Below, one piece after another: positions 1 to 64,000 of a stretch of DNA of 64,000 nt. Where the stretch lies: positions 9,612,001-9,676,000 of the forward strand of contig NC_087250.1 in assembly GCF_037042905.1 (NCBI RefSeq). Reading direction: 5' to 3'. Made by a program: the position numbers and the translations under genes. Under the pieces are notes generated by a model, which did no database searches, was not told the DNA's origin, and was given only the letters and a program-made list of their open reading frames with translations. The DNA comes from Lytechinus pictus (Eukaryota). How positions within the stretch are numbered: the first letter of the stretch is position 1; every line of letters begins with the position of its first letter.

Positions 1-253
1 AGCAAGTTTTGTATGTGCTAGTCTTTGCGTGGAGGCACACTTGTTGATCAAAGTTCCAATGAGGGTCTGTGCCTGCAGACTAGGCACCACCACAGTGTAA
101 CTGGGCAGAAATGCTGTATGTGCCGCTCTGATCCCCTTTTTTTCTATACTATACTTGCACCCCCTTAACATTTCAAGTCCCAACTAGACCTGTACTTTAA
201 CTCGCCAGCATCTAGCTAAGTAGCAAGTGATTGCTGGGGGAATTCTGAATGAT

Positions 254-1338
254 AACTGGCAACATGATTGAAAATGTGATTACAAAACACGGATATAATG
301 AGAAAGGATGTGTCCAATGTCCTCCGTTCCCGGTCGTAAGTGGGCTGTAAATGGGTGATTTGTGGTTTTACTGTGGCAACAGTTTTTTTGTGTTCCTTTT
401 ACCTTATCTCAACATGAAATGACAATATTTGTTGTCTCAGGTCCGAGAAAAAGGGGTCCGGACCAAAATCCAAAATGGCCGCCAAAACCCCCCCAAATCA
501 CAGTTTTGGCCACTACTTCTTTATTTTGTGGTATTTTCCTCTGGTGTTGGTGTCTGTTCATATGGTTTTGGGGGGCAGGCAATTTGTTTTTCCTAAAATT
601 AGTACCTTTAAACCATTATTTGTAGAGTTAAAAGGTGATTTTTTGTCACTGTGCGCCAAACTGATGCCTGTTACCATGGTGAGATACACTATTTTATTAA
701 TGAGTCCACTGTTTGAACAGTGAACTCATGAATAAAATAGTGTGGATATCCACAGCAACAGGCGTCAATTTGGCGCATTGTGACAAAAGCACGCATCAGC
801 ATTGGAATTTTTTATACACGCGCCCGATACGCGCTAAATTAAGCGTAATTTATACAAGAAATCAGCATAAACCATGGACTCAACCGTGGGTTTTCAAAAC
901 CACCTTTGGGAATTCGGGCCAATGAGAAACAAAGGATATGCCCAAACAGTCCAATGTCCTCCGTTCCCGTTCCGTTAAAAGTAAACGTCTTTCAAATCAT
1001 GATTCCGAGGAAAATTTAAATGTTGAAAAAGATGCGTTTGTTAACGTCATCAGCACAAATTTTACGACCTTGAGCGTCACAAATGCGTCATTGAACACAA
1101 TTGAGTTTTGAAATTTTTTACATTTGCTCTCGCATTGGAAGCCTACACAAACAGGTGCCAAAACTGACGTTGTGATGGGTCAAACTGCGCACAAGCTGCG
1201 CTAACGAAAGCAGAAAATTTAAAGACTAGTAACATATAAACGGCTTCAATATTTTTTACACTGAACGGTGCACTGCTGATCATGTTTGCGTTTGGTATTT
1301 TGTAATTGAGTTTTCAATCATGATCCATGTTGCTGTTT
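254..1338. mobile_element. Putative non-autonomous DNA transposon with imperfect TIRs and an internal 21-bp direct repeat
   Basis: Left end gcaacatgattgaaaa versus right end ttttcaatcatg..catgttgc. The sequence gtccaatgtcctccgttcccg occurs at 312-332 and 949-969. Confidence 0.4.
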
Positions 1339-1865
1339 AAATGTGAAAATCAACATTGAACACCCCGAGTTTGCTACAATACAGGGAGCATCTAATCTCT
1401 TATAAAGCAGCCATTAACTCATTGCTACAGCATATGATGTTCCTTGCAGTATGCTGTCAATTCTGAATGGTATTGCAATGTTTATATTTTACAATTTGCT
1501 GACAAACAATATAACAGCTCGCTTTCTTGGAGGCGTGACACTGACATTGGCATTTCGAATGCGGATTTTGATTGAAATCGTTGGAGGGTTTTTTTAATGG
1601 TAAAATGGATGAATACCTTTCTAAACATTTATTTTTGACCTAGATGGGCTTTGATGCCCCCACCTACTTATATTGTAGTGGATGACTGATCACTAAACAA
1701 TTAGTAGGAAATCGCTGCACAGGGTGCATTCCATTACAACAGATTTCTATTGATTTCTGAAAGCGAATATTCAAAATATGTCAAGTTCATTCGGACGTGC
1801 ATGTACATGTATGCATCTGAAATAGTGAATTTTGACATTTAGTTCAATAGCTGTGTGGTGTTTGC

Positions 1866-1950
1866 ATAATATGTCTGTAAAGCGCTTAGAGACGTCATTC
1901 CGATGTATTAAGCGCTATATAAATGTGGAATATTATTATTATTATTATTG
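1866..1950 (+). mobile_element. Isolated 3' tail of an L2-type SINE/LINE
   Basis: tctgtaaagcgcttagagacgtcattccgatgtattaagcgctatataaa..(tta)n is nearly identical to the SINE tail at 41457-41533. Confidence 0.75.
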
Positions 1951-1989
1951 CTTTAGAAGTAAGATGTGCAACAATTGAAGCGAACTGAA

Positions 1990-2260
1990 GTTGTAAAGCC
2001 ACTTTGGAAAATCACCTGGCGATGTGGTTTTCAAGATCGCTTTTTCGTCTCAAGCTACTCTGAATGTAGACGAGGACACGATCGTTCTTCAGAGCATGTG
2101 ACCCCACTAAGATAGTTCCCATAGCAACAAGACCACTTTACTTGAAGTGGTTTTTGGAAACCAGTTCAGGAGATGGTGATGCGGATGCGAGCAAAGCGAT
2201 CTTCTAAACTTGCTTTTAAAGGGAAACCAGTTCCTTTCAGTAAACTTTCTGGTCACTTAC
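1990..2260 (-). mobile_element. Diverged inverted copy of the 7090/44512 MITE family
   Basis: The reverse complement shares gcgatcttgaaaac.acatcgc.aggtg.ttttccaaa, cttgttgctatgg and gaagatcgctttgct. Confidence 0.7.
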
Positions 2261-2704
2261 GGGGCTTTGACAATCGCTTTTGCGATAGTTTGTGCGATCA
2301 TTTGGTCACAATATATGTTGCACACAATCGCAACGGCTGTAAGCAGTCGCATCACCAATTGTGAAAGGGGCTTTGGAAATGATTTCCCCTGCTATTCAGT
2401 CAAATATGACTAAGAAGTACCATCTGAGAGTTGTATGATACATGTATGTCTTTGAATATTTCATGCCTTCATGTACATATGTAGGCCTACATGTAGAATT
2501 TAGATACTCGCAACGCTGTTTAGAATTGTTATATCTACATGCAATCATAAAGAGGAACCCCCCCCCCCCCAGTACACAACACACCATGTACATACTTGAA
2601 AGAAAAAAAATTGTATTTGAAAAATAGGAAAAGAGAGATAAGAAGTCAAACAATACAAATGAAAATGTTCACACTAATAGATAGAATGAGGGACAAAGAA
2701 TGGG

Positions 2705-2950
2705 GCTGAAAGAGAGGGAGAGAGAGAGAGAGAGGGGGAGAGAGAGTGTGTAACATCACTGAGGCTAAAGCATGGGTGTCATCTCAAAAGTAGTGTATAC
2801 TGGGTCTTTCATTTGGGTTTATCAGTATCAGGGAAAGAGAGAGAGAGAGAGAGAGAGAAAGTGATAGAGGAAAAGAGATAAGAGACAATGTGAGAAAGAA
2901 ATTAAATACAGTTTGATAAAGGGGGGGGGGGGGGGTAGAGAGAGAGAGAG
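2705..2950. repeat. (GA)n and poly-G simple repeats
   Basis: Seen directly in the sequence. Confidence 0.85.
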
Positions 2951-3229
2951 CTTGAGAGTGCAAATAATACACTGACAGCATAAGGATAGCGAGAGTGTTT
3001 CATATGCGATTATCTTGTGGAGGATTTCAGTTCGGAAATAATGCCCGTGTTAAGTCTGGCAAGTGGTGGAAACGGCCCTTCACAATGGGTTGAGTAGGTA
3101 AATCTGTGCTGACTCTTGGAGGCGAATCCCATTGATCTGGAGAGAGCCCCCATTGTTCAAAGGTATGCCTTGGGGACAATGGTGTATGGGGGAATACAGA
3201 GGGGTTCTTGTTATTGTGAGTGGAGTCCT

Positions 3230-4310
3230 ATCCTGTGAGTGAAAGAGGGTCCTCTGAATGTGTGTGTGTGTATTCTGGTGGTGGAAGAGAGTGTTCATAA
3301 TGTGTGTGTGTATCTTGTAAATGGGAGAGGGTCCTCTGATTGTGTGTGTGTATCCTGGTAGTGGAAGAGAGTGTTCATAATGTGTGTGTGTATCTTGTGA
3401 GTGGAAGATGGTCCTCTGATTGTGTGTGTGTATCCTGGTAGTGGAAGAGAGTGTTCATAATGTGTGTGTGTATCTTGCGAGTGGGAGAGGGTGTTCATAA
3501 TGTGTGTGTGTATCTTGTGAGTGGGAGAAGGTCCTCTGATTGTGTGTGTGTATCCTGGTAGTGGAAGAGAGTGTTCATAATGTGTGTGTGTATCTTGCGA
3601 GTGGGAGAGGGTGTTCATAATGTGTGTTTGTGTGTATCCTAGGAGCAAAAGAAGGTGTCCATGTGTGTGTGTGTGGGTCTTGCAAGTGGAAGAGGGTGCT
3701 CATAATGTTTGCATGTGTATCATGCGAGTGGGAGAGGGTGTACATAAAGTGTGTGTGTGTGTCCATGCAGGGAGCAGAAGAGGGTGTTCATAATGTGTGT
3801 TTGTGTGTATTCTGGGAGCAGAAGAGGGTGCTTATAAGGTGTGGGTGTGTATCGTGGGAGCAGAAGAGGGTGTTCATAATGTGTGTGTGTATCTTGTGAG
3901 TGGGAGAGGGTGTTAATAAATTGTGTATGTGTGTGTATCGTGGGAGCAGAAGAGGGTGTTCATAATGTGTGTGTGTGTATCAAGGGAGCAGAAATGGGCG
4001 TTCATAAGGTGTACGTGTGTATCCTGGAAGTGTAAGAGATTGTTCATGTGTGTGTGTGTATCTTGCGAGTGGGAGAGGGTGTTCCTAATGTGTGTGTGTG
4101 TGTATCCTGGGGGTGGAAGAGGGTGTTCGTAATGTCTGTGTGTGTGTGTATCTTGCGAGTGGGAGAGGGTGTTCCTAATGTGTGTGTTTACATCTTGGGA
4201 GCAAAAGAGAGTGTTCCTAATATGTGTGTATCCTGGGAGCGGAAGAGGGTGTTTATAATGTGTGTGTATCCTGGGGGTGGAAGAGGGTGTTTGTATTGCA
4301 TGTGTGTGTC
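3230..4310. repeat. About 40-bp minisatellite ((tg)n-tatcttgcgagtgggagagggtgttcataa)
   Basis: About 25 tandem units, with an exact 40-bp period between 3301 and 3620. Confidence 0.95.
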
Positions 4311-7089
4311 TGTGTTGGGGATTTTACAGACCTATGAATCAGTTGTATGATTTTCATCTCCACGTGACTCTGCCTATGAAGTCGAATCTGTTGGAGTACA
4401 GAAATCTTTTTGACTGAAGATAAAAATTTGACTTCAGTATGTACCTAACTATACGAAATAATTTTATGCACTAATGTAGCAATGCCCCTGCCTCATTTCA
4501 CAATCCACAAAAAGTTTTTTTTTCTTCAGTGGTAGGCCCTTTCCATGTACAAGTATGTCTGCCACAAGTTCCAGTGATCTGCAGTCGAATCGGTCTTCCA
4601 TAGAGAAAGGACAGACATGAATGTCCTGAGTAATGCTTTGGGGAAGTACTGATTCATGATTCATGAAAGTGCCCTGTGGTTGTGTAACCATCTTTTCTTT
4701 TCTGATAGGTGATTTTTCCATTACAGTGTTTGTGTTCTCTGGTAGCAAAAACTTCAGTACAACTTACTCATTTGCATTAAACAGTTCTTGATATATATGT
4801 GCATGTGGTGGTGAAATGTAGGTACATGTATTTGAGCTTGTGCATTTCTTTTCTTCTGGACAGAAAATACAAGATATTTTATTTTGTCTTTGCAAACATG
4901 ATGATTGCAAATAAATTTGTTTTCCAGTGGTATAATTACAATAGACATTTATGAACAGAACAGAACCAAGAAACAAATAAATTACATGTGCTCATTTATC
5001 AAGCAGATACAAAAAAAACTTCAAGCAGAAATTATGATTTGTGTGTGAATGCAGAATAAGAATGTCGAAAAGAATGCTTCCACTGCGGCCTGTTTTATCA
5101 TTTCGAGGCAAATGCTTCTATGACACGTACATGTACGGAAGGGGACGTCAAGTTTGGGTGCACAGATTTTCAACCCTTTAGGAGAGTGAGTCCACATATA
5201 TGCGCTCTTCAGTCTATAGAATTAGAAAACATGTTTTATGAAATCATTCAGTCTCCAACCGATTTAAAGAGAATTTTTGTGGTACGCCAATTTAACTGAT
5301 GATTGATGAAGAACAAGTGTATGTGTGTGTATGTGGGGGAGGGGGGAAGAGAACCACAAAAAAGATTATTGTTGTGGTCGAAATCGGTTCATCACCTTGC
5401 AATAATATTTTTTTCTGCTTTCCATTTGCATCATTCATTAAAAAGTCCCATTCATACAAGGCAATATTCATACTGAAAGCAAACCTGAACCTTGCACAAC
5501 ATGATGAAATGTCATTATGGTGTGAAAGGCTTGAATGAGAAATCTTCTTCAAAATAGTGAAATCAGATGAAGTCTACGAATCAAGGGAAATGATCAGGAA
5601 ATACAATTACAATGGCACTAGCGAATTTGTCACATGAATGTCCTAAGAGAGCCCTTGGAAATCCCTTTGGGCCTAATGTAAATTGTAATACATGTACAAC
5701 AACTTTGGCTAATCTGCCGTACTTTGGCAAAAGGAAGCAAGTTACAAAAGTATAATTTGTTGCAAATGAGCAATGTGTGTTTGTCATTTACATAGGTGTC
5801 AATGCAATTTTACAGTCATATTTTCTTCAATATCTTTTTTATAGAACAATCATTTCTTCTAATAAGTCAAATTTGACTGATGTGTCACTTGCTTCCTTTT
5901 GCCAAAGTTGGGCAGCAATAGTAATACAGTACATTATATGTATTTTTGTATTCCTCTTCTTGGTTGACTAAACAATGATTTTGAATAATCTGAATGGGGA
6001 TACATGCAGAGGGTCAAATCATCATTCATAAGACTTAAAGATGCGAACTGTGGTTAAGGTACATGTACTGAATCCATGAAGCCATTCAAGACAAAGTAAC
6101 CAGCTTTTCTGATCTGATTTGGCTCGATAAATTTGATGCACTGCCCTAAAAAGAGACATGAGAACCCTTGAAAAAAGTGTGAGAAAAAAATCCATGCATA
6201 TCCAAGCATTTACTGGGCCATTTTTATTTTGTTATTTGGAGGGAAAAGGTGGGAAGCCCCCCCCAACCCATTCAAGTGATGAACAATTTTTTTCTACATA
6301 TTTCTGAAATGCCATCAACAATCAGAAATATAATATTATATAATTCTGTAGTCAACAGGTTGATATATTTTGATTAGCCTACTTATAATCCAACTGATTA
6401 ATTTGTATTCAACCATGCTTTATGTTTTAGGTTGCCAGTTTACCACTCAAGACTTGTAGCACTGATTTTTCCCCGATGGGTTGGGTTGGCACTGATAGTC
6501 ACTGTCGCCTCCCCAGGAGGATCAATCTTCATCAGCCATTCTTTTTTAAAAGTTATCATGCCATTTCTATTTAGTACATCATTTTGATTAGAACAATCAT
6601 GTGAACAAATGAAATAAAATCTATAAACTGATTAGGGCTTAGTTACGTGCACCCCCCCCCCCCTCCCCTTAGAGAAGAAGATACCCCCAAATATGAAATT
6701 AGCAGCCAATTTTAGGGTTGATCGCCCTTACCTTTTATCCTTTTTTATTCATCTAATTTTCAATGAGGAGGATGTAAATTATATCCTAAAGCCACCTGTG
6801 ATGCCCCCTTATAGTCGCAGAGGAATCCATCCTTTGACGATCGTTGGAAATGTCAACTAGGCGTAAGGCTGATGGAGACATGGCTTGGGTGTACACTGTA
6901 TTATCTCTTTCAACCTTGTTTCATGCTCGGTTAAATCTCAGACAATAGACCAGCATTCCCTGTCTTCTCGAACAATATTTCACCCTCTATCTAAGTCCCA
7001 CAATGCATGGTGCATTTAGTGAGTCAGTCTATGGAGATTCTCAGGAATGCACTTCAATGTACATGACTATGTACTTTTTTATTCTAAAA

Positions 7090-7552
7090 GAGGCCGTTCT
7101 CATTACGCTTTCTAGAACTAGTTTACTGGAAACCGATTCAGGAAACCACTTGGAAGATCGCTTTGCTAGCGTTCCCACTTGATCACACGAAAGTGGTTTT
7201 CAAAATCACTTCACGTAAAGCGCTCTTGTTGCTATGGAAACGCTCTCAGTGGGGTGACACGTTTCGCGCAAAATTCGAAACCGCAGCATAGGCATTCTAC
7301 ACCTGTCGTGTGGAGTAGCGCGCTCAAAATGTGCGAAGATCGCTTCCCGAAGAACGGTTGTGTCCTCACTTACGCTAAAACCAGTTTAACGAGGCAAAGC
7401 GATCTTGAAAACTACATCGCGAGGTGGTTTTCCAAACTGGTTTGGAAGATCGCTTCCAAGACCGCTTCGACCGTTCTCACTATGCGTTAAACTAGTTTCC
7501 ACTAAACTAGTTTCCAGTAAACTAGTTTTAGGAACGTAGTGAGAACAGCCTC
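7090..7552. mobile_element. MITE, about 460 bp, with about 40-bp TIRs
   Basis: gaggccgttctcattacg..ctagaactagtttactggaaac / gtttccagtaaactagttttaggaacgtagtgagaacagcctc. A second full copy lies at 44512-44956. Confidence 0.9.
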
Positions 7553-7584
7553 AAAGTTGAAATATACACTTCTCTCATTTTTAC

Positions 7585-8165
7585 ATTGATGCCTGGTCAG
7601 GCTAGCTTGTTATTAAAGTTGCAATGATTGATCGCGATATAACTCCACCCGCCCCCTTTTAACTGATTTTCAGATTTGTTGTAAACGACATCTGTGTGAT
7701 TTGCACATCAGTGCTTGATTAGACTGACTTGTTATCATTGCTGCAGTGCCTGATCATTGCGATTGAAATCAGCTCTTTTCAACAAGTGAAATCAGCTCTT
7801 TACTGCTGATTCCACATACATCGGAAACTGTAATTCTGTAGTTTTCATATTGACACGGGTCAGATTGACTTGTTATCAATCCCGTAACACTTGATAGCAA
7901 TAAAAGTACAACCACCTCGTCACTGATTCCCCATTTGTTGGAAAATGTACTTCTGTCACTTTCAATCCACGCTTGACCAGACTGTCTTGTTATCAATGCT
8001 GGAATGCCAGATCATGATTTTTGGTTGAAACCAGCTCTTTTTCACTGATTCCACGTTCATTGGAAACTGTACTTCTGTAAATTTCATATTGATGCCGGAT
8101 TAGAGTCTCGCTATCATAGGTGAAACAAGTGATCGCGATAGACGTGCATCCACCTCCTTTTTATT
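7585..8165. repeat. Degenerate tandem repeat of about 120 bp (about 5 units)
   Basis: Recurrent blocks ctgattcc..ggaaactgta.ttctgt and cagactg.cttgttatca. Confidence 0.7.
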
Positions 8166-9056
8166 GAATTCCATACTTGTCAATAGCTCCCGACTCGGAC
8201 AGGGTTCAATTAGCTTTAATACTATCATTTTCCTGGGATACATGTACATTTGTTTACATTAATTTAAAGAGTTTCAACCCAAATGGATGTTATTTGATCA
8301 ACATTTGCTTGACTTGTGTAAAATTAAATGCTCGGACAAATGGTTGGATAAAGGAAAGCTCACTTGGATATAAAGGTATGTTGTTTAAACCTCTTATTTT
8401 AGGTAGTAATGTCAGTTTATAGAAATTTCTGTATGGCTTGTGCCTTGTTTCCATGTTGTGACCGCCAAAACCTTACAGATCATTTCTGCATATTTTACTA
8501 ATAAATCAAAATAAACAAAAAACTATTTTTCAAAATGATCAGACTAAATTGTTCATGATTAAAGCACTGAATTAAGCAGTAATTAGACTTTCTGTGAATT
8601 CATATATGAAAAATATATTTTGCCATTGCTATGTTAGACCATACTTGATCATGATGTTTAGTTCTGATTATTCTGTTAATTAAAGTGAGAAATGAATGAA
8701 TATTGCTCTTAGTTGTCAACTTAGATACCAGTAGCTCTGTGAATAATTATCAAAAGCTCACAGAAAACAAATTAAGGAATTCATAGAATTTAATTGCAAT
8801 ATAATATTGTTTTTAGGTCAAATATTTTGAATTGTGAAAAATGCAGGTAAAGCCAGGAAAATCAATTCAGAACCCAATTAAAAAAAATATCATGAATAAG
8901 TAAAGACCTGCTTGCAGTGTTTGGCATACATGATTTCCAACTTTTATTTGGAAACTTTTTACAATATTTTACAACTTTTTTAACGCACATATAAAAGGTG
9001 TTTTGATAATTATCACTTTGTGTTTCTCTGTGCTCTGCAGTTGACACACTTATTAA

Positions 9057-9650
9057 AAGCCAAGTCCACCCCAGAAAAACTTCGATTTGAATTAATTGAG
9101 AAAAATCCAACACGCATAGCACTGAAATTTCATCAAAATCGGATGTAAAATAAGAAAGTTATAACATTTTAAAGTTTTGATTATTTTTCACAAAACAGTT
9201 ATATGCACAACTAAGTGACATGCAAATGAGAGAGTCAATGATATCCCTCACTCATTATTACTTTTCTATTCAATATTTTAATTTTTTGCATAGTTGACAA
9301 TAAGAGCAAACTTCTCTGTACAGTGTACCATAAACTATTACATTTGTAACTCTACATGTTCATGGAAAAATAAAACTTTGTTTCACATGACATTGATGAG
9401 AAAATTAGAATATTTCATATTTGTAATAAAATACAAAAGAAATAGTGAGTGGCATCATCGGTCCCTTCATTCCCACACCGACCAAGATGTGCTTATACAT
9501 GTAATTGTTTTGTGAAATCAAGCAAAAGTTAAACATTACATTTTTGGAACTTTCTTTTTACATCCAATTCTGATGAAATATTCAGTGTTAAGTTTGTTGG
9601 ATTGTTCTCTTTTTGTTCAAATCAACTTCTTGTTGCGGTGGACTTGCCCT
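9057..9650. mobile_element. TTAA-flanked MITE with long TIRs (Kolobok-like)
   Basis: TTAA|aagccaagtccacc...ggtggacttgccct|TTAA. The internal gaaatttcatcaaaatcggat is shared with the 60650 element. Confidence 0.85.
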
Positions 9651-10234
9651 TTAAGAAATAAGTATTTGCAGTTGTATTGAGAGATAATTGGTTTCTATGA
9701 TTCAGTGCTTGAAATATTTCAAATAAAACCAAAGGTTCTTCATGTGTGCTTATCTCACTTGAAAAGACCAAAGCTGTCCCAAACTGAATGGGATTCAGAA
9801 ATGCTTTATAAAGACATTTCGTTCACAAGGTCATTTTTAAGCTGATCCGAAAAAGTAAATACAAATTGCAAATTTCATCCGCTACGTCATTAGATTTGTT
9901 CATTTACCTATAACGGCTTTTAAGAAGCCCCTTTTCATGTAGTCATACAATGCATATAAGATAAAGGGTCTGTTCCCATAAAATACAAACATCAATCGAA
10001 AATATTTCAATATCTTTTATTTAGTTTTTTTAAAGTGAATGTTTACAATTATTTGATAGTAGATCATATATGTTTAGAATGATTTTTAGTACATTTCTAT
10101 AATAAATGCCACAGACAAAACAATATGTTATGCTTGTTATGTAATGGAAATGGTATTATAGGAATGATACATGTATGTACATGTATGCATAAGGAAACAA
10201 AAAATCAAAGGAAATGCCTTGAAAGAGGTGAACG

Positions 10235-10704
10235 AATACAAATATAACACCTACTCTTAAACAATTGCACGGGCTCCCCATTACATTCCGTATACAATTC
10301 AAAATTCTACTCCTAACATTCAAATCTCTTCATGGACATGCTCCAAAATATCTCTCTGAATTAATCCAGGCATATACTCCCAGTAGGTCCCTTAGTTCCT
10401 GCAAATCAAAATGTCTTAACAGCCAAAAAAGCTAAAACTAAAATCTTTGGTGATAGGTCCTTTTCAAGCACTGCCCCACGTCTTTGGAACACTCTTCCAG
10501 CTTCCCTCCGTTGCATCCCAAATATCACATCATTTCAATCCAATATATAGACGTATCTCATGAAGAAAGCATATTCAGCATAGCCCCGTTTACAGTGTCC
10601 TTGATTTTCTGTATTTTTTTGTTATTTTTTAGTTATATGATTCCTTGTAAAGCGCTTTGATATGATTTCATGAAAAGTAAGACTATTAAAAGTTATTATT
10701 ATTA
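10235..10704 (+). mobile_element. 5'-truncated L2-clade LINE (ORF2 C-terminus plus 3' tail)
   Basis: Translates ITPTLKQLHGLPITFRIQFKILLLTFKSLHGHAPKYLSELI..Y.PSRSL.S and, after a frameshift, FGDRSFSSTAPRLWNTLPASLR. Tail is tgtaaagcgctttga...(tta)n. Confidence 0.9.
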
Positions 10705-11370
10705 ACATAAAATCATAGTGTATGTTTGATTCTAAATCTACAGAGGACAGCCCTCCTTTAATAGAATATGCCAGTAGGAACAGGCCGTCTTCCTCACTAA
10801 AGGATATTTGAGAAGATAATAAAAGATCGAGGTGCTACTTGTTGGCTAGGCCCGCCCGGCCAAAGTACGATGGCCGCCCTTTGGCCGTCATTGTTTGCTT
10901 TCGATAACGCCACACTGACACCATGCATGTACTATCTATAGAAACTTCTCACTTGTGGAAATTTAATTATAAGCAAGATGAATGCAATACTGCCATACTG
11001 GAATATTTGGTCTTTGATTATACAGTATATGCACGGTGACGGTACAGATACCAATATACTTTGTCCCTTAAAACGTATTTGAATGCCAGTTAACAATATG
11101 AAATACGTTCAAACAGAATTAAAAACAATGACCACCAAAGTTAAGTGTTTTAAAAAGTGCCAAATTATTTTGTTAGGGGAAAAAGGTGTAATTTCTGAGA
11201 ATTCGACCACACAAACATGGTATTTCAGCAAGATGTTGGATCGTTCTCCAAGCAACAATGGTACATAGTCCCACATGTGCTTATCTCTGTTGGGGATCTC
11301 CAGAGTGGTTGCATTTTCAGCTTAGATAAGTTCACTGTGGCAAATCTACATGTAGATCTACTATGACAGA

Positions 11371-11850
11371 CTAGGTGGTTTCAGACCGACTCGAAGTTCG
11401 TTAGTTCCAGGTATTTTCTGATCGTGAAATTCACCCCGATCAGAAAATACCAGGAATATTGGCAATGTGAAAGCCAATTATGCATAATCTCCCCGAAAGA
11501 AAATACCCACTAAATAGTAGGTACTTGTCAGAATTACGAGAACTTTCACAGGGATTTTTCCAACGTCGCAGGTATTTTGGCAATGTGAAAGCAATTTACG
11601 GGAACTTTTAGCCCAGCATGTAGTTAGGCGCGGGTGCCGTGGGTTGCTGCTGAGCTAGTGATTTTGAATCTCGCGCCTTGCCTGCTAATCAAACCATACT
11701 GCGCTTGGTCGTATCTTTAGGAACTTATCTCGAAGGGTATGTTTTGGGGTGGTGTGATTCTAGGAATGATTAATGGGTATTTTTTAGCCTAAGAAAGTTC
11801 TTGTAATTTAACAGGGATTCTTATGATCGAGGCGGTTTGAAACCACCTAG
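11371..11850. mobile_element. MITE, about 480 bp
   Basis: TIRs ctaggtggtttcagaccg.ctcga / tcgaggcggtttgaaaccacctag. Internal direct repeat ttggcaatgtgaaagc. Confidence 0.85.
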
Positions 11851-12681
11851 TGACAATTAACACTGATGTACAGACATTCTCATGAAACTGGTGCTTCTAC
11901 AAAATTAATAATCTTAAATCTAATGTATGTACATTTACGACCAGTAGGGAATCGTGGTATAAATAAACTGCACAATTAAACATGCTTGTTGAAAAAACTT
12001 TTTGTAGGTGAATTTAATTTCTTTGTTTGAACACAACCTTGGCTTATAAACTGATGTGAATGTATGTGGAAATGAATATCAACTTCGCAGACATGAGAAT
12101 GTGGGAAATCTTGTCAAAATTGTTAACCTTGATCGATCTATACAATGTTATGATTGCCTAGCAGTGGAGAATGGCATATCTCTTCTGTTCAATTTTCCCC
12201 TCCGTTAAGTCCAATGTGGGCTGAATAAAAATGAATGTTTACCTGTTTTTATTCTTAGAGAATGTGGTGATCTCGAGTTCTGTTTAAATCGTCTGCAAGA
12301 CACCATGTGGTCTGTCGACGATTTTAACAAGAAATTATGAAATACAGAAATTGATATTTCCTTTCAGTTAATACCAGAATGGTCTTAATACAAGTTCATG
12401 TAGATCACAATTCACAACAGATCTATGTATACTTTACAATTCATAAAAAGGGTGTCTTTCCTTGTTGCAATTTGTAATCCAATGAATTCAATTGTAATAA
12501 CCATCATCAATGCAAATTTGCCATTTTTCTAACTTCAAACTGCAATGATCCATTCAGGTGACTGTTTCAACTGTAAAAAGAAAAATACAACAACAAAAAA
12601 GGAAAACAATTCTGATATGATATTCAAGGATGAAAAGTTGATGAAATAAATGAAGACTGAAAATAATTTGGTTTAGTTATT

Positions 12682-13250
12682 TCATATCTTCAGCTGATGT
12701 ATATATGCAGGTTGGTGGTTCTACACTATGTGTATTGGTCAGATACACTTCTTACAGTGGGGTACCCCAAGGGTCTAATCTGGGTCCTAATTATTTATGG
12801 ACAAAAGGCAAATTTATTGTCACTAATAATAATAATAATATACATGTAGGGTATTTGTATTGCGCACATATCCACCTTGTTAGGTGCTCAAGGCGCTCCT
12901 ATATTACCCGGCTAAGCTAGGCGTTCATAGCGCACACAGCTTTTAAAGCAATTACTTCCTACCGGTACCCACTAACACTCTTATTTCACATCTTCAGCTG
13001 ATGTGCGGGTTGAGGGTTTACAGATTTGTACTAGTCAGATATGATGGTCACATTAGGGCTTCCCCCAAGGATCTTATCTGGGTCCTCTTGTTTCTGTTCA
13101 CATCTACATTCTTCTTTCACATCTTCTGATGTATGTGCGGGTTGAAGGTTTACAGATTTTGATCAATCAGATACATGTAATAAATGGTGGTTACATACAT
13201 GTAAGGGCTTCCCCAAGGGTCTTATTTTGGTCTTCTTGTTTCTCATGAAG
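12682..13250 (+). pseudogene. Three tandem decayed copies of a CR1/L2 reverse transcriptase motif segment (GVPQGSxLGPLLF)
   Basis: Copy 1 reads SGVPQGSNLGP. Copies 2 (12986) and 3 (13116) share the flanking DNA and ccccaagg.tctta..tgg.tc.tcttgtttct. Confidence 0.7.
12823..12972 (-). mobile_element. 5'-truncated SINE (3' half)
   Basis: Near-identical to 40234-40381. Confidence 0.9.
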
Positions 13251-15110
13251 GGGAACATTATGTCACTGAAAGATTTACTACATTGGTTTAATAGTAAGTT
13301 CACATCTACAGTTGATGCAAGTGTGAGTTTGGGTTTTGCAGGTGTTTTTTCAAAGTTTTGGACTGACCTTTTAGATAAATTTGAAGTCATAGTGAACTTC
13401 CCCTTCAATCTGTTTACTTGAGAAGAATTAACAATAATTTTGATTTGTTTGTGACACTTGAACAGGTAAAAACCCTTTCTCGATATTACACAGTATAGAA
13501 TGCTACTTGTACGTATTCAGTTCTTGCACCACTGTGTCAAGTTTGTCATTAATAATTCTAAATACTTTTCCCTGGCTTACTCTTTTTACAGTACCCATTC
13601 CTCCGTTTCTCAGGAAATATGCCATTAATATGAATCAAAAGCATTCCCACCAGCTTGCCACTAACACCACCAAAAGTAATCAATTAACTTGATTTGGAAT
13701 TATGTGAGGGATTACGCAAAAAAAAATCATCCTGTTGGAATGTCAAGAATGTTGCTGAAATCGTAATATTTATGAAATATTTTCACCACAACAATACTCC
13801 TATGGATACACGAAGACATATTTTCTCAGTCAAGCATGTAATGGTTTTTTTCCCTGGCATTGTGTTATTCCAGCTGAAATGTTAAGCTGTTGTTAAGGAC
13901 CGATCACTTTGAATGAAAAGAGGGATAGGAAGTAGTATTTGGTTTTAAGATAATTATTGTGGTAAAGTTATTAACTTTAAATAGTGCAATAGCTATCTTG
14001 TGAGAGGTCCTGTGTGCCAAAAAACGCTTGAAGGTAAAAGAAGATACTTCCAGCAAAAAAATATTTCATGAGAAAATATTTTAAATCAAGATTAATTGTC
14101 ATCATTCTTTTACCATACATATCTACATCTGGCACATTAATGTACACTTACTTTTGAGAAATCATGAAATATTAGCTAAAAACCGATAATTCTGATGATC
14201 ACTAATACAGGAAAGTGTATGTGTGACAGTGTATAAATATTGCTTGGAAAATTACCCAACATTTGATGGAATTCCATTCTTATTTTACTCATTTCTCATC
14301 AATTTCACATTTTTTTCAAGAGCCTTTTGCCACATATTTTTTAATTTATACACTGTTTACAAACACTTTGTTGGTAATTTTATTGGATTCTGTTTTGAGA
14401 TCGTACCACAACTGGTATTTATCTTTAAGACATTTTTTTCAGAAGTTGCGAAGTTTTTCTTTATAGAATGACACTTCACTGAGACCCGTCAAAACACAAT
14501 TATTGCAGATATTTGAAATATGTACCACATCCTCTATTCATATTTAACCATTTGTTTGGCATGTCATTTCACTCCAACATTATTAACAATGCTCTTCATT
14601 ATGCATTCAAGCTCACAATCTGCAAGAAATGGGTAATATGCCAGTCGCCACGGCAACTGGTAAAGATCAACACCCAGGAAATTGACCTAATGAATTGCGC
14701 AAAAATTGCTTGGCAAATACAACAAGAATGAAGCTCGATTATGGCGAGATGAACTGGCCTTCTGTATTGAAATGACACACAAAGCTGTTTGGATTTGGAC
14801 TATCTATAGAAATTGCAATAAAGGCAAACAATTTTTTGGCATACATAGAATTCCTGGACTATTCTCTACATTGAAATGGAAAGGAGAGGGGCTTATCAAG
14901 GGGAAGTACAGCGATGGCACTGCTTCGGGGCATATCAACAGGTCTGTAGGGGGCTAGATGGGGGCAGGGGATGGTGGATGGGACCCCCTTTTTTTACTCG
15001 ATTGTCATCAGAATTTCTATTTCAGCCACTCTATAGATCCCAAATGTGACAAACTCTTTTTTAAAAATCATTCTGCTCTGGAATATTTGCACCAGGAGCC
15101 TGACCAAAAG

Positions 15111-15511
15111 CAGACCTGCCAACCAGTACGTTTTGGGCGTATTTAGTACGTTTTTGCAACCAAAATACGGCAGTACAAACATCGTAATTTATTGAGGAAA
15201 ATCATCTCTTTATGTATGTCTCTATTTCATAAAACTTACACAAATATGGTTGTAAGATCAATGTAATTTCAGGTAATTTGGTCCTTTTTTTTTCAATCAT
15301 TTTGTTAAAACCAGGGTGAGATTTACACATTGTTTAAATGTTTTTTTTTTTCATCTGCAAGAGCAGTGCGCATTTTAGCTTGCATGCAGCTTGAGCGCCG
15401 CGATGAGCGAGCACGCCACACATTTTATTATGAAATACACTTTTTTGGGGAAAAATACACTTTTTTTAATCACATAATACACTTTTTCATTACCAGAGGT
15501 TGGCAGGTCTG
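15111..15511. mobile_element. MITE with perfect 14-bp TIR and 6-bp target duplication
   Basis: caaaag|cagacctgccaacc...ggttggcaggtctg|caaaag. Confidence 0.85.
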
Positions 15512-15988
15512 CAAAAGACCCATCCGCTTCCATTCCTGCTGGAATCCTGCAAGGTTTGTTTTTGCACTAATTCTAGCATCTATCATACTAGACAAAGCAA
15601 CGGGGTATGTCACAGGAAAAGTGCTGCAAAAGACGCTTACCCCCTTCCCGAATGGGATTCCCGGTAAAGGACTTATGGTATTCCCCCACCCACACTCGCA
15701 TACACACACTTATGTGTGCCACAGCAGAGAAAGAAATTAGAGTTGGTAGTTCAATAACTTTTTAGGTTTCATTTGAAACTTTGAAAGAGCCCCTAGATCT
15801 TTTTATGGAGATTAAGGGATGGCCAGGCATGATTGTCTTCTGGAAGCCTTTCTATCGACCACTGAGGGTCAGTTCCTTAAAATCTTCCATAATAAAAAAT
15901 TTTCACTAAAAGCCAAGCTACTGTCATAACTCATTTTCATTTGCTGAAGAGTAAATTTGTTATAGAAATTGTGGATTTGTGATATTAA

Positions 15989-16383
15989 AGGTAAATTCCA
16001 GTTCTGGTAACGATCTCAAAATGACTTTTTACGGAATCTAATATAATGACCACCCAAGTGTCTGTTTGTATGAATAAAAAATATGTGCCAAAGGATTCTG
16101 GAAGAAATTGTGTAATTGCTGAGAAATAAGCAAAATAAGCGCGGATTCGGTCACTTCCGTCGGGTCTTTATTCCAGCAATAATAATACACTGTCCCACGT
16201 GTGCCTATCTGTGTTGGCGATCTTCAGTGTGATCGTATTTCAGCTTAGATTTTATGATTTCACAAAGTTCAGTTTATGTAACTGTACCATATCTAGATCC
16301 ACGATGATATAGTCATCCTTAACCTTGGTTTTACAGACTTTCTCACGAAATTAGTGTTTTACTGCAACTACTGTAATTTAGCT
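15989..16383. mobile_element. TTAA-flanked MITE (Kolobok-like)
   Basis: TTAA|aggtaaattccagt...actgtaatttagct|TTAA. Related fragments lie at 45138-45275 (inverted) and about 52250-52385. Confidence 0.8.
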
Positions 16384-17184
16384 TTAAAGTATTTATGCAA
16401 CAGATATGACCCAGATCCATATTGTATACATGCCTAGAGGCTGATCCTAGAAACAATATCTTCAATTTATTGTACATCGTACATGTAGTCAATGTAATTG
16501 TTTCTAGAAAAATGTTACAGTCCGTTGCTGTGATTTGTGTTCGGGATCTCAGGTTCCAGTACACTTCTTTTGCGTATTACAATTGATTATTCATATTCAC
16601 ACCTCTGTATCATTAGCCGACCCATCCAATCTCCTTGTTTTTATTCCAAGATTTAAAACAAAACCCCCCCCCAAAAAAAAAAAAATAACTAAAGAATTGA
16701 AAATGATCAACTGGGTGAGATCCCCTGAATGTGTGCCCAACCCAGAGCCTCCCTACATGGTTTCATGAACAATTCTTTGAAAAATAGAGAAACGCAACCT
16801 TGTCATTTTATACAAAAGCGCTTTATGAATTGTTATGAAATTCCTTGACACGGTGCATTGGTTATTCCATAATACACCCATGGATGAACCAGTGCTTAGG
16901 AATGGCAAAGCGTATTAATAGCCATATTGTGAAGGATCCCATGTGACCTATTGCTGTTTAGAAGTATGATTTGGGTCTGTTCATACTTTTTAGTGAATCG
17001 TAATAATAACGATAATAATCATAGGTCCAAATAGGGCACACATGACTACTTCAGACCCCCATTCAAAATCACTGCTCATAAAAAATCATTAAAAAATCAA
17101 TCCCTCGATTGATTTCATTTTAAATCACTGACATTAATCATGAGCTTGTGTTAATTTAGTACCGTACTTATAATTGATATTGAC

Positions 17185-17665
17185 AATTTTGGGCAATCAT
17201 TTGAATTAAAACAATCATTGCATTCTGGCAAGTAAATACTACGCAATCATTATTGCAATTTGAAGTCATTTGATGTTGTCAATCATTGTTTTTCATTTCA
17301 GTTTGGAATCCCTGTATTGGCAATCATTGTGTTTTAAAGTCATTTGATGTTGGCAATCATTGTTTTCAATTCCAATTTGGAATCCCTGTATTGGCAATCA
17401 TTGTGTTTTGTACATGTAGGATTTGTTTGCCAAATATTGGCAATCATTGCATGTTTTCACCCATTTGATTTGGAAATCAAATTGCCAGTCATTTTCAAAT
17501 ATTTGCAATCATGAGTAATCTTTTGGGCAACCATTTGAATCAATACTGTCATTGATTTTGGCAGTCATAATGTAGGCAAAAAGTTGATACAGGCACAGGC
17601 AATGATTTCATTTAGGCAATCATTTCACAAATGCAATCATCACATTTTCATGTATGCCATCATTA
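17185..17665. repeat. Degenerate array of ggcaatcatt motifs
   Basis: More than 15 (g)caatcat motifs, including a duplication of about 56 bp at 17302/17377. Confidence 0.8.
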
Positions 17666-18044
17666 CAGATTTACATATCCTTCCGGATGTGGACGACATG
17701 CCATGCAATCAAAGTTTATTGTGGGAACACACCCTCACCATTGTGTTCTTTTAGAAAACGTCCTATTGAAACGTCATAGTCCAAGGTTCATTGGTCTTCT
17801 TTAGATATGGGGCGGTAAGAATATGGGCAAAGAACCAGAACTATTATATGCCCATTGCATTGATAGGTGTGTACATGGTCTTGTGCTGACTGCATTTGTG
17901 TATTATTATTACCTCCTAGAATAAAGTCATCAAGTCCTCCTGTGCGCTTCAAGTGAAATGCAGTAAATTGGATATTTTGGAATACCTTGCTACATTGTAG
18001 TTTCGGGGTTTGGAGAAAGAAATACAACAAAGATATAGACGTGT

Positions 18045-18355
18045 TTGTTCTGGTTTAATTTTGGATTTAGCCAGTCCCGCAGCCAAGTTGGTTTTAACTT
18101 TTTTAGTGCGGATTGCTGCTACATACCTTTGCTAGTTTCAGAAGTTGGACAAAACAATACTACGGAGATGTGGATGTGCTAGTGTCGGTTTAAGTTTGGA
18201 TTTAATGATTTAGCCGAAGCAGGACATGGTTATAAAAACCTACTAGTTTCACTGCAGATTGATGCTTCATACAGTTGCAAGTAGTTTCAGGATACCACCG
18301 ACTCTGGATATAGTTCCTGTTTAATTTGGATTTAATCATTAACCAAAGTGGCTGC
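18045..18355. repeat. Degenerate tandem repeat of about 135 bp (2-3 units)
   Basis: gtttaa.ttggattta at about 18054, 18188 and 18319, each of the first two followed by tagtttca. Confidence 0.6.
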
Positions 18356-19387
18356 AAAATACTTCTGTTTTGACTGCGGATTTTTCTTTGCCGACTTTAG
18401 TCCCACTTGGAAGTGACAGATGAAGGTATTGGGCTACTCCACTGTTAACCCTTCGACTGCTGGATTCTGTAATTCTCATAGGCTTTATACAGGGATCGCC
18501 CAGATCCAGTAGGCTACTGGATAATAAGATATAGGGGTTCAAAGCTACATGCAAAAATGCCTTACCAGAAAAAAAATTAACCAGAATTGTATGACCCCCC
18601 CCCTCCCACCCTGTGTGAGATACATTTGTACACCTTTTACTTCTATCTTTGATATCATGAAAACAACATTCTTCTCAGTTTGATCAATAACCGATACCAA
18701 ACACATTTGTTTTTGCAGGGGGGGGGGGCAGGGGGAGGATGGGGGCGGAAGAGCTTGGGAATGAGAGAGCGGGAGTATCTTGGTTTTTATTTTACTCGTA
18801 AATTCTGTATTGGCTCACATACTGTACATCATTAATTGTTTTTATTCTATGTTATTGTTTACATTCAGTTGCTTTGCAATGCAATTCAACATCTATGTCT
18901 ACAGATAATACTTGCCCTTTGGAATGTACAGGTACAATTTTATCATCTCTGATAACTTTTCATGTGTGTTTGCTTTTCAGTTCAGGACTACCTTTGATAC
19001 TTACAGTACTATTTATCACTTGTGAACTATTTATGATAGTTGTTATTGCTGATACAATTTACAATTTTTTATATAGAATTCAACTCTGGATAATGCAGAA
19101 TTCAATTCAATTCAGCATTTATTTCCATATTCATTAAAATGAACAAAATGAGAACAAAATTATACATACACAAAGGAGATATAAATAACATAAAACAAAG
19201 CATACATGTAGGTATCAACAGAACATAACTGAAACAAATAGTGGTGATGATAAAATTATGGTTGTCACATAATTATAAAAACATAGATGAACAAAATAAT
19301 TGGGCATGCACAAAAAACAATAAAAAGGCTTGTTAAAATGCACATACCCAAGAATTGCATCCCCTCACAATAAAATACCATCATTCA

Positions 19388-19470
19388 CAGGGTTCCCACA
19401 GTCATGGAAAATCCTGGAAAGATTTGTGGTCATGGAAAGTCAGGGAAGTTTGAAAATTTGTGAAAGGAGT
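19388..19470 (+). mobile_element. hAT-like left terminus fragment
   Basis: cagggttcccacagtcatggaaaatcctggaaa..gtcatggaaagtcagggaa with repeated subterminal motifs. No right end was found. Confidence 0.45.
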
Positions 19471-19667
19471 TGTAGAGCAGGAGCCGGCGAGAAAACCCAA
19501 CTTTCAGGCAGGTTGACTGGCTGTCTTTAGGAGTATGTACCTCTATTCACTTTTCTTAGTCATTTCTATGACTTTCCACGTGATGTACCAAAGACCACTT
19601 TCGACATTTTTTGTTAGTCGTCTACTAGTCAACCTTTTTTTATTTCATATTCATATCATTTCCTCAG

Positions 19668-19798
19668 GTGGTTGATGAATCTTAGAATTTGAGATCGAGA
19701 GACACCGTAACGAAACCCACGATGCCGATTCCGACAGGAAGACAGAACCCGTACGTCCAGGAGTCCCCCTACGGACATCATGGGGGCCACCATCCACA
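19668..19798 (+). CDS. EPS8: EPS8 coding exon 1 (UTR 19668-19721, ATG 19722: [26 protein letters not shown])
   Basis: Acceptor tttcctcag at 19667 and donor gtgagt at 19799. Phase 2 joins the next exon in frame. The acceptor implies a further non-coding exon upstream. Confidence 0.75.
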
Positions 19799-22700
19799 GT
19801 GAGTATTCGTTTTCGTCGTTATGATTTGTGAATGTTCAGTTTGTCATTGCAATCCATAATACCCCCCCCTCCAAAAAAAATATATATATATAATAATTAA
19901 ATAATAATAATAGTGATAATTATTATTATTATAATAATAAATAAAAAAATTATAATAGTATGATAAATATATAAATAAATTTATGAATAAATGAATAAAA
20001 TAAATAAATATTAATAATAGAAATATAACATATAAATGATTGAAAAATAACTAAATAAATGAATGATTGAATAAACAAGTGAATATATGCAAATATGTAC
20101 ATCAGTGTAATAAAAGTAAATAAACAAAGGAAAATAAATGTATTGCTTTCATGAATCACTTTTTATTGATAAAAAGGGAAATCATTAAAATAAATGATCA
20201 CTGAGTATTATACATGTAGTGCATCTGAATTTGTTTTCTGTGCGTGTATTCAAATCAACTTTTGTTTGGATTATGCCAGGGCCTCGTTGCATAAAAGTTA
20301 CTATTATAGTAAATGTGCTTTCGAATGGTATCTTTCATGGAATCCTTGATTCTGATTGGCTGTCTAGCCTTATTACCATACCATCATGGTAGTGCCATTA
20401 TGGTAAGTGCCATTATGGTAACTTTTATGCATTGGGGCCCAGATGGTATTCGTAACCCGTATGATAAGTTAGCAAATGACAGTACTCAGCATGGTGTAAA
20501 TCATGTGACATACATGGAATATCAAAGTAACCTCAGACTGGATCTACAGTACACATATTAAGCCTTAATCTGATAGAATAATAATAATCCAAACATCTAT
20601 GTAGCACTTTTTACGAAAATATCTCTGAGCGTTAAAGAGAATAGATAAAAAGAGAAGGAATTCCATCAATTAATTACAGTTTGCAAATTATGTGAGGAAA
20701 CTGAGGAATGATGTTCGTAGTATTGAGATTGATGGTGATTTTTTAAAATTTTTTTCGTTAGAATGTATTGGACACATTAGGTTGGATTGTTGAAATTTAT
20801 GATGCATGTTTGTGTCTGAAGGGGGCTTGAATTGTGGTTGAATTTTCTACTGGTAGTGAAAGTGAACGTGGGAAGAAAGAAATGAGTTAGATTGTATTTG
20901 TATCTCACCCCAAAATATTTGAAAGGATAGTATCGTGGATCATTGAATGCAGCAATCGATGCAATATTTCTGATCGTCTTTTCGTTCCTTTCTTTTCGTC
21001 AACAGAACGAATGGCCAGATGGACAGAAGTCACATACCCAATGGCTACCCCACTGGCAACGGGCGCCAAAATGGCGTCCCACACGAAGGACCTTCAAGAG
21101 GTGCAAATAACAACAATCATAAGGGTCACTATGGTAGGTTCATTGTGTACTTTCTCCCTGTATGCCTAATACCACTTTTAGTAACTCGCTGATCCGGACC
21201 AGTCCCAGGCCAAGTCATAAAATTTTGAGTATATGAATGGCGCTGTCTAAAATAGCCCACATGCCCAAGTTTTTTAATAGGTGATCGTAAAGGTTGCCCG
21301 TCTCTGCTATTTAATACTGAACATAATTTTGATTGTGTGATGCGTACTATTTTAGCGCGGGCCTGGTGCGGACCAAAACATCACGAATTACTGAAAACAA
21401 AATAAGAAGCTTATAAGACATATACATGTATATTTACCGAGGCAAGAAGTAGGCAAACATACTGGTTAATTACTCATAAAAGTTCCCCAGGGGTATGGTG
21501 AAATACAATGGTTGTTTTCACCATAATAGTGCAGAAGTTTGTGGTGCCCCATACAAAGATCTTTAAAAAAAAAAAATTTGAACTTTGATTTAATATTCTT
21601 CATGTGGATTATAAAATATTTGGGACAAAGAACAATTTAATTTTTGCAGCTGCTTTCAAGACATCTGTGACTGAAAAATTATAATTTATATCATATCTCG
21701 GCAAGATTAACGTAACAATATTTATATCGAATATATTTATTGTGGTGGTTCTTGTCACTTTATATTGCACTTTTTTTATTCTGTAAATAATGATTTTAAA
21801 GTGAAACTTTTTCTGGGCTTCATTTTTACGACATTTCACTGCCACAGGCAGCAATTGCGACCTTGCAGCTCAGATAAAAAAAAAAGTCAAATCACTGTTT
21901 ACCAATGCGTTTGATTTATTTACCAAGAAGCATTTTTTTCTCAATGACATAATCTTATTGTTATTTCCTATTTCTTTCTATGCAGGGGTGTATGGAGACC
22001 CTAGACACTTGGCTGAACAGCCAAGCAGAGACAAGAGAAGACCGGTGTCGTACCCCAACGGTCACCCTCCGCAGGAGTACGACCCCTCCCGTAGGCCTGT
22101 CTCCTACCAGCAGGGCCACCATGAACCCCAACCACACCCACATGGCCACGCCCATCAGCAGCAGCCACACCCCAAGCAACAGGCCCATGTCCCCTCCCAC
22201 CACCACGCACAGCCGCAGCACAGGTCCAACAGGTTCCCAGTGGAGGTAAGGAATCAGATGATGATGATGGTGATGATGATGACGATGATGATGATGATGA
22301 TAAATGATGATGGTGATGATGATGATGATGGTGATGATGGTGATGGTGATGATGATGATGATGATGGTGATGGTGAAGATGATGTTGATGATGATGATGG
22401 TGATGATGATGATGATGATAAATGATGAGGATGATGATGATTCTGATGACAGGCATTTGCATACTGCCATCTATCTAGAAATGATGATGATGATAATGAT
22501 GATCGGCATTTGTATAGTGCCATCTATTTAGAAACATCTATTCCGATGCGCATTATTATTATTAAATCACCCCGACTTTAGCTTGAGCTGCCTTTCAGCG
22601 CTCGTGCAATCAAGGAATTATCCTGCCGAGTACCCATTCACCTCACCTGGGTCAAGTGCAGCACACTCTGGATAAATTTCTTGCTGAAGGAAAACACGCC

Positions 22701-25700
22701 ATGGCTAGGATTTTAACCCACGACCCTCTGTTTGAAAGGCAAAAGTCAGAACCACTAGACCATGACACGCCCAAAACTCTTATCATAATCAGAGTGGTGA
22801 TGGTTGATATAATTTTTGTTTTACCTGATTGCTAAGAAAATTTGAATGCTTGTACGCAAGCATGCAGAGCGCAAAAGGGCTTGAATTCCTCTCTGAGGGA
22901 ACTGATGGTGTTTCCATAAAGCTGTTCATAATTTGTGTCAGTCAGTTATTCATTATTTACTGTAAATAATGATAATTTCAAATTAGAATGTCACACTGCT
23001 TTGTGGTCACGCCGTTTCAAAGCCATTTTTAGCAAGTTGTGAAAAGTGAGCCCCCTGAAAAATCAAAACCATATGCCTTCAACAAGGTAATCATTCCTTC
23101 CTGTTTTGCCGTATTTTTTATTGATTTAGAACCAAAAATACTTGTTCGTGGACAGATTTTCCATGTTTGATCGATACTGTTTTTCATCTCAAAATGTATT
23201 TTTCTTGTCCTTCAAATTACTACAATCAGGGGGATGTTTCACAAAGATTTAAGTATGACTTAAGTCGCACTTAAATGCCGACGCGTACATGATATGCAAC
23301 GCGGGGTCTTATTGATACATGTAGATACGCAGTAGTGCGCGTCCTCATGACACGATCTGTCCAATGCGGTCAAGCCTTTCATACCTTACGCAACTCGGTA
23401 TTTAAGTGCGACTCTAAGTCATACTCTACAAGCATACTCCTTCCTAATATGTACATGTATATACAGTGTATAAAACAAAGTATTATGCATTTATTTTAAA
23501 GTATGATACATCATTTGTATAATGTCTCATTTCTATACTTTGTAATTCTTGTATATTCTTGATTTTGCATGTTTTTAATGGAAAATAAATGAATTTAATT
23601 CAATTTAAAAAATACTTAAATCTTTGTGAAACACCCCTCTTGTTTGCGAAGTTGGTATCCTTGCTTCGAACCTTAACCTTGATATTTTTTTTTTCTGTGA
23701 TTCCGCAGCATCTCTACACATTTGCTATGGATAAGAAAGATGGGGTGGTGTCGGTAGAAGATGGCATCCGTAAGCTGAGGATACTGGACGCCAAGGGGAA
23801 GATCTGGTCGCAGGACGTCAGACTAATGGTCACAGAGAAGGAAGTGGTGCTGATGGATGAATATACTCAGGTAAATGTTTGTTTGTAGTCATCATTGCAT
23901 CGATTAAGCAACCAATATTTTTCAATTTTAATTCAAGTTTATTTTGCTCTCTGCATAAAATGAACATAATTGTGGTAAATACATGGGAACAAAGTTTACA
24001 TAACATCAAAGACATAAAAGTTTACCCCAAAAAAAAGCATTGAGAGGGAAACAGCCAAAAAGGAAAAAGAAATCCTTATAAAATGGCCGACCTAACTTAC
24101 TTTAAAAAGAATAATAATTATTGACAATATCAAAAGTAACAAAATATAAATAACAATAAGAAGACATTACAAAGGCATAGATACATAAGTGGTAAGATTT
24201 AGATTATATAAAAAAATATATTTACAAACATGTTTAATTATCAATTATGAAATTACGTTTACGTTACGTTTGAAAATATTAAATGAACGAGATGTTTTCA
24301 AATTAACCGGCAAAGAATTCCACAGTACTGGGCCACAAAAAAAAATAGATTTATGAGAAAGGCAATTTCTTATTTTAAGAAAGTGGATTAGCTTCAAAAG
24401 ATGTCTCAGATGACTCCTGTCTGACCTAAAGGATTGCAACTTACTGCATTAGCTGCAAGATTAAAATATTTATAATGAATTCAAACGCTGACATCACACC
24501 GACACAAAAAAGATATTACAATCTTTTGCGTTATGAGGTTGTCAATGAATTTGTGCCTTGTTCATCATTTACATCTAGTCATTACTGAACCAACACTCAC
24601 AATATTTAGGTTTTAACTGAGGCAGGCGTTAGTGGTAGCCATTGTTTTACCTTTGTTCTCAATGTGCTTACTACTGAATTCAGGGGTTACCGTAGGCTTT
24701 GAAAAGAGATCACCCGGTTGCATTATGTTTAACAGATTAAGATGCAGGGAGACGACAAAAAAAAACACTGAGTAGGTTACTTGCGTAGTTGATAGGGTTT
24801 TAGACTTAGAATGTTGCTGTTAAGACAGGACACACTATATCTCCTGCCATAGGCTGTGTATATTAGGATAGTCTTTATATACTTTCTTTTTTCAATAAAA
24901 AATCAAGACATATAATATTCAGTTTGGTTAAAAGGTATAATCCATTTTTCTTCCAGGAAACGTTAGAGGTGTTCCCACTGCAGGACATCGGAGCAGTCTC
25001 GGCCGAGTTAAAGCAGTGTAACTACGACAGTCTACTCGTCATCATTGTCAGATATACCAGCAAGAGAGTTCCAGAGATGATGATGTTCCAGTGCGAACAG
25101 ATCTCGGTGAGTACACTGCCAATGCAGGGAGTGGATAGCTCCCTTTTCACACCCCCAGAACAGAATATGAACATGTTTGTGTGGAAACTTTCATTGAGTG
25201 CTATTTGCAACAGTATTTCTGCATATTGTGAGGAGGACTAGAAGGAGAATGAGGTGAAGAAAATAAAGAGAAGGAGAAGGAGTGGGAAGGGGAGGAAAAG
25301 GAGGAGAAGGGAAAGGAATGGGAGAAATAGAAGACAAAAGAAGGGAGCGGATAAAGAGAAGGAGAAGAAGAGGAATTAGGAGGTGAACAAGATTGAGGTG
25401 GAGAAGAAGAAAGAGAAGGAGAAGAAGAATAAGGAGAAGGTGAAAGTGAAGGAGGAAGAGGAAGAGATGGGGAAAGAGAAGGAGAGGAAAGAAGACAGAG
25501 GATGAGGAAGAAAAGGAGGAGGATGAGGAATAAAGGGAGAGGAGAAGGAAAAGGGTGAAAAAACTCTCACTAGCATGTCATCTTTCTTTAATACACCACT
25601 TAGGAAAATAAGCTCACCATTTTGCAAAAAATGTTACATACATGTATGACAATTAAGCTTTCATGAAAGGGACCTAGCTGCATTGAAAATCTGTACTTAT

Positions 25701-28700
25701 GGACATTGGATTAAAGTATGTTTGATCCAATACATGTAGTGTGTTGCTATTAATCATCATTAAAGTGAAAGGGATAACAGTTCCATTGACAAGATCTGTA
25801 TTTTGTATGCATGCCCTATCAATGCATCTGTAAATATATTGCCTTCAAAGTTTATCATACCAAATAATTTGAACAAGGGATGATTGTATTGAAACATGCG
25901 ATGACCTTTGCCTAACTGTATACCGATTGTAAAGTTTCAGCCTGGATAAGCTTAAATCTTTTAATTTATCATTGAATTGTGACAATGGAGGCAAGAGATG
26001 GTATGTACAGTGGCTTATGGATGCTGTGCTTTTAGTGCTTTTGTTCAATGTCCAGTGTCTGTGGAATAATGATTTAAACAACAGATGTATATATTTTGTT
26101 TTGTTTTATATCCTAACCTTAAGACTTAATTTACCGGGCTATAGGCTGTATGAAGATATTTTGTGGGGGCATCTCTAGATTATGCCTGATAATTGTAAAA
26201 GCACGCTGAATATCAACATATGTGTTGCCAGTGACAGATTGATGAATGTTTAGATGGGATGAATGGATGCATGCATAGGTTGATGGATGAATTTATGGAT
26301 GAATGGATGAATAATAATAATAATACCAACATGCTTATATAGCACATATCACTGCCAAATGCGTCCCTATGCGCGCTTAATTGTATATTATTACCCTGGC
26401 TTTAGTCCCGCAGCCTTTTGCAGCACGGTGGCATTTCAAGGAATAAATTCCTGCCAGGTACCCATTTACCTCAACTGGGTCGGGTGCAAAATTAAATTTC
26501 TTGCCGGAGGAAATTACGCCATGGCTGGGATTCGAACCCACGACCCTCTGTTTCAAAGTCCGGAGACTAATCCACTGGGCCACAACGCTCCACACGAATG
26601 AATGAATGAATGATTCTCTGTTGTTTTTCCTTCATTTCACTTCCAGGCTCCAGACATCGCCAGATCCCTACAGAAGGCGGTCGATTACCATACATCAGGC
26701 AAGAAGAAGAAACAACACAGGTAGGCATTCTATAAACCAAAACAGGGCCCCATCTTACGAAGACTTACGATTGATCCGATCAATCGCAACTATGGAAAGC
26801 CAGCAAAGTCAACATATGAAATGCATGTTGGTTAAAAAAAAATTATAGATATGAATGAATATCCATAATGTCATTGATATCTTGACAATTTTGTGTGATT
26901 TCCTTTGTTTACAAAGGACATTTTTCAAATTTCCTGTAGAAAAAATTATGACACTAATGGATTTCCATAGAGTTACGATTGATGGGATCAATCGTAACTC
27001 TTTGTAAGACGGGGCCCTGTATACCATAACACAAAGGTTAGCAATTAATCGTGCACTTGATTTTCACGATTGATCGTACATTGTAGTCAATGGAATCGAT
27101 CGTAGAAAAATGTTCTTCGATCATTGCTAAGTTTTGTGTTACGTGCTCCTGGTGGGTATATTCATGAAGCTGTTTGTAAAGTTACGCACGACTGGAACAA
27201 AACTCAATTACATAGGGATATCACATTGCACACGAAAGGATCACCAGTCGTGCGTAAAGTCAATTGTATCTTACAAACAGCTTTATGAAACAAAACACCC
27301 ACCTGGGGGTGTTGCACAAAGATTTAAGTTTGACTTTTTTAATAGAGTCAATAAAATTTTGTGTTGAATATCTTGTACGCTTTGGCATTTAAGTGCAGCT
27401 CTAAGTCATACTTAAATCTTTGTGAAACACCCTACCCCCCCCCACTCCCACCCCACTGGCGTATGTGTAACATCACCCAAATAAGCCAGTTCGTAGTTCC
27501 ACCCTGCGCATGATCAGAAGATTATGCGCATGATCAGAGGAAGGTACTAAAGTTACACAGTGGTTTGAAATTTAATGAGATAAGCACCAACTTTGATGTC
27601 CCGATTATTCATTCTTTTGAATTGTGTTTTTCATTTACATCCACAAAAAACAAAGTGTCCACGAACGACTGGCATTTCACAGTTTGACAAGTATATTGTA
27701 TAACATTCTATTATATGCATTCAAAGTAGGAATGCAACAAATACCTTCATAAAGTGTTCATTGGTGTACTATTCTAGTCACCTGGTCTATTCAATTTCTT
27801 CATCCTGCTATGTAAGGCATGCTTATGTAATATCTTGCTTTGAAATCTGCCTATCATAATGAAGGAAATGAAAGGTCATTTGACCAAAATTGTCCATGAA
27901 GTAACTACGAACTGGTCTATTGCAGGCTTGAAGCCGGCTCAAAAGCCGACGGAGCCGGGTTCATGGGCATCTCGGGCCTAAGCAACACTTTGTAATGAAA
28001 CCATTACCTGGGGTCTATTTCACAGACCTCAGTGTGACTTAGGGGGAGTTGCAAGAAATTTGCGATCAATTGCAAATATTCTGTTGCAATTTTACCATTG
28101 ATGGATCAATTTCAACTATAGCAAATTAGATTATTCTGCTTGTTTGAGGAGCAGATTAGCAATTATTCACCAATTTACAATTAACTACAAGACATATGCT
28201 TGATTTAGGAACCAAAAATAGACTTGCAATTGATCGCAAGTTTCTTGCAACGCCCTTATAAATTGGTGATTATTTGCTAATCTGCTCCTTAAAACAAGCA
28301 GAATAATCTAATTTGCTATAGTTAAAATTGATCCATCAATGGTAAAATTGCAACAGAATATTTGAATTTGATTGCAAATATTTTCTTACAACACCTTCTT
28401 AGAGTCATGGTTCAACTCCAACACATTCATATTATTTGATGCGTAATCTGATGGATGGATATGCAGAAGTGCGTGTACCGTGCACGCTATCTGACCAATG
28501 TAGTGAGGCGTTAAGTTTTCGGTGCAATTGGGAATTTAAGAGCGACTCCAAGTCCCACTTACATGTAAATTTTGTGAAACCCCCTAGAGTAGACAACATG
28601 TTTTTCTCATGAACCGGCAACAGAAAATTTGTGGAGGTCAAGAATATATTGTGTGGATGCATCAAAGAAGTTATTTTACTCTTAAAAGGTATTTCGTATA

Positions 28701-31700
28701 TTTACCGAAAAAAATGTTTTTAAAATTCATTTAATTTATTTTATTCAAAAGGGTTTATTAAAAAACAAGGGTATATATCTAGCGGCTGAAAAGCCGAATT
28801 GCATAACCCTTCACAAAAATTTACATGAAAATACATTCAGCATCAAGTCAATAAGCTCAATTTACACGGATTCTGCATCATGAGAAATGGCAAAACACAT
28901 AGAAATGTTGTTAATCACGTTGGGGATGCATGTATTAAATTATGACACGCATTCCCATCATGATATTTGAAAATACATGCGGCCAAACGATATCACAAAG
29001 TCAAACCAGTGATATATAATTTTGTTCTTTTTCAGGACATGTTATTCAATTTCTTAGATAAAAAGGGTGTAGACATGACCCACACAATGTCTATTCAACC
29101 TTCCTTCACAAATCTTACACGAACATATATACAAGCAAATAGACGGATATGAATCATGAAGGATCGACGGTATTAGGCGTCTCTTTTTTCATGTCACGTA
29201 GAGCTCATATCAAAACATGGACATGAATGTTTACTTTGTTTAGATGCTGATTGGTATCGAGGGATCTTTCATGGAACTGAAAATCAATTTTAGTTCCCCA
29301 AACCCAGAGCTGCCAGCTAATACTGATTATTAGTACTGAAAAATTAGAAGATTCAGTTTAGGTGTAGTCCTACGGTATTTCTTTGAAAATATTGAGTTCT
29401 TTACCAAAATACTGTTTTTTTTTAAAAGTTTTTAAAATGCTGACATGTTCTTGTTCAGGTTTTCTAAAGATTCAGTTTAGGTGTAGTCCTACGGTATTTC
29501 TTTGAAAATATTGAGTTCTTCACCAAAATACTGATTTTTTTTTCTTCAGTTTTTAAAATACTGAAATGTTCTTGTTCAGGTTGGCAGCTATGTTTACAAG
29601 CAATCCATAAAATGTTTAAATTGGCAATCTTTATCGCAACGTTCATGCAATTTGATTGATTTTTTCTGAACAATTAAAAATAGGGTTTGATGAATCATTC
29701 TACAGGTTGTTCATCAATCTCAAAGTTGATGTTTTAGCTCTATAAAACACCCTCTCTGTATTTTGATTTATTTTAAGAATTATCAGCTTCTCCTGTTTTC
29801 AAACCATTTGGACAATGTGTCTTTTGAAACTGTTACATTTCATAAGCCTATACATTTAGCTTTTGAAATTGGCAACAACAAGATATTTGTCATTGATTTG
29901 TATTCTTTAATACCAACCATTTGATTTGCGCATGGCATTCTCTAAAATATCAGGAATTTTTCATCCTTTGTGTTTTAAGACCAATCCGAAATCCATTCTT
30001 GTTTGTAAATGGGTATTCTTTGTGCATGTTCTGTAACAACACCATTGATCATGATTTTCCTTTAGCTTCAGATAAAACACTGCATTGCTATAATATTATT
30101 AATAGGATGCAGTTTCTCACATCTTGTTCCAAACTTTAGAGGTCATAGAATTTGCATGATTATTTAATCTTGTGATTAGTACCAGCAATTTACAGAGAGT
30201 AAATAACACTGTTTGGCTTGTCTCTCAACCTTTTCTTTTTTCCCCTTTGATCATCCCTCTTTGTCAATACCATACTTCCATGTCGGTTGTTGGAGGTAGA
30301 GAACCGAATGCAGTGTTGAAATAATGCCTTGTTTACTTTTAGTCGAACTTTGATGCCACTTATTGTTAATATATGAGTGCCGTGGATCATTTATGATTTA
30401 AAATTTGCTGAAAGGAATGTCACTCCATTCTACGCAAGTTTGTAAATATATATAGCTCTTCACATCCCCCTTCCCCCCCCCCCCCCCGATTCTGAGTTTT
30501 GAACTTTCTACAAATGATATTTCATTCTGTTTCATGTTATTACGCTTTTATCAGTTCTGGTTCATATCCTTTGAAAAGTGTAGGTCACTATATTCCAGTT
30601 TGTTCAATATATATGATTATGAATGTGTATATTAAACATGTTCCTTATTTAGTAGTTCTTTATTGTGTGGATGATTGTGTTTCAATTAATGTATTTTGTA
30701 CTAGTAAGTTTACAATAAATGTATACAAGTTAGTTGGCCAAGATTTCCCCCACAACAACAAAAATAATAAGAAAAAAAAATATAATGAATGAAAGAATTG
30801 ATAAATAAACAAGCAAATAAACGAATGAATTAAATAGATTAAATAATTACTAAATACATACATGATTGAATAAGTAAATAAATGAATAAATAAATGAATA
30901 TAAATATAAAGGTCAATAAACAAATTACTAAAACACATGAAAAATTCTTGAATAAATAAGTAAAGAAAATAGAAGAAGCCCTGAAAGAGGAAGTTCTAAG
31001 CAGAAGAAATATTTTCTTTGTGTTTGTGTGGTGAAGAAATTGTCATGTACAATATGAAATATGAAGAAGTCTTATCACCATCTCAAATTTGTCATAATGT
31101 CTATTCCCAGATTATATATCAGCAACCACATAAAAAGACCAAGAGAAAGAGAGAGGGGGGGGATGGGGAATCCGGAAAAGGAGGGGGCTGGGGAAATGGA
31201 TGGAGGTAATGGAGAGAGGAACAGAGAGATTGAGGTATCTCAAAGGACAGAGACAGGCAGATAGGAAGAAAGAGAACAATAAAAGCTGCCTCCTAACTTC
31301 AGTGGGTGTTACCCATGGCAACAGTAATAACAATTCCAATGCCAAGGAGATCCTCATCTCCTCCATGTTTTCAATGTATTTCTTTGACCTTTGACCTTGG
31401 CAGGGTCACCGGGGAGCAAATGTACAGTCTAAACTTGAACTTCCCTGCTGAAAGTCTGTTGTGATGGTAGACTTGCCATTCAGACACCTTGCCAATTTGT
31501 ATTGTACTTGCAAAGTGGAACCAAGCTAGCATTTACGCATAGGGCCCCCTAATTTGCTTTTATCTAAAATACAACATTTTGATGAAGCAGGGAGGAACTT
31601 ACTGATAAACCTCTCTGGGGTTTTGATTTGTGGGGGGGGGGGGGCTTGGGTATTTACTATTACAAGAAGTTTTGTTTTCAAACTTAAAAATTTCCTGGCG

Positions 31701-34700
31701 TTTTGTAATCTGAGTAGAATGTCAACCTCAAATCAAACCAGGTATGTTATGTGTGGGTATCTTACAATTAGCCATACACAATAATGTATGCAATCAATCA
31801 TAGAAATCAGCCCCATAAGCAATGGCAAAGCTTTACGGTAAGGCAGAACCCCCCCCCCACCAAAAAAAAATGAAAATAAAAAAATCATGAGCAAAAACAG
31901 GTATTTTCTGTATGGTTATTTTTCTATTTATCATGCACAATAATCAGTGCAGTCAATCATAGAAGTCGGCACATGATCAATTTCTAGACTTTACGTTATA
32001 AAGCCCTGAAAACACTTTGTGTTTGTGAAAAAGACTGTTCTTGAACTTGAAGACTACCCTCCTGTCGATAGCTAATAAAACTGCTGTGACCAAGGAATTC
32101 AGCTACACCCACAAAAATGATCCCAATACATACCCTTCATATCATACCACCCTTAATGCAATCTGGTATGTTCTCGGGATTGGTGACGCAGATAACTTTC
32201 GCTCTTCGCTTATATTTTGAAGATATTTAGAATGGATTATGCACAAATAGTGGCTTATTTTGCCGAAATGTACCGGTAAGAGTTCCTTCGTGGATGTACA
32301 TGTACAGTAGTTTGTGGTTTTGATTGAAATAGATTTCAATAAAATGTGATCTGGTATTGAAGTGAGTTTTTAGTGCGTTTTCAGGCTCATTTTGATATTT
32401 GATGGGGGGCTGCGAAACAAAAGTTTTTTGCGATTGATCGCAACTTTTCAGCGAAAGACTTGCAACTCATAGACCTTAAACAATAGTGGTTGTTTGCTTT
32501 AATACAAACATTCATGGAATATGCCAGAGGGGCAAATAAGTTGTGTATAACTTTATGCCTACTTCCAAGTTTAATTATAAGGTAAATGCTCTCTTAGCAA
32601 TCAGGTAAAAATAATTACCATTTTCCATTTACCATTATAATGATTATAATAATATTCCATTTTTACTAAAATATACTAATGTATTCCATTTTTACTAACA
32701 TATACTAATGTATACATGTATGCATCACAGTGACATCTCCAAGCCTTTTACATATATCTTTGTACATGTACCTCGATCATCAGATCCTTGCCTGCATACT
32801 TTGTTTGCACTTTCTCCACTCCCTGGGGAGCATTCAAACAAGGGTTTCCAAACTGAATTGCCGGATATATACTACATAAATCATCATTCTGTTGCCGATA
32901 TAGCCAGCCATTGATTGGTTGGAAGCTTTTAATTAGTAGCAAAGTTCTTTCAGTGCCTCTGTTTTGTTCCAAATTTTGACTCAAAATAAATTCTGACATA
33001 TAGATCTCTTTTTACCTCACATGCTGTTACACTTTTAGATCTGTAGAATGGTATCAAAATTGGGGAGGGGGGGGGGGACTTTGTTAATTCTTCTCTTAAT
33101 CTCGACTGGACATGTACATACTAGACATCACGCTAGTCGATAGAAAGGTATCCATAAGGGGGTGGGCATGTACTTTGTACATGTATATTGTAGCGTGAAA
33201 ATTTACCGCATTTAGAGGGGGGCATGTACTGTGTAAATTGTAATGTGAAAATCTACCGCATTTACACATTTTCACAAGAATTGTTTCAATATGGGGGTGG
33301 GTGTACTTTTCGAATTCTACTCTAAATCTTGACTACATGTACATGTACATAGATTGCACTAATAGATAAAACGGTATCAACAAAGGGATGGGGATGTACT
33401 TTGTATATATTGTATATCTACTGATTTTACACACATTCGATAGCATGATCTCGATGTGGCAGGGATTGTCAACAGATGTACTGTACTTAAATCCTACTCT
33501 AAATCTCAACAACTCCTACTTTCCAATAGAATGGTATCGATATGGGCACTAACACAGGACGAAGAACCAAACAAATAACCACATTGTGCCGGTTAGAAAG
33601 ACAGAAATTTAAAGTAGAAAGTAAATTATTTATTTAGCCTTGTTATGTAATGCTGAAGTGGTTTGAATACAAGATGGAACCTAGATGTGCTTCAAAGAGG
33701 CCTAATTTTCCTAAAACTGTTTATTTACTGTATTATTTTTGGCCTGTAATACATGTACATGTACAAAGCATGGCAAACTACCAATCGCTATGCTTCGTTA
33801 CAGGGCCCGTAATGCTTTATTTGATCAGATTTTTTTCCTTCTCACTGGCAGCATTTGTATTTTTTTATTTTTTTTTTAATACATGTACAGTAGCTATATT
33901 TCCTTTTTTTCAAATATACTTTAAAACTTTGCCTATAAAGTTGAATAGTTTACAGAAGTCTCATCAACTTTGGAGTAAATGGACCTGGTGGGTGTTTCAT
34001 AAAGCTGTTCGTAATTTAAGAGCGACTTTAAGAATGACTGGTGATCCTTTCTTGTGGTAAATGGTAGATTCATTGGCGATGGTTCAGCGCATAAGAAAGG
34101 ATCGCCAGTCGTTCTTAAAGTCGCTCTTAACTTACGAACCGCTTTATGAAAATATGTTCATTTACAACAACAACTGATTCAATCAATTCACCAATCGAAT
34201 CCTAGTGCCAATATCAAACAATAATGAAATAAAATCATGAATATTTTTTTAACATCATGGTTACCCTTTTCTTTTTTCTGGCAGGGAAAGGGGGGGGGGG
34301 AGGGAGTAGAAATGTGTTTTGGGCATTAAATGTGTGTATGATAATATGATACCAAGTATCAAAAGCGCAGTTGAGTATATGCACAAAGTAACTGCACTAT
34401 AAAGTTGAAATGGACATCTTATTATTATTATTATTATTATTATTATGAACTTTGTACCCATTGAAAGGAGTATCGGTACTGCACCTGGTTTTATTATTCA
34501 CATGTTTTATTCATGTGTTCCAGAGTGTACCTGTCCTTTTGTTAAGGTAAATGTTAAAAATAACCAGATAAAGGGAATTAGTTGGATATCTGAGTAAACA
34601 TGTGCATTAAAAGAGGAAATGGAATGTCATTTTATCAACAGAGCTTGTCAACGGTAACAATAGAATTCTACATTTTCATAGAATAGAAAAATAAATTGTG

Positions 34701-37700
34701 TAGCATATCACTTGGAAATGAGCAATTTGACAAGACTAGGTGTGCATTTACTTACAAAAACTTTATTTTGTCATGTTGTTTATGGGTATGTTTCACTTTT
34801 GAAGTCCCATCAGGGTTTATTAAATCTTTAATTTTATGACATTTTGCTGATATTTTTTGTTTTAATTTTGATTACAAATTTACTGTAGTATGAGTGTATG
34901 GAATAAGAAATTGGTGCATATTAGGCGGGCGCGTCATGGTCTAGTGGTTCTGACTCGCCTTTCAAACAGGGTCGTGCGTTTGAATCCTAACCATGGCGTG
35001 TTTTCCTTCAGCAAGAAATTTATCTGCACTGTGTTGCACTCGACCCAGGTGAGGTGAATGGGTACCCGGCAGGAATAATTCCTTGCATGCACGTAAGGAA
35101 ATTTCATTTATTATAGGCATATCATCTGTACATGATGTATAAAGACCTTGTAGATATCATATACAAGTAAACCTTAAATACAGATATTATTATTACACTC
35201 AAGTGGGTCTACATTGCAAGACTACAAGTGCTCTGAATGTTGCATTGTGGGTTTAGAACCTGGCCAGATTTTGAGCAGTTGAGGGTTTGTGATACAGCTG
35301 CACAAGGCTGATGGGCGGTATCTCCTTTAAAAAGGCAAACCACACACATTAAATGATGCCCCCTATCTCTTGTGTAATCAATTCCACCCAGGTCGGAACA
35401 CTATGGCATGGTACCCGGAGGACCGTCCCAACCACAGATGCAGTCACAGGCCCAGGTCCATGGGGACGACAGACGGATGGCCTACGACGCCGACAACATG
35501 TTCATCCCGCCCCCTCCCGATGAACCTGCCCCGCCCCCACCCATCGATGTCCCTGGGAACGTCAAGAACAAGGTGGCAGCCTTCGCTGCTGCAGCTGCTG
35601 CTGCACAAGGTACATGTAGGAAGAATGGTTAACATCAATGTGACCATTCACCCCCAAACCAACAATAAGTCGCCAGCAAAGGTTCTCTGTAAATAGCTAA
35701 AATTATAGTAATTGGTGTTCAAAAAGCATAATTTTGTAGATTAGCCTATCTAATGGCGCTGTCGCATTTCCCATACGACGGCCGTAGGGTGAGTTGAAAA
35801 CATCCATTTTAACATTTTTTTGTACCAGCTACATGTAGGTGCTTTGAATAAAAATGTAAACAAAAAAACTGCTGTTTCTGACTTGCCGTACGTCTGCCGT
35901 AGGGGAAAGGTGACTGCAGCATTAATGGAAAATTTTTCTTCTTCATACTGTCAAAATTTCAAGTTTTCGAATTGAATCGGAAGCAACAAACACGAGTTTC
36001 TTTGACACAGTCATGTTTTTGTGGAAGTTTCAGAGAGATTGCACAGCGTGCTGATCTCATGCTGAAGTGAGCCCCAGAATTCAAATAGCTTTCTCACTTT
36101 TCCCAAGTTCTCAATTGAAATCAATCATGTATTTGTGGGGGTTATTTTTAAATAAATTTTGACATTTTGTATTTAATTTGAAGCTTAGGATATGCTTCTT
36201 TTTAACTTAAAACAAAATCTCAAAATTAATTATGGGAACTCTATAGTTGGTGTGGGCTGATGGGACTGGTCAAATACATGTATTGTCTTTTTCCTTTGCT
36301 GTGTGTTGATTCCTTCAATGAATAGCTGAGAAACTAGCACATTCCCCCTCTTCACTGCCTCCATTATTTCTCTTTCTACATGTAGCTCCCCCATTTCTGC
36401 CTATTCCTCTATCTCTCTCCTTCCCTCTCTCGTTCTAAATGGTTGTGTTCATCTGTAACTCACCCCTCCCAACCCGGGGGGGGGGGGGGTTTCCAAAAGA
36501 AACCCGGATGAGTAGACTTCAATGATGTAGGACAGAATATTGAGTGTGTTTTTGTCCGCGATTGTTGTAATTTTCAGGTTATCTTGATCATAGAGTATCA
36601 CGAACTAGAATTTGTAAGTATTTTTTGCGTGAAATGGGCAAACACGTATGGGGTAGCTGTCAGGAAAATTAACCAATATATTATAGATGTTTACAAGTTA
36701 CCAAACACTTTGCTCTATGTGAAAAAAAACTATGAGGCAATATGGTTCATGAAATTGAATGAGGCGGTTAAAGAAACACCATGAAACATCCAGCCGTTCA
36801 TTCTATTATTCTGCACTCTTAACTGAAGGATGTATCTCCCCTGCACATGCACATAAAGTCGTCTTGAATAGTGGCTCTTTTACATGTAATTTGATTTCTG
36901 TTTTAAGCTAACCTTAATCTTCTTATTTTTGTTATTATTTTCACTGTTGTTGTTCATCTTATTTTTGTTTAACGCTACTTTTCACAATGGATGTTATGTC
37001 ATCGAGGGTGTTTCGACCTGTATTAATAGTGAAGACTGTTATCATATAAAGTTTTTGTAACCTTGTGTGTAAATGGCATTGATCTGTGACTATCTGATAT
37101 TAGGTTTGTCATCAAGGTTGTTCCAGTTTCTAACAAAGTGATTATGTCTGTAGTTAATCATTTATCCATGTGAATTTCCTTTCTTAATTACATGTACATG
37201 TAATGTAAATTATATTTGGATATTAGGTATCACATTATTTGTATTCACATTAAAATATATTGATTTTATAATGGTTTGTTATCAGAGATGTTCCAGTTAT
37301 GTCATCCATTATCATTCAGTCTTGTGGAAGTTTGCATTTCAACCAAAGAAAAGGGAGAGATGATTTCAGTTGGTATTTGATATTGTTTATTTTGCTTGTT
37401 GATCGAAACCTCTTGATCCGATATGGTTTCCTGGTAGAAAATACATCCAATGAGAATACTATCCCACTGATAGAAAAAAAAGACTGGTATCATTTATTCA
37501 TATGTGTTTTGTTTCTACCTTGCATTACTTTCAATGATAATTATATCAAATGTACATGTATATGTCTAATGAAAAAATTAAAAGACTAGAACAATATGTT
37601 CACGTAAATTCTGTTTTCACCTTCCATTAAAGTGAATGGGAATGGTATCTCACCTAGTGGTGTCCAGTCTGGAAGAAATAGGCAGACTGGTATCATTCAT

Positions 37701-40700
37701 TCAAATAAGTTCCCTGACTACTTTTCATTACAACAAACAGGAATTGTTTCTCGCCAAAGGGATAAATAGTAAAATGAAAGACTGGTATTAGTTATTCATG
37801 CAAGTTCCTTTTTTACTTTCCATTACAGCAAATGGGAATGGTATCTCACCAAGGGGGTTCCAGTCTCCTAAATCAGCTCCAGTAAGGTCAGCAGAGTCAG
37901 AGGAACCTATTGAGTTGCTTGCTATGAGGACAGAGAGAGATGTGGTAAGAGAAAACTTATTGAAATAATAGAAATAACCCTAACAACAAATTTTAATTGG
38001 AATAGGAAGATGGAGAAGAGTAAGACAGAAGAAGAGGAAGAAGAAGAAGGAGAAGAAGAAGATGAAGAAGACAGAGAAGAAGAAGGAGAAGAAGAAGTAG
38101 GAGGAGGAGGATGAGGAGAGGGAGCCATAAGGACACATAATAAGTAGAGGAAGAATAAATATACAAATTATTTATTCAAGTTGAAATATGCAGCAATGAA
38201 ATAAAAAAATGCTTCATGTAATGTTATCAATGTGAAGAATACATTTTATCACACCTACAAAGCCTACATATAATTGATATCCTGAATTTAATTTTCGCTA
38301 TTCACAGGAAATTCTAAATCACTGCTTCGATGACATTGAGGCATTCATCGGCAGACTACAGAAAGCTGCCGAGGCATACACAGAGCTAAGCCGGAGACGT
38401 CAGACCAGGAAGAATCGTCGGAGGGAACATGGTGATGGTCTCTTATTGGCTAGGTCAAGACCCCCTACGGATGGGGAATATATTGAGTGCTTCCAAAAGT
38501 TCAAATACTGTTTCAATTTACTGGTAAGTTTGTGAGCAGCACACATTCGATGAGAGGACTTATTCTTCGAATCTATCAAGTAGGGATAAGAAATTTTCTT
38601 TCTGGATTCCAAAGCCGGTCTGGTTTAAAAAAAAAAGGTTTTCAGATAGATGGATGTCAGAAATTTCAACCCAATAAACAAATAGAAATCAATCGATATT
38701 TCAGTTCCAAACAGTCAAAATTCTCTACAATAAATTAACTTTATAACGAAATTCATTTCCAGACCATAATCAAAGATATTGAAGCAGATAATATGTCTTA
38801 ACTCGCTTTCTGATCTAAAATGGCTATTCTGACAATGTCTCTTACCCTAGCTTGTGTAATACAGTGTGCAAATGAATTGGCCATAAGATTTATGATGCTG
38901 TACATGCACATGTATAATATTATTGTTATGTATCATTGATTCTACTATCAATCCACTCCAACTCTTTCTTACTTCTTCCAGGCAAAGCTGAAAGCCCACA
39001 TCCACGACCCCAACGCCCCCGAGCTGGTCCACTTCCTCTTCGTCCCCCTGAAGCTGATCATCCAGAGTTGTCAAGGTCCAGAACTCGCTGCCAGCGTGGT
39101 CTCTCCCCTTCTGAGCCCCCAGGCGGTGGACCTCCTACAGAACTGCCTCACGTCTCGAGAGAATGAGCTTTGGATGTCTCTTGGCAGGGCTTGGACCTTA
39201 CCATCGTAAGTAACCCTCAGCCTGTTCAGTCCTGGGGCCCGTCTTACAAAGAGTTGCGATTGATCCAATCACAAGTAACTCTATGGAAATACATCAGTGC
39301 CATAACTTTTTTTCTACAGGAAATTTGCAAAATATCCTTTGTAAACAAAGGAGAACACACCAAATTATTAAGAAATCAATGAATTCATGGATATACATTC
39401 ATATCTAGAAAATCTTTTGAACAAACATGCATTTTATATGTTGACTTAGCTGGCTGTCCATAGTTGCGATTGATCGGATCAATCACAACTCTTTGTAAGA
39501 CGGGGCCCAGGATTCTTCAGGCATCTTGTCAAATTGTTGTCTGTGCGAAATCTATTAACAGGAATCCTGTATAATTATCCTATGAATCTTTTCACGGTGA
39601 CCCGACATTTGCTCCTGCGAAAATTGCTCCTGGCTTCAATTTGTCTAAGATGTGGGGTTGGGGTTGCAGTAGGGTTTTATGTTAGGTTTAGGGTAGGGTA
39701 TAGTGTTAATCTAGGGTTGAAGTTGGCGATTCTATTAATGTGTGGAGTCTAGAGTGGAGCAATTGTCGCTGGAGTAAATGTTGTGGAACCCTTTCATAGT
39801 GTCTTTCCTGCATTCCCTCTAAATTAACGTGTAGAAATCTAACGATCGATTATGGAAAGCAGCTTGCAGGAATCCTTCAGGAAAGACGTGGCTGTGAAAA
39901 GCCTTGTGGGATTCCTTTGGGAAAGGCATGGCTCTCATATTTGATTTGTTGTCCTTGGGCTAATACTCGCATGGTTGTCTTGAAATTAAGTGTAATTTTA
40001 TTTCTTTTTTTTTATATTATGTTGGAAAATCTGTTAATCTTGAATAAAGTTCTGAACTATGGTTTAATTCAAACTCTGTTATGAAGTTATGGTTTATCTA
40101 TGGATAGCCAATTGTGACACAAATCAATATATTTGCAATTCATCAGCTCATGTGACCCTAAATTCACTCAGACACTCTGGGAATAATGACTAAAACAGTT
40201 TTTTTCAAGCAAGTACAAGGTAAGAGCACAGTAAATAATAATAATAATAATAATATAGGGTATTTATATTTCGCACATATCCACCTTGTTAGGTGCTCAA
40301 GGCGCTCCTATATTACCCGGCTAAGCTAGGCGTTCATAGCGCACACAGGTTTTTAAGGAATTACTTCCTACCGGTACCCATTCACCTCACCTGGGTTGAG
40401 TGCAGCACAGTGTGAATCAGTTTCTTGCTGAAGGAAATTACGCCATGGCTGGGATTCGAACCCACGACCCTCTGTTTCAAAGTCCGAAGACTAATCCACT
40501 GGGCCACAACGCCATCTATATGTACATTGTTTTGACAAAGTTTACTCTCCATAACCCTTGCACAGGGATAGACCATTGACTTTGGAATATGGGCCTACAA
40601 TACATGTATGTAACAAATCTACCATGTTGATTTAGTTCAGTTGAAATACCATACACTCTCATGCAGCATTACCGATAATCTTGTACCATTAATCCCTGCA

Positions 40701-43700
40701 GAACCGAATGGCCCAAGGATCGCCCCGTCTCCCGCTACGTCCCGCGCTTCCGCGATGGATGGACACCGAGACCTATCACTGAACCCCAGACTCATCAAGA
40801 CTTCAATACCAGCGTGCTGGTCAACAATGCGTCAGTTGCCGCCAGTGCTGCTGCAGTGGCTCGGGAGTCGCCAAGGAGGCTCTCTGAGAGGGTAAGAGAG
40901 ATTGGGCTTTGATAGAGATATATTGCTGGTCAATGAAAAATGTGTGTGAAAGCATAATCGGTTAGTCTTAAACAGTTCGAGTAACTATGAGATATCTCAA
41001 ACAAATTCATGACAAAGTTTTTTATCCTTTCTTGATTGAATTCCATTAAGTATGGTGTACATTGAATTGCTTGCATTAGAAAGATGATAAACAAGTAATT
41101 TTATTCATGAATATGAAGTAGCAAAGCATTGTATATTGCACACAACTGTGAATTTTAATGTGACTTTTATAGTCACCTTTCAATCTTTAGTGGAACACCT
41201 AATATATATAAACCTATGATGGTACTATAATTTTCCAATAATGATGAATTAGCAAGGGAGCATCGTGGTGTACCGGTTCTGACTCTCACCTTGTAATCAG
41301 AGGGTCATGTGTTTGAATCCCACCATGGCCTATAGCATCCTTTGGCAAGGCATCAATCCAAAATTTGCCACTCTCGACCCAGGTGTTAATGGGTACCTGG
41401 GAGTGGAGAAGGTGCATACATTGTATGCGGGCATGCCAGGATCTAATGACTGGGGTAATAATATATCTGTAAAGCGCTTAGAGATGTCATTCCGATGTAT
41501 TTAGCGCTATATAAAAGTGGATTGTTATTATTACTTGATTATCTGCTGAGCCTTGTGACCAGAGTAGGAAGTCCTCAATAATACAGACCCTGGATTTTCT
41601 TCTCCGAAAGTAAAATCCTCCCTTGTCCCTTCCCTTTCTTTAATTTCGCAGAGCGATCAAGCGGACGGCCCGGTTTTCGGCCACAACCATCAAAGGCAAC
41701 CTTCCAACGATAGCGGACACATCGCTAACGGGCCGATCATCCATAGCAACGGGCCCAATGCCCACTCAAATGGACCCAGTACTCACACGAACGGTCCAGC
41801 TACTCACACAAACGGGCCCATCGGTCACTCACATGGACCTTCCATCCATGCTAATGGGAACGGTTACCATCAGCGACAGACCTCGGACCCATTGGCCCAT
41901 AGTCCTAGGTAAGATTTTAGGCATTGGTTCACATTAATAATCATTACCATAATTCCCCTTAGGCAAGAATATCTGAAGACAACGAAAATGAAAAGATTCA
42001 ACAATCCCTTCAAATCCCTGTTGCAAAAATTTCTTGCAAAACCTTTTATATTCAGATCAGAAATAGTAAAAGGTTCAGATAAATATTTTTTTTGGGTGTA
42101 CTTTAATCTTTTTTTCTGTTCTTCTTACATAGGACTTCAGCAGTTCCTACCCCTCCCCCTCCAGCTCCGAAGCCAGTATCCAGCCCCACCCCTACCCGCC
42201 CTGGGGCCAAGATGGCGACCGCCATCTTTGATTTCGTCGCACGCAACTTCAAAGAGCTGACCATTATGGCAGATGAACAACTTGAGGTAAATATATTGAG
42301 ATAAGTAGTGGAATCCGAGTAATCATAATAGGCATTAATGCATGTATGTATGAATGACTTTGTGATATTTGACTAATTAAGCAAAAATTCTTCAAAGAGC
42401 TAACCATCATTTCTCCTGAAGATAACAAGAACACACTTGTCAAAACGTCGAGTTTGGGTTGTCCTTCTCAGGACCAACACTTGTTCTAGAAAGATACATG
42501 ATGTCCCGTGAAACCTACTACATTATCCTTCTTCGCCATGGAAACCTTCAGAAGTTACAACAAAATTTCCTCTTCAGTGAAAGACTTGCTGAAATTCCTT
42601 TACCTTAATCAAATAATGATTTATGTTTACAGGAAAAAGTTTAAAGTTTACAGGACTGATGTTACAAAATCATATCAACAGTTTAAAAAATTTGTTAGTA
42701 TCAACTTCTTGTAGGTTCTTGTCTAGGCCAAGATATATACTGCTTTAAACATTGTGAGCATCGACATCAATTAATGATACCTTTCTCTTCTCTGACAGGT
42801 GTTAAATGACCAACGTAAGTGGTGGGAGGTCAGGAATACCTCAGGCCAGTCTGGTTACGTTCCCTCAACGCTCCTCAAGATTACCTCACCCTCTCCAAAC
42901 ACCAACACCAACTCAAATCACGTCCCAGAGCCGCCAAACACGCTACCGCCCCCTCCTCCATCTATGTCAACGTTTGGAGTGAGTATACATGTTGGTGCAA
43001 TAGGATTGTAAACGTATGTGACCTGCCCCCCAAAACCAGCAATAAGTCAACCAAATTGATTATTGCAACTTCTATTGAGCTTAAGAATTCACTTCCTAAG
43101 CTTTAAAATGATATATACATGTAATATGTTAAAATTTACCAACAATAACCATTACAAGTACTTGATTGAATGCAGAGGAAACTTTGCAAGAGCTTGTTTG
43201 GGGTTCACTCAAGCATGAGATGTGCATACCGAGTAATCTCAGTGAAACTTCCAAGCAGTCCAAAAAAGATGTGTCCAAGAAACTCTTGTATCCTTTCTTT
43301 TATTCAACTTCAAATTTCACAGTATGAAGAAGAATTGCTCTTTCAGATAAGCTATTTTTTTATTTTTGGTTTTTAGAGACTAATTACTCTAATTTTGGCT
43401 ATTTACAGTGATCCTTCCCTGACGGCTTATTGGTGATTTTGGGGTGGTATGTCACATATGTACATGTATTCCTGCTTTCTCTATTGAAATGGTAGGATTA
43501 GACAAAGAAGTGAAGGGGCCGAGTTGCTTTTGTGATTGACAATTGTAATTGTAATGTCCCCTAGTCTCACTAAGGTCCCGTTACACTAAGGTTAGCGATT
43601 AATTGCATGCTTTATTTTCTTGATTAATCATACAATGGAGTCAATGCAATCAATCATAAACAATGTTCTACAGCGATTGCTAAGTTTGTGTTGCAGGTCA

Positions 43701-46700
43701 CAGGATAGTTTTTCATGAAAGGTGTCAGATTCAACAAATTTTTCTCTGGAAATGAATTGTGCTGTGCTTGCTCGCTTTGTGATGCATACTAAAGTTGGTT
43801 ATATTTTTTTGGTTGTTGTTTTAGGCCCCGCCCCCTCCTCCACCACCACCCCCAGCCGACGGGTCAGGTAGACCAAATTCAACTCAAAGTAAGTATCACT
43901 CTAGTTATGTAATTATCTACTAAATTGTACTATTTTGTCTTTTCGTATTTGTTAATTTCTTTGATCTTTGTTTCTTTTTTTTCTTCTTTTTTTTTGAGGC
44001 TCTAAATCTATTTTTTTCCTGTTTTTCTTTTCTTTGATTTTTGAGGGTTTGTTCGTACATGTAATTGCTTTTGTCCTTTCCTTTAACCTTCCGCCCTTCA
44101 ATCTCGTCTCCATTTCTAATATTAATACTAATAATGTTATATTTTTACCCAGGGTAGCCACTTCAGTTCTGAAAACTGTTCTACCAGCTGGCCCTGCTTA
44201 ACATCATAATGTTTTTCCTTCTTTATATCTCTTTATTTTGTGTTTACTGTGGATTTGTTTCTGTTTCATTCTTTATTTATTGCCCTTAGAATGCTTTGAA
44301 ATAAGTTGGCTTACATGTATATATAAACAGTGAGAGTAAATAATAGAACTTCAGATATATTTCATTCTTGGTTTCGTAGAGATTAGTTTATACATGAACT
44401 CAGAAGTAGTTATTTATCTGTGTTACCATTCTTTTTTACTTACTGTTTTTTTTTCTTACTATGTTTCTTCAAGTACCCAAGGGTTGTAATCAGCACTTGA
44501 AATGCAACATTGACACCGTTTTCTTTATACTTTCTAAAACTAGTTTACTGGAAATCGGTTCAGGAAACCGGTTTGGAAGATCGCTTTGCTAGCGTTCCCA
44601 TTTGATCAGCCGCAAGTGTTTTTTGAAACCACTTCACATAATGTGGCTTTGTTGCTATGAGAACGCTGTCAGTGGGGGTGACATGTTTTGCGCAAAATTT
44701 GAAATTGCAGCGTGGACATTCTACACACAGTGTGTGGAGGAGCGCGCTTTAAATGTGCGAAGATTGCTTCCGAAAAACGGTTGTGTCCTCACGCTAAAAC
44801 AAGTTTAACAAGGGAAAGCAATCTTGAAAACTACATTGGGAGGTGGTTTTTTGAACTGGTTTGGAAGATCACTTCCAATACTGCTTGGACCGTTCTCATT
44901 ACAAGTTAAACTAGTTTCCACTAAACTGGTTTTAGGGCGGTAATGAGAACGGGGTCATGATAATCAGCCTTTATTGGTTGTTCTTTTCTTTTGATTGTTT
45001 CTTAATGATTTATTATCTTTCAGAAGCAAATGGTATGGACTTTGCCACGCAGCTCCAAAACACATTAAAGAACAAACAGTTAAGACCATCAAAGACACAG
45101 GACAGAGGTGAGTGGTACCAGCATGAACCAACTCTAAAGTTAAATAAATTTAGTTGCGGTAAATACTGATTTCAAGAGAAAGCCTGTAAAACCAAGGTTA
45201 ATTGTCACTACACCAATGTAAATCTAAATCTGATGCAGTTATATCAAATGGACTTTGTGAAAAACGATCACACTGAATGAATTCCTGATTTAACTTTAAG
45301 TGATCAGTTTAATTTACATTTTATTAGCATGTGGGCAACTCAAAAAAAAATAATCCCTTTTTCCTTCGTCCCACCTCCATTTCACTCGATTCTTCCTGTA
45401 CTTGTGTGATGTGCTCAGGTCCTCATAATTTCTAAGCATTACAATTTTTCAAGTGAACTAGAAAACACAGACAATTTATTCCAGTTAAGTACCACATGTA
45501 GACGAACAGATGTACAATTTTTTGGGGGGAATTTCCCATTGTCAACTGATATCATTTTAAAGTGTACAAGTAATTGAAATGATTTCAATACATTTACCCC
45601 AGCGACAACATGGCGAACATGGATAATCAGAATAATTTTATTACATTTAAGCTGGCGGTTTCTTGGAGTATTTTGATGTCTACACCATACATGCCATACA
45701 ATGAACTCTTTGATATCTCTTAAATTATCCTAATCATCAGATTTTTTAACCAAGAACACTAATCCAATCCTCACCCTAATACTTCATCCCCAGAAAAATT
45801 ATGACAGAAAGATAATTGTTGAAATAGTTTTCACATTACTAATTTATCATCATAACGGTTTTTATATTAAAGCTAAGTTCAAGTTCTGGTATAGAAACTT
45901 AATTTTGTTAGGAAATAGTTGGAAGCAATCTTAAAGTATTTGCCGTATGCCAGAATGCTTATTTAGAACAACAAAGTTTAATTAAAATAATTCAGGCTTG
46001 CTAGAGCGGGGGTTTCAGATTCCAGTGACCCGGGTTCAATTCCCACTTGGTGCGCTAGTGCCCTTTGGTAAGGCATTCATCCCCATTAGTAGGTCCCTCT
46101 GAGAGGACCTTAAGCCGTCGATTCTCTGGTTGCTTGCTTACAAGCATTCATGCTTTCTTAGCAATCAGATACAAAAATCACCACTATAACCATATTACTA
46201 CATGCTTTTCCTGGTGCGTAGCTAATACAGGAAACATCGTGTGGGACCACATCGTGATAGAAAAGCATTTTTCAGTAATTTTTCTGATCTTCTATTGCTT
46301 ATTATTACTCTGTAATTATTCATTGTCCTGAAAGATCATTTCATAAATTTCATTTATAGTTTTTATAATTGAATGGAAGTTTTGTTCTGTGACTGTGAAC
46401 ACAAAATTTTCTGTTGTTACCAGTACCAGAGTTTACCTTTAAATATTTTATCATCTGTCTGCAGCATTGTCATCTAGCAGTCAGTACGACACCCTCCAGG
46501 AAGAGCTCAAGAATCGCGTCAGCAACGGAGGAAAGGCAAAGAATTACCGCATTCCAAGGCGAAGTATCAGCGATGTCTCCCTGACGTACGATTCTGGTCG
46601 GGACGATGTGAAGAGATGGCTTGAATCCAAAGGTTTCAGTCCCATGTAAGTTGTCTGGAATGATGGCTGGTAGAAAGAGAAATACAGAGGGTAGTAGTGA

Positions 46701-49700
46701 CAGAGTGTGAGAAAGCTAGTTGATTTAAATGAATTAAGTATTTTTGGAAATGCCCCTACCCCTACCAACTCCCTTCCTATCTTCCCATAAAGATAATATA
46801 GAAAAACATCAGATGTTAGCAGTCTAGACTCTAAATTCTGATATTGGACACCGATCACCGATACCATGTCTTTGCTTTATACCATTCCATTCTAATGTAC
46901 ACCTTATCACATAGGACTGTGCACAGTCTTCAAATTCTGAATGGTGCCCAGTTGTTTAGTCTAATCAAAGAATTGTGTATGTTCATGCCATCATCTCCAT
47001 TATTTGGTAAGATTCTGGAAAGAGTCTATTCTTTGAGATTGATATAATTTCTCTTGTTCATACCATCCCATTCTTATGTACACCTTATCACAAAGGACTG
47101 TGCACAGTCTTGGAATCTTGAATGGTGCCCAGTTGTTTAATCCAAGCAAAGAAGTGTGTATATTTATGCCATCACCTCCATTTTTTTTTAGATTCTGGAA
47201 AGAGTCTAATCTTGGAGATTGATATAATTTCTTGTGCTTATTATGTATCATTCTTATGTACACCTTATATGATATGAATGTGCACAGTCTTGGCATCTTG
47301 AATGCTGCCAAGTTGTTTAGTCTAAGCAAAGAAGTGTGCATGTTCATGCCATGATCTCCTTTATTTCTTAAGATTCTGGATGGAGTCTTATAGATTAGAT
47401 TGATATCATTTCTCTGGCTTATACTGTCCCATTCTTATGTACACGTTATCGTATAGGACTGTGCACAGTCTTGGAATCTTGAATGGTGCCCAGTTGTTCA
47501 GCCTTACCAAGGAAGAACTGCAGCAGGTTTGTCACGACGATGGCTCCAGGGTATACTCCCAGCTCATGATCCAGAAAGCTGCTCTACAGGTAACTTTCCA
47601 GACCAGACTTTAAGGGGGTTGTTGCACATAGTTGTAGTTGATTGCGAAATTATGTTGCAATCTATTGCATAATTGTGATGTAATTGATTGCATAATTATG
47701 GCGCAAGTAATTGCAAAATAATGATGTAATTGATTGCGAAATTATGTTGCAATCTATTGCATAATTATATTGCAATTGATTGCAAAATTATGATGTAATT
47801 GATTGCGAAACTATGATGCAAGTTTTTGCAAAATTATGTAATTTATTGCAAAATTGTAGTGCGATTGATTGCATTATTATGATGTAATTGATTTCAAAAT
47901 TGTGCTGCAATTGATTGCATAATAACATGACAATCGATTGCATATTTATTTTGCAATTGATTGCAAAAATATGTTGCACTTTTGTGTAAGCTTGTTTTAT
48001 TTGGTATAATGCACCTTACATGTTTAAAAGTGTCTTCACTTTGTTCATCATTCATCACTCACAATGTTGATCATCACTTAGTGACTTAGTGTAATAAAGA
48101 ATCAATAAAAGGGAACCGACTAGAAAAATATGGAAATAATGATGGTAGAAATAAAATCATAATAGATAATGAAAAGCAACAATAAAGAAGAAATTAAAAA
48201 TGAAAATGAATGAAGAAATAATTGGATGAATGAACATATGAATAACTAAGTAAATCCATAAATAAATGAATACATAAATAATGCATAGATAAATAAATAA
48301 AAAAATAAGTGAATAAGAAATAAAAATAAATAAGTTTATGAAATAAATGAATAGAAGTATTTGAAAGAATATTATATAGAAACATGAAGCACATGAAGTA
48401 AAACAATAAATCAGGTATTAAATAATAAAATGAAATAAAAAAAAATCATAATTGCCAAAATCTAAGGGCTTATGAACCAGTGCCACACCTTTTACCCTTC
48501 CAATTTCTGGCTTGCTACACACAATGTATGGAATGCCTAATGTCCCAGCAAAATTTGCTCAGAAATTTACTCCATCATCCATCCATCATGATAATTTAAC
48601 TCAATATATATTTTGCTGTTCAATGACAAAAGGAAGGAATTCTTTTCTTTTCACAATGGACTTTTTCAATCTGCAGAGTTGCTTCCTTTTGTCATTGGAC
48701 TGCATTATGGATGTTAGGGCATGCTGCGTTATGTGTGCATGTACATTTTGTTTTTCGGTCAGTCCTATATGAATATGTTAATTCTGTGCTCCCCAAAGTT
48801 GTTAATTGCACTAAATAATCGAAAACATTAATTCCGTTTATAGATATTAATTTTTCGGGCATACAAAAAAATTGGGGTTTCAGTGTTATGTAATGTCATT
48901 TCATCACATACCCTCATATTATTTTATATACTCTTCATTGAATTCATATATACACATAGATTCTAGTTTGAGGAGTTAATCATGAAACATGAGGGGAACG
49001 ATTTGAATTCAATTAGATATTGCTTTGGGATTCAGAAAATGAAATAGCTTTTGACCAATACTCTGGTAATTGGTTGATAGAGAGGCTGACATGTCAGTGG
49101 TTTACAGCTTAACACAGATTGCAAAACATGAAAAGTTCAGAAAGGTACAAGTTTGCACACAATTTTCTGTTACAAAATGCAACACAGAAAGACTATTTTG
49201 AAAGGGGTATATACATGTAAATCTGGCAGATGTATGCCTTATATTCATAATCATTGTCATTTTCTGTATTAATTTTTTTTTTATTCCAATTGAATTAATA
49301 TGTAGACCAATACAATACTGCAACTAGTTCGTAGATTCCTGGTGTAATTGTGGATTTTCTGTAATTTTGTTGCAAAGTGTTTTTTACTTTTAACACATTT
49401 AACACACACGTACATACATGTATACCCCTAATACATATCAGCCGGTATTTATAATTAATAGTTGCACATGCTTTTCCCCCATGTGCCTACGGTGGTCCTT
49501 TTAAAATTATGATATATGTTCAATATTCCATCCACTAATATTGTAGTAACCCTTTCATGATGTATGGTATCCCTGTGTGTATTTGTTTTGTCCATGTATA
49601 TTATAAGGGGGATGTGTGATAATTTGATATTAGCCTTTTAGTTTTTAAATAATCCCTAATATATATATTTTTTTCAAATTTTAAAGAAATTGATGTTTTG

Positions 49701-50647
49701 TAAATGAAAATACCCATCTCTGCTCTCTTATTTTTGGTTCATGGAACAAAGGGTTTATTTATTTATTTATTTTTTTTTTTTTTGTTTAGTGTTGTTAATC
49801 AAAATAGTCTTTGGAATTTATGGAATTTAAGTTGTAACCATATTTTTTTCAAATATCAGAAAAAGATATTGCAAATGCAACTATTTTGTTTCTCCTTTTT
49901 CGGGGCTTACTTTGTACTGCTTTTTCATACAATCATAGACCTTCAAATTTGTCAGGTTTTTAAAAATACATATTTGGGCAGCAATTTTATTTGTAATTTT
50001 ATCAGTTATGTATATATATGTAATTTTTTTTGGGGGGGGCAATTTTTTATTAATTATGCTTTTTTTTTTTTTTTTTTTTGAAATCAGTGTCTTTCAGAAT
50101 TGTCAGTTTTCAAATTAATCAGTTAGTTAAAGAAAGATATTAGTAAGAGGAAATTATGTTACCATTTTTTTTACAGATAGGCCTAAATTTTAACTTCCCT
50201 TTATTTAATAATTGATATTCAACATTTCCAGGACATTTTTTTGTTTGTCTAACTGATCAGTTATATAACTCAATCAGTTGTTGAAGAACATTGCAAATTT
50301 GATAATTGCAGTTTACCTATGACTTTGAAAATGTTCAGGGTTTTTTTTGGGGGGGGGGTTGATCAGTTTTCGTGGAGTTTTTCCTTCAAATTGATCTGTT
50401 ACAGGAATTAATGTTGCCAATTTGATGATCCCTTCTTAGAAATAATGATCAGATAGCACGCTTATTGTGGCATGTTGGTGTGTGCACCTATCTTTTTCTT
50501 TCCCAGGAGGAGCAAAACGGAAAGTCTGAGCTCGACGCCATTATGATGCAACGTAAATCACGGGTCCTCGACGAGACCCTTCCCCCGCCCGATTTCATCC
50601 CGGAAACGCCTCCGGTTTTCGATTCACCTACAGGTAGACATCATTGA
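19722..50647 (+). CDS. EPS8: EPS8-family (EGFR kinase substrate 8-like) gene, 19 coding exons, about 1002 aa
   Basis: Manually spliced exons all have GT-AG borders and compatible phases, totalling 3009 nt. The translation shows EPS8 hallmarks: [24 protein letters not shown] (PTB), [44 protein letters not shown]3 FDFVARN..EL...WWEVRN.SG.SGYVP, and effector [40 protein letters not shown]. Confidence 0.96.
20280..20439. mobile_element. CWG-flanked MITE (Harbinger-like)
   Basis: CAG|ggcctcgttgcataaaagttac...gtaacttttatgcattggggcc|CAG. Relatives lie at 59174-59323 and about 50838-50985. Confidence 0.85.
21006..21133 (+). CDS. EPS8: EPS8 coding exon 2 ([15 protein letters not shown]...KGHY)
   Basis: Polypyrimidine tract plus caacag, donor gtaggt, open frame, phase 2 to 1. 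Confidence 0.78.
21177..21395. mobile_element. Small MITE-like inverted-repeat element
   Basis: ttagtaactcg..tccggaccagtccc / gggcctggtgcgga..cgaattactgaa. Confidence 0.55.
21986..22245 (+). CDS. EPS8: EPS8 coding exon 3 (His/Gln/Pro-rich, ends RFPVE at start of PTB)
   Basis: Acceptor tgcag, donor gtaagg. VE continues into HL of the next exon, matching the EPS8 VEHL motif. Confidence 0.9.
22257..22505. repeat. (GAT/GGT)n microsatellite in intron 3
   Basis: Seen directly, starting 11 nt after the donor. Confidence 0.95.
22485..22772 (-). mobile_element. tRNA-derived SINE with CORE-like centre
   Basis: The reverse strand has A box tggtctagtgg, a B-box-like ggttaaaatcc and core ccaggtgaggtgaatgggtac. 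Homologous to 34927. Confidence 0.85.
23230..23637. mobile_element. Harbinger-like MITE interrupted by a retroposon 3' end
   Basis: TIRs gggatgtttcacaaagatttaagtat / atacttaaatctttgtgaaacaccc. The insert at 23426-23611 is flanked by atact repeats. Confidence 0.85.
23709..23870 (+). CDS. EPS8: EPS8 coding exon 4 (PTB domain)
   Basis: [39 protein letters not shown]..., 162 nt, AG/GT borders. Confidence 0.96.
24060..24385 (-). mobile_element. CR1/L2-type LINE 3' fragment
   Basis: Minus strand reads [28 protein letters not shown], typical of an ORF2 C-terminus. Confidence 0.7.
24957..25106 (+). CDS. EPS8: EPS8 coding exon 5 (PTB domain)
   Basis: ETLEVFPL...[10 protein letters not shown]...[12 protein letters not shown], borders ttccag / gtgagt. 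Confidence 0.95.
25230..25560. repeat. Purine-rich (GAG/GAA) low-complexity tract
   Basis: Seen directly in the sequence. Confidence 0.9.
26311..26592 (-). mobile_element. tRNA-derived SINE
   Basis: Reverse strand: ggagcgttgtggcccagtggattagtctccggactttgaaacagagggtcgtgggttcgaatccc (A and B boxes), core, and (tta)n tail. Confidence 0.9.
26647..26720 (+). CDS. EPS8: EPS8 coding exon 6 (end of [27 protein letters not shown])
   Basis: Borders ttccag / gtaggc, phase 0 to 2, completes the PTB C-terminal helix. Confidence 0.88.
26746..27016. mobile_element. MITE family A (ggccccgtcttacaaagagtt.cgattgatcc TIRs)
   Basis: An inverted full copy lies at 39235-39507, and the same ends occur at 61572/62658. 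Confidence 0.92.
27020..27148. mobile_element. MITE family B
   Basis: ccataacacaaaggttagcaatt...ttgctaagttttgtgttacg. Copies at about 43574-43700 and 57131-57261. Confidence 0.85.
27152..27302. mobile_element. MITE family C, CTG target duplication
   Basis: CTG|gtgggtatattcatgaagctgtttgtaa...ttacaaacagctttatgaaac..cccac|CTG. Relative at 33988-34151. Confidence 0.85.
27306..27432. mobile_element. Internally deleted copy of the 23230 MITE family
   Basis: gggtgttgcacaaagatttaagt / catacttaaatctttgtgaaacaccc. Confidence 0.85.
27480..27922. mobile_element. MITE-like element
   Basis: TIRs ccagttcgtagtt / aactacgaactgg. Confidence 0.6.
28011..28585. mobile_element. Diverged 23230-family MITE containing a nested MITE (28042-28256) and its inverted partial duplicate (28259-28395)
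   Basis: Outer ends tttcacag..gtgtgacttag / taagagcgactccaagtc..tttgtgaaacccc. Inner TIR gttgcaagaaa.ttgcgatcaattgcaa. Confidence 0.8.
29304..29592. mobile_element. MITE related to the 15111 termini, with an internal 119-bp tandem duplication
   Basis: Ends cagagctgcca / tggcagctatg. 29348-29461 is repeated at 29467-29582. Confidence 0.65.
31308..31397. promoter_or_regulatory. Candidate intronic enhancer: RFX X-box plus DR1 nuclear receptor site
   Basis: GTTACCCATGGCAAC at 31308-31322 and TGACCTTTGACCT at 31385-31397. Motif match only. Confidence 0.35.
33040..33550. repeat. Degenerate tandem repeat
   Basis: Recurrent agaa.ggtatc...gggg..tgtactt and ctactctaaatct blocks. Confidence 0.65.
33988..34151. 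mobile_element. MITE family C copy (palindromic)
   Basis: tttcataaagctgttcgtaatttaagagcgactttaagaatgactgg / ccagtcgttcttaaagtcgctcttaacttacgaaccgctttatgaaa. Confidence 0.88.
34927..35093 (+). mobile_element. tRNA-derived SINE (3'-truncated)
   Basis: Has the A box, a degenerate B box and core gcactcgacccaggtgaggtgaatgggtacc. Confidence 0.88.
35392..35609 (+). CDS. EPS8: EPS8 coding exon 7 ([13 protein letters not shown]...VKNKVAAF)
   Basis: Resembles the EPS8 IPPPPRAPAP...VRSRVAAW segment, phase 2 to 1. The donor is ag|gtacat. Confidence 0.9.
35638..36276. mobile_element. Old TIR element (same family as 43012) with a nested MITE at about 35752-35923
   Basis: atgtgacc..ccccaaacca.caataagtc is shared with 43016. 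The nested element has TIRs tttccc.tacg.c.g.cgta.gg.gagt.gaaaca / tgtttctgacttgccgtacgtctgccgtaggggaaa. Confidence 0.6.
37829..37944 (+). CDS. EPS8: EPS8 coding exon 8 (...[16 protein letters not shown])
   Basis: Borders ttacag / gtaaga. Ends in RDV as in EPS8 ARIDRDV. Confidence 0.92.
38308..38523 (+). CDS. EPS8: EPS8 coding exon 9 ([11 protein letters not shown]...[11 protein letters not shown])
   Basis: Highly conserved central domain, borders cacag / gtaagt. Confidence 0.97.
38982..39205 (+). CDS. EPS8: EPS8 coding exon 10 ([20 protein letters not shown]...LWMSLGRAW)
   Basis: Conserved central domain, borders ttccag / gtaagt. Confidence 0.97.
39235..39507. mobile_element. MITE family A, inverted relative to 26746
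   Basis: Full-length reverse-complement similarity. Confidence 0.92.
39596..39790. mobile_element. Small TIR element with (t)taggg-like interior
   Basis: acatttgctcctgcgaaaattgctcc / ggagcaattgtcgctggagtaaatgt. Confidence 0.75.
40234..40514 (-). mobile_element. Full-length tRNA-derived SINE
   Basis: Has A and B boxes (tggcccagtgg, ggttcgaatccc), core and (tta)n tail. Confidence 0.92.
40702..40891 (+). CDS. EPS8: EPS8 coding exon 11 ([15 protein letters not shown])
   Basis: Matches EPS8 EWPKE..YVPRFRNGWEP, borders ctgcag / gtaaga. Confidence 0.95.
41256..41533 (+). mobile_element. tRNA-derived SINE with L2-like tail
   Basis: Head ggagcatcgtggtgtaccggtt..gtttgaatccc, core ctcgacccaggtg..aatgggtacc, tail tgtaaagcgcttaga. 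Confidence 0.88.
41652..41908 (+). CDS. EPS8: EPS8 coding exon 12 (HxNGP heptad-repeat linker)
   Basis: Borders cgcag / gtaaga. Open frame with phase 0 to 2 is needed to join exons 11 and 13. Confidence 0.88.
42133..42286 (+). CDS. EPS8: EPS8 coding exon 13 (Pro-rich plus SH3 N-terminal half)
   Basis: [22 protein letters not shown], borders catag / gtaaat. Confidence 0.95.
42412..42560 (+). mobile_element. Possible Penelope-like element terminal fragment
   Basis: cctgaaga-t-aacaag-aacaca-cttgtc-aaaacgtcg resembles the hammerhead-bearing pLTR motif ctgaNga..cgaaacg. Confidence 0.5.
42799..42978 (+). CDS. EPS8: EPS8 coding exon 14 (SH3 C-terminal half)
   Basis: [26 protein letters not shown], borders gacag / gtgagt. 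Confidence 0.96.
43012..43461. mobile_element. MITE-like element
   Basis: tatgtgacctgccccccaaaaccagcaataagtc / ggcttattggtgattttggggtggtatgtcacata. Confidence 0.7.
43825..43888 (+). CDS. EPS8: EPS8 coding exon 15 ([21 protein letters not shown])
   Basis: Borders ttttag / gtaagt, phase 0 to 1. A possible in-frame alternative donor follows 43867. Confidence 0.85.
44512..44956. mobile_element. MITE, second copy of the 7090 family
   Basis: Colinear similarity to 7090-7552. Confidence 0.92.
45024..45107 (+). CDS. EPS8: EPS8 coding exon 16 ([27 protein letters not shown])
   Basis: Strong tttcag / gtgagt borders, 84 nt, symmetric phase 1-1, open frame. Confidence 0.8.
45995..46180 (+). mobile_element. 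Second SINE family (tRNA-like B box ggttcaattcc)
   Basis: The tail cttagcaatcag.ta.aaa recurs at about 22815-22865 (inverted) and about 32590. Confidence 0.65.
46465..46645 (+). CDS. EPS8: EPS8 coding exon 17 (effector region: [10 protein letters not shown]...[17 protein letters not shown])
   Basis: Matches EPS8 VQDELIHRL...ITYDSTPEDVKTWLQSKGF, borders ctgcag / gtaagt. Confidence 0.96.
46860..47456 (+). repeat. Three decayed tandem copies (about 181 bp) of exon-18 acceptor plus exon start
   Basis: ga.tgtgcacagtctt...tgaatg.tgcc.agttgttta at 46915, 47096 and 47276, versus the true exon at 47457. Confidence 0.95.
47457..47589 (+). CDS. EPS8: EPS8 coding exon 18 (SAM-like: [25 protein letters not shown]...QKAALQ)
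   Basis: Near-identical to the EPS8 effector helices, borders tatag / gtaact. Confidence 0.96.
47614..47980. repeat. 22-bp minisatellite (ttgattgcaaaattatgttgcaa-like) starting at a MITE-like GGGG terminus
   Basis: About 15 units seen directly. Confidence 0.85.
50507..50647 (+). CDS. EPS8: EPS8 coding exon 19 ([17 protein letters not shown]...GRHH*)
   Basis: Acceptor tcccag. [10 protein letters not shown] resembles EPS8 SELQEIMRRR. Stop at 50645-50647, but cag|gtagac at 50633 could be a donor to an unidentified last exon. Confidence 0.88.
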   Translation, partial: EEQNGKSELDAIMMQRKSRVLDETLPPPDFIPETPPVFDSPTGRHH

Positions 50648-53600
50648 TCCACAGTAGTTATTCACAATGTAAAGAGGGGAGTACGGGATGATGTATTCAA
50701 AATATCCCTTTCACCAATTAAATGCACTTCGATATGAAAAAAAATTGTCAAAATTTGGATAATTTTTCCCAATTCATTTCAAATAAATATTTTCTTTCCA
50801 TTTCACAAATTAATACATTTTAAAAAATATATTCAATGGTCCCATTCCATAAAGAGCTGTTATTACATCAAATGCACAGTTTTTGTATAACAAGTTTACT
50901 ATCAGCCAATTCTATTGATTGATTTTAGTAGCTTTAAACTGTTATTGCACATTTGTCATGATAAAAAGTTTTGTGAAACGTGCCCCAGATAAATTAATTT
51001 GAGCAGAAAACAGTTAAACATGGTCTTATTTAAGGTTACATGTCTTCATTCTATTTTATCAAAACCTGATTGGAAATGTGGAATTACACTGTATAGAAAC
51101 TTGATAGTACTTTCCTTCAAATATTAATGAACTTTGACAAGAAATTAATGCAAATTAGTCATTCTGTAGCTAAAGCATTTTTCTTTCCACTTTTTAAAGC
51201 ATGATTAGGCATATAGATTTGCTATTTGTTGCTAAGGAAAAACATTTGTATTTTTGAGTTCTATAGAAAATAGAACTCGTCTACATGTGTTACAAATCAA
51301 AAGATGCTAACTTTTTTTCTTCAAGGAAATCAGCATTTTGTATTCTTCATCTCGCTTTTCATTTCTCCTTTTCTAAAAAAACATAATAAATGCTATCATA
51401 ATAATATTGCTAATAATTGAACATTTTCTCTACTATATTGAAAAAGCAATGGTCCTTCTGCATCAGAGTTAGGTCAGATGTCACATTTCAAATCAATAGA
51501 ATTCTTTTTGTAGTTATAGTTAAACTTTTTTGTATTTCACTGATTTCTTCTAAAACAAATTTAGTCTGTTCCCATTCACTCACAATAGATTCTCAGAATA
51601 TTTTCTCTGTTGTATAGTTATTTACTTCTTTAAAACAAATTGCAAATTGTCTTCCCCGGTCAATAATTGATCGGGAAAGATTGCTCAAAATATTTATTTC
51701 CCAACATGTTGGGCTCCTACGCTTTGCTCCTCGTATACTTCAGTTTTCATCATATTACTTTTCATCGTATTTTGTCGTATGTTGTGTCTCAGTGTATTCC
51801 ATTTGATGTAAACTCCACCTAACCAAGAAAATGCATGATAAATGTTTGTGTGCCATTTCATTTTACCCAAAATACTAGATGTATATATCAAGTTAATTAC
51901 ATGCAATTCCATGGTCTTCCATATATAATCTTGTTATTCTCCTAGATAAATTTTTTCCTTCATCTTCCACATTTTCAGTTGTATTTAGTGTACATGTACC
52001 CAACTAACAACTATCTTATATCATTTTATCTTCATTATTCTTTTTCCTCATTAACATGCATTCAGAATCAGAATTTTGTACTTTTCTTTGAACTTGCATT
52101 ACAGGATATTTGGGTCCATCTTTTTTTTAATAACCTGCTTTTAGTGACAAAACCTCTTATCTCACAAATATGGAATAAATGAAGAATGAGAAACATGAAT
52201 GCCATGAGGCTTTATGAAATAATAGAGTCTTGCTGTGACACATTATTTATTATCAGTTTTCAGCAAAGATTTCATGGGTTCACAAATATAAGTTTATTTT
52301 AATGTACCAGATCTAGATCTACACGTACATGTATGATAATATGATGAAAAATTAACCTTGATTTGAAAAACCTCATGAAATCATTTGCTGCAACTACTTT
52401 CTTTTTCACCTTTAAAATAAAGAAGTAAGCGTTCAAAATTTGAGATAAGAGGTTGCAGGCCTATTTTGCAGAAAGAATTGCACCATTCGCAGCTTGAATA
52501 AACACATTGATATCTAAGCAATGAGAAACCTACGACTGGCATATTATTTATTTGGTTGCATTTAAGTGCAAGACTTCCTGCAGTGTGCCTTATGTCACTG
52601 TATATAATGTGCTGGGATATCAAGGGATGTCACTGTGGTCTTGCACATAGCAACAAGTGCAGGCACACATTTCACGGAGCACCTACTCAGTTACTTTAAC
52701 TGGTAGATTCACTCTGGGCCAATCATACGTTAGCATTTCAATAGCTTATAACAGCTGCTAGTGAAAAGGCACTGAAAAAATGTTTCATAAAATGCTCCCA
52801 ATATCTCTGTATGATTTATTCTAAATTGGTATCCCTGCATTTCAGTGGTATGTAAAGGTTTGATATATATATAGTGATTGTACAGAAATGGGTAACTGAC
52901 ACTTGTTGCGATGCAAATAAACAAAGTGGTTCATATTATTTCCATTTCATACATATGCCCATCTTCTATCAATACATTTGGCATTATCTTATATGGCACA
53001 ATATACCATATAAGATGATAATGAAAAAGTGCACGTTATTACTTACTTAGGTTGATTTTAGGCATATATCATATAGTGAAATTTGTATACTACCCATTTT
53101 ATTACTTTACTTTTTAATCTGGCATTACGTAAGGAAAGCACTTTGGCATTTCATCTATTTTATCATTCTACCGTTATGACCGCTGTATTGCACCATTTTC
53201 ATCTATTGCCTGTGCAGTATTGATATATATATATATTATATGTACATGTATATCATATATGAATGCGATCAATTTTTGTCTCTTCTTTTTACAGAAAAGA
53301 TTCCAAATCATATTTGCAATACTGCGAAAATATCTTATCTTAATGTCTCTCCTAAAACTCTACTTTTTACTGCACCATCCTCATTCACCCTTCATTGTTA
53401 CCGGTATTGACAGAAGATGGTTTTTTATTTATGAATTACAGGATTTGTAAGGTATATCATTTTCATCGGCTTTCACCTTATACCATATAAGCCTATAGAT
53501 GTAGGGAATGCTGTATCACACAAGGCTATTGACATTATGCAATTATCTTATTACTTCTTATAGAGGGGCCCCCAGATGTCCCATGGTGAAGTAACCTGGA

Positions 53601-56600
53601 ACCTATCACAACGCTTTTAGAGCCTTTTTGTGCTAACATTCTTGTCTGCTCATCTTGGATTCATAAGGCCGTTAAAATCAGTTCATACCGTACTGCATGT
53701 GCAAGAGCTGCCATATGTCTGCATGTCATTATACAATGTTGCCTACTAGAGCCAAATATTTCTATACAAACCTTATGGGAATTACAGAATTCCATTATCT
53801 GCTGGTTAAATTTCCATTGCTTTTGCTTCATTTATTTTTTTGCTTGCTCATACTGGTTCGAGTGGCACTCCAATGCTGCAGAGGTCAAGTCAACTATGAT
53901 TTTTTTTTCCCATAGGATTTCACTTTTACCATTGCAAGGTTATGAACAAGAATGCCTCAGTGCTCTCATTAACAGCAGTGTATGTATGCTAATGGTTTTA
54001 TATTGAAGTTCAGCTATCATCCGCTTTTATAGCTAGTATGTTTCAGTTGGCTGATCCCAGAGTTTTTGGAACTGGTAATAACTGGCAAAAAGTAAGTCAG
54101 TGGGGCACAGCTAACTCGCTGACCCTTTATAGACGTTCTTTGCAAGGGAAACTGATATATGATTTTACTATCAGGCATGTATGGGATATAAAGCACCTGT
54201 TTCATAGTATGCCTATGCATCTGAATGTTTTCAAATTACCCATTGAAGCTGAAGATTTCACAACTTCCACTTACGGCTATCATTTATATTTAGACTACAT
54301 TATATTCATAAAGCTTTGCCTGTTTGCTCCTCATGGCTATATCATGGTTCTTTTTTTTTTATGTGGGCCAAGGTCCATGACCGCAATTATAACATGGAAT
54401 TTGCCAAGAACACATACACCAACAGATAAGTTTGATACTTTAACCATGAGGACAGTATTCCACTTTTAGGCAGCACTCTACACATTGTCTTAATTTTTCC
54501 AATTGCTGTACACATATGTCCATCACTTTAAATAGTTCCCATTCATGAAATAAATTTTGATTTTGATTCCTGAACTTGAACGTTATTAAAAGAAGTAGAG
54601 ATATAGGTGTTCATAACAATATAATTTATAGGAAGATTTTTATACTTCTATATTGCTGTAGATAAATCACTATTTTTGTATATATATATATATGCAGTAT
54701 ATTCCTAACTGTATTTCTCAGTGTTACTTGCATAAGTTTGGATCATGTCCAGTTTGGTTTTAAATTTCATCTTGAAATAAATGAGCACAAATTAAAATTT
54801 GTGAAAAGTATATGTCTGTGAGGATTGAATGTTTATGTCTTTTAATGATTTAGTATATTAAATGAAATAAGGAAAGGTTTTGCCAGGCTGAGAAATTAAC
54901 CACATATTAAAATGAAATAGATCGAAGACAAAAGCCAATATAAATATATAATGAATGAAAAACAAAACCCCAAGGTCAATAAATGAACAAAACATAACTC
55001 ATGTTTTTGTGACATGGGCCTGCTTTAGTTTTTAATTGATCATTCTATCTGTTGCATAGAGGTAAAACAGTACTCTAGATTTGTATTCCATTGCTCATGT
55101 AGTCCCATATTATTCATTCCGATGTGAGATTTTTTATCCTAGTACTAAATGTGAACTACAGTTATATTGTATTCATTCCAATATAGCGATAACTATATGT
55201 AACTTCATGTCTGAAGCTGTATTCCAATACGTTGTTTCCAAAAGGAAACTCATACTTATATATTAGAATCATTTATATTTGAAAATTGCAGAGGGTTTCC
55301 CCCCTTTCAATTTGTATTCAAGATTAATGTGTATATTTTGTTCCATTTTGCTAATCGCAAAACAATGCTTTATAAATGCTACTTTGACATGTGTATATTA
55401 TATATTTTAACAGTAGTATTCAATTATTGTAGAAATTTGACTTGTAAATTTGGAATATAGAGCTATTTTAAATGGTTGTAATGAAATGGTGCATTTATAA
55501 AGCAAACAGGTATAATTATAATATCCATATTGTACTGTGAATTTCCACGTAATATGCATAGAGGAGGGAAGTTTATATTTTGATACATTACCCAATGTAC
55601 ATACAAATGACAGTAGAGATCACAAGTGTAAATATATGAATGAATGTATAATGTAATTGATGCCTTTGATCCAGGGTGGAAATGTATTAACAAAGTATAT
55701 ATTATCAATGATTGTTAGATTGTTATGCATACATTATCAATGTATACCAGTATTCTATGTGTTTTGTATAATTGGGGTTTATACAGGAAATATTCGATAG
55801 GGAAAGCGTGTCTTTTGCGGGGTTTCGTGAAGTGCAGCTGTGCAAATCGAGGATGACCAAAGAGATCGTTAATTCACCTTGGCAAAAGTCGTAGCGACTT
55901 CTTCAACATTGAGTCATACTAAATGCTTGTTTTACAGGGACTTTCCACCATTCCCCGTTGTTTTGTCTATGCTGATATTCTAAGAGAAGTGTGGAAAAGA
56001 TGCCAAGTATTATTCATCCACAAATACCTGACTGAGACTTATGTGATTAATTGACTTTTCATACATGTGTCAGCAAGCGCTGGCTCCCCTTTACATGCAA
56101 AACTTTGCACAATAACACATGATGTACAAAGACCTTATTGAGGGCCAATTTCTCTTGCATGTTAAAAGGTGAAGTTACTCATCCCTCAATTCAGTGGCAT
56201 ACAGAATTTTTTACGACCAAGAAAAAAAAGAGAAAAGGAAAGAAGGGTGAAATATTTTATTTTTTAATATTATGTCAAAATCTAATTACACAATTGGATA
56301 TTTGTAATAAAAATTTCAAAAAATTTTGCTCGCTCACACCTTTTTGATAAATTTTGCCCGATGCGCCTCATCTAGCCCCCTCAATTGGCTCATGATGCCA
56401 CTGCCTTGATTCATCTTAAAGTGATTTAAAAAAAAAATTTGTCTTCTGCATATGACATTATTAATTGCCTTGTTTCAGCTGCATTTCACGAAGAAACCAA
56501 AGCCAGGCGTATATTTATCAATTATATATAACAGTGTGTATTTATATTCATAAAATGGAAATTGTACAACTACTTCTACATTCATTCTCCATATTAGATG

Positions 56601-56960
56601 AGCATGATTATGTTGATTTTGTAAATGAATTTATTTTTTGATGAGAGAGAGACAGAATGACAGAGGTTATATCATGAGCGAGGGTATATATTTGCCCATT
56701 CATATTTACATGTAAATGAGGAGTTTTCAAATACAAATGACACACATTTTTCTTCATGTATTACACAGATTTATTTCCTACTGTTGCTTTACTTCACACG
56801 TAATACTATAACTTTTGTCTTACAAGGTTTATTCAATGTTTCTTATTATTTTCATACCCATTTTATTCACTTTAGACACATTACCCACATTGCAATCAAT
56901 CCTTTTTTTTTCATTTCAGATACCTTAAGAACAGACCAACAATTTTGAAAAGACAATCAG

Positions 56961-57261
56961 GGCTCCATAACACAGATTAATGATTAAGATTAATGATTAA
57001 TCACTTAATTGAAAGAACAATTCTGATTGGTTCCTAGTCAGTCTACGGCGCAACATGCACATGCAAGGATGATTTTGATAGGCCATTTCATTTAGTGATT
57101 AATCACTAACCTTTGTGTTACGGAGCCCAGGGTCACATAACCCAAAGCGTAGCGATTAATCGTATGCTTGATTTTTATGATTGATCGTACATTGTAGCCA
57201 ATGCAATCAATTGTGAATAAAATGTTCTATGATTGATTGCTAAGCTGTGTGTTACGGGCCC
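56961..57261. mobile_element. Two abutting CAG-flanked MITEs
   Basis: CAG|ggctccataacac...gtgttacggagcc|CAG|ggtcacataac...gttacgggccc|CAG. Confidence 0.88.
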
Positions 57262-59173
57262 CAGATCTCATTTCTTTATACTGCTTTTTATGATGCATTC
57301 CCTTGCGATGCTATTTTGGCAATATATCTAAATTAACACTTCACTTATTAGAATTAACCTGATTCTGGTATAACTTGGCCTTTAAATCCAAATGAATGGG
57401 ATTGACATATGATATAGGTCTGGGTATCACAATTGGGAAAGAAATCTTAATGGTCCCTACCAGAAAACTTCCCGGTCTGTAAAATTAGTTATGGAACTTT
57501 GGACGGGCATGGACTTACAATGAAGTCCATGGTTTGGATGGCAGATTTTTCTTTCTTTTGCATATTTCTACTTCGGAAATGCATATTTTGACAAATTATG
57601 ACACATACTGTCATCATGCAATCTGTGTGATGTGATTGCACTTTTGCTTGCTTTATACCAGGAAAACAACTCAATTGTGTGATAATATATTAATGTTTTG
57701 GAGTTAAGGTCATATGAACACACACCCGCACACACACCCCCACACACATTGACACTTCTGTCCAAATATGTCTTTGATGTATACAAATACTGAACACATT
57801 GTTTAAACATCTCATAGAAATGTCTGTATTTTACATTAGATTAGGTGGTCATTTCTTAAAAGCCAAACGTGAAGACAGCTTAGATAGCGCATTTTGTGGT
57901 AAATGTCATATATTTTAGACAATGTAAAAGTTAGCACTAGCTGTACAATGGTCCTTTTCAACTAAGTGCAAACGGCAAATTTAGAAATAATTCTTTTTTA
58001 TTCATAACTTAATGTTAATGTAACGCCTGTACCCTAAACTGATTTTCATATATGTAAGAAGACATGTATTTTTTATATACCTGTTCACTCTCTGTATTTC
58101 CATTGATTATCATTCATATTTTATTATTTATCTTCTTTGAAATTATTTGTTCAATGTGAACGGGAATACTAGAATAAGTAGTTCATTTTTATATTGAAAT
58201 TGTTTTCCAGTAATATACCAATGATGCCCCCCCCCCCCCTTATCTGAATCGTAATGATATGCCAATACAGAAGTAAATAAATGGTGATAGATTTATACAA
58301 AAACATGACATGTGTAGATAACACATAAGGCCCAATCTTAAGAAATACATTTGTTGTCTTTGTAATACGGGAAATGAGTTTGAATTAAACAAGAAAGAGA
58401 CAAATTATATTTTATTCAATTCAGGTTTCTATATTTTATTTCAATTATACCAATGGTAATTGCATTTTTGTAATAAGATATTAAAGTTATATATTCCCAT
58501 AAATGATATTGCTGAAAAGAGAAGAATACTTATTCGGAATGAAGATATATCTGTATATAGAACTATAGATATTCATTATTAAAGGGAGAAATCATGAAAG
58601 TTGAATTTTCATAGCGATTATTGACATATGAACTTTATTTTCTTCTTGAATAATTTCATTGTTATATGATAACTACAGGAATTTCATTTGAATATATATA
58701 TGTTTTATTGAATAGATACGCGTTTATTAATTTCCCTTTTCCTTATTTTTGTAAATGATCACACTAATGCCTTTGCTATAACATTTTGAAAAGTCACCAT
58801 ATGTATATGTATTCTCATAAAGATTATATCAGATTCTACAGTTATATTCTAATGCAGCCATTTTGGAAAGAATTTCTGAAATGTCAGGCTTTCACTCGCC
58901 TACTCATTGAATGGAATGTAAATGTATAGTACTGTGAAAGATAATATTCTTGTAGAATTTCTATGTTATCATTTTACATGTATTTCGATGTGCCTTTAAA
59001 ATTGATAATACATTACGTCAAAGAATAAAGAGGACGATTTTGTTAGCCAATTCTTACACATGAGTGTCATCTCTCTCAGTATGATCTATGGAAAACAAAC
59101 AACCTCGCCAAAATGCATGTCTTCTTTCGTATCAGTGACAAACATTCATTGACCTGTCCTTGGATGAGTTCAG

Positions 59174-59323
59174 GGGCCTGTTTCATAAATAGTTACAACT
59201 GTTGTAACAATTATGGCAACTACCATGGCAACAGGGCTCAGCAGCCAATCAAAATCAAGATTACCGTGGTAGTTGTCATAATGGCAAAGTAACAACAGTT
59301 GTAATTCTTTGTGAAACGGGCCC
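59174..59323. mobile_element. CWG-flanked MITE (20280 family)
   Basis: gggcctgtttcataaatagttacaactgttg / aacagttgtaattctttgtgaaacgggccc. Confidence 0.85.
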
Positions 59324-60649
59324 CTGATCTTTGTAGCCAAAGAATTATGACCCTTTTGGCTACCCATAGTTTGTATTGATTGTGCCATTCACAGTCATTT
59401 GTGAGAATGGGCCCTGGATATTCACGAATTCACATTAAGGATAACATGGTGAAATGATGAGTTACTGATCGTTATCCGCCTTGTTTTTCGTTTACTCAGT
59501 CTGACTATTACAGGACGTTTTGCTTTATCGTGTTCCATAGAAGAAGTAATGTAACCCTCTCATGTCGCTGGCGTAAATGTATTCTATCATTTCTGTACTT
59601 ATACGAGGTAAAACGTCTATTATTTGTTTTCTACAATCTTCTCAAAAGTTAGTATCGTACATTGTAATTATTATACCATTTTTGCGGGCAGATTAAATTG
59701 TATTATTACACTCGTACTCATCTCAAATGTGTGTCTGACTTATCAGTTCCAAATGTGTTCTTCACGCCATTTTTATTTTTGTTATTATTTTATTTATTTC
59801 TTATTGGGGGGGGGGGCATTTCTCTGTAAACAGACGTACTTTTACTATGTTTTTATAGTGTGTGAGATGTGTGCGTTTTGCACGAATTTATAGTAAGGTT
59901 TAGGATGGAGGAGCGCGGACAAACATGTGCGTTAGCGGGTGTATTAAAGTAAGTTTGCAATGAGCTACTTCTGGGGACATATTCTTACATTTTACCGACC
60001 AACCGGGGACGTCCACGGTCGAGGTCGCGATGTAGATCAATTCCTCATTTCAAATCGTTCCAAATGGTAAAAGCATGGTGTGTAAAAAGTATCCCTATCG
60101 ACCAAATAACTCAAGTTGTGTGTGTTCGGTCGGTTTAGAAATTGCCCCCCGGTGTTTTTCCCCTTTTTTTTGGGGGGGGGGGGGTGCGAACTATGCTCAC
60201 GTATGTCCGAAATTGAGATCGGTTAAGTGTGTGTGAGACCACTTTTGCGATTAATAAGTAAGTTATTGATTGTCAAATTACAAGAAGTCTGGTTGTGTGT
60301 GTGGGTGGGTGCGTGAGGGTGAGTGTGTTTATATGGTCAGGATAAGGAAGGGCAGGGAGATATGTGCGTGGAATGTCAATTGAGTGCGGAAGTTCAAATA
60401 TTAGGTCGGTGCATGGGGAAAGAAGGAAGTGGGAGGGAGAGAGTTGTACAAATAGATATAATTGATATAACGGGAGAAAGATATAAAAACGGAGGACAGA
60501 TACACAAATGAATAGTTATACGAATATAATGAGAAAAAAATGACAAGAATGTTGTTTGTGAGCACGAACTACCTGGAGTAGATTTGAATAAAATCCCAAC
60601 GAATTTAGATTAAAATCCTTCAACTTTTGATGCATGTATAAACTTTTAA

Positions 60650-61249
60650 AGATATGGTCCGGGCTGAAAATATTTATATCTTAATAAATAGAGTAAAATT
60701 CACAGAGCAAAATGCTGAATATTTCATCAAAATCGGATCACAAGTAACAAAGTTATTGAATTTAAAGTTTGTCAATATTTTGTGTAAACAGTTTATGCAC
60801 ATCATCCTGAATATTTATTAGGTGGACTGATGATGTCACATCCCCACTTTCCCATTTCTCATGTTATTACATGAAATCATAAATGTTTCATTGTTCATAC
60901 ATCTGTAAATGATGTGTCTCCATTACGATGTAATAGGTTGCGGCAATAAATAACTAACGCATTTAATCACTTGTCAATCCAGTTTGTTTAGTTCTTTGTA
61001 GAAAAAATGTTGAATAAACCTAATTTCATACAACAAAATACAAAAGAACAAGTGGGGATATGACATCATCAGCCCACCTAATGAATATTCATAAAGACAT
61101 GCCTAGAACTGTTTCAACGGAAAAATGCAAATCTGTAATTCAATAACTTTGTTATTTGGTATCCGATTTTGATCAAATTTTCAGCATTTTGCTCTGTGAA
61201 TTTCACTCTATTTATTGAGATATAAATATTTCCAGCCTGGACCATCCCT
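60650..61249. mobile_element. TTAA-flanked, largely palindromic MITE (Kolobok-like)
   Basis: TIRs of about 110 bp, plus an inner inverted pair at 60810-60850 / 61050-61090. Confidence 0.92.
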
Positions 61250-61571
61250 TTAAAATTTGACCCTAAATCTAATATCCGTCTGGTCACTATATAACTTCAG
61301 TCTCTCAGGATCAAATCCATGAATCGCTTGATTTCGGTATTCATATACAAAATGCAATACAAGAAAGTTTTATTGACGGCGAATACAATAAAGAGTACAA
61401 CTAGAAGCTTATTTTATTTACAAATAGAATTTTTTTTTTATTCACACGGAAAAATAAAGCAATTATACAACAAGTAGATTGCAAATGATGAGGGCATATT
61501 GTCATTTTTTTTTCATTTTTGTCATCAACGTGAACAAAGACCACTAATTATTAGTGAAGAGGATGTAAGAC

Positions 61572-61714
61572 CTGGGTCCCTTCTAAGAAGTTGTGATTGA
61601 TCCAATCAACCTCAACTACCCGTTATATATATATATATATATATATATATGCGTCGAAAATTTGGAATTCAAAATAAACTGTTGGAACAAAGTACAATGC
61701 ATTACCACTTTGCC

Positions 61715-61789
<75 letters not shown>

Positions 61790-62658
61790 CACAAATCCAC
61801 AATTTAAGTTTAAAAATGTCATGAAAACACAATTATTATAATTATATTGCCTGAAAAAATATCTTCTCCCAAATAATTTGATACCATCTCCGTGAGGTAT
61901 GTGTTCACGCTTGGATGATTGCATTTTTACCGTGATGTTAAGTTCGATTTGCGCCAAAATAAGGCATGGCTGCAACGAATGAATCATTTAATTTGAGAAT
62001 TGATACTTAACAGTGTTTATCAAACAATTATATTAAAATGTGTTTTTCCCATGGATTATAATGCAACCCTTGTAGGATTGTAACATCATTAATTGCAGTA
62101 ATGCTTTACTTTGGCGAAAAACAAAAGTTACATCGCTGCAAAGAATACCTACTGATTATCCAAGCGTGAAGACAATATGATATCAAAGTATTCGGATAAG
62201 ATGCTTTTTGCGGCCATTAATAATAATTGCATGTTCATGACATGCTTAAATTGGGTATTTGTGAGGTGTCATGTTTTCTTTTCTTTTTTCCTTGCACGGT
62301 ATAGGCCAGGGCGAACATCCTGACTTTTTTTTTTATTAACTCGAGCCCTAGCAACTGACCGGTGATGTTTTTGACATTATTTCATTGTTTCTTTGTTTTC
62401 ATCGCACTAAGGTCAGTGTTGTCGTCGTTAATAGGTGTGACGTCACCCCGCCTATTATGGAAATCCATCAATGTCACAATTTGTCCTCCAGAAAATATGC
62501 AAAATGTCGTTGTGTAAACAAAGAGGATGCGAAGAATGCACCCGAAAAAAATGAATATACATGTACGTCATATTTTCAAAACGTTTGAAAAAAAACCATA
62601 CTTTTGTGATTGCTGGTTGATCGGATCAATCGCAACTCTTTGTAAGACGGGACCCTAG
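61572..62658. mobile_element. Family-A MITE termini enclosing about 1 kb of unrelated DNA, including (TA)n and a nested inverted repeat
   Basis: Left end gggtccc..gttgtgattgatccaatcaa, right end ttgatcggatcaatcgcaactctttgtaagacgggaccc. Confidence 0.7.
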
Positions 62659-64000
62659 ATAATTTTTCCAGCGCAGGCTATATGTCTCAGTATTCATTAA
62701 ACCCTACTTGAATTGCACTGAATCGAACATATAACCAAATATTATTATGAAAAAAAAAGTATGCAAAGCATAAAAACCAACCTTTCAAGATAATTATCAT
62801 TGAGGAGGTGGTATGGTCACACAAAATTTTAAAATTAACATTAACATAAGATTTACATAATGAATACAAAACATATCGAATGTATTAATTGAATTAGTTG
62901 GAATTAATTTTAAAGTAAAACACGGGAAAGGATTTGTCTTAGAATCACTTTCTTGACATCAAGACATAATATCCATGATGCCCAAAACTGATTTATATCA
63001 AGAAGAGTCACTGGTTCCAACTGCAACTGATTTCAAATACAAAGTATTTAAAACGCAACTCCTTGCCAAGAAGGATGGTACTTTTTTCCTTTAATTTAGG
63101 CTTCATGATTTTTTTTGTTGTTGTTGCATATTTTGCAATAGGGATTAGTTTATCTTCAAACACCTTCCAATGCATTGCCATCACAGGGAAGTCTCTAGCT
63201 AGAACACTGCTGAACACATTGGCATGACTGCGGGACACAGTTTCATTTCCAGTAGGGTCGTTGTGTTACAAATGGAAGGTAAAGAACGTAGAGGGCGCCC
63301 AATCTTTGCAGAGTGTTGATGCCCTCTGCGTTCTTCACATCAAACGATTAATCGCAAATCCTTAAATAGATTTCTCATTTATCTTAGGTCAGAACTGGGT
63401 TGTCTTTCTTCTCAAACGGTGAAAATATTGATATAATTTTTAGAAGAAGAAAGAAAGAAAGAAAGAAAGAAAGAAGGAAAGAAAGAAAGAGGAAAAAACG
63501 ATATTAACCGCTTCACATAAAGATAGACAACAGAAATAATGAAAATCACAGCCAAGCTTTCTTGACTCTCAATATCGGAATATGTATATTGTATGATTAG
63601 GTGATATTTTTAGTTACAGCCTGTTTGTTCACATTATACGGGGAAAACTACGTTCTGGTTCTATATTTCATGACACCAGAGGCAGAATGGAATATGGAAC
63701 CAGAAGGTAGATATGTCCCGTATTTCGTAAGAACAAGCAGGGTGTAATGATTTTATCTCTTCAAGTGTATCCTTATAGTATTGCAGAATAAGGGAAATCA
63801 ATAAAATAAAACTATTTAAAAATGCAAAACCTGCATTTTTAGATGGTTTTTGAAAGGAAGTCACTCAGACATCACAATGATGGCAGTAAAAAGAATGCTA
63901 ATTTTGCCAGTGAAATTGGTGTTCAAATAGTAGTGCGCAGCGTGATGCTTGAATATGCACGTTATACGGCCTCATATTACGTGGTCGAAGACAGAACTTG

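Follow-up and report, generated by a model that had tools for sequence, protein, structure and literature searches.

A 64,000-nt stretch of Lytechinus pictus DNA (the window) is studded with one octamer, TACATGTA, a palindrome with perfect YR alternation. Why is this word so common, and are its copies, as an earlier sequence-only reading of the window proposed, footprints left by the excision of Tc1/mariner-type elements? The enrichment of the word, its behaviour as an insertion and its target context partly support that interpretation.

Octamer frequency and distribution

Exactly 55 copies are present, against an earlier count by eye of about 55. They occupy 52 sites, 49 single and three doubled (TACATGTACATGTA), the latter at all three positions where iterated forms had been claimed (33334, 33750 and 37189). 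The density is one per ~1.2 kb, with an even spread over introns, intergenic DNA, SINE tails and MITE ends, and the flanks of the copies are mutually unrelated. Sites are listed below by window position, strand (. throughout) and word, followed by the comparison available or, failing one, the word count.

1804..1811,., TACATGTA; word count
2439..2446,., TACATGTA; word count
2488..2495,., TACATGTA; first TA common with TAGGCCTA at 2482 (TAGGCCTACATGTA)
4823..4830,., TACATGTA; in minus-strand ORF 4767-4991, weak PSI-domain match, possible coding exception
5128..5135,., TACATGTA; word count
5689..5696,., TACATGTA; word count
6060..6067,., TACATGTA; word count
8239..8246,., TACATGTA; word count
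9496..9503,., TACATGTA; word count
10168..10175,., TACATGTA; 2 bp before next site (10178)
10178..10185,., TACATGTA; word count
11347..11354,., TACATGTA; word count
12841..12848,., TACATGTA; SINE-copy tail, paralogue 40234-40385 plain TA
13172..13179,., TACATGTA; paralogue 11-bp gap, not clean
13196..13203,., TACATGTA; paralogue 6-bp gap, TT for TA
16480..16487,., TACATGTA; word count
17411..17418,., TACATGTA; word count
19203..19210,., TACATGTA; word count
20211..20218,., TACATGTA; EPS8-like intron
21423..21430,., TACATGTA; intron
23316..23323,., TACATGTA; word count
23452..23459,., TACATGTA; word count
25639..25646,., TACATGTA; word count
25731..25738,., TACATGTA; word count
28560..28567,., TACATGTA; MITE end, two other ends ACT-TA-AAT, also in independent run's contig
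32297..32304,., TACATGTA; 18 bp past TACCGGTA (32271-32278)
32713..32720,., TACATGTA; word count
32763..32770,., TACATGTA; 74%-identical paralogue without the 6 bp
33178..33185,., TACATGTA; adjacent repeat unit without the 6 bp
33334..33347,., doubled TACATGTACATGTA; paralogue 33067-33192 with ACATGTACAT
33750..33763,., doubled TACATGTACATGTA; word count
33880..33887,., TACATGTA; word count
35611..35618,., TACATGTA; 5' splice site of EPS8-like exon (CAAG/GTACATGTA)
35830..35837,., TACATGTA; also in independent run's contig
36275..36282,., TACATGTA; low-copy intron DNA, also in independent run's contig
36377..36384,., TACATGTA; also in independent run's contig
36881..36888,., TACATGTA; relative's contig has too few gap letters for a missing 6 bp
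37189..37202,., doubled TACATGTACATGTA; relative's contig could be 6 bp short
37553..37560,., TACATGTA; relative's contig has one deleted letter only, 6 bp not missing
40601..40608,., TACATGTA; relative's contig could be 6 bp short
43116..43123,., TACATGTA; word count
43461..43468,., TACATGTA; also in independent run's contig
44056..44063,., TACATGTA; word count
44312..44319,., TACATGTA; also in independent run's contig
49212..49219,., TACATGTA; word count
49415..49422,., TACATGTA; word count
51991..51998,., TACATGTA; word count
52326..52333,., TACATGTA; 69%-identical paralogue, 7-bp gap, not clean
53243..53250,., TACATGTA; word count
56707..56714,., TACATGTA; word count
58975..58982,., TACATGTA; word count
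62558..62565,., TACATGTA; word count

Dinucleotide shuffles gave a mean of 1.95 copies (sd 1.27; largest 6), and none of the 100 shuffles reached 55. Markov models fitted to the raw sequence expect 9.7 and 23.3 copies at orders 4 and 5, but the expectation climbs solely because the octamers feed the model; when CATGTA was deleted from every copy before fitting, orders 2-5 expected 2.2-3.1. The enrichment thus persists against higher-order backgrounds, the chance figure of 2-3 given earlier agrees with every background tried, and the word occurs at about twenty times the chance level. Among all 8-mers of the window it ranks fourth, after T8, (AT)4 and (TA)4, and is the top non-simple one, while the counts of other words assembled from its four dinucleotide steps lie between 4 and 21. 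One-mismatch variants number 64 against 50-56 expected (an excess of about 8-14). We infer that ~1% of the TA sites in the window have been marked, and that most of this marking took place over the last few percent of sequence divergence. A literature search found no paper on this octamer.

Insertion at TA

The word can be written TA-CATG-TA, with TA flanking the extra bases, and several repeat copies show the same place without them. The SINE-copy tail at 12841 carries TACATGTA where its paralogue (40234-40385) shows just TA; the MITE end at 28560 carries it where both comparable MITE ends read ACT-TA-AAT; and the unit neighbouring 33178 shows a 6-bp gap. All three differences had been claimed from the letters alone (the first against the SINE at 40251, the last against 33397), and alignment bears them out. 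Two further claims fared unequally: 13196 does face a 6-bp gap, though in a paralogue that reads TT instead of TA, and 13172 drops out, the paralogue gap being 11 bp. The 'RT copy' label given to 13.1-13.5 kb gained no support: none of the four ORFs of at least 75 aa there has a Pfam match. At 32763 a 74%-identical paralogue lacks the 6 bp.

Of the eight window sites that can be compared, three depart from a clean 6-bp difference: 13172, 52326 (a 69%-identical paralogue with a 7-bp gap) and the doubled form at 33334, whose paralogue at 33067-33192 carries ACATGTACAT too. Contig L021 offers a clean +12 bp, one of its three tandem units reading CACG-TA-GAGG and the other two holding the doubled form. 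Because other repeat copies hold plain TA where they can be compared (12841, 28560, 33178 and L021), TACATGTA behaves in such copies as a 6-bp insertion at a former TA. The empty paralogous sites contain no CATGTA for slippage to copy.

Target-site context

Empty sites were rebuilt by removing the 6 bp, and the flanks were symmetrised (104 flanks from 52 sites). Position -3 is A in 53/104 flanks (p = 0.006), -2 is Y in 70/104 (p = 0.006) and -1 is R in 71/104 (p = 0.002). With the Tc1 target consensus, given as CAYATATRTG or AYATATRT in the available part of PMC9635669, the rebuilt sites have in common a symmetric A (-3), Y (-2) and R (-1). They depart from it at -1, where G occurs alongside A instead of A prevailing, and in the outer C/G positions, which contribute little. 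Scoring against this consensus (AYA/TA/TRT; maximum 6), set as the test beforehand, gave the 52 sites a mean of 3.17/6 versus 2.45 for the other 4,948 TA sites (Mann-Whitney p = 3.9e-5), and the flanks of control words scored 2.34-2.74. The bias recurs in related low-GC metagenome contigs (2.97 against 2.35; p = 1.8e-5), with ATA, ATG and ACA as top flank triplets in both sets. The rebuilt targets thus bear a Tc1-type A-Y-R/TA/Y-R-T bias, both in the window and in independent contigs.

Coding sequence, independent contigs and a relative

The sequence-only reading placed no copy inside coding exons. This stands for the 3,003 bp of tblastn-mapped EPS8-like coding sequence (0/55), where the absence is not significant because just 2.6 copies are expected; the site at 4823 could be an exception, lying inside the minus-strand ORF 4767-4991, whose match to a PSI domain is weak and sub-threshold. 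The octamer at 35611 starts one or two bases past the end of an EPS8-like exon and forms its 5' splice site.

Contigs from another study (run X10; three runs) match across 11 octamers with no 6-letter gap, so an artefact of assembly, polishing or library is hardly credible, even though a fixed short palindrome at a fixed dinucleotide resembles a technical product, and the same pattern recurs in many unrelated metagenome assemblies. Contigs of a ~9% diverged relative (X5) cover, among those listed, four octamer sites. At two of the four (36881 and 37553) the 6 bp cannot be missing in the relative, if the 'gaps' column counts letters; at 37189 and 40601 the relative's contig could be missing them. 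It may be, then, that some copies are older than the species split and yet still perfect.

Other genomes

A metagenome scan with the doubled form TACATGTACATGTA as the probe turned up the octamer, again dispersed, in contigs of coral-like, sponge-like and GC-rich eukaryote type, and in protist-like DNA as well. The low-GC metagenome contigs retrieved in this way, 230 kb in all, add 90 single copies of TACATGTA where 9-14 are expected. One-mismatch variants in these other genomes number 286 versus 187 expected, the excess that unselected scars of differing ages would show. One contig (L030) holds nine copies of TAGGCCTA against 0.06-0.27 expected, in dispersed contexts, a second word built like TACATGTA with a different core.

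Search for a donor element

No transposase domain was found in the 122 window ORFs of at least 75 aa or in 103 ORFs (66 + 37) from related contigs, and TIR scans for TA-CA...TG-TA or TA-CATG...CATG-TA returned just chance pairs and one palindromic contig end. The earlier remark that no such element is recognisable in the window therefore holds. Since the window and 369 kb of related contigs yielded neither a CA...TG-ended element nor a transposase, the massive insert-and-excise activity envisaged earlier is something we infer from its supposed traces. The other process suggested then, an element-free stamping of a fixed motif, gained no support of its own.

Mechanism and alternatives

Tc1-type elements end in CA...TG. 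We give a probability of about 0.6 to a reading in which TA-targeting elements of the Tc1/mariner type, ending in CA...TG or CATG, left the octamers behind as footprints on excision. A cut-and-paste element of the IS630/Tc1/mariner kind would enter at TA and duplicate it; on exit, its transposase would make the cuts in the non-transferred strand a few bases in from either end of the element, so that 3' overhangs of TA and the outermost element bases would stay on the flanking DNA. End-joining would then yield TA-CA + TG-TA, that is TA-CATG-TA, a net gain of 6 bp at the former TA. An element with CATG as its four terminal bases, excised with a 4-base stagger, would have self-complementary overhangs and so leave one invariant scar, which would account for the uniformity seen; alternatively, a 2-base stagger with both CA overhangs retained would give the same word. 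Re-insertion at the scar's own TA followed by excision would produce TACATGTACATGTA, and three doubled forms are seen against about 0.5-1 expected from random TA re-use (arithmetic from 52 sites and 5,055 TA). The element, its termini, the stagger and the rate are conjectured from the scars.

Excision footprints tend to be mixed, yet the range of related scars that imprecise repair would leave is not seen here: a single form is enriched, and in the window neither pair of expected by-products is, be it TACATA/TATGTA (73 versus 79 expected) or TACAGTA/TACTGTA (13 versus 12 expected). This weakens the footprint reading and does not exclude it, because mixed scars escape word counts. For urchin, coral-like, sponge-like and GC-rich eukaryote contigs to share one word, either the element type must be very widespread or the cause must be more general.

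It is possible, though unlikely, that the scars stem from a TA-targeting mobile element or nuclease system other than classical Tc1/mariner that adds CATG between duplicated TAs through a chemistry of its own; candidates would be a different DDE superfamily and an element accompanied by an RNA-guided nuclease. Such a system would suit a word that recurs in very distant eukaryotes, a scar whose uniformity greatly exceeds that of documented Tc1/mariner or plant footprints, and the contig dominated by the differently cored TAGGCCTA. It would also suit the lack of any Tc1/mariner transposase or TIR in the window or the 369 kb of contigs, although by our own estimate a few thousand copies per genome would leave none expected in 64 kb. 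The target context agrees with the published Tc1 consensus, and the rule published for Tc1/mariner footprints is a duplicated TA enclosing a few terminal bases; both favour the Tc1/mariner-type footprint.

Selection for a functional palindromic site, such as one for a dimeric DNA-binding protein, is less probable still. The word is palindromic, two sites may be common to the ~9% diverged relative, perfect copies in the window far exceed the one-mismatch excess (55 versus about 8-14), and in Phytophthora TACATGTA is recognised as a promoter motif, according to the available text of PMC11134190. But copies at one per 1.2 kb, even across introns, intergenic DNA, SINEs and MITEs, are too dense and unselective for such a site, they originate by 6-bp insertion at TA and not by substitution, their flank bias fits a transposon target, and decayed copies are plentiful in other genomes. 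The doubled forms and the parallel TAGGCCTA case would also go unexplained.

Replication slippage with microsatellite-like growth of CATGTA, or a general excess of YR alternation, we regard as very improbable. It draws on the three doubled forms, the perfect YR alternation, a true (CATGTA)6 array in contig L037, and ATG before 8/98 flanks, in phase with the hexamer. However, 49/52 sites are 1.33 units only, short of a hexanucleotide microsatellite, and the empty TA paralogues offer no unit to slip on; the out-of-phase flanks ATA and ACA are as enriched as ATG, and the same dinucleotide steps otherwise arranged stay well below 55.

Comparison with known excision systems

Tc1/mariner footprints consist of the first or last 2-4 element bases between two TAs, and that of Sleeping Beauty is TACAGTA/TACTGTA; its footprints are diverse in HeLa cells, whereas the canonical form dominates in several animal cell types (all from the available part of PMC6943129). 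The urchin word resembles these in having two TAs around a few terminal bases, as from staggered 3' overhangs joined by NHEJ. It differs in its 4-bp core (CATG), with net +6 bp rather than +5, and in that a single form, ascribed to a putative element, recurs roughly every 1.2 kb of germline sequence.

Minos, as Arca et al. are said to have described in 1997, leaves a 6-bp footprint of the TA duplication plus four terminal bases, the same +6 bp from a 4-base stagger and TA. Its ends are not known to read CATG, and its overhangs would mismatch and leave either of two scars, whereas perfectly pairing CATG ends would leave just one. Minos is active in Lytechinus, the same urchin genus (PMC11361634, available text).

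Work on rice has likewise viewed excision repair as generating small indels across the genome (available parts of PMC4423477 and PMC5023962), and the footprint reading of the urchin octamers is alike in this. Rice scars, detected by species alignment, are mixed, with frequent deletions and filler and a perfect footprint after 8/94 excisions (PMC4423477), whereas the urchin has a single stereotyped word near the top of the 8-mer table.

Octamer frequency and background models

The octamer TACATGTA (TA-CATG-TA) occurs exactly 55 times in the window. These copies form 52 sites, 49 single and three doubled, each doubled site being an overlapping pair (TACATGTACATGTA). We generated 100 dinucleotide-preserving shuffles; their mean count was 1.95 (sd 1.27), their largest was 6 and none reached 55. 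TACATGTA ranks fourth among the 8-mers of the window, with only T8, (AT)4 and (TA)4 ahead of it, and 55 of the 83 ACATGT hexamers fall within it.

Markov models of the raw window expect 1.9, 3.1 and 3.9 copies at orders 1-3, and 9.7 and 23.3 at orders 4 and 5. The rise at the last two orders is circular, since the octamers themselves enter the fit; models refitted after every copy has been stripped of its CATGTA expect 2.2-3.1 copies at orders 2-5. The sequence-only reading, which had put some 55 copies against 2-3 by chance, is borne out on both numbers, and the enrichment, which it had allowed might vanish under a higher-order background, persists at orders 2-5 on the emptied window, so that the reading is not refuted. 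Counts of other words assembled from the four dinucleotide steps of the octamer run from 4 to 21; a general excess of alternating pyrimidine-purine sequence is therefore not the cause. The 55 copies have mutually unrelated 25-base flanks, so the octamer is not borne by a repeat family either. The word TACCGGTA is also in excess (four copies, 0.30 expected, 13-fold), but little weight is given to it because two of the four belong to two copies of one SINE.

Insertion at TA

Two repeat families in the window allow occupied and empty sites to be compared.

12825-12976, 40234-40506, 22621-22762, 26450-26582 and 34968-35084: tRNA-derived SINE with an (AAT)n tail, very high copy
23228-23640, 27305-27432 and 28009-28590: MITE family with terminal inverted repeats of ~30-50 bp starting GGGGGTGTTTCACAAAG, with an octamer insertion in one end

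The SINE also forms the deepest contig pile-up of both organisms compared with the window. Paralogous comparisons, which are few in the window (eight alignments in one search, one in another), mostly favour a 6-bp insertion at TA. The SINE copy at 12841 ends in ...AATATACATGTAGGG where its 93%-identical partner at 40251 has ...AATATAGGG; the MITE end at 28560 reads ACT-TACATGTA-AAT where two of the two other comparable ends read ACT-TA-AAT; and the unit at 33178 is six bases longer than the adjacent repeat unit. All three had been put forward from the sequence alone as TA converted to the octamer, and all three stand. The pair at 13172 and 13196, put forward in the same way, holds only in part: there is a 6-bp gap at 13196 against a more diverged paralogue, which however has TT rather than TA, and the gap at 13172 is 11 bp and not clean. 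Another 6-bp gap, again against a more diverged paralogue, lies at 32763. The gap at 52326 is 7 bp and the paralogue of 33334 already carries ACATGTACAT, so neither of these is clean. The same single octamer was found in both members in none of the in-window comparisons.

Target-site context

After reconstruction of the 52 empty sites, their flanks were set against those of the remaining 4,948 TA dinucleotides in the window. In the symmetrised flanks A stands at -3 in 53/104 (p = 0.006), a pyrimidine at -2 in 70/104 (p = 0.006) and a purine at -1 in 71/104 (p = 0.002). This A-Y-R-TA bias at the rebuilt sites is like the Tc1 insertion consensus, given in PMC9635669 as CAYATATRTG or AYATATRT. 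Scored over the six positions of AYA-TA-TRT, a pattern chosen before scoring, octamer sites match at 3.17/6 and other TA sites at 2.45/6 (Mann-Whitney p = 3.9e-5), while the flanks of control words (TACA, TGTA, CATG, TACATA and TATGTA) score 2.34-2.74. ATA and ACA are enriched among the flank triplets as well as ATG, and the signal is therefore more than the hexamer phase ATG.

The EPS8-like gene and other window features

19722-53617 (+): complete EPS8-like gene, ~18 coding exons
35609-35618: 5' splice site of one exon of this gene, GTACATGTA
46860-47515: 361-bp duplication, with repeated tblastn matches to the EPS8-like protein in its C-terminal part
4767-4991 (-): 75-aa ORF with a cysteine pattern
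3181-4309: tandem array, period 40-44 bp
47586-48039: tandem array, period 23 bp

With an NCBI protein named from Lytechinus pictus the exons of the gene share 94-100% identity, two short and ambiguous tblastn segments (71-74%) excepted, which places the window in that species or an extremely close one. Exons 38981-39205 and 41651-41905 are joined in RNA-like contigs of three runs. That no octamer lies in coding exons, as had been claimed, agrees with 0/55 in the mapped coding sequence (3,003 bp), an absence which says little because only 2.6 are expected there, and site 4823 may be an exception. The octamer at 4823 supplies one cysteine codon of the minus-strand ORF, which has a weak PSI (plexin repeat) match (E = 4e-4, below the Pfam cut-off) and may belong to a neighbouring gene as an exon. 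The octamer at 35611 starts directly past an exon end and provides the 5' splice site. If its 6 bp are an insertion, the older site was GTAGGA and the scar sits within a working splice donor.

The same word in other genomes

Metagenome contigs scanned with a 24-base core of the urchin SINE gave no matches. A second scan, with the doubled form as query, gave at least 119 loci (369 kb), a sample skewed to word-rich genomes because the contigs were chosen by that form. At least 112 further octamer sites are found in them (0.30 per kb). The 80 low-GC loci among the matches listed (230 kb) hold 90 single copies where models fitted to these sequences, once emptied, predict 9-14, and their flanks, among the matches listed, again have the A-Y-R-TA bias (2.97 versus 2.35, p = 1.8e-5). 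The octamer-bearing loci listed fall into several data-set groups and their contexts are unrelated. An all-against-all comparison of the at least 119 loci left one same-state pair once low-complexity matches were filtered out. One contig, L021 (63% GC), contains its own empty site.

1490-1745 of L021, a eukaryote contig: three tandem units of ~89 bp, two with TACATGTACATGTA and the third with plain TA

The third of these units reads CACG-TA-GAGG where the other two read CACG-TACATGTACATGTA-GAGG, a clean insertion of 12 bp at TA.

The contigs with the doubled form are eukaryotic. Among the matches listed, they carry CARD, CUB, Npa1, kinase, kinesin and patatin domains, and the closest named proteins are from the coral Stylophora pistillata for one locus (L069, 69% identity) and from the sponge Halichondria panicea for another (L038, 50-57%, or 54-57% except for one row). 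One-mismatch variants, again among the matches listed, number 286 with 187 expected, an excess that unselected scars of mixed age should show.

A metazoan contig of 10.7 kb with a CARD-domain exon (L030) contains nine copies of TAGGCCTA, against 0.06-0.27 expected, dispersed in unrelated contexts apart from a tract at 5237-5265 where copies pile up. In this other animal a second TA-palindrome-TA word seems to be scar-like; TAGGCCTA and TACATGTA share one build, TA, two bases XY, their complement and TA. The two words are joined at a common TA (TAGGCCTACATGTA or its reverse complement) at 2482-2495 of the window, and likewise at 1111-1124 of an unrelated contig, L080; these are either two adjacent scars or coincidence.

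Age and comparison with a relative

One-mismatch neighbours of the octamer number 64 in the window where 50-56 are expected, an excess of ~8-14 beside 55 perfect copies. Under neutral decay our arithmetic would put the mean age of a single burst at about 2-3.5% divergence, or the onset of a steady process about 4-7.5% divergence ago. Contigs of four runs were compared with window positions 25601-45600, and verdicts were taken from the gap totals of four pieces among the matches listed. Those of a relative (run X5) are about 7-11% different from the window. Provided that the 'gaps' column gives letters, in the matches listed the 6 bp cannot be absent from the relative at 36881 and 37553 and are possibly absent at 37189 and 40601. 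It suggests, weakly, that the octamer-making process straddles the species split.

Proposed excision footprints and alternative explanations

We read the octamers as excision footprints of a TA-targeting cut-and-paste transposon, with a probability of about 0.6. In Tc1/mariner elements the cut on the non-transferred strand falls a few bases inside the element, so that excision leaves 3' overhangs; footprints made by NHEJ keep the first or last 2-4 element bases flanked by two TAs, which for Sleeping Beauty are TACAGTA or TACTGTA (PMC6943129). By this rule an element with CATG ends and a 4-base stagger would leave TACATGTA, and it would leave a single scar because CATG overhangs are self-complementary. 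Alternatively, a CA...TG element with a 2-base stagger and both overhangs kept would leave the same word; Tc1-type ends begin with CA. A new insertion at a scar's own TA, followed by excision, would produce the doubled form, of which three are observed where coincidence would give about 0.5-1 (52 sites and 5,055 TA, our arithmetic).

Several results weigh against footprints. Pfam searches found no transposase domain in 122 window ORFs and 103 ORFs of related contigs, and scans for TIRs of the forms TA-CA...TG-TA and TA-CATG...CATG-TA gave no convincing pair, with octamers pairing with each other. The window scans agree with the earlier remark that no CA...TG element is recognisable here; if a genome had resident copies in the thousands, none would be expected in 64 kb, and absence from the window is therefore uninformative in itself. 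A TIR candidate at 17411/19203 was false, as the match does not extend. A perfect 52-bp hairpin in the metagenome locus L079 was rejected as an element because it belongs to a palindromic contig end (2170-2305, a perfect long palindrome), which probably arose as a chimera in assembly or amplification. In the window the shorter by-products TACATA/TATGTA show no enrichment (73 versus 79 expected). Because mixed scars are invisible to word counts, there may have been more events than are counted. To explain occurrence across eukaryotes so far apart, the element type would have to be very widespread, or else there is another cause.

Among the alternatives, a different kind of TA-targeting element may account for the word. 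Selection for a binding site is unlikely, given a density too high and a placement too unselective for one, copies that originate by insertion, a flank bias of transposon type and the decay seen in other genomes. Slippage, which would copy sequence already in place, is also unlikely, since 1.33 units is all that 49 of the 52 sites contain, and an empty site has no sequence there to serve as template. An assembly artefact is excluded, as contigs from another study (run X10) span 11 octamers with zero 6-letter gaps and the pattern recurs in independent assemblies.

Significance and comparison with known systems

Excision footprints themselves are textbook knowledge. What was not found in print is one stereotyped footprint that leads the non-simple 8-mers of an animal gene region and recurs across phyla; the literature searched, mostly by listing and outside paywalled journals, gave nothing on TACATGTA as a transposon scar or as an over-represented echinoderm word. 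Papers on excision footprints in general yielded just the comparators cited here, and those on the genome and transposable elements of the species nothing on the matter.

Cut-and-paste transposons are usually counted by their surviving copies. If the octamers are scars, they log visits without a remaining element and far outnumber resident copies, excision is a major source of small insertions in a model echinoderm, and the word offers a simple alignment-free gauge of past DNA-transposon activity, usable across phyla. This urchin model is now bred and made transgenic with a Tc1/mariner vector, and an endogenous family still active would bear on cross-mobilisation and insertion stability.

More tentatively, and with the odds against it, the evidence may be joined into a very active putative TA-targeting family with CATG ends and a 4-base stagger that visited ~1/100 TA within the last few percent divergence. 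Were this true, +CATGTA would be among the commonest germline mutations, arising at each TA roughly a quarter to a half as often as a substitution arises at each base. Given the scar in coral-like, sponge-like and protist-like DNA, the element type would then be widespread or horizontally mobile among marine eukaryotes, and stereotyped scar words, TACATGTA and TAGGCCTA among them, could provide a tally of past transposon traffic in any genome.

The Minos scar is 6 bp, and TACATGTA shares its arithmetic. Footprints documented in rice and human cells are mixed: a 'perfect' footprint was left in only 8/94 excisions in rice, according to PMC4423477, and Sleeping Beauty scars varied in HeLa cells, according to PMC6943129. 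The scar in the window is far more uniform, which counts against the footprint reading, and, if the octamers are scars, uniform repair in the urchin as against mixed footprints in plants and human cells is a mechanistic puzzle.

Follow-up and report, generated by a model that had tools for sequence, protein, structure and literature searches.

The octamer TACATGTA is very probably the complete excision scar of TA-targeting Tc1/mariner cut-and-paste transposons with CA...TG ends. Exactly 55 copies occur in the 64,000-nt window (the whole stretch of DNA that was analysed), all at the coordinates in Table 1, in agreement with the approximately 55 counted by eye in an earlier note. The same note put the chance expectation at 2-3 copies, and dinucleotide shuffles of the window bear this out, averaging 1.95 copies and never exceeding 6, with 55 reached in 0 of 100 shuffles. 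The enrichment also persists against higher-order Markov backgrounds: the 110 copies observed on both strands compare with 7.7, 19.2 and 46.6 expected at orders 3, 4 and 5, respectively, where the order-5 background is already trained on the motif itself. The order-3 z-score of TACATGTA is the highest among all 8-mers of the window, making it the top complex 8-mer. When it is not flanked by T..A, ACATGT is at or below background, with 56 occurrences in the window over both strands, and the over-representation is a property of the full octamer with its flanking T..A. Every enriched word has the build TA-NNNN-TA, with TA on either side of the added bases. The flanking sequences of the 55 sites are diverse; thus, TACATGTA is not a single repeat family. 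The window contains 52 loci, at 49 of which the octamer is single, and at 0.86 per kb it is roughly threefold richer in TACATGTA than the genome on average; the window is genic. The only recognisable exons, a PTB-domain exon (24867-25241) and the blocks 38981-39205 and 41651-41905, which are connected by single contigs, contain no TACATGTA.

Genome-wide, where the earlier note had proposed an 8-mer count, TACATGTA is present in 224,046 copies in 811.7 Mb versus 85,448 for the reversed word. In 200 kb sampled at random from the genome, no other complex octamer is more over-represented than TACATGTA, which has 60 copies there or 0.3 per kb (120 on both strands versus 15.0 expected). That the octamers are an assembly or sequencing artefact is extremely unlikely: we found no point in favour of it, TACATGTA is present on all large contigs sampled, and the motif-bearing stretches 35580-35960, 35936-36502 and 36477-37856 are matched with 0 differences by contigs of other public runs, which may share their source individual with the assembly. 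The copies are distributed very unevenly, with a mean of 3.0 and a variance of 11.6 per 10 kb, and the one-mismatch variants form a small halo. These two features, together with the perfect palindrome and the threefold density in a genic window, would suit a cis-element under selection, whose role as an RNA motif or as a palindrome bound by protein would explain why so many copies are maintained. However, such selection is a very improbable explanation, since the octamer arises in SINE and MITE copies as de novo 6-bp insertions at arbitrary TA sites and the TA-NNNN-TA build is common to several unrelated palindromes.

At repeat sites, plain TA is the ancestral state, and TACATGTA is derived from it by the insertion of 6 bp. 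This polarity, which the earlier note had read from paired repeat copies, is seen at SINE and MITE sites and in clean paralog cases. First, SINE site 1 (GCTGAAGGAAAT-TA-CGCCATGGCTGGGAT) is empty, with plain TA, in 7,066 copies and carries TACATGTA in 6. The latter belong to a set of 16 copies with 6 extra bp, among which are also 2 TACCGGTA and 1 TACTAGTA, the remaining 7 being 2 tandem duplications and 5 others. A T-to-C variant is common to 4 of the 6 TACATGTA copies, which may represent one shared event. None of the 14 variants with +4 bp at this site is TACATA or TATGTA. The 11 longer copies at a second SINE TA comprise 4 TACATGTA, 4 TACCGGTA, 1 TACTTGTA and 2 tandem duplications. A non-TA control junction gives 4 matches, namely 2 slippage-type duplications and 2 TACATGTA, both from a subfamily with TA at that position, and the scan of a GG MITE site gives 1 match for a 6-bp-longer variant, which is TACATGTA. 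When the four repeat-site scans are pooled, 20 of the 32 longer variants are exact TA-xy-y'x'-TA palindromes (13 TACATGTA, 6 TACCGGTA and 1 TACTAGTA), and 6 are tandem duplications of local sequence.

These scans bear on whether a (CATGTA)n microsatellite generated by replication slippage could have started from the octamers or decayed into them. The iterated forms listed in the earlier note are real; the window has 3 of them and the genome 9,353, versus 2,537 for the control, and the reversed-register word ATGTACAT is likewise raised genome-wide, both of which would accord with slippage. However, the copies are not mostly tandem and head-to-tail as in a hexanucleotide microsatellite, doubling affects only about 4% of the 224,046 sites, the ancestral sites are TA and offer no CATG to slip on, and true slippage is recognisable as the 6 local duplications. 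A microsatellite origin is already largely refuted, and we consider it highly unlikely.

Within the window, the change from TA to TACATGTA is clean at 28560 compared with 23613 and 27409, and the 6-bp gap at 13196 is confirmed against a 74%-identical copy. Two other comparisons made in the earlier note need revision: that of 12841 with 40251 is ambiguous as a clean insertion, the octamer adjoining an (ATA)n run and being aligned without a gap, and the difference between 33178 and 33397 amounts to 4 bp, a CATG with TA on either side, rather than 6 bp. The TTAA-flanked ~605-bp MITE has 7,778 candidates genome-wide and a 43-copy consensus without the motif; the 43 copies contain only 2 six-bp insertions, each making TACATGTA, and the octamer at 9496 is one of them.

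Table 1. Octamers, length variants and repeat elements in the window
Feature	Position	Strand	Basis or remark
TACATGTA scar-type octamer	1804..1811	.	window octamer count
TACATGTA	2439..2446	.	window octamer count
TAGGCCTA (2482-2489) and TACATGTA (2488-2495) with common TA; two putative scars, adjacent TA	2482..2495	.	
TACATGTA	4823..4830	.	window octamer count
TACATGTA	5128..5135	.	window octamer count
TACATGTA	5689..5696	.	window octamer count
TACATGTA	6060..6067	.	window octamer count
TACACTGTA, +7 variant (CAC + TG)	6892..6900	.	
TACATGTA	8239..8246	.	window octamer count
~605-bp MITE copy, TTAA-flanked; host of putative 9496 scar and 9319 +7 variant	9050..9658	+	
TACAGTGTA, +7 variant (CA + GTG)	9319..9327	.	
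TACATGTA, clean 6-bp insertion at MITE-consensus TA	9496..9503	.	4 paralogs empty
TACATGTA pair, 2 bp between (10168, 10178)	10168..10185	.	window octamer count
TACATGTA	11347..11354	.	window octamer count
474-bp MITE (11374-11847), ends GGTGGTTTCAGACC...GGTTTGAAACCACC, TA both sides	11372..11849	+	
TACATGTA within SINE copy, adjoining (ATA)n run; ambiguous polarity	12841..12848	.	
TACATGTA	13172..13179	.	window octamer count
TACATGTA	13196..13203	.	6-bp gap versus paralog at 12975
TACATGTA	16480..16487	.	window octamer count
TACATGTA	17411..17418	.	window octamer count
TACATGTA	19203..19210	.	window octamer count
TACATGTA	20211..20218	.	window octamer count
TACATGTA	21423..21430	.	window octamer count
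TACATGTA	23316..23323	.	window octamer count
TACATGTA (23452), then after 2 bp +7 variant TACAGTGTA (23462)	23452..23470	.	
TACATGTA	25639..25646	.	window octamer count
TACATGTA	25731..25738	.	window octamer count
TACATGTA	28560..28567	.	CTTAAAT in two sister repeat ends (23613, 27409)
TACCGGTA (CC..GG type)	32271..32278	.	18 bp upstream of putative 32297 scar
TACATGTA	32297..32304	.	window octamer count
TACATGTA	32713..32720	.	window octamer count
TACATGTA	32763..32770	.	window octamer count
TACATGTA	33178..33185	.	paralog at 33397 shorter by 4 bp (TATA)
Doubled form TACATGTACATGTA	33334..33347	.	window octamer count (33334/33340)
Doubled form TACATGTACATGTA	33750..33763	.	window octamer count (33750/33756)
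TACATGTA	33880..33887	.	window octamer count
TACATGTA	35611..35618	.	window count; other run's contig, 0 differences
TACATGTA	35830..35837	.	window count and other-run contigs
TACATGTA	36275..36282	.	window count and other-run contigs
TACATGTA	36377..36384	.	window count and other-run contigs
TACATGTA	36881..36888	.	window count and other-run contigs
Doubled form TACATGTACATGTA	37189..37202	.	window count (37189/37195) and other-run contigs
TACATGTA	37553..37560	.	window count and other-run contigs
tRNA-related SINE core; conserved TA are genome-wide test sites for 6-bp insertions	40351..40512	+	
TACATGTA	40601..40608	.	window octamer count
TACATGTA	43116..43123	.	window octamer count
TACATGTA	43461..43468	.	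window octamer count
TACATGTA	44056..44063	.	window octamer count
TACATGTA	44312..44319	.	window octamer count
TACATGTA	49212..49219	.	window octamer count
TACATGTA	49415..49422	.	window octamer count
TAGGCCTA (GG..CC type)	50178..50185	.	
TACACTGTA, +7 variant	51085..51093	.	
TACATGTA	51991..51998	.	window octamer count
TACATGTA	52326..52333	.	window octamer count
TACATGTA	53243..53250	.	window octamer count
TACCGGTA (CC..GG type)	53399..53406	.	
TACATGTA	56707..56714	.	window octamer count
TACATGTA	58975..58982	.	window octamer count
TACATGTA	62558..62565	.	window octamer count

The build of TACATGTA recurs in TAGGCCTA, which numbers 66,473 genome-wide versus 3,425 for the reversed control, has diverse flanks and, in 2 comparisons with paralogs, adds 6 bp at a TA. 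Despite reaching 30% of the genome-wide frequency of TACATGTA, TAGGCCTA is found in 0 of the 32 repeat-site matches, and it is therefore either older than those repeat copies or of other origin. TACCGGTA shows a modest excess (20,388 versus 14,407 for the control), a SINE variant supplying part of the count. The +7 forms TACACTGTA and TACAGTGTA occur at 13 sites versus 2.8 expected; such forms are predicted from CAC...GTG ends, and their third base agrees. The +4 form TACATA/TATGTA shows no excess (273 observed versus 283 expected). The scar of Sleeping Beauty consists of the 7-mers TACAGTA and TACTGTA, and these are not enriched here (45 observed versus 38.5 expected). For TACATGTA-type scars, the sequences support a net gain of 6 bp in which two bases would be retained from each transposon end.

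Young Tc1-like families with TA|CA...TG|TA ends, for which the earlier note had advised a search, are abundant, and their copies are very young. A PF13358 profile search yields 729 candidates of one such family genome-wide; 150 of the 150 scored lie above the cut-off and are free of internal stops, many of them with an open frame of 364 aa. The copies are 99.3-99.7% identical across ~1.9 kb, with inverted repeats of ~198 bp and the ends TA|CACTACTC...GAGTAGTG|TA, i.e. CAC...GTG, and TA is present at 18 of 18 ends. The 1.9-kb element (e.g. L007:448-2349) matches DDE_3 (PF13358, E = 7.9e-20) and HTH_Tnp_Tc3_2 (PF01498, E = 6.8e-19), and the relatives of its protein are named Tc1-like or Tcb1/Tcb2 transposase. 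By its predicted domains, inverted repeats and TA duplication, this element is classed as a Tc1 family transposon. The random sample contains 2 more TA-flanked elements of ~1.8 kb with CAC... ends, one of which encodes a Tc3-type HTH domain, as well as TA-flanked GG... and CC... elements (a GG..CC element and a CC..GG MITE on L025). The GG...CC MITE family has 2,362 candidates, and 39 genomic copies show 90-92% identity, 29 of them starting at TA. The inner bases of the scars are the terminal bases of these resident TA-flanked elements: CA..TG, GG..CC and CC..GG. The earlier note saw no recognisable Tc1/mariner-type element in the window. This holds for Tc1, as neither remnants of a Tc1 transposase nor copies of the young Tc1-like element occur there, but the window does contain a TA-flanked element, the GG...CC MITE at 11374-11847, which may be of the type that gives rise to TAGGCCTA scars.

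The scars can be understood if insertion of an element duplicates its TA target, so that the element lies as TA|CA...TG|TA, the configuration of the resident elements. Upon excision, the transposase would cut two bases into the element at both ends on the non-transferred strands and leave a 3' CA overhang on each flank, as the scar itself suggests. Germline end joining would then retain and fill both overhangs, producing TA-CA-TG-TA with the observed 6-bp insertion at the former TA as the net outcome, and such scars would be fixed by drift and accumulate. Other terminal dinucleotides would leave sister scars, TAGGCCTA from GG...CC and TACCGGTA from CC...GG ends, and a TACTAGTA scar would imply CT...AG ends. 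The doubled forms may result from repeated insertion at the TA of an existing scar or from slippage. The footprint reading of the earlier note (TA + CA + TG + TA) is supported, and every testable prediction held. End joining usually gives mixed products; the dominance of one product here counts against the scar reading.

Around 102 unique scars, the flanks are biased symmetrically towards Y-R-T when read outward (chi-square 23-32 per position). At young Tc1 insertions, a small sample, outward position 1 is T at 15 of 18 ends and Y-R-T is found at 6 of 18, which supports a resemblance between the scar flank context and the target preference of these insertions. The proposed link between elements and scars follows from sequence logic, and no locus was seen both occupied and scarred, which counts against the scar reading. 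Alternatively, a TA-specific process other than ordinary excision would write the palindromes, for example a domesticated transposase or nuclease cutting at TA with repair adding fixed bases, and the Tc1-like elements would be bystanders. The single dominant product with little end-joining heterogeneity and the lack of TAGGCCTA at young repeat sites are compatible with this, as are the reads of 4 runs on 20 kb, whose tables are mostly repeats and contain no indel at a motif site and no occupied-to-scar transition. We nevertheless judge a bystander role improbable, since the inner bases equal the ends of resident elements, the +7 variants follow the third base of CAC...GTG, and a nuclease would have no reason to add several distinct fixed tetranucleotides. 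The 'transposase-like process stamping a fixed motif' offered in the earlier note is not needed as an explanation and is improbable.

With excision as the preferred reading, scars of the two main types number at least 290,000 genome-wide, far above the number of resident elements seen; therefore, insert-and-excise turnover would be long-running and still recent. On this most likely reading, several hundred thousand excisions of the past are preserved in this animal genome in a form that can be counted. The excision mechanism is known, and we found no literature description of it on such a genome-wide scale.

Known systems are compared here as the cited passages describe them. HIP1 (GCGATCGC) of cyanobacteria is a highly iterated palindrome that its authors link to DNA methyltransferases (PMC4390886). 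Like TACATGTA, it is a palindromic octamer well over expectation genome-wide; unlike TACATGTA, it is prokaryotic and is not known to have a TA-duplication build or a link to transposon ends. A comparison of rice genomes, which covers Mariner/Stowaway and other elements, offers a similar genome-scale tally of cut-and-paste excision products, in which only 8 of 94 events were 'perfect', the majority having deletions or filler DNA (PMC4423477), whereas here a single uniform product is the top complex octamer in a random sample. The somatic Tc1 scars of C. elegans share the TA target, TA on both sides, CA/TG from the element ends and end joining; according to the passages cited, 78% are +4 (TACATA or TATGTA), with one overhang kept (PMC12632400). 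In our case, +6 with both overhangs dominates and +4 is without excess, and the repair outcome is therefore unlike that of C. elegans Tc1, the best-studied case. Finally, Sleeping Beauty/mariner elements are described as making staggered cuts three bases inside the element, after which non-homologous end joining of the 3' overhangs leaves two TA with a short constant footprint between them (PMC7827188). The scars found here likewise appear as element-base overhangs converted into a fixed footprint between two TA; however, they imply two bases per end, and the minority of +7 forms would keep three at one end.

The count of about 55 copies of the CA..TG-type octamer TACATGTA in the window, made by eye in the earlier note, proved to be exactly 55, site by site. 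In 100 dinucleotide-preserving shuffles of the window, the word occurs 1.95 times on average and at most 6 times, and none has 55. On both strands it is observed 110 times; Markov models of order 3, 4 and 5 predict 7.7, 19.2 and 46.6 occurrences, respectively, the last from a model into which the motif is already built. Of all 65,536 octamers in the window, TACATGTA has the top z-score with the order-3 model, above simple repeats. The hexamer ACATGT occurs 166 times on both strands, 110 of them within the full TACATGTA; the other 56 do not exceed expectation, so it is the octamer as a whole that is in excess. No enrichment in the window is seen for the related palindromes GACATGTC, CACATGTG and TGCATGCA in the same Markov comparison. 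Since every flank of the 55 sites is different, TACATGTA is not one repeat family. Exons may be spared: the three that are recognisable lack TACATGTA. The scar-dense stretch at 32-38 kb lies between an exon encoding a phosphotyrosine-binding (PTB) domain and the blocks 38981-39205 and 41651-41905. Single contigs of three public runs join these two blocks across 2.4 kb; the contigs thus look RNA-like, and the joined blocks look like a spliced transcript.

The enrichment extends to the genome. In the assembly (811.7 Mb, 368 contigs; the window is C6:9612001-9676000), TACATGTA occurs 224,046 times and the reversed word 85,448 times, and for the doubled form TACATGTACATGTA the count is 9,353, compared with 2,537 for its control. 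Twenty random 10-kb stretches, L017-L036, contain 60 copies, or 0.3 per kb, and in these 200 kb no other complex octamer is as over-represented as TACATGTA (120 observed, 15.0 expected). Counts per 10 kb range from 0 to 12 with a mean of 3.0 and a variance of 11.6; thus, the scars are clustered. Their density in the window is about three times the genomic average and, with the spread from 0 to 12, this means that scars can mark hot regions. G8/C8 homopolymer runs are also strongly in excess, both in the random sample (364 against 55.6 expected) and in the window (84 against 6.9).

Two sister octamers share the build of TACATGTA, TA-xy-y'x'-TA (TA, two bases, their reverse complement, TA). The GG..CC type, TAGGCCTA, is found at 24 sites of the random sample, mostly with diverse flanks and four of them within one tandem repeat of the stretch L023; this corresponds to 48 occurrences on both strands against 2.8 expected, and the genome-wide count is 66,473 against 3,425 for the reversed control. 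The CC..GG type, TACCGGTA, likewise exceeds expectation in both the window and the random sample, although its genome-wide count (20,388 against 14,407 for the control) is less telling because the word contains CpG and part of the count is a SINE variant. Where elements have CAC...GTG ends, some excisions are predicted to retain three bases of one end, giving words that gain 7 bp at TA. This prediction held: 13 sites carry TACACTGTA or TACAGTGTA where 2.8 are expected; their flanks are diverse, and many lie in stretches rich in scars. The 3+3 scar TACACGTGTA has no occurrence, with 0.3 expected. One-mismatch variants of TACATGTA are near background (ratios 0.8-1.9), with no clear halo of decayed scars, which suggests that most TACATGTA scars are young. 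At a paralogous TA, L020:3213 and window 11594 carry TACATGTA in one copy and the equal-length TA-NNNN-TA palindrome TATGCATA in the other, perhaps two scars that arose independently at one TA. L024:4800 reads CCA-TAGATCTACA-TGTT where its paralogs have CCATATGTT; this 8-bp insertion contains TAGATCTA and is possibly a compound or different scar type.

The polarity of the change was examined by comparing repeat copies. The earlier note had relied on a few pairs within the window, which bear out a 6-bp insertion at TA in part. At 28560, the change from TA in the MITE ends at 23613 and 27409 to TACATGTA is clean, and 13196 shows a 6-bp gap relative to a 74%-identical copy. The pair 12841 and 40251 is ambiguous (the site adjoins an (ATA)n run and the two align without a gap), and 33178 differs from 33397 by 4 bp. 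Comparison with paralogs gives clean 6-bp insertions at TA at L024:8423 and L023:1060 in the random sample, and the scar at window 9496 is missing in four paralogs; TAGGCCTA is likewise a 6-bp insertion at TA in the L023 tandem repeat and at L023:9867. A multiple alignment of 43 copies of the 605-bp MITE shows just two insertions of 6 bp against the consensus, and both create TACATGTA.

The strongest polarity test is the genome-wide pattern count at fixed sites of the tRNA-related SINE, allowing at most three mismatches in 27 specified positions. At site 1, a conserved TA, 7,066 copies have plain TA; this is the genome-wide number of near-exact copies of one 29-mer of the SINE core. Sixteen copies are 6 bp longer: six have TACATGTA, two TACCGGTA, one TACTAGTA, two local tandem duplications and five other sequences, four of the last being one subfamily variant. 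The 11 longer copies at site 2, the second conserved TA, comprise four with TACATGTA, four with TACCGGTA, one with TACTTGTA and two tandem duplications. A control junction without a consensus TA gives four matches, two of them slippage-type duplications and two TACATGTA, the latter in a subfamily with TA at just that position, and at a site in another MITE family the single longer match is TACATGTA. Across all four scans, 20 of the 32 variants longer by 6 bp are exact TA-xy-y'x'-TA palindromes and 13 are TACATGTA; together with the empty SINE copies, these uphold the reading of the octamers as insertions at TA. Four of the six TACATGTA copies at site 1 have a T-to-C variant in common and may descend from one event; the four at site 2 differ in flanking variants. 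None of the 32 variants is TAGGCCTA, so that this octamer either predates those repeat copies or has, in part, a different origin. In a comparison with sequencing reads, three runs of the same organism label contain only 0.33-0.38 of the sampled words and the fourth run is from a relative; the difference tables are dominated by repeats, and no 6-bp indel at a motif site is among the differences listed. No locus was found in both the occupied and the scarred state.

Candidate source elements are present in the genome. A DDE_3 family search yielded 729 candidates, of which 150 were scored; every one of these passes the cut-off without internal stops, and many have 364-aa open frames. Young Tc1-like copies share 99.3-99.7% identity across about 1,902 bp, with inverted repeats of about 198 bp; they begin with CACTACTCAAAAAAAG and end with CTTTTTTTGAGTAGTG, and TA adjoins 18 of 18 ends. 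The 342-aa transposase contains DDE_3 and Tc3-type HTH domains, and proteins related to it are annotated as Tc1-like or Tcb1/Tcb2 transposase. The random 200 kb contain two further TA-flanked elements of about 1.8 kb with CAC... ends, one of which encodes a Tc3-type HTH domain. The statement in the earlier note that the window lacks any recognisable element of this type holds for Tc1 transposase remnants and for copies of the young element; it does not hold for a TA-flanked GG...CC MITE (see table). Among 39 genomic copies of this MITE at 90-92% identity, 29 start at the left TA, and in all 39 the other end lies no more than a few bases from the right-hand TA; a first look genome-wide gave 2,362 candidates. 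The random sample, too, contains TA-flanked elements of the GG... and CC... types. Many copies of the young Tc1-like element lie in head-to-head pairs 1.2-1.7 kb apart, both truncated and joined in inverted orientation, which could be a recurrent rearranged or composite form that was itself amplified.

The flanks of scars and insertions were also compared. The 102 unique non-doubled scars have a symmetric context, reading Y-R-T outward (chi-square 23-32 per position): A is depleted at position 1 (0.16 against 0.31), purines are raised at position 2 (0.69 against 0.51) and T is raised at position 3 (0.50 against 0.34). The flanks of TAGGCCTA follow the same trend. Of the 18 ends at the young Tc1 insertion sites, 15 have T at position 1 and six have Y-R-T. 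This context is similar to the palindromic, AT-rich target preference of Tc1/mariner elements that is described in PMC7913693.

Other repeats of the window are included in the table. The scan for TA-flanked inverted repeats was noisy. The candidates at window 28093-28344 and 59194-59303, and at L024 4047, L028 2675 and L022 7585 of the random sample, are internal points of longer inverted repeats. Window 39245-39497 belongs to the ~280-bp MITE, whose true ends are not TA-flanked and whose adjoining flanks, CTGTTCAG and TTCTTCAG, agree at six of eight positions. Within L020, the inner CCAGTC repeat belongs to a Tc1-like element rather than to a nested one. The TTAA at both ends of the 605-bp MITE suggests a piggyBac-type target.

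Mobile elements and coding features (bare coordinates, window; others, genome)
Feature	Position	Strand	Ends or core	Genome-wide candidates
474-bp GG...CC MITE	11374-11847		TA-flanked	
~280-bp MITE	39230-39511		TCCTGGGGCCCGTC...GACGGGGCCCAGGA	4,967, ~91% identity
~605-bp MITE	9050-9658		long inverted halves, TTAA at both ends	at least 7,778, ~78% identity
SINE families	40351-40512, 26434-26588, 22612-22762, 34959-35084, 12824-12971		common tRNA-related core (…GGCTGGGATTCGAACC…)	
PTB domain exon	24867-25241	+		
Head-to-head Tc1-like pairs (examples)	C6:20053360/20055005; C5:7793050/7794693; C4:487726/489404; loci L005, L008, L011, L016	-/+ (C6, C5, C4 pairs)		

The young TA-flanked CAC...GTG elements, the 6-bp insertions at TA, the +7 words and the flank context support the main interpretation of the earlier note, that the octamers are Tc1/mariner excision footprints. 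With the observation itself confirmed, we consider this reading very probably correct, the link between element and scar being drawn by sequence. The mechanism is of a known kind. A full-text literature search, thin on subscription journals, found no description of the genome-wide scale, the uniformity or the coexisting end-specific scar words. A broader proposition, for which the case is evenly balanced, is that transposase-induced scars form a major class of germline mutation, in which complete 2+2 footprints of several Tc1/mariner lineages are the commonest 6-bp insertion genome-wide, cluster in hot regions and outnumber resident autonomous copies more than 100-fold. If so, the genome would be a readable, datable ledger of cut-and-paste turnover, germline end joining would have a mode that faithfully keeps both non-complementary overhangs, and excision-to-insertion ratios and repair fidelity would be measurable from sequence alone. 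Cut-and-paste transposons are usually counted by their remaining copies, and excisions are invisible. The scars in this genome are regular enough for counting, which would give a direct estimate of past excision activity for lineages with different ends, and a natural readout of germline double-strand-break repair. As a named mutation class, +6 bp at TA would be expected in indel spectra of Lytechinus pictus populations, and TA-xy-y'x'-TA palindromes would provide a simple k-mer test for heavy Tc1/mariner turnover in other genomes.

The scars differ from textbook footprints. The Sleeping Beauty scar consists of the 7-mers TACAGTA and TACTGTA, which are not enriched here (45 against 38.5). Tc1 scars in somatic cells of C. 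elegans are +4 in 78% of cases, reading TACATA or TATGTA, according to PMC12632400. These two words show no excess here (273 observed, 283 expected), and the 14 variants at SINE site 1 that are longer by 4 bp include none of this kind. Unlike that somatic +4 outcome, the scars here keep both overhangs; since CA and CA overhangs are unable to pair, they would be joined by fill-in that preserves both. The scars also retain two bases per element end, whereas the cuts of Sleeping Beauty and mariner lie three bases within the element, as described in PMC7827188.

Follow-up and report, generated by a model that had tools for sequence, protein, structure and literature searches.

At the end of coding exon 7 of an EPS8-like gene of Lytechinus pictus, two GT dinucleotides stand six letters apart, which raises the question of how this arrangement came about and whether the cell splices at one of them or at both. 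The first-pass annotation of this locus had proposed that a transposon footprint remodelled the splice donor and may have created a two-residue micro-isoform. In our view the best overall explanation, to which we assign a probability of roughly 60%, is the insertion and later excision of a Tc1-type element at the TA of the donor, with splicing kept at 35609. All coordinates refer to the window, i.e. the whole 64-kb stretch of DNA that was analysed.

Judged by its sequence, the gene in the window is the eukaryotic EPS8-like gene of L. pictus. The exon-sized open frames on the plus strand resemble EPS8-type proteins, and translation of 35393-35608 is 100% identical to P0001, whose name at the source is epidermal growth factor receptor kinase substrate 8-like, Lytechinus pictus. 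The EPS8 family domains of P0001 are found in its precomputed Pfam list (PF08416, PF00018/PF14604/PF07653, PF18016, PF22975), so that the PTB, SH3 and C-terminal EPS8 domains that together define the family occur in this one protein, and the window itself encodes P0006: a scripted spliced model with 21 coding exons reproduced this RefSeq protein exactly. In this model 35392-35609 is coding exon 7, as the earlier numbering had it, and the first contig of run X1 spans 35389-35609 with 0 differences from the window. The exons that matter for the question are the following:

35392..35609, plus strand: coding exon 7, a proline-/alanine-rich linker ending ...AAAAAAAQ plus a G (P0006 model; 100% identity to P0001)
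36578..36613, plus strand: 36-nt cassette exon, in P0001, P0006, P0010 and P0011 and absent from P0007, P0008 and P0012
37829..37944, plus strand: next constitutive exon (exon 9), starting CAAATGGG... (P0006 model), to which exon 7 or the cassette is joined

Diadema setosum and three sea stars have in common with L. pictus the EPS8-type gene, its domains and the Q/A junction after the alanine run, and this shared junction indicates that the end of exon 7 is old. The comparison is one of proteins only and silent on intron sequence, and the 36-nt cassette was seen only in L. pictus models.

Concerning the donor itself, the observation of the first-pass annotation was right in every detail. Positions 35606-35622 read CAAGGTACATGTAGGAA, exon 7 ends caag/GTACATGTAGG between 35609 and 35610, and the two GTs lie 6 nt apart in the same phase. 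Joining to 37829-37944 by coordinates yields ...AAAQANGNG from 35609 and ...AAAQGTSNGNG from 35615, as had been predicted. With six letters removed, the donor changes from GTACATGTAGGA to GTAGGA, and the resulting caag/GTAGGA resembles the donors of exon 2 and exon 6 (gtaggt, gtaggc). These six extra letters can be placed in three ways (35611-35616, 35612-35617 or 35613-35618), and as in a footprint there are extra letters between two TAs, G-TA-CATG-TA-GG at 35610-35620. The donor thus comprises three features:

35610..35611, plus strand: GT of the used donor, AAG/GTACAT (all 7 RefSeq models; X1 contig ends)
35616..35617, plus strand: second in-phase GT, CAT/GTAGGA, use not detected (no QGTSN model; X1 unbroken at 35615)
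35611..35618, no strand assigned: TACATGTA, candidate Tc1-type excision scar, TA + CA + TG + TA (sequence, class-level insertion evidence, outgroup open reading frame P0013)

Protein models and RNA-derived contigs both bear on which GT is used. The 90% cluster of P0001 comprises eight proteins, of which seven span the junction, the eighth (P0009) being a 183-aa piece. Three of the seven (P0007, P0008, P0012) read Q-A-N-G-N-G and four (P0001, P0006, P0010, P0011) read Q-G-Y-L-D-H-(R/K)-(V/G)-S-R-T-R-I-S-N-G; both forms derive from the exon end at 35609, and QGTSN, the product expected from the second GT, is found in none of the seven RefSeq models covering the junction. The actual alternative splicing after exon 7 is that of the 36-nt cassette, which is present in 4/7 models and missing in 3/7. 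It adds 12 residues, its last letter starting the next codon (S), and it is allelically variable, since ...DHRVS... is replaced by ...DHKGS... in earlier versions of the models.

Run X1, for which the records give no library type, is RNA-derived, because one of its contigs (record 6) joins 37827-37943, 38307-38522 and 38981-39205; its exon joints are read from where assembly contigs branch, and such contigs drop rare variants. The X1 contig of exon 7, with a depth of 35.8, terminates exactly at 35609, and the unspliced record 2 (35580-35960, depth 4.36) passes 35615 with neither branch nor break. Record 6, which carries exon 9, starts two letters early with AG, followed by CAAATGG. Both ...CAAG, where the exon ends, and ...ACAG, where the intron ends, close with this AG, and an exon ending in ...ACAT would share nothing with the latter. 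In the raw RNA runs X21 and X22, where the depth on exon 7 is only 0 to 2.6, no junction reached the listing threshold.

The letters around the two GTs can also be compared with the other donors of the gene. The used donor AAG/GTACAT has C at +4 and A at +5, and the displaced GT has G at +5 and T at -1. Four other donors of the gene do without G at +5, and all of them have AG at -2/-1, like AAG/GTACAT; six others lack G at -1, and all of these carry [A/G]AGT at +3 to +6, unlike CAT/GTAGGA. On this within-gene comparison at -2/-1 and +3 to +6, the first GT falls into a functional class of donors of the gene and the second into neither class.

Use of both GTs, with a micro-isoform that differs by two residues (QAN vs QGTSN), is therefore quite unlikely, although the two GTs are in phase, the second one, with its G at +5, is similar to the gtagg donors of exons 2 and 6, and the raw-read depth on exon 7 (at most 2.6) is too low for rare junctions. 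Against it stand the 0/7 RefSeq models with QGTSN, an X1 contig graph that branches at 35609 and not at 35615, and a second donor that has neither G at -1 nor the AGT at +4 to +6 of the six comparable donors. The donor at 35616 is probably not used, and the cell appears to splice at the original position, 35609/35610. The first-pass annotation had further named two findings that together would speak against its reading, a motif shared with outgroups and a single junction in use; only one junction was indeed seen, but the one readable outgroup lacks GTACATGT.

Closely spaced in-phase GY donors are known as tandem alternative 5' splice sites. The exon-7 donor is similar in that two GTs lie a few letters apart and in phase, and it differs in that only one GT is seen used here and in its 6-nt spacing; we refrain from describing it as such a pair.

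Turning to the origin of the motif, TACATGTA is the most frequent octamer of the window other than simple repeats. It occurs 55 times; 100 dinucleotide shuffles gave 1.95 copies on average and in no case reached 55. The 811.7-Mb assembly contains 224,046 copies (0.276 per kb), about 7.6 times more than the 29,568 copies of a control palindrome of the same composition, TATGCATA; the reversed word ATGTACAT has 85,448 copies. The one-mismatch neighbours of TACATGTA are barely enriched (75 vs about 59 expected), and most copies therefore look young. No description of the motif in urchins was found in the searchable literature, a coverage outside which subscription journals lie.

The copies are clumped. 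Within the window they peak between 32 and 40 kb with 17 sites, and upstream of it the adjoining 10 kb contain 11 copies and the preceding 10 kb seven, all of them in the second half. By comparison, the background amounts to 23 copies in 200 kb (10-kb pieces, 20 in number, taken at arbitrary positions on 20 contigs), and pieces at +0-10 kb, -50 kb, +40 kb, -200 kb and +190 kb contain 2, 2, 0, 0 and 1 copies, respectively. This delimits a domain at about 9,596,600-9,671,000 of contig C6 in the L. pictus assembly (G000), with 73 copies in about 75 kb or roughly three times the genome mean:

1..58982, no strand assigned: window part of the TACATGTA-rich domain, whose limits lie about 15.4 kb upstream of the window and at about 59 kb within it

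Relative to 250 kb of background, no word is more enriched in the domain than TACATGTA itself (72 vs 8.8 expected). Another word, AAACTAGTTT, is enriched there as well, but it was set aside because it stems from a single repeat present in two copies. Clumps of this kind exist outside the EPS8-like locus too, since the double form TACATGTACATGTA, with 9,353 copies in the genome, is visibly clustered along contig C1.

The flanks of TACATGTA are unrelated from copy to copy, and we compared copies within repeats to their best non-self paralogs in a 345-kb pool. Among 16 informative sites, 12 showed a gap at the motif, three only substitutions and one the same motif, and three clean pairs have TA in one paralog and TACATGTA in the other at flank identities of 96%, 92% and 85%. 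Conversely, 13 insertions of 6 nt were listed between paralogs of at least 80% identity, representing about 10 distinct events; five of these listings (four events) create TACATGTA, and three (two events) read as TACGTGTA, i.e. TA-CGTG-TA. The latter fits element ends of the type CAC...GTG after unequal trimming, one letter on one side and three on the other. As far as paralogous sequences tell, TACATGTA thus behaves as a unit inserted at TA sites.

The target sites have a signature of their own. Across 104 sites, 55% of the 208 half-sites carry A at -3, and hence T at +3, compared to 34% at generic TA, and A at -3 with T at +3 is the target preference of the Tc1/Sleeping Beauty group. The copy at the exon-7 donor has A at -3 and A, not T, at +3, so that it fits a Tc1-like target on one side only. 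For a related element, one report describes no more than a preference for a palindromic AT-rich target site (PMC7913693).

A family with suitable ends resides in the genome and looks recently active, as far as its open frames and match scores indicate. At least 150 scored matches to the transposase domain DDE_3, out of 729 candidates, are mostly open frames near 364 aa with near-identical scores, and the copies often form head-to-head pairs 1.3-1.7 kb apart. The single copy that we read, L036 (contig C6, 8253701-8255900), has a 342-aa open reading frame with HTH_Tnp_Tc3_2 and DDE_3, inverted ends of roughly 200 nt and the termini TA/CACTACTC...GAGTAGTG/TA, i.e. TA/CACTAC...GTAGTG/TA. The extra letters of the candidate scar, CA and TG, are the terminal letters of this one copy. 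Fragments of the family were not detected by BLAST with the L036 copy in the 355 kb examined, nor did a chained-HSP search yield an insertion of the form TA/CA...TG/TA. Two other candidate sources were rejected. The MITE-like CAGGGGCC elements of the window are not cleanly TA-flanked, and a 5-kb pair in L030, with TA flanks and perfect 16-nt ends, is a long inverted duplication with no transposase open reading frame. As to the latter, the structure (L030, 2760-7852) lies just downstream of the window, has inverted arms of roughly 500-700 nt that are 90-95% complementary and carry G-runs, and contains an internal array of about 42-nt repeats and no transposase-like frame.

Scars of this kind are known from Tc1/mariner elements, for which one source describes that cleavage of the non-transferred strand falls a few nucleotides within the element and that, after end-joining, the first or last 2-4 end nucleotides remain between the TAs (PMC6943129). 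In C. elegans, according to another source, Tc1 mostly leaves +4 scars, TATGTA or TACATA (PMC12632400). The urchin unit shares with them the TA target, the retained duplicated TA and CA or TG end letters in between (PMC12632400), and differs in being a +6 unit in which both CA and TG are retained. Neither +4 word is enriched in the window (TATGTA 31 vs 37.1 and TACATA 42 vs 47.6 by Markov expectation). The Sleeping Beauty footprint follows the same Tc1/mariner principle of end nucleotides between two TAs, as set out in the source cited above (PMC6943129). Its words TACAGTA and TACTGTA result from a 3-nt stagger that leaves a 7-bp scar with the CAG of the element, unlike the urchin motif, and they are not enriched in the window either (7 vs 6.3 and 6 vs 5.2).

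Could the donor motif have arisen with no transposon at all, by slippage or duplication of CATGTA/TACATG, by another TA-directed break and repair, or by point changes? The tandem doubles are what slippage would give, and the three doubles in the window as well as the genome-wide number of them speak for such an origin, as do the missing source element in the 355 kb examined and the unenriched +4 scars. However, single TACATGTA units sit in unrelated flanks, paralogs differ cleanly by TA versus TACATGTA, the bias for A at -3 matches Tc1-family targets, the inner letters of the motif equal the ends of the resident Tc1-like family, and the three doubles compare with about 1.2 expected from random second hits at about 1% of TA sites. 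We thus regard a transposon-free origin as unlikely. That the motif is a transposon footprint, in turn, is likely: this part of the first-pass annotation is borne out by the TA versus TACATGTA differences between paralogs, the Tc1-like flanks, the TA/CA...TG/TA ends of the resident family and an outgroup protein (P0013) that is incompatible with GTACATGT, whereas its micro-isoform is not. Contrary points are the unenriched +4 Tc1 words, the four of 16 paralog comparisons that show no gap and the absence of the family from the 355 kb examined; nor did any allele or species that was seen carry an element at this TA.

The outgroup protein comes from a search with the read-through open reading frame, which retrieved one protein (three candidates) and no such frame from a close relative. 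P0013 is an ENA protein of 68 aa, an outgroup urchin open reading frame that is 70% identical over exon 7 and reads through the donor as ...AAAQGKDNE-stop, a reading at the protein level only. Since Q-G-K-D-N-E requires GG-N-AA-R after CAA, its intron starts with GT-AAR, and the same residues exclude GTACATGT at this donor, as GTACATGT would give Q-G-T-C. Furthermore, the stop of P0013 lies two codons before that of the L. pictus read-through, which corresponds to 6 nt.

Organism B is a closer relative, with 5 of 218 letters different in exon 7 and 23-39 differences (roughly 8-11%) in each of the intron contig pieces, which cover 276-361 window letters. Its DNA contig over 35378-35676 has no substitution listed between 35555 and 35623, and it leaves out 14 letters and puts in one. 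The 14 letters are assigned to 35638-35651 by argument only, in that boundary variants of the adjacent repeat start at 35638 or at 35652 and the contig ends about 30 letters into the repeat. Organism B probably shares GTACATGTAGG, and if so, the motif was gained before organisms A and B split and after the split from the species of P0013. With no substitution and probably no gap at this place in organism B, the donor motif is not very young. The same finding would suit the view that GTACATGTAGG is the older state of the donor and that the outgroup frame reflects a later loss rather than an insertion in L. pictus. This we consider very improbable, because P0013 has a consensus-like GT-AAR donor with the stop two codons earlier, and because the paralog comparisons generally show a gain at TA within repeat copies.

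For the donor copy we infer insertion and excision by a Tc1-type element, the 2-nt stagger and the responsible family, and the course of events would be as follows. The ancestral donor of intron 7 may have been something like caag/GTAGGA or GTAAG. A Tc1-family cut-and-paste element would have entered the TA at donor positions +2/+3 and later left again; target duplication would restore the left TA, so that a donor AAG/GTACA... could still be read with the element in place. On excision, a 2-nt stagger on CA...TG ends would yield TA-CA-TG-TA, and repair that keeps the duplicated TA together with CA and TG would turn the site into G-TA-CA-TG-TA-GG. In the resulting donor, AAG/GTACATGTAGG, the exon side AAG and the GTA would be intact and the cut would stay at 35609/35610, and the price of the scar would be a weaker intron side, with G at +5 lost, C at +4 and A at +5. 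The unaltered AAG and GTA would explain why splicing still occurs at 35609/35610.

Nothing suggests that splice sites are targeted. The 55 copies in the window correspond to about 1.1% of its 5,055 TA dinucleotides, and 16 of the 20 donors of the gene begin with GTA; at this rate about 0.17 hits in such donors are expected, so that the hit in exon 7 lies within chance. The scar looks like an ordinary tolerated mutation in a scar-rich region and is of little consequence for the EPS8-like gene itself. Excision scars of transposons at functional sites are a known kind of event, to which this donor likely adds a tolerated example. On a small scale it also illustrates, in nature, how one part of a 5' splice site can compensate for another, as a donor with C at +4 and no G at +5 still works, apparently because its exon side AAG is strong.

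More interesting than the donor is the genome-wide pattern of about a quarter million scar-like palindromes and their clumping. We propose, tentatively and at slightly less than even odds, that well over 100,000 germline excisions of Tc1-type elements have left a readable fossil record in the L. pictus genome, in the form of intact TACATGTA scars clumped into domains of tens of kb by local hopping or by targeting at the level of domains. The EPS8-like locus would be one such domain, its 73 scars being spread over about 75 kb and most crowded near exon 7, and scars would occasionally fall into functional sites. Should a Tc1-like family of this laboratory urchin leave TACATGTA as its standard scar, past excisions could be counted and mapped from sequence through the 224,046 copies of the motif. 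It would then become possible, in a deuterostome model, to measure how cut-and-paste elements choose their targets and hop locally, and what mutational load they impose. L. pictus is now used as such a model for transposon transgenesis.

Several repeats surround the exons discussed here. One of them lies in intron 7:

35638..35965, no strand assigned: foldback repeat of high copy number, centred on CTACATGTAG at 35829-35838 (own-genome search, loose-end complementarity)

It begins 28 nt past the donor. A search of the own genome gave 458 candidates, whose matches begin at about position 99 of the query, equivalent to 35638; in many copies 35704-35930 is missing. The repeat has depths in the thousands in both organisms, and its loose ends are mutually complementary. 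Before exon 9, 37481-37856 holds a tandem array of four copies, each about 100 nt long and 62-77% alike, that runs up to the exon; the last copy contains the true acceptor together with the initial 28 letters of exon 9, and the second copy (37583-37660) a look-alike of the exon 9 start, TGAATGGGAATGGTATCTCACC. Near the beginning of the window, 3000-4350 is a G/T-rich tandem array (GC skew 0.40 in 2001-4000) with long minus-strand frames of repeated HTHTH-like peptides, which is probably a minisatellite and not a gene. Finally, a short interspersed repeat occurs in both orientations at 22587-22832, 26311-26631, 34872-35107, 40385-40594 and 41283-41500; in one frame it translates to ...GIRTHDPLF...PLGHNA..., and it looks like a tRNA-derived SINE.

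Follow-up and report, generated by a model that had tools for sequence, protein, structure and literature searches.

A tandem array of 3' splice site and exon-start copies within an intron of an EPS8-family gene in Lytechinus pictus

The host gene and the array

The window (the whole 64-kb stretch of DNA analysed here) holds a gene that is, judging by its domain order of PTB, EPS8 spectrin-like, SH3, and C-terminal SAM_3, a member of the EPS8 family (Table 1). Its SAM domain is split between two exons. The upstream exon is 98% identical over 46467-46643 to the NCBI Lytechinus pictus EPS8-like isoform X3 and matches SAM_3 positions 3-25 with an E-value of 2e-4, a match too weak to pass the Pfam cut-off. 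RNA contigs of runs X3 and X1 align there from 46463 to 46645/6, and the AG at 46463-64 also fits the end of the preceding exon. The donor at 46646 agrees with the consensus at 8 of 9 places; here and below, site strength is judged by consensus counts. The second exon, which we call the true exon, matches SAM_3 (E = 1.2e-13) and the EPS8 SAM domain structure PDB 2e8m (E = 1.8e-13); its alignment to the human EPS8 SAM domain covers query residues 1-43 and contains just one gap, of one residue.

Table 1. Features of the EPS8-family gene and of the repeat array, in window coordinates (a slash within letters marks a splice boundary).
Feature	Coordinates	Strand	Details
PF08416 domain match in host gene	23589-25238	+	
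PF22975 domain match in host gene	38278-39206	+	
SH3 domain match in host gene	42107-43011	+	
PF18016 (SAM_3) domain match in host gene	46443-47589	+	
Upstream coding exon (linker and SAM domain start)	46465-46645	+	donor CAT/GTAAGT at 46646
Intron holding the array	46646-47456	+	811 nt; GT..AG ends; removed in one piece
Acceptor-proximal intron piece ahead of copy 1	46857-46914	+	left repeat edge; CTAAT branch-point-like motif; catag acceptor
Decoy copy 1	46915-47095	+	181 nt; AG kept; exon-like part 49/58 versus true exon; open frame to stop 47045-47
Candidate cryptic cassette	46915-47006	+	92 nt; AG 46913-14 paired with GT 47007-08; unseen in RNA
Identical run	47094-47137	+	44 nt, equal to 47455-47498 (AG and first 42 nt of the true exon)
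Decoy copy 2	47096-47275	+	180 nt; acceptor aaag; no GT at the copy-1 donor place
Decoy copy 3	47276-47456	+	181 nt; AG lost (atat); tail carries the true acceptor region
True exon, second half of SAM domain	47457-47589	+	133 nt; donor CAG/GTAACT; RNA contigs support both bounds
Next coding exon	50508-50633	+	loose contig ends behind 47590 in X3 and X21 match letters from 50508

The intron between these two exons contains a single tandem array, placed by Tandem Repeats Finder at 46887-47498 (period 181, 3.4 copies, 83% matches, 0% indels, score 844). Its 181-bp units run head to tail on the + strand and are direct copies that carry coding sequence of the adjacent exon. Each unit joins about 123 nt of intron-like sequence to the first 58 nt or so of the exon at 47457-47589, and the unit starts read from the sequence fall at 46915, 47096, and 47276, with the true exon starting at 47457. 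Direct reading and Tandem Repeats Finder thus bear out an earlier note on this DNA, which had described units of about 181 bp at these positions, each with about 120 nt of intron and about 58 nt of exon. A repeat-pair search also paired 46860-47154 with 47221-47515 (295 nt, 80%) at an offset of two units. Similarity to the true exon extends about 58 nt into it, with 49-51 of 58 letters matching across the three copies. On the left, the piece at 46857-46914 matches the 58 nt preceding the true exon at 44 of 58 letters, and the repeat family begins at 46860. The purine-rich motif GGAAGAA lies in the true exon just beyond the end of the repeat.

The array is unique in this assembly. A 34-nt word from the exon start, with up to three mismatches allowed, occurs at three sites in the 64-kb window (47099, 47279, and 47460) and at none in 100 shuffles; a metagenome scan with the word gave no matches. 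A DNA search of the 811-Mb assembly with the array unit returned one match, the array itself, and a protein search with the exon returned four matches, the true exon and its three copies, with no paralogue among them. Local alignments of the middle of the unit (about 65 nt) with the remainder of the exon and with the introns on either side gave no source, with 28 to 481 of 500 shuffles reaching the score.

The splice signals differ from copy to copy. Copy 1 has catag/ with its AG at 46913-14, copy 2 has aaag/ with its AG at 47094-95, and the corresponding place in copy 3 reads atat/ at 47272-75 with no AG. A GT in the context TTG/GTAAGA is found at 47007-08 in copy 1 alone, the equivalent place being TTTTTAGA in copy 2 and TCTTAAGA in copy 3. 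Reading of the sequence agrees here too with the earlier account, which had given copy 1 a catag acceptor, an open frame, and a donor ttg/gtaaga after 47006, copy 2 an aag, and copy 3 no AG.

Two other candidates were tried on this stretch and rejected. A hidden RNA gene in the array was sought with Rfam at E-values up to 1, and none of the 15 matches falls in 46887-47498. All 15 lie at 47640-48080, in or just past a downstream 23-bp repeat, and are far under the gathering scores. An antisense open frame of 144 aa at 47000-47434, which the 180-nt length of copy 2 keeps open, matched no Pfam family at E-values up to 1, and no X21 reads were found there.

Age and divergence of the copies

Assemblies are well known to go wrong at tandem repeats, and the array might be an assembly or collapse artefact, or a haplotype-private variant without standing in the species. 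We consider this highly improbable. The units are 17-25% different and so easily placed, run X2 contains 0.90 of the sampled words, and X1 contigs at 46617-47123 and 47108-47484 have no differing letters, although the independence of X1 from the assembly is uncertain. The earlier note had proposed a cross-species comparison, and a related organism (organism B) bears the same arrangement. We conclude that the array is not an assembly artefact.

A 586-nt DNA contig of organism B runs in the order acceptor region and exon start, unit middle, second copy, and true exon, and the B array has at least two decoys. The B copy adjoining the true exon is also without an AG, with gg where this genome has at (47274-75), and differs from copy 3 of this genome at about one place in five. 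One B copy apparently keeps its AG, in a piece with no differing letters. All five exon differences listed between organisms A and B fall at third codon positions, which implies that the neutral distance between the two organisms is large and that the array is old, predating their split. A neutral model permits, without predicting, both the survival of the array past the split and the retention of an AG in a B copy.

Over the first 42 nt of the exon, copies 1 and 3 of this genome have 4 mismatches apiece with the true exon and 8 with one another. Matches number 41-48 of 58 in the intron-like parts and 48-55 of 65 in the middle parts. Taken together, these counts amount to about 10% divergence per branch whichever segment is considered, and this evenness suggests neutral decay. 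Copy 2 matches the true exon at 42 of 42 places over its first 42 nt, and when the match vector was shuffled 20000 times, a run of 44 matches was reached in only 52 of the shuffles. In run X1, the de Bruijn contigs are interrupted exactly at this stretch, with a separate 42-nt contig at 47457-47498. Gene conversion between copy 2 and the true exon is the probable source of the identical run, but constraint could account for it instead.

Splicing across the array

Across the three RNA-containing runs (X3, X1, and X21), the only joint over the intron is 46645>47457, which skips all 811 nt. Its support is a depth of 223.4 in X3, 45.4 in X1, and one raw read in X21. Two records aligned from X3, one of them a 3227-nt contig that joins 46645 to 47457 and exits the exon at 47589/90 into sequence matching 50508 onwards; depth in this run is zero between 46660 and 47424. 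Fifteen reads aligned from X21, of which one crosses the junction and the others fall on one of the two exons or a short repeat (46352-46387), with none in the array. X21 is a raw RNA run of which about 6 in 100 reads were examined, and X3 and X1 are contig sets, from which rare forms are dropped and in which a zero-depth gap is no proof of absence. All seven long annotated L. pictus EPS8-like isoforms cross the canonical junction, and the Diadema setosum orthologue also reads across it. The RNA contig has no additional intron and the copies lie inside the pre-existing intron 46646-47456, so there is no strict intron gain. The copies are absent from the mature mRNA seen and the protein is unchanged. 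The array changes nothing in what is known of EPS8 function.

Complete skipping of copy 1 is not self-evident, since on sequence alone its acceptor equals the real one in quality and a usable donor follows 92 nt downstream. Pyrimidines are equal in the two acceptors (12 of 20 at -23 to -4), the TAG/G end is present, and the branch-point-like CTAAT of copy 1 is, if anything, better than the CTTAT of the true acceptor. The copy 1 donor TTGGTAAGA fits the consensus at 6 of 9 places, fewer than the 8 of 9 at which the real donors fit it. From these signals, copy 1 is a plausible 92-nt frameshifting exon, with copy 2 weakened and copy 3 dead. The 92-nt cryptic exon and frameshift put forward in the earlier note hold on the sequence, in that inclusion of 46915-47006 would bring a stop at 47480-82. 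That stop would sit 107 nt ahead of the 47589/50508 junction.

The further suggestion, that copy 1 could act as a poison exon or yield a truncated EPS8, found no backing in the transcripts examined. Copy 1 would here be a regulated cassette whose inclusion leads through the frameshift and stop to NMD, tuning EPS8 dosage, or which gives a shortened protein without most of the SAM bundle. Its intact AG, its CTAAT, a GTAAGA donor unique to copy 1, the distance of the premature stop from the next junction, and the occurrence of the array in organism B are all in keeping with such a role, and NMD would mask a poison isoform in the RNA seen. However, the joints that the earlier note had suggested looking for were 46645-46915, 46645-47096, and 47006-47457, and only 46645>47457 was met in these runs, whose samples had no NMD block. 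Neither 46915 nor 47006 takes part in any joint listed for X3, X1, or X21 (two contig sets and one junction read from about 6 in 100 raw reads). None of the seven long isoforms includes the cassette, and a comparison of the copy 1 frame peptide with proteins over 77 aa gave nine candidates, none of which scored; the copy 2 frame peptide gave no candidate among proteins of near length. The exon-like part of copy 1 has drifted at intron speed (4 of 42), the conservation comparison put the exon-like, middle, and intron-like parts on a par at about 10% per branch, and the donor falls short of the real ones in its consensus count. We therefore regard a regulated poison exon as unlikely, while low-level use degraded by NMD may occur.

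The copies may alternatively be decoy exons or acceptors that would bind U2AF/U2 unspliced, so that the intron would be removed more slowly and EPS8 pre-mRNA delayed or retained. One intron does contain three close copies of a functional polypyrimidine tract and branch region, a decoy-exon model has been published (PMC6097662), and run X1 has unspliced contigs over the whole intron. We find this reading quite improbable, though, as the decoy sequence drifts neutrally and the unspliced depth of 5.2-5.9 in X1 (exons near 48-55) is close to the 3.4 of the neighbouring upstream intron, these being contig means and not local depths. The intron with the array is not specially retained relative to its neighbour, contig mean depths being a weak test. 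The decoy exons of Parra et al. (2018; PMC6097662) resemble the array in being cryptic and rarely spliced, with real splice signals inside an intron and a premature stop on inclusion. Those decoys are described as highly conserved, mostly in retained introns over 1 kb, and shown to drive retention; the array drifts neutrally in an 811-nt intron with no excess retention in X1.

A more ambitious proposal takes up one or other of these functions. The array would be a conserved splicing-control module of sea-urchin EPS8 that sets the amount of productive mRNA, either through copy 1 as a 92-nt poison exon regulated by stage or tissue or through all three pseudo-acceptors as decoys. Tandem duplication of the gene's acceptor would have created it in one step, and gene conversion with the true exon would keep it partly fresh. 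We think this improbable. Of the overall interpretation in the earlier note, the structural part stands, that copies of the acceptor and exon start lie upstream of the true exon; its functional part is without support in the RNA, isoforms, or divergence examined.

A proposed origin and its significance

The array is likely, in our view, to have arisen by tandem duplication over a 3' splice site, with the duplicates intronised and silenced because splicing goes to the last acceptor. A 181-bp segment around the acceptor of the second SAM-domain exon would have been duplicated in tandem and later amplified to three extra copies, lengthening the intron by 542 nt. Because the duplicates would stand upstream of an intact exon and the spliceosome would take the last acceptor, pairing the donor at 46646 with 47456/47457, the three copies would leave with the intron and the protein would stay unchanged. 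The copies would then have drifted neutrally, with copy 3 losing its AG, copy 2 weakening to AAG, and copy 1 keeping its AG and gaining a GT by chance, and a short gene conversion with the true exon may have reset the first 42 nt of copy 2. While the array, its single RNA junction, its even divergence, and its presence in a related organism are demonstrated, the reason for bypassing the upstream acceptors is one that we infer, likely the want of GGAAGAA past the repeat boundary and of the strong donor at 47590. Occasional use of copy 1 would be splicing noise cleared by NMD.

Several published systems share features with this proposed intronised duplication. A redundant tandem duplicate can be spliced out with the peptide unchanged (PMC3265369, PMC3443670, PMC4974935), and partial duplications of gene segments are reported to be common (a survey of internal gene duplications by Gao and Lynch, 2009, as cited in PMC4974935). 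The Rogers model was re-enacted in minigenes on ATP2A2 exons (Hellsten et al., 2011; PMC3265369) and has been reviewed (PMC3443670). The array is like that model in being a short intragenic tandem duplication with coding sequence, whose duplicated splice signals let the extra copy go, and in leaving the peptide unchanged, so that the event can spread nearly neutrally. In the Rogers model, however, duplication of an exonic AGGT gives rise to a new intron, whereas here an existing 3' splice site was spanned and an old intron lengthened, with three extra copies. The intron gain by tandem duplication in potato RdRp (PMC4974935) likewise involved a segment carrying the polypyrimidine tract, branch site, and 3' splice site of a parental intron together with exon sequence. 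There, splicing makes use of both acceptors, and an extra intron results from a cryptic donor in the upstream copy of the exon, whereas the upstream copies of the array are completely skipped in the RNA seen.

The array amounts to a natural cis-competition experiment, in which an upstream acceptor with the same polypyrimidine tract, an at-least-equal branch motif, and the same AG/G is passed over. The copies also share 38-42 of the first 42 exon bases with the true exon. That an upstream acceptor with near-equal signals is bypassed for the last copy implies that the deciding information would lie past exon base +58 or at the donor of the exon. Reed and Maniatis (1986) reportedly observed cis-competition between duplicated splice sites in which the site with more exon behind it wins. 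Their constructs are like the array in having two or more tandem 3' splice sites that differ in the length of exon behind them, but were engineered from beta-globin and spliced in vitro, whereas the array is natural, old, and multi-copy, and comes from a sea urchin.

Splice-site prediction models could be tested cleanly on this locus, as could exon definition by experiment in sea-urchin embryos. The short identical tract is a hint that a coding exon and its copy in the intron may have exchanged sequence. More generally, the array illustrates that a duplication reaching into a conserved coding exon need do no harm, even in the first generation, and can persist across a species split.

Structure of the array and its host gene

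Tandem Repeats Finder identified a single array at 46887–47498 (period 181, 3.4 copies, 83% matches, no indels, score 844) reaching from the intron into the SAM exon of an EPS8-family gene, and a repeat finder paired 46860–47154 with 47221–47515 (295 nt, 80%). The unit starts and the position of the true exon agree with those of the earlier note, and the acceptor-proximal piece also precedes copy 1, at about 46857–46914. A 34-nt query taken from the beginning of the exon matched the window three times when up to 3 mismatches were allowed and matched none of 100 shuffles, and a DNA search of the 811-Mb assembly located the 181-bp unit at this locus only.

The splice signals read as first described: copy 1 has a catag acceptor, copy 2 ends in aag (aaag before the boundary), and copy 3 has lost the AG (atat). 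A donor in copy 1 (GT at 47007–08, TTG/GTAAGA), absent at the same place of copies 2 and 3, delimits a candidate cryptic cassette at 46915–47006 of the predicted 92 nt; with the cassette included, the reading frame would change and terminate at 47480–82.

Features of the decoy array and its surroundings (window positions)
Feature	Position or length	Strand	Remarks
Unit starts, exon register	46915, 47096, 47276; fourth start 47457 = real exon	+	sequence reading
Unit part 1, like exon start	about 58 nt		49–51/58 matches to true exon
Unit part 2, middle	about 65 nt		sequence confined to array
Unit part 3, like intron just before real acceptor	about 58 nt		44–48/58 matches
Antisense open frame through array, 144 aa	47000–47434	−	
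Minisatellite, 23-bp unit	47631–47978		15.3 copies, 71% matches

The true exon (47457–47589) matched Pfam SAM_3 (E 1.2e-13) and the human EPS8 SAM domain structure 2e8m (E 1.8e-13), with PTB, EPS8 spectrin-like and SH3 domains upstream on the same strand; family matches came from 4 of the 85 open frames scanned, and the SH3 pieces from an additional Pfam search. With the L. pictus EPS8-like isoform named X3 by NCBI the preceding exon shares 98% identity, and with a Diadema setosum protein 68%. The window frames follow the L. pictus protein letter for letter over long stretches, which places the window in that sea urchin or one very close to it. A protein search of the assembly with the SAM exon matched the exon itself and the three copies, and revealed no paralogue. 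A linker exon of the gene, at 41650–41912, consists of degenerate His/Asn/Gly/Pro pentapeptide-like repeats without a Pfam family match; the L. pictus protein contains it unchanged, and the Diadema version is shorter.

The antisense frame is uninterrupted because the 180-nt length of copy 2 is a multiple of three; the frame had no Pfam match and no reads among the 15 aligned from X21, a raw RNA run of which about 6 in 100 was read. The partly palindromic minisatellite begins 42 nt past the SAM-exon donor, and its only other matches in the assembly are weak relatives on contigs C15 and C5 (69–84% identity); its sub-threshold miRNA-like Rfam matches are due to its hairpin potential. Further into this intron lies an A/T-rich stretch, 48150–48450, in which several short-period repeats overlap (periods 4, 15, 25 and 27).

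Age and decay of the copies

A 586-nt DNA contig from a related organism (organism B, which the run records label differently from the window's organism) aligned in order to 47366–47479, 46938–47028, seven other letters, and 47216–47609. In unit register this corresponds to an acceptor region and exon start, a unit continuation, a unit tail, a whole further copy and the true exon, which implies that two or more decoys precede the true exon in B. A second B contig, aligning to 46978–47072 with other letters, may represent a third copy or an allele. The exon at 46444–46652 differs in B at 11 of 209 places, and all five differences listed are at third codon positions, so the array dates back at least to a split that shows substantial neutral divergence.

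Roughly one fifth of the places differ between copy 3 and the B copy adjoining the true exon, at an alignment threshold of 80% likeness that assigns a B piece to its best-matching, and possibly not its orthologous, unit. The AG of this B copy was lost through different letters (gg at 47274–75, at in the window), and among the differences listed it carries the letter of the other units at 47278, 47305 and 47310, where copy 3 deviates. Decay was thus independent in the two lineages.

Of the initial 42 exon-like bases, 4 differ from the true exon in copy 1 and 4 in copy 3, 8 differ between these two copies, and copy 2 has no difference from the true exon. As the true exon is under protein selection, the distance of a decoy from it represents one branch (about 10%); the intron-like parts (41–48/58) and middles (48–55/65), with both branches free, again give about 10% per branch. 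The exon-like parts and acceptors of all copies bear no mark of protection. Copy 2 is exceptional: its identity extends over 44 bases (47094–47137 against 47455–47498), a run length reached by 52 of 20,000 match-vector shuffles, with ordinary flanks (48/58 upstream, 9/16 downstream). As the simplest reading, we infer that gene conversion with the true exon probably produced this short tract.

Splicing across the array

Four sequencing runs were aligned to the window at 80% likeness. Two records aligned from run X3, one of them a 3227-nt contig (depth 223) that passes from 46463–46645 to 47457–47590, skipping 811 nt with GT..AG, and continues with letters matching 50508 onwards; depth was zero in every bin of 46660–47424. 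In run X1 the 46645>47457 joint has a depth of 45.4, with exon contigs at about 48–55. One of the 15 reads from X21, which is ribo-depleted, crosses this joint, the others lying on the two exons or a short repeat at 46352–46387 and none inside the array. The junctions that the earlier note had suggested seeking (46645-46915, 46645-47096 and 47006-47457) did not appear: no joint at 46915, 47006 or 47096 was listed in any aligned run, where contig runs lose rare forms, a coverage gap is no proof of absence and a single junction read from raw data sets no bound on minor isoforms.

Of the eight members of the L. pictus protein cluster, one is a 183-aa fragment and the other seven are long isoforms that stem from two rounds of annotation. 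Read by eye, all seven long isoforms pass from the residues coded at 46643 directly to those from 47458, as does the Diadema protein, and protein database searches returned no protein with the copy-1 or copy-2 frame. The earlier note had suggested that copy 1 could act as a poison exon; a regulated poison exon there is compatible with the sequence but finds no support in RNA, annotation or conservation, and we consider it unlikely. Directly after the SAM exon the isoforms have two different ends (P0001, P0005 and P0008 versus P0003, P0004, P0007 and P0009): the long form continues to an exon at 50508, and in the short form about 18 different residues follow, implying an alternative last exon.

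Two low-depth X1 contigs (5.2 and 5.9) extend from the upstream exon across all three copies into the true exon with 0 differing letters; they represent unspliced transcript or a small amount of DNA. Mean contig depth in X1 is 3.4 for the neighbouring upstream intron, so the array intron is not specially retained. A role for decoy exons in intron retention is described in PMC6097662, but given these even intron depths it is quite improbable that the copies act in this way. X1 contigs also end and start at 47108–47123, with a separate 42-nt contig at 47457–47498, the behaviour of a de Bruijn graph for a 42-mer with two contexts and hence independent support for the repeat. Together, X1, X2 (a further run) and organism B make an assembly artefact very unlikely.

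Reads and contigs from elsewhere accumulate, with unaligned ends to either side, at two short intronic stretches, 46352–46387 and 46395–46442 (X21 depth to 6.4, read direction opposite to the gene; summed depth about 470 in run X9), which are probably fragments of dispersed repeats. X21, labelled as the window's organism, has the DNA letters of organism B at third-codon positions 46484, 46508, 46556 and 46595, and 8 of its 15 aligned reads are less than 90% alike; the X21 animal is clearly not the assembled haplotype.

Origin of the array and acceptor choice

Most likely, a 181-bp segment across the 3′ splice site was duplicated in tandem and then amplified, leaving the intact exon and its donor downstream of the copies. 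On this reading the donor at 46646 pairs with the last acceptor and all extra copies are removed with the intron, making the duplication harmless at once. In the tandem-duplication model of intron gain, as set out in PMC3265369, PMC3443670 and PMC4974935, the redundant region is likewise excised and the peptide unaltered; that model makes a new intron, whereas the EPS8 array lengthens an old one.

The equally good-looking acceptor of copy 1 may be passed over because the copies have just 58 nt of exon and lack the purine-rich GGAAGAA, which begins right after the repeat boundary. The copy 1 donor matches the consensus at 6 of 9 places and the real donors at 8 of 9, and the homologous place in copies 2 and 3 is without any donor. 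Under exon definition the real exon should therefore win. Classic competition experiments with duplicated splice sites are reported to favour the same outcome.

Among the open-access papers listed, none gave an account of such an EPS8 array or named an EPS8 poison exon. Internal tandem duplications with splice sites are already known as a kind, and the EPS8 array, which probably includes a conversion tract, is a tidy, amplified and old case over the 3′ splice site of a conserved domain exon. The array offers a useful natural test of how acceptors are chosen and would surprise specialists only if copy 1 turned out to be used.
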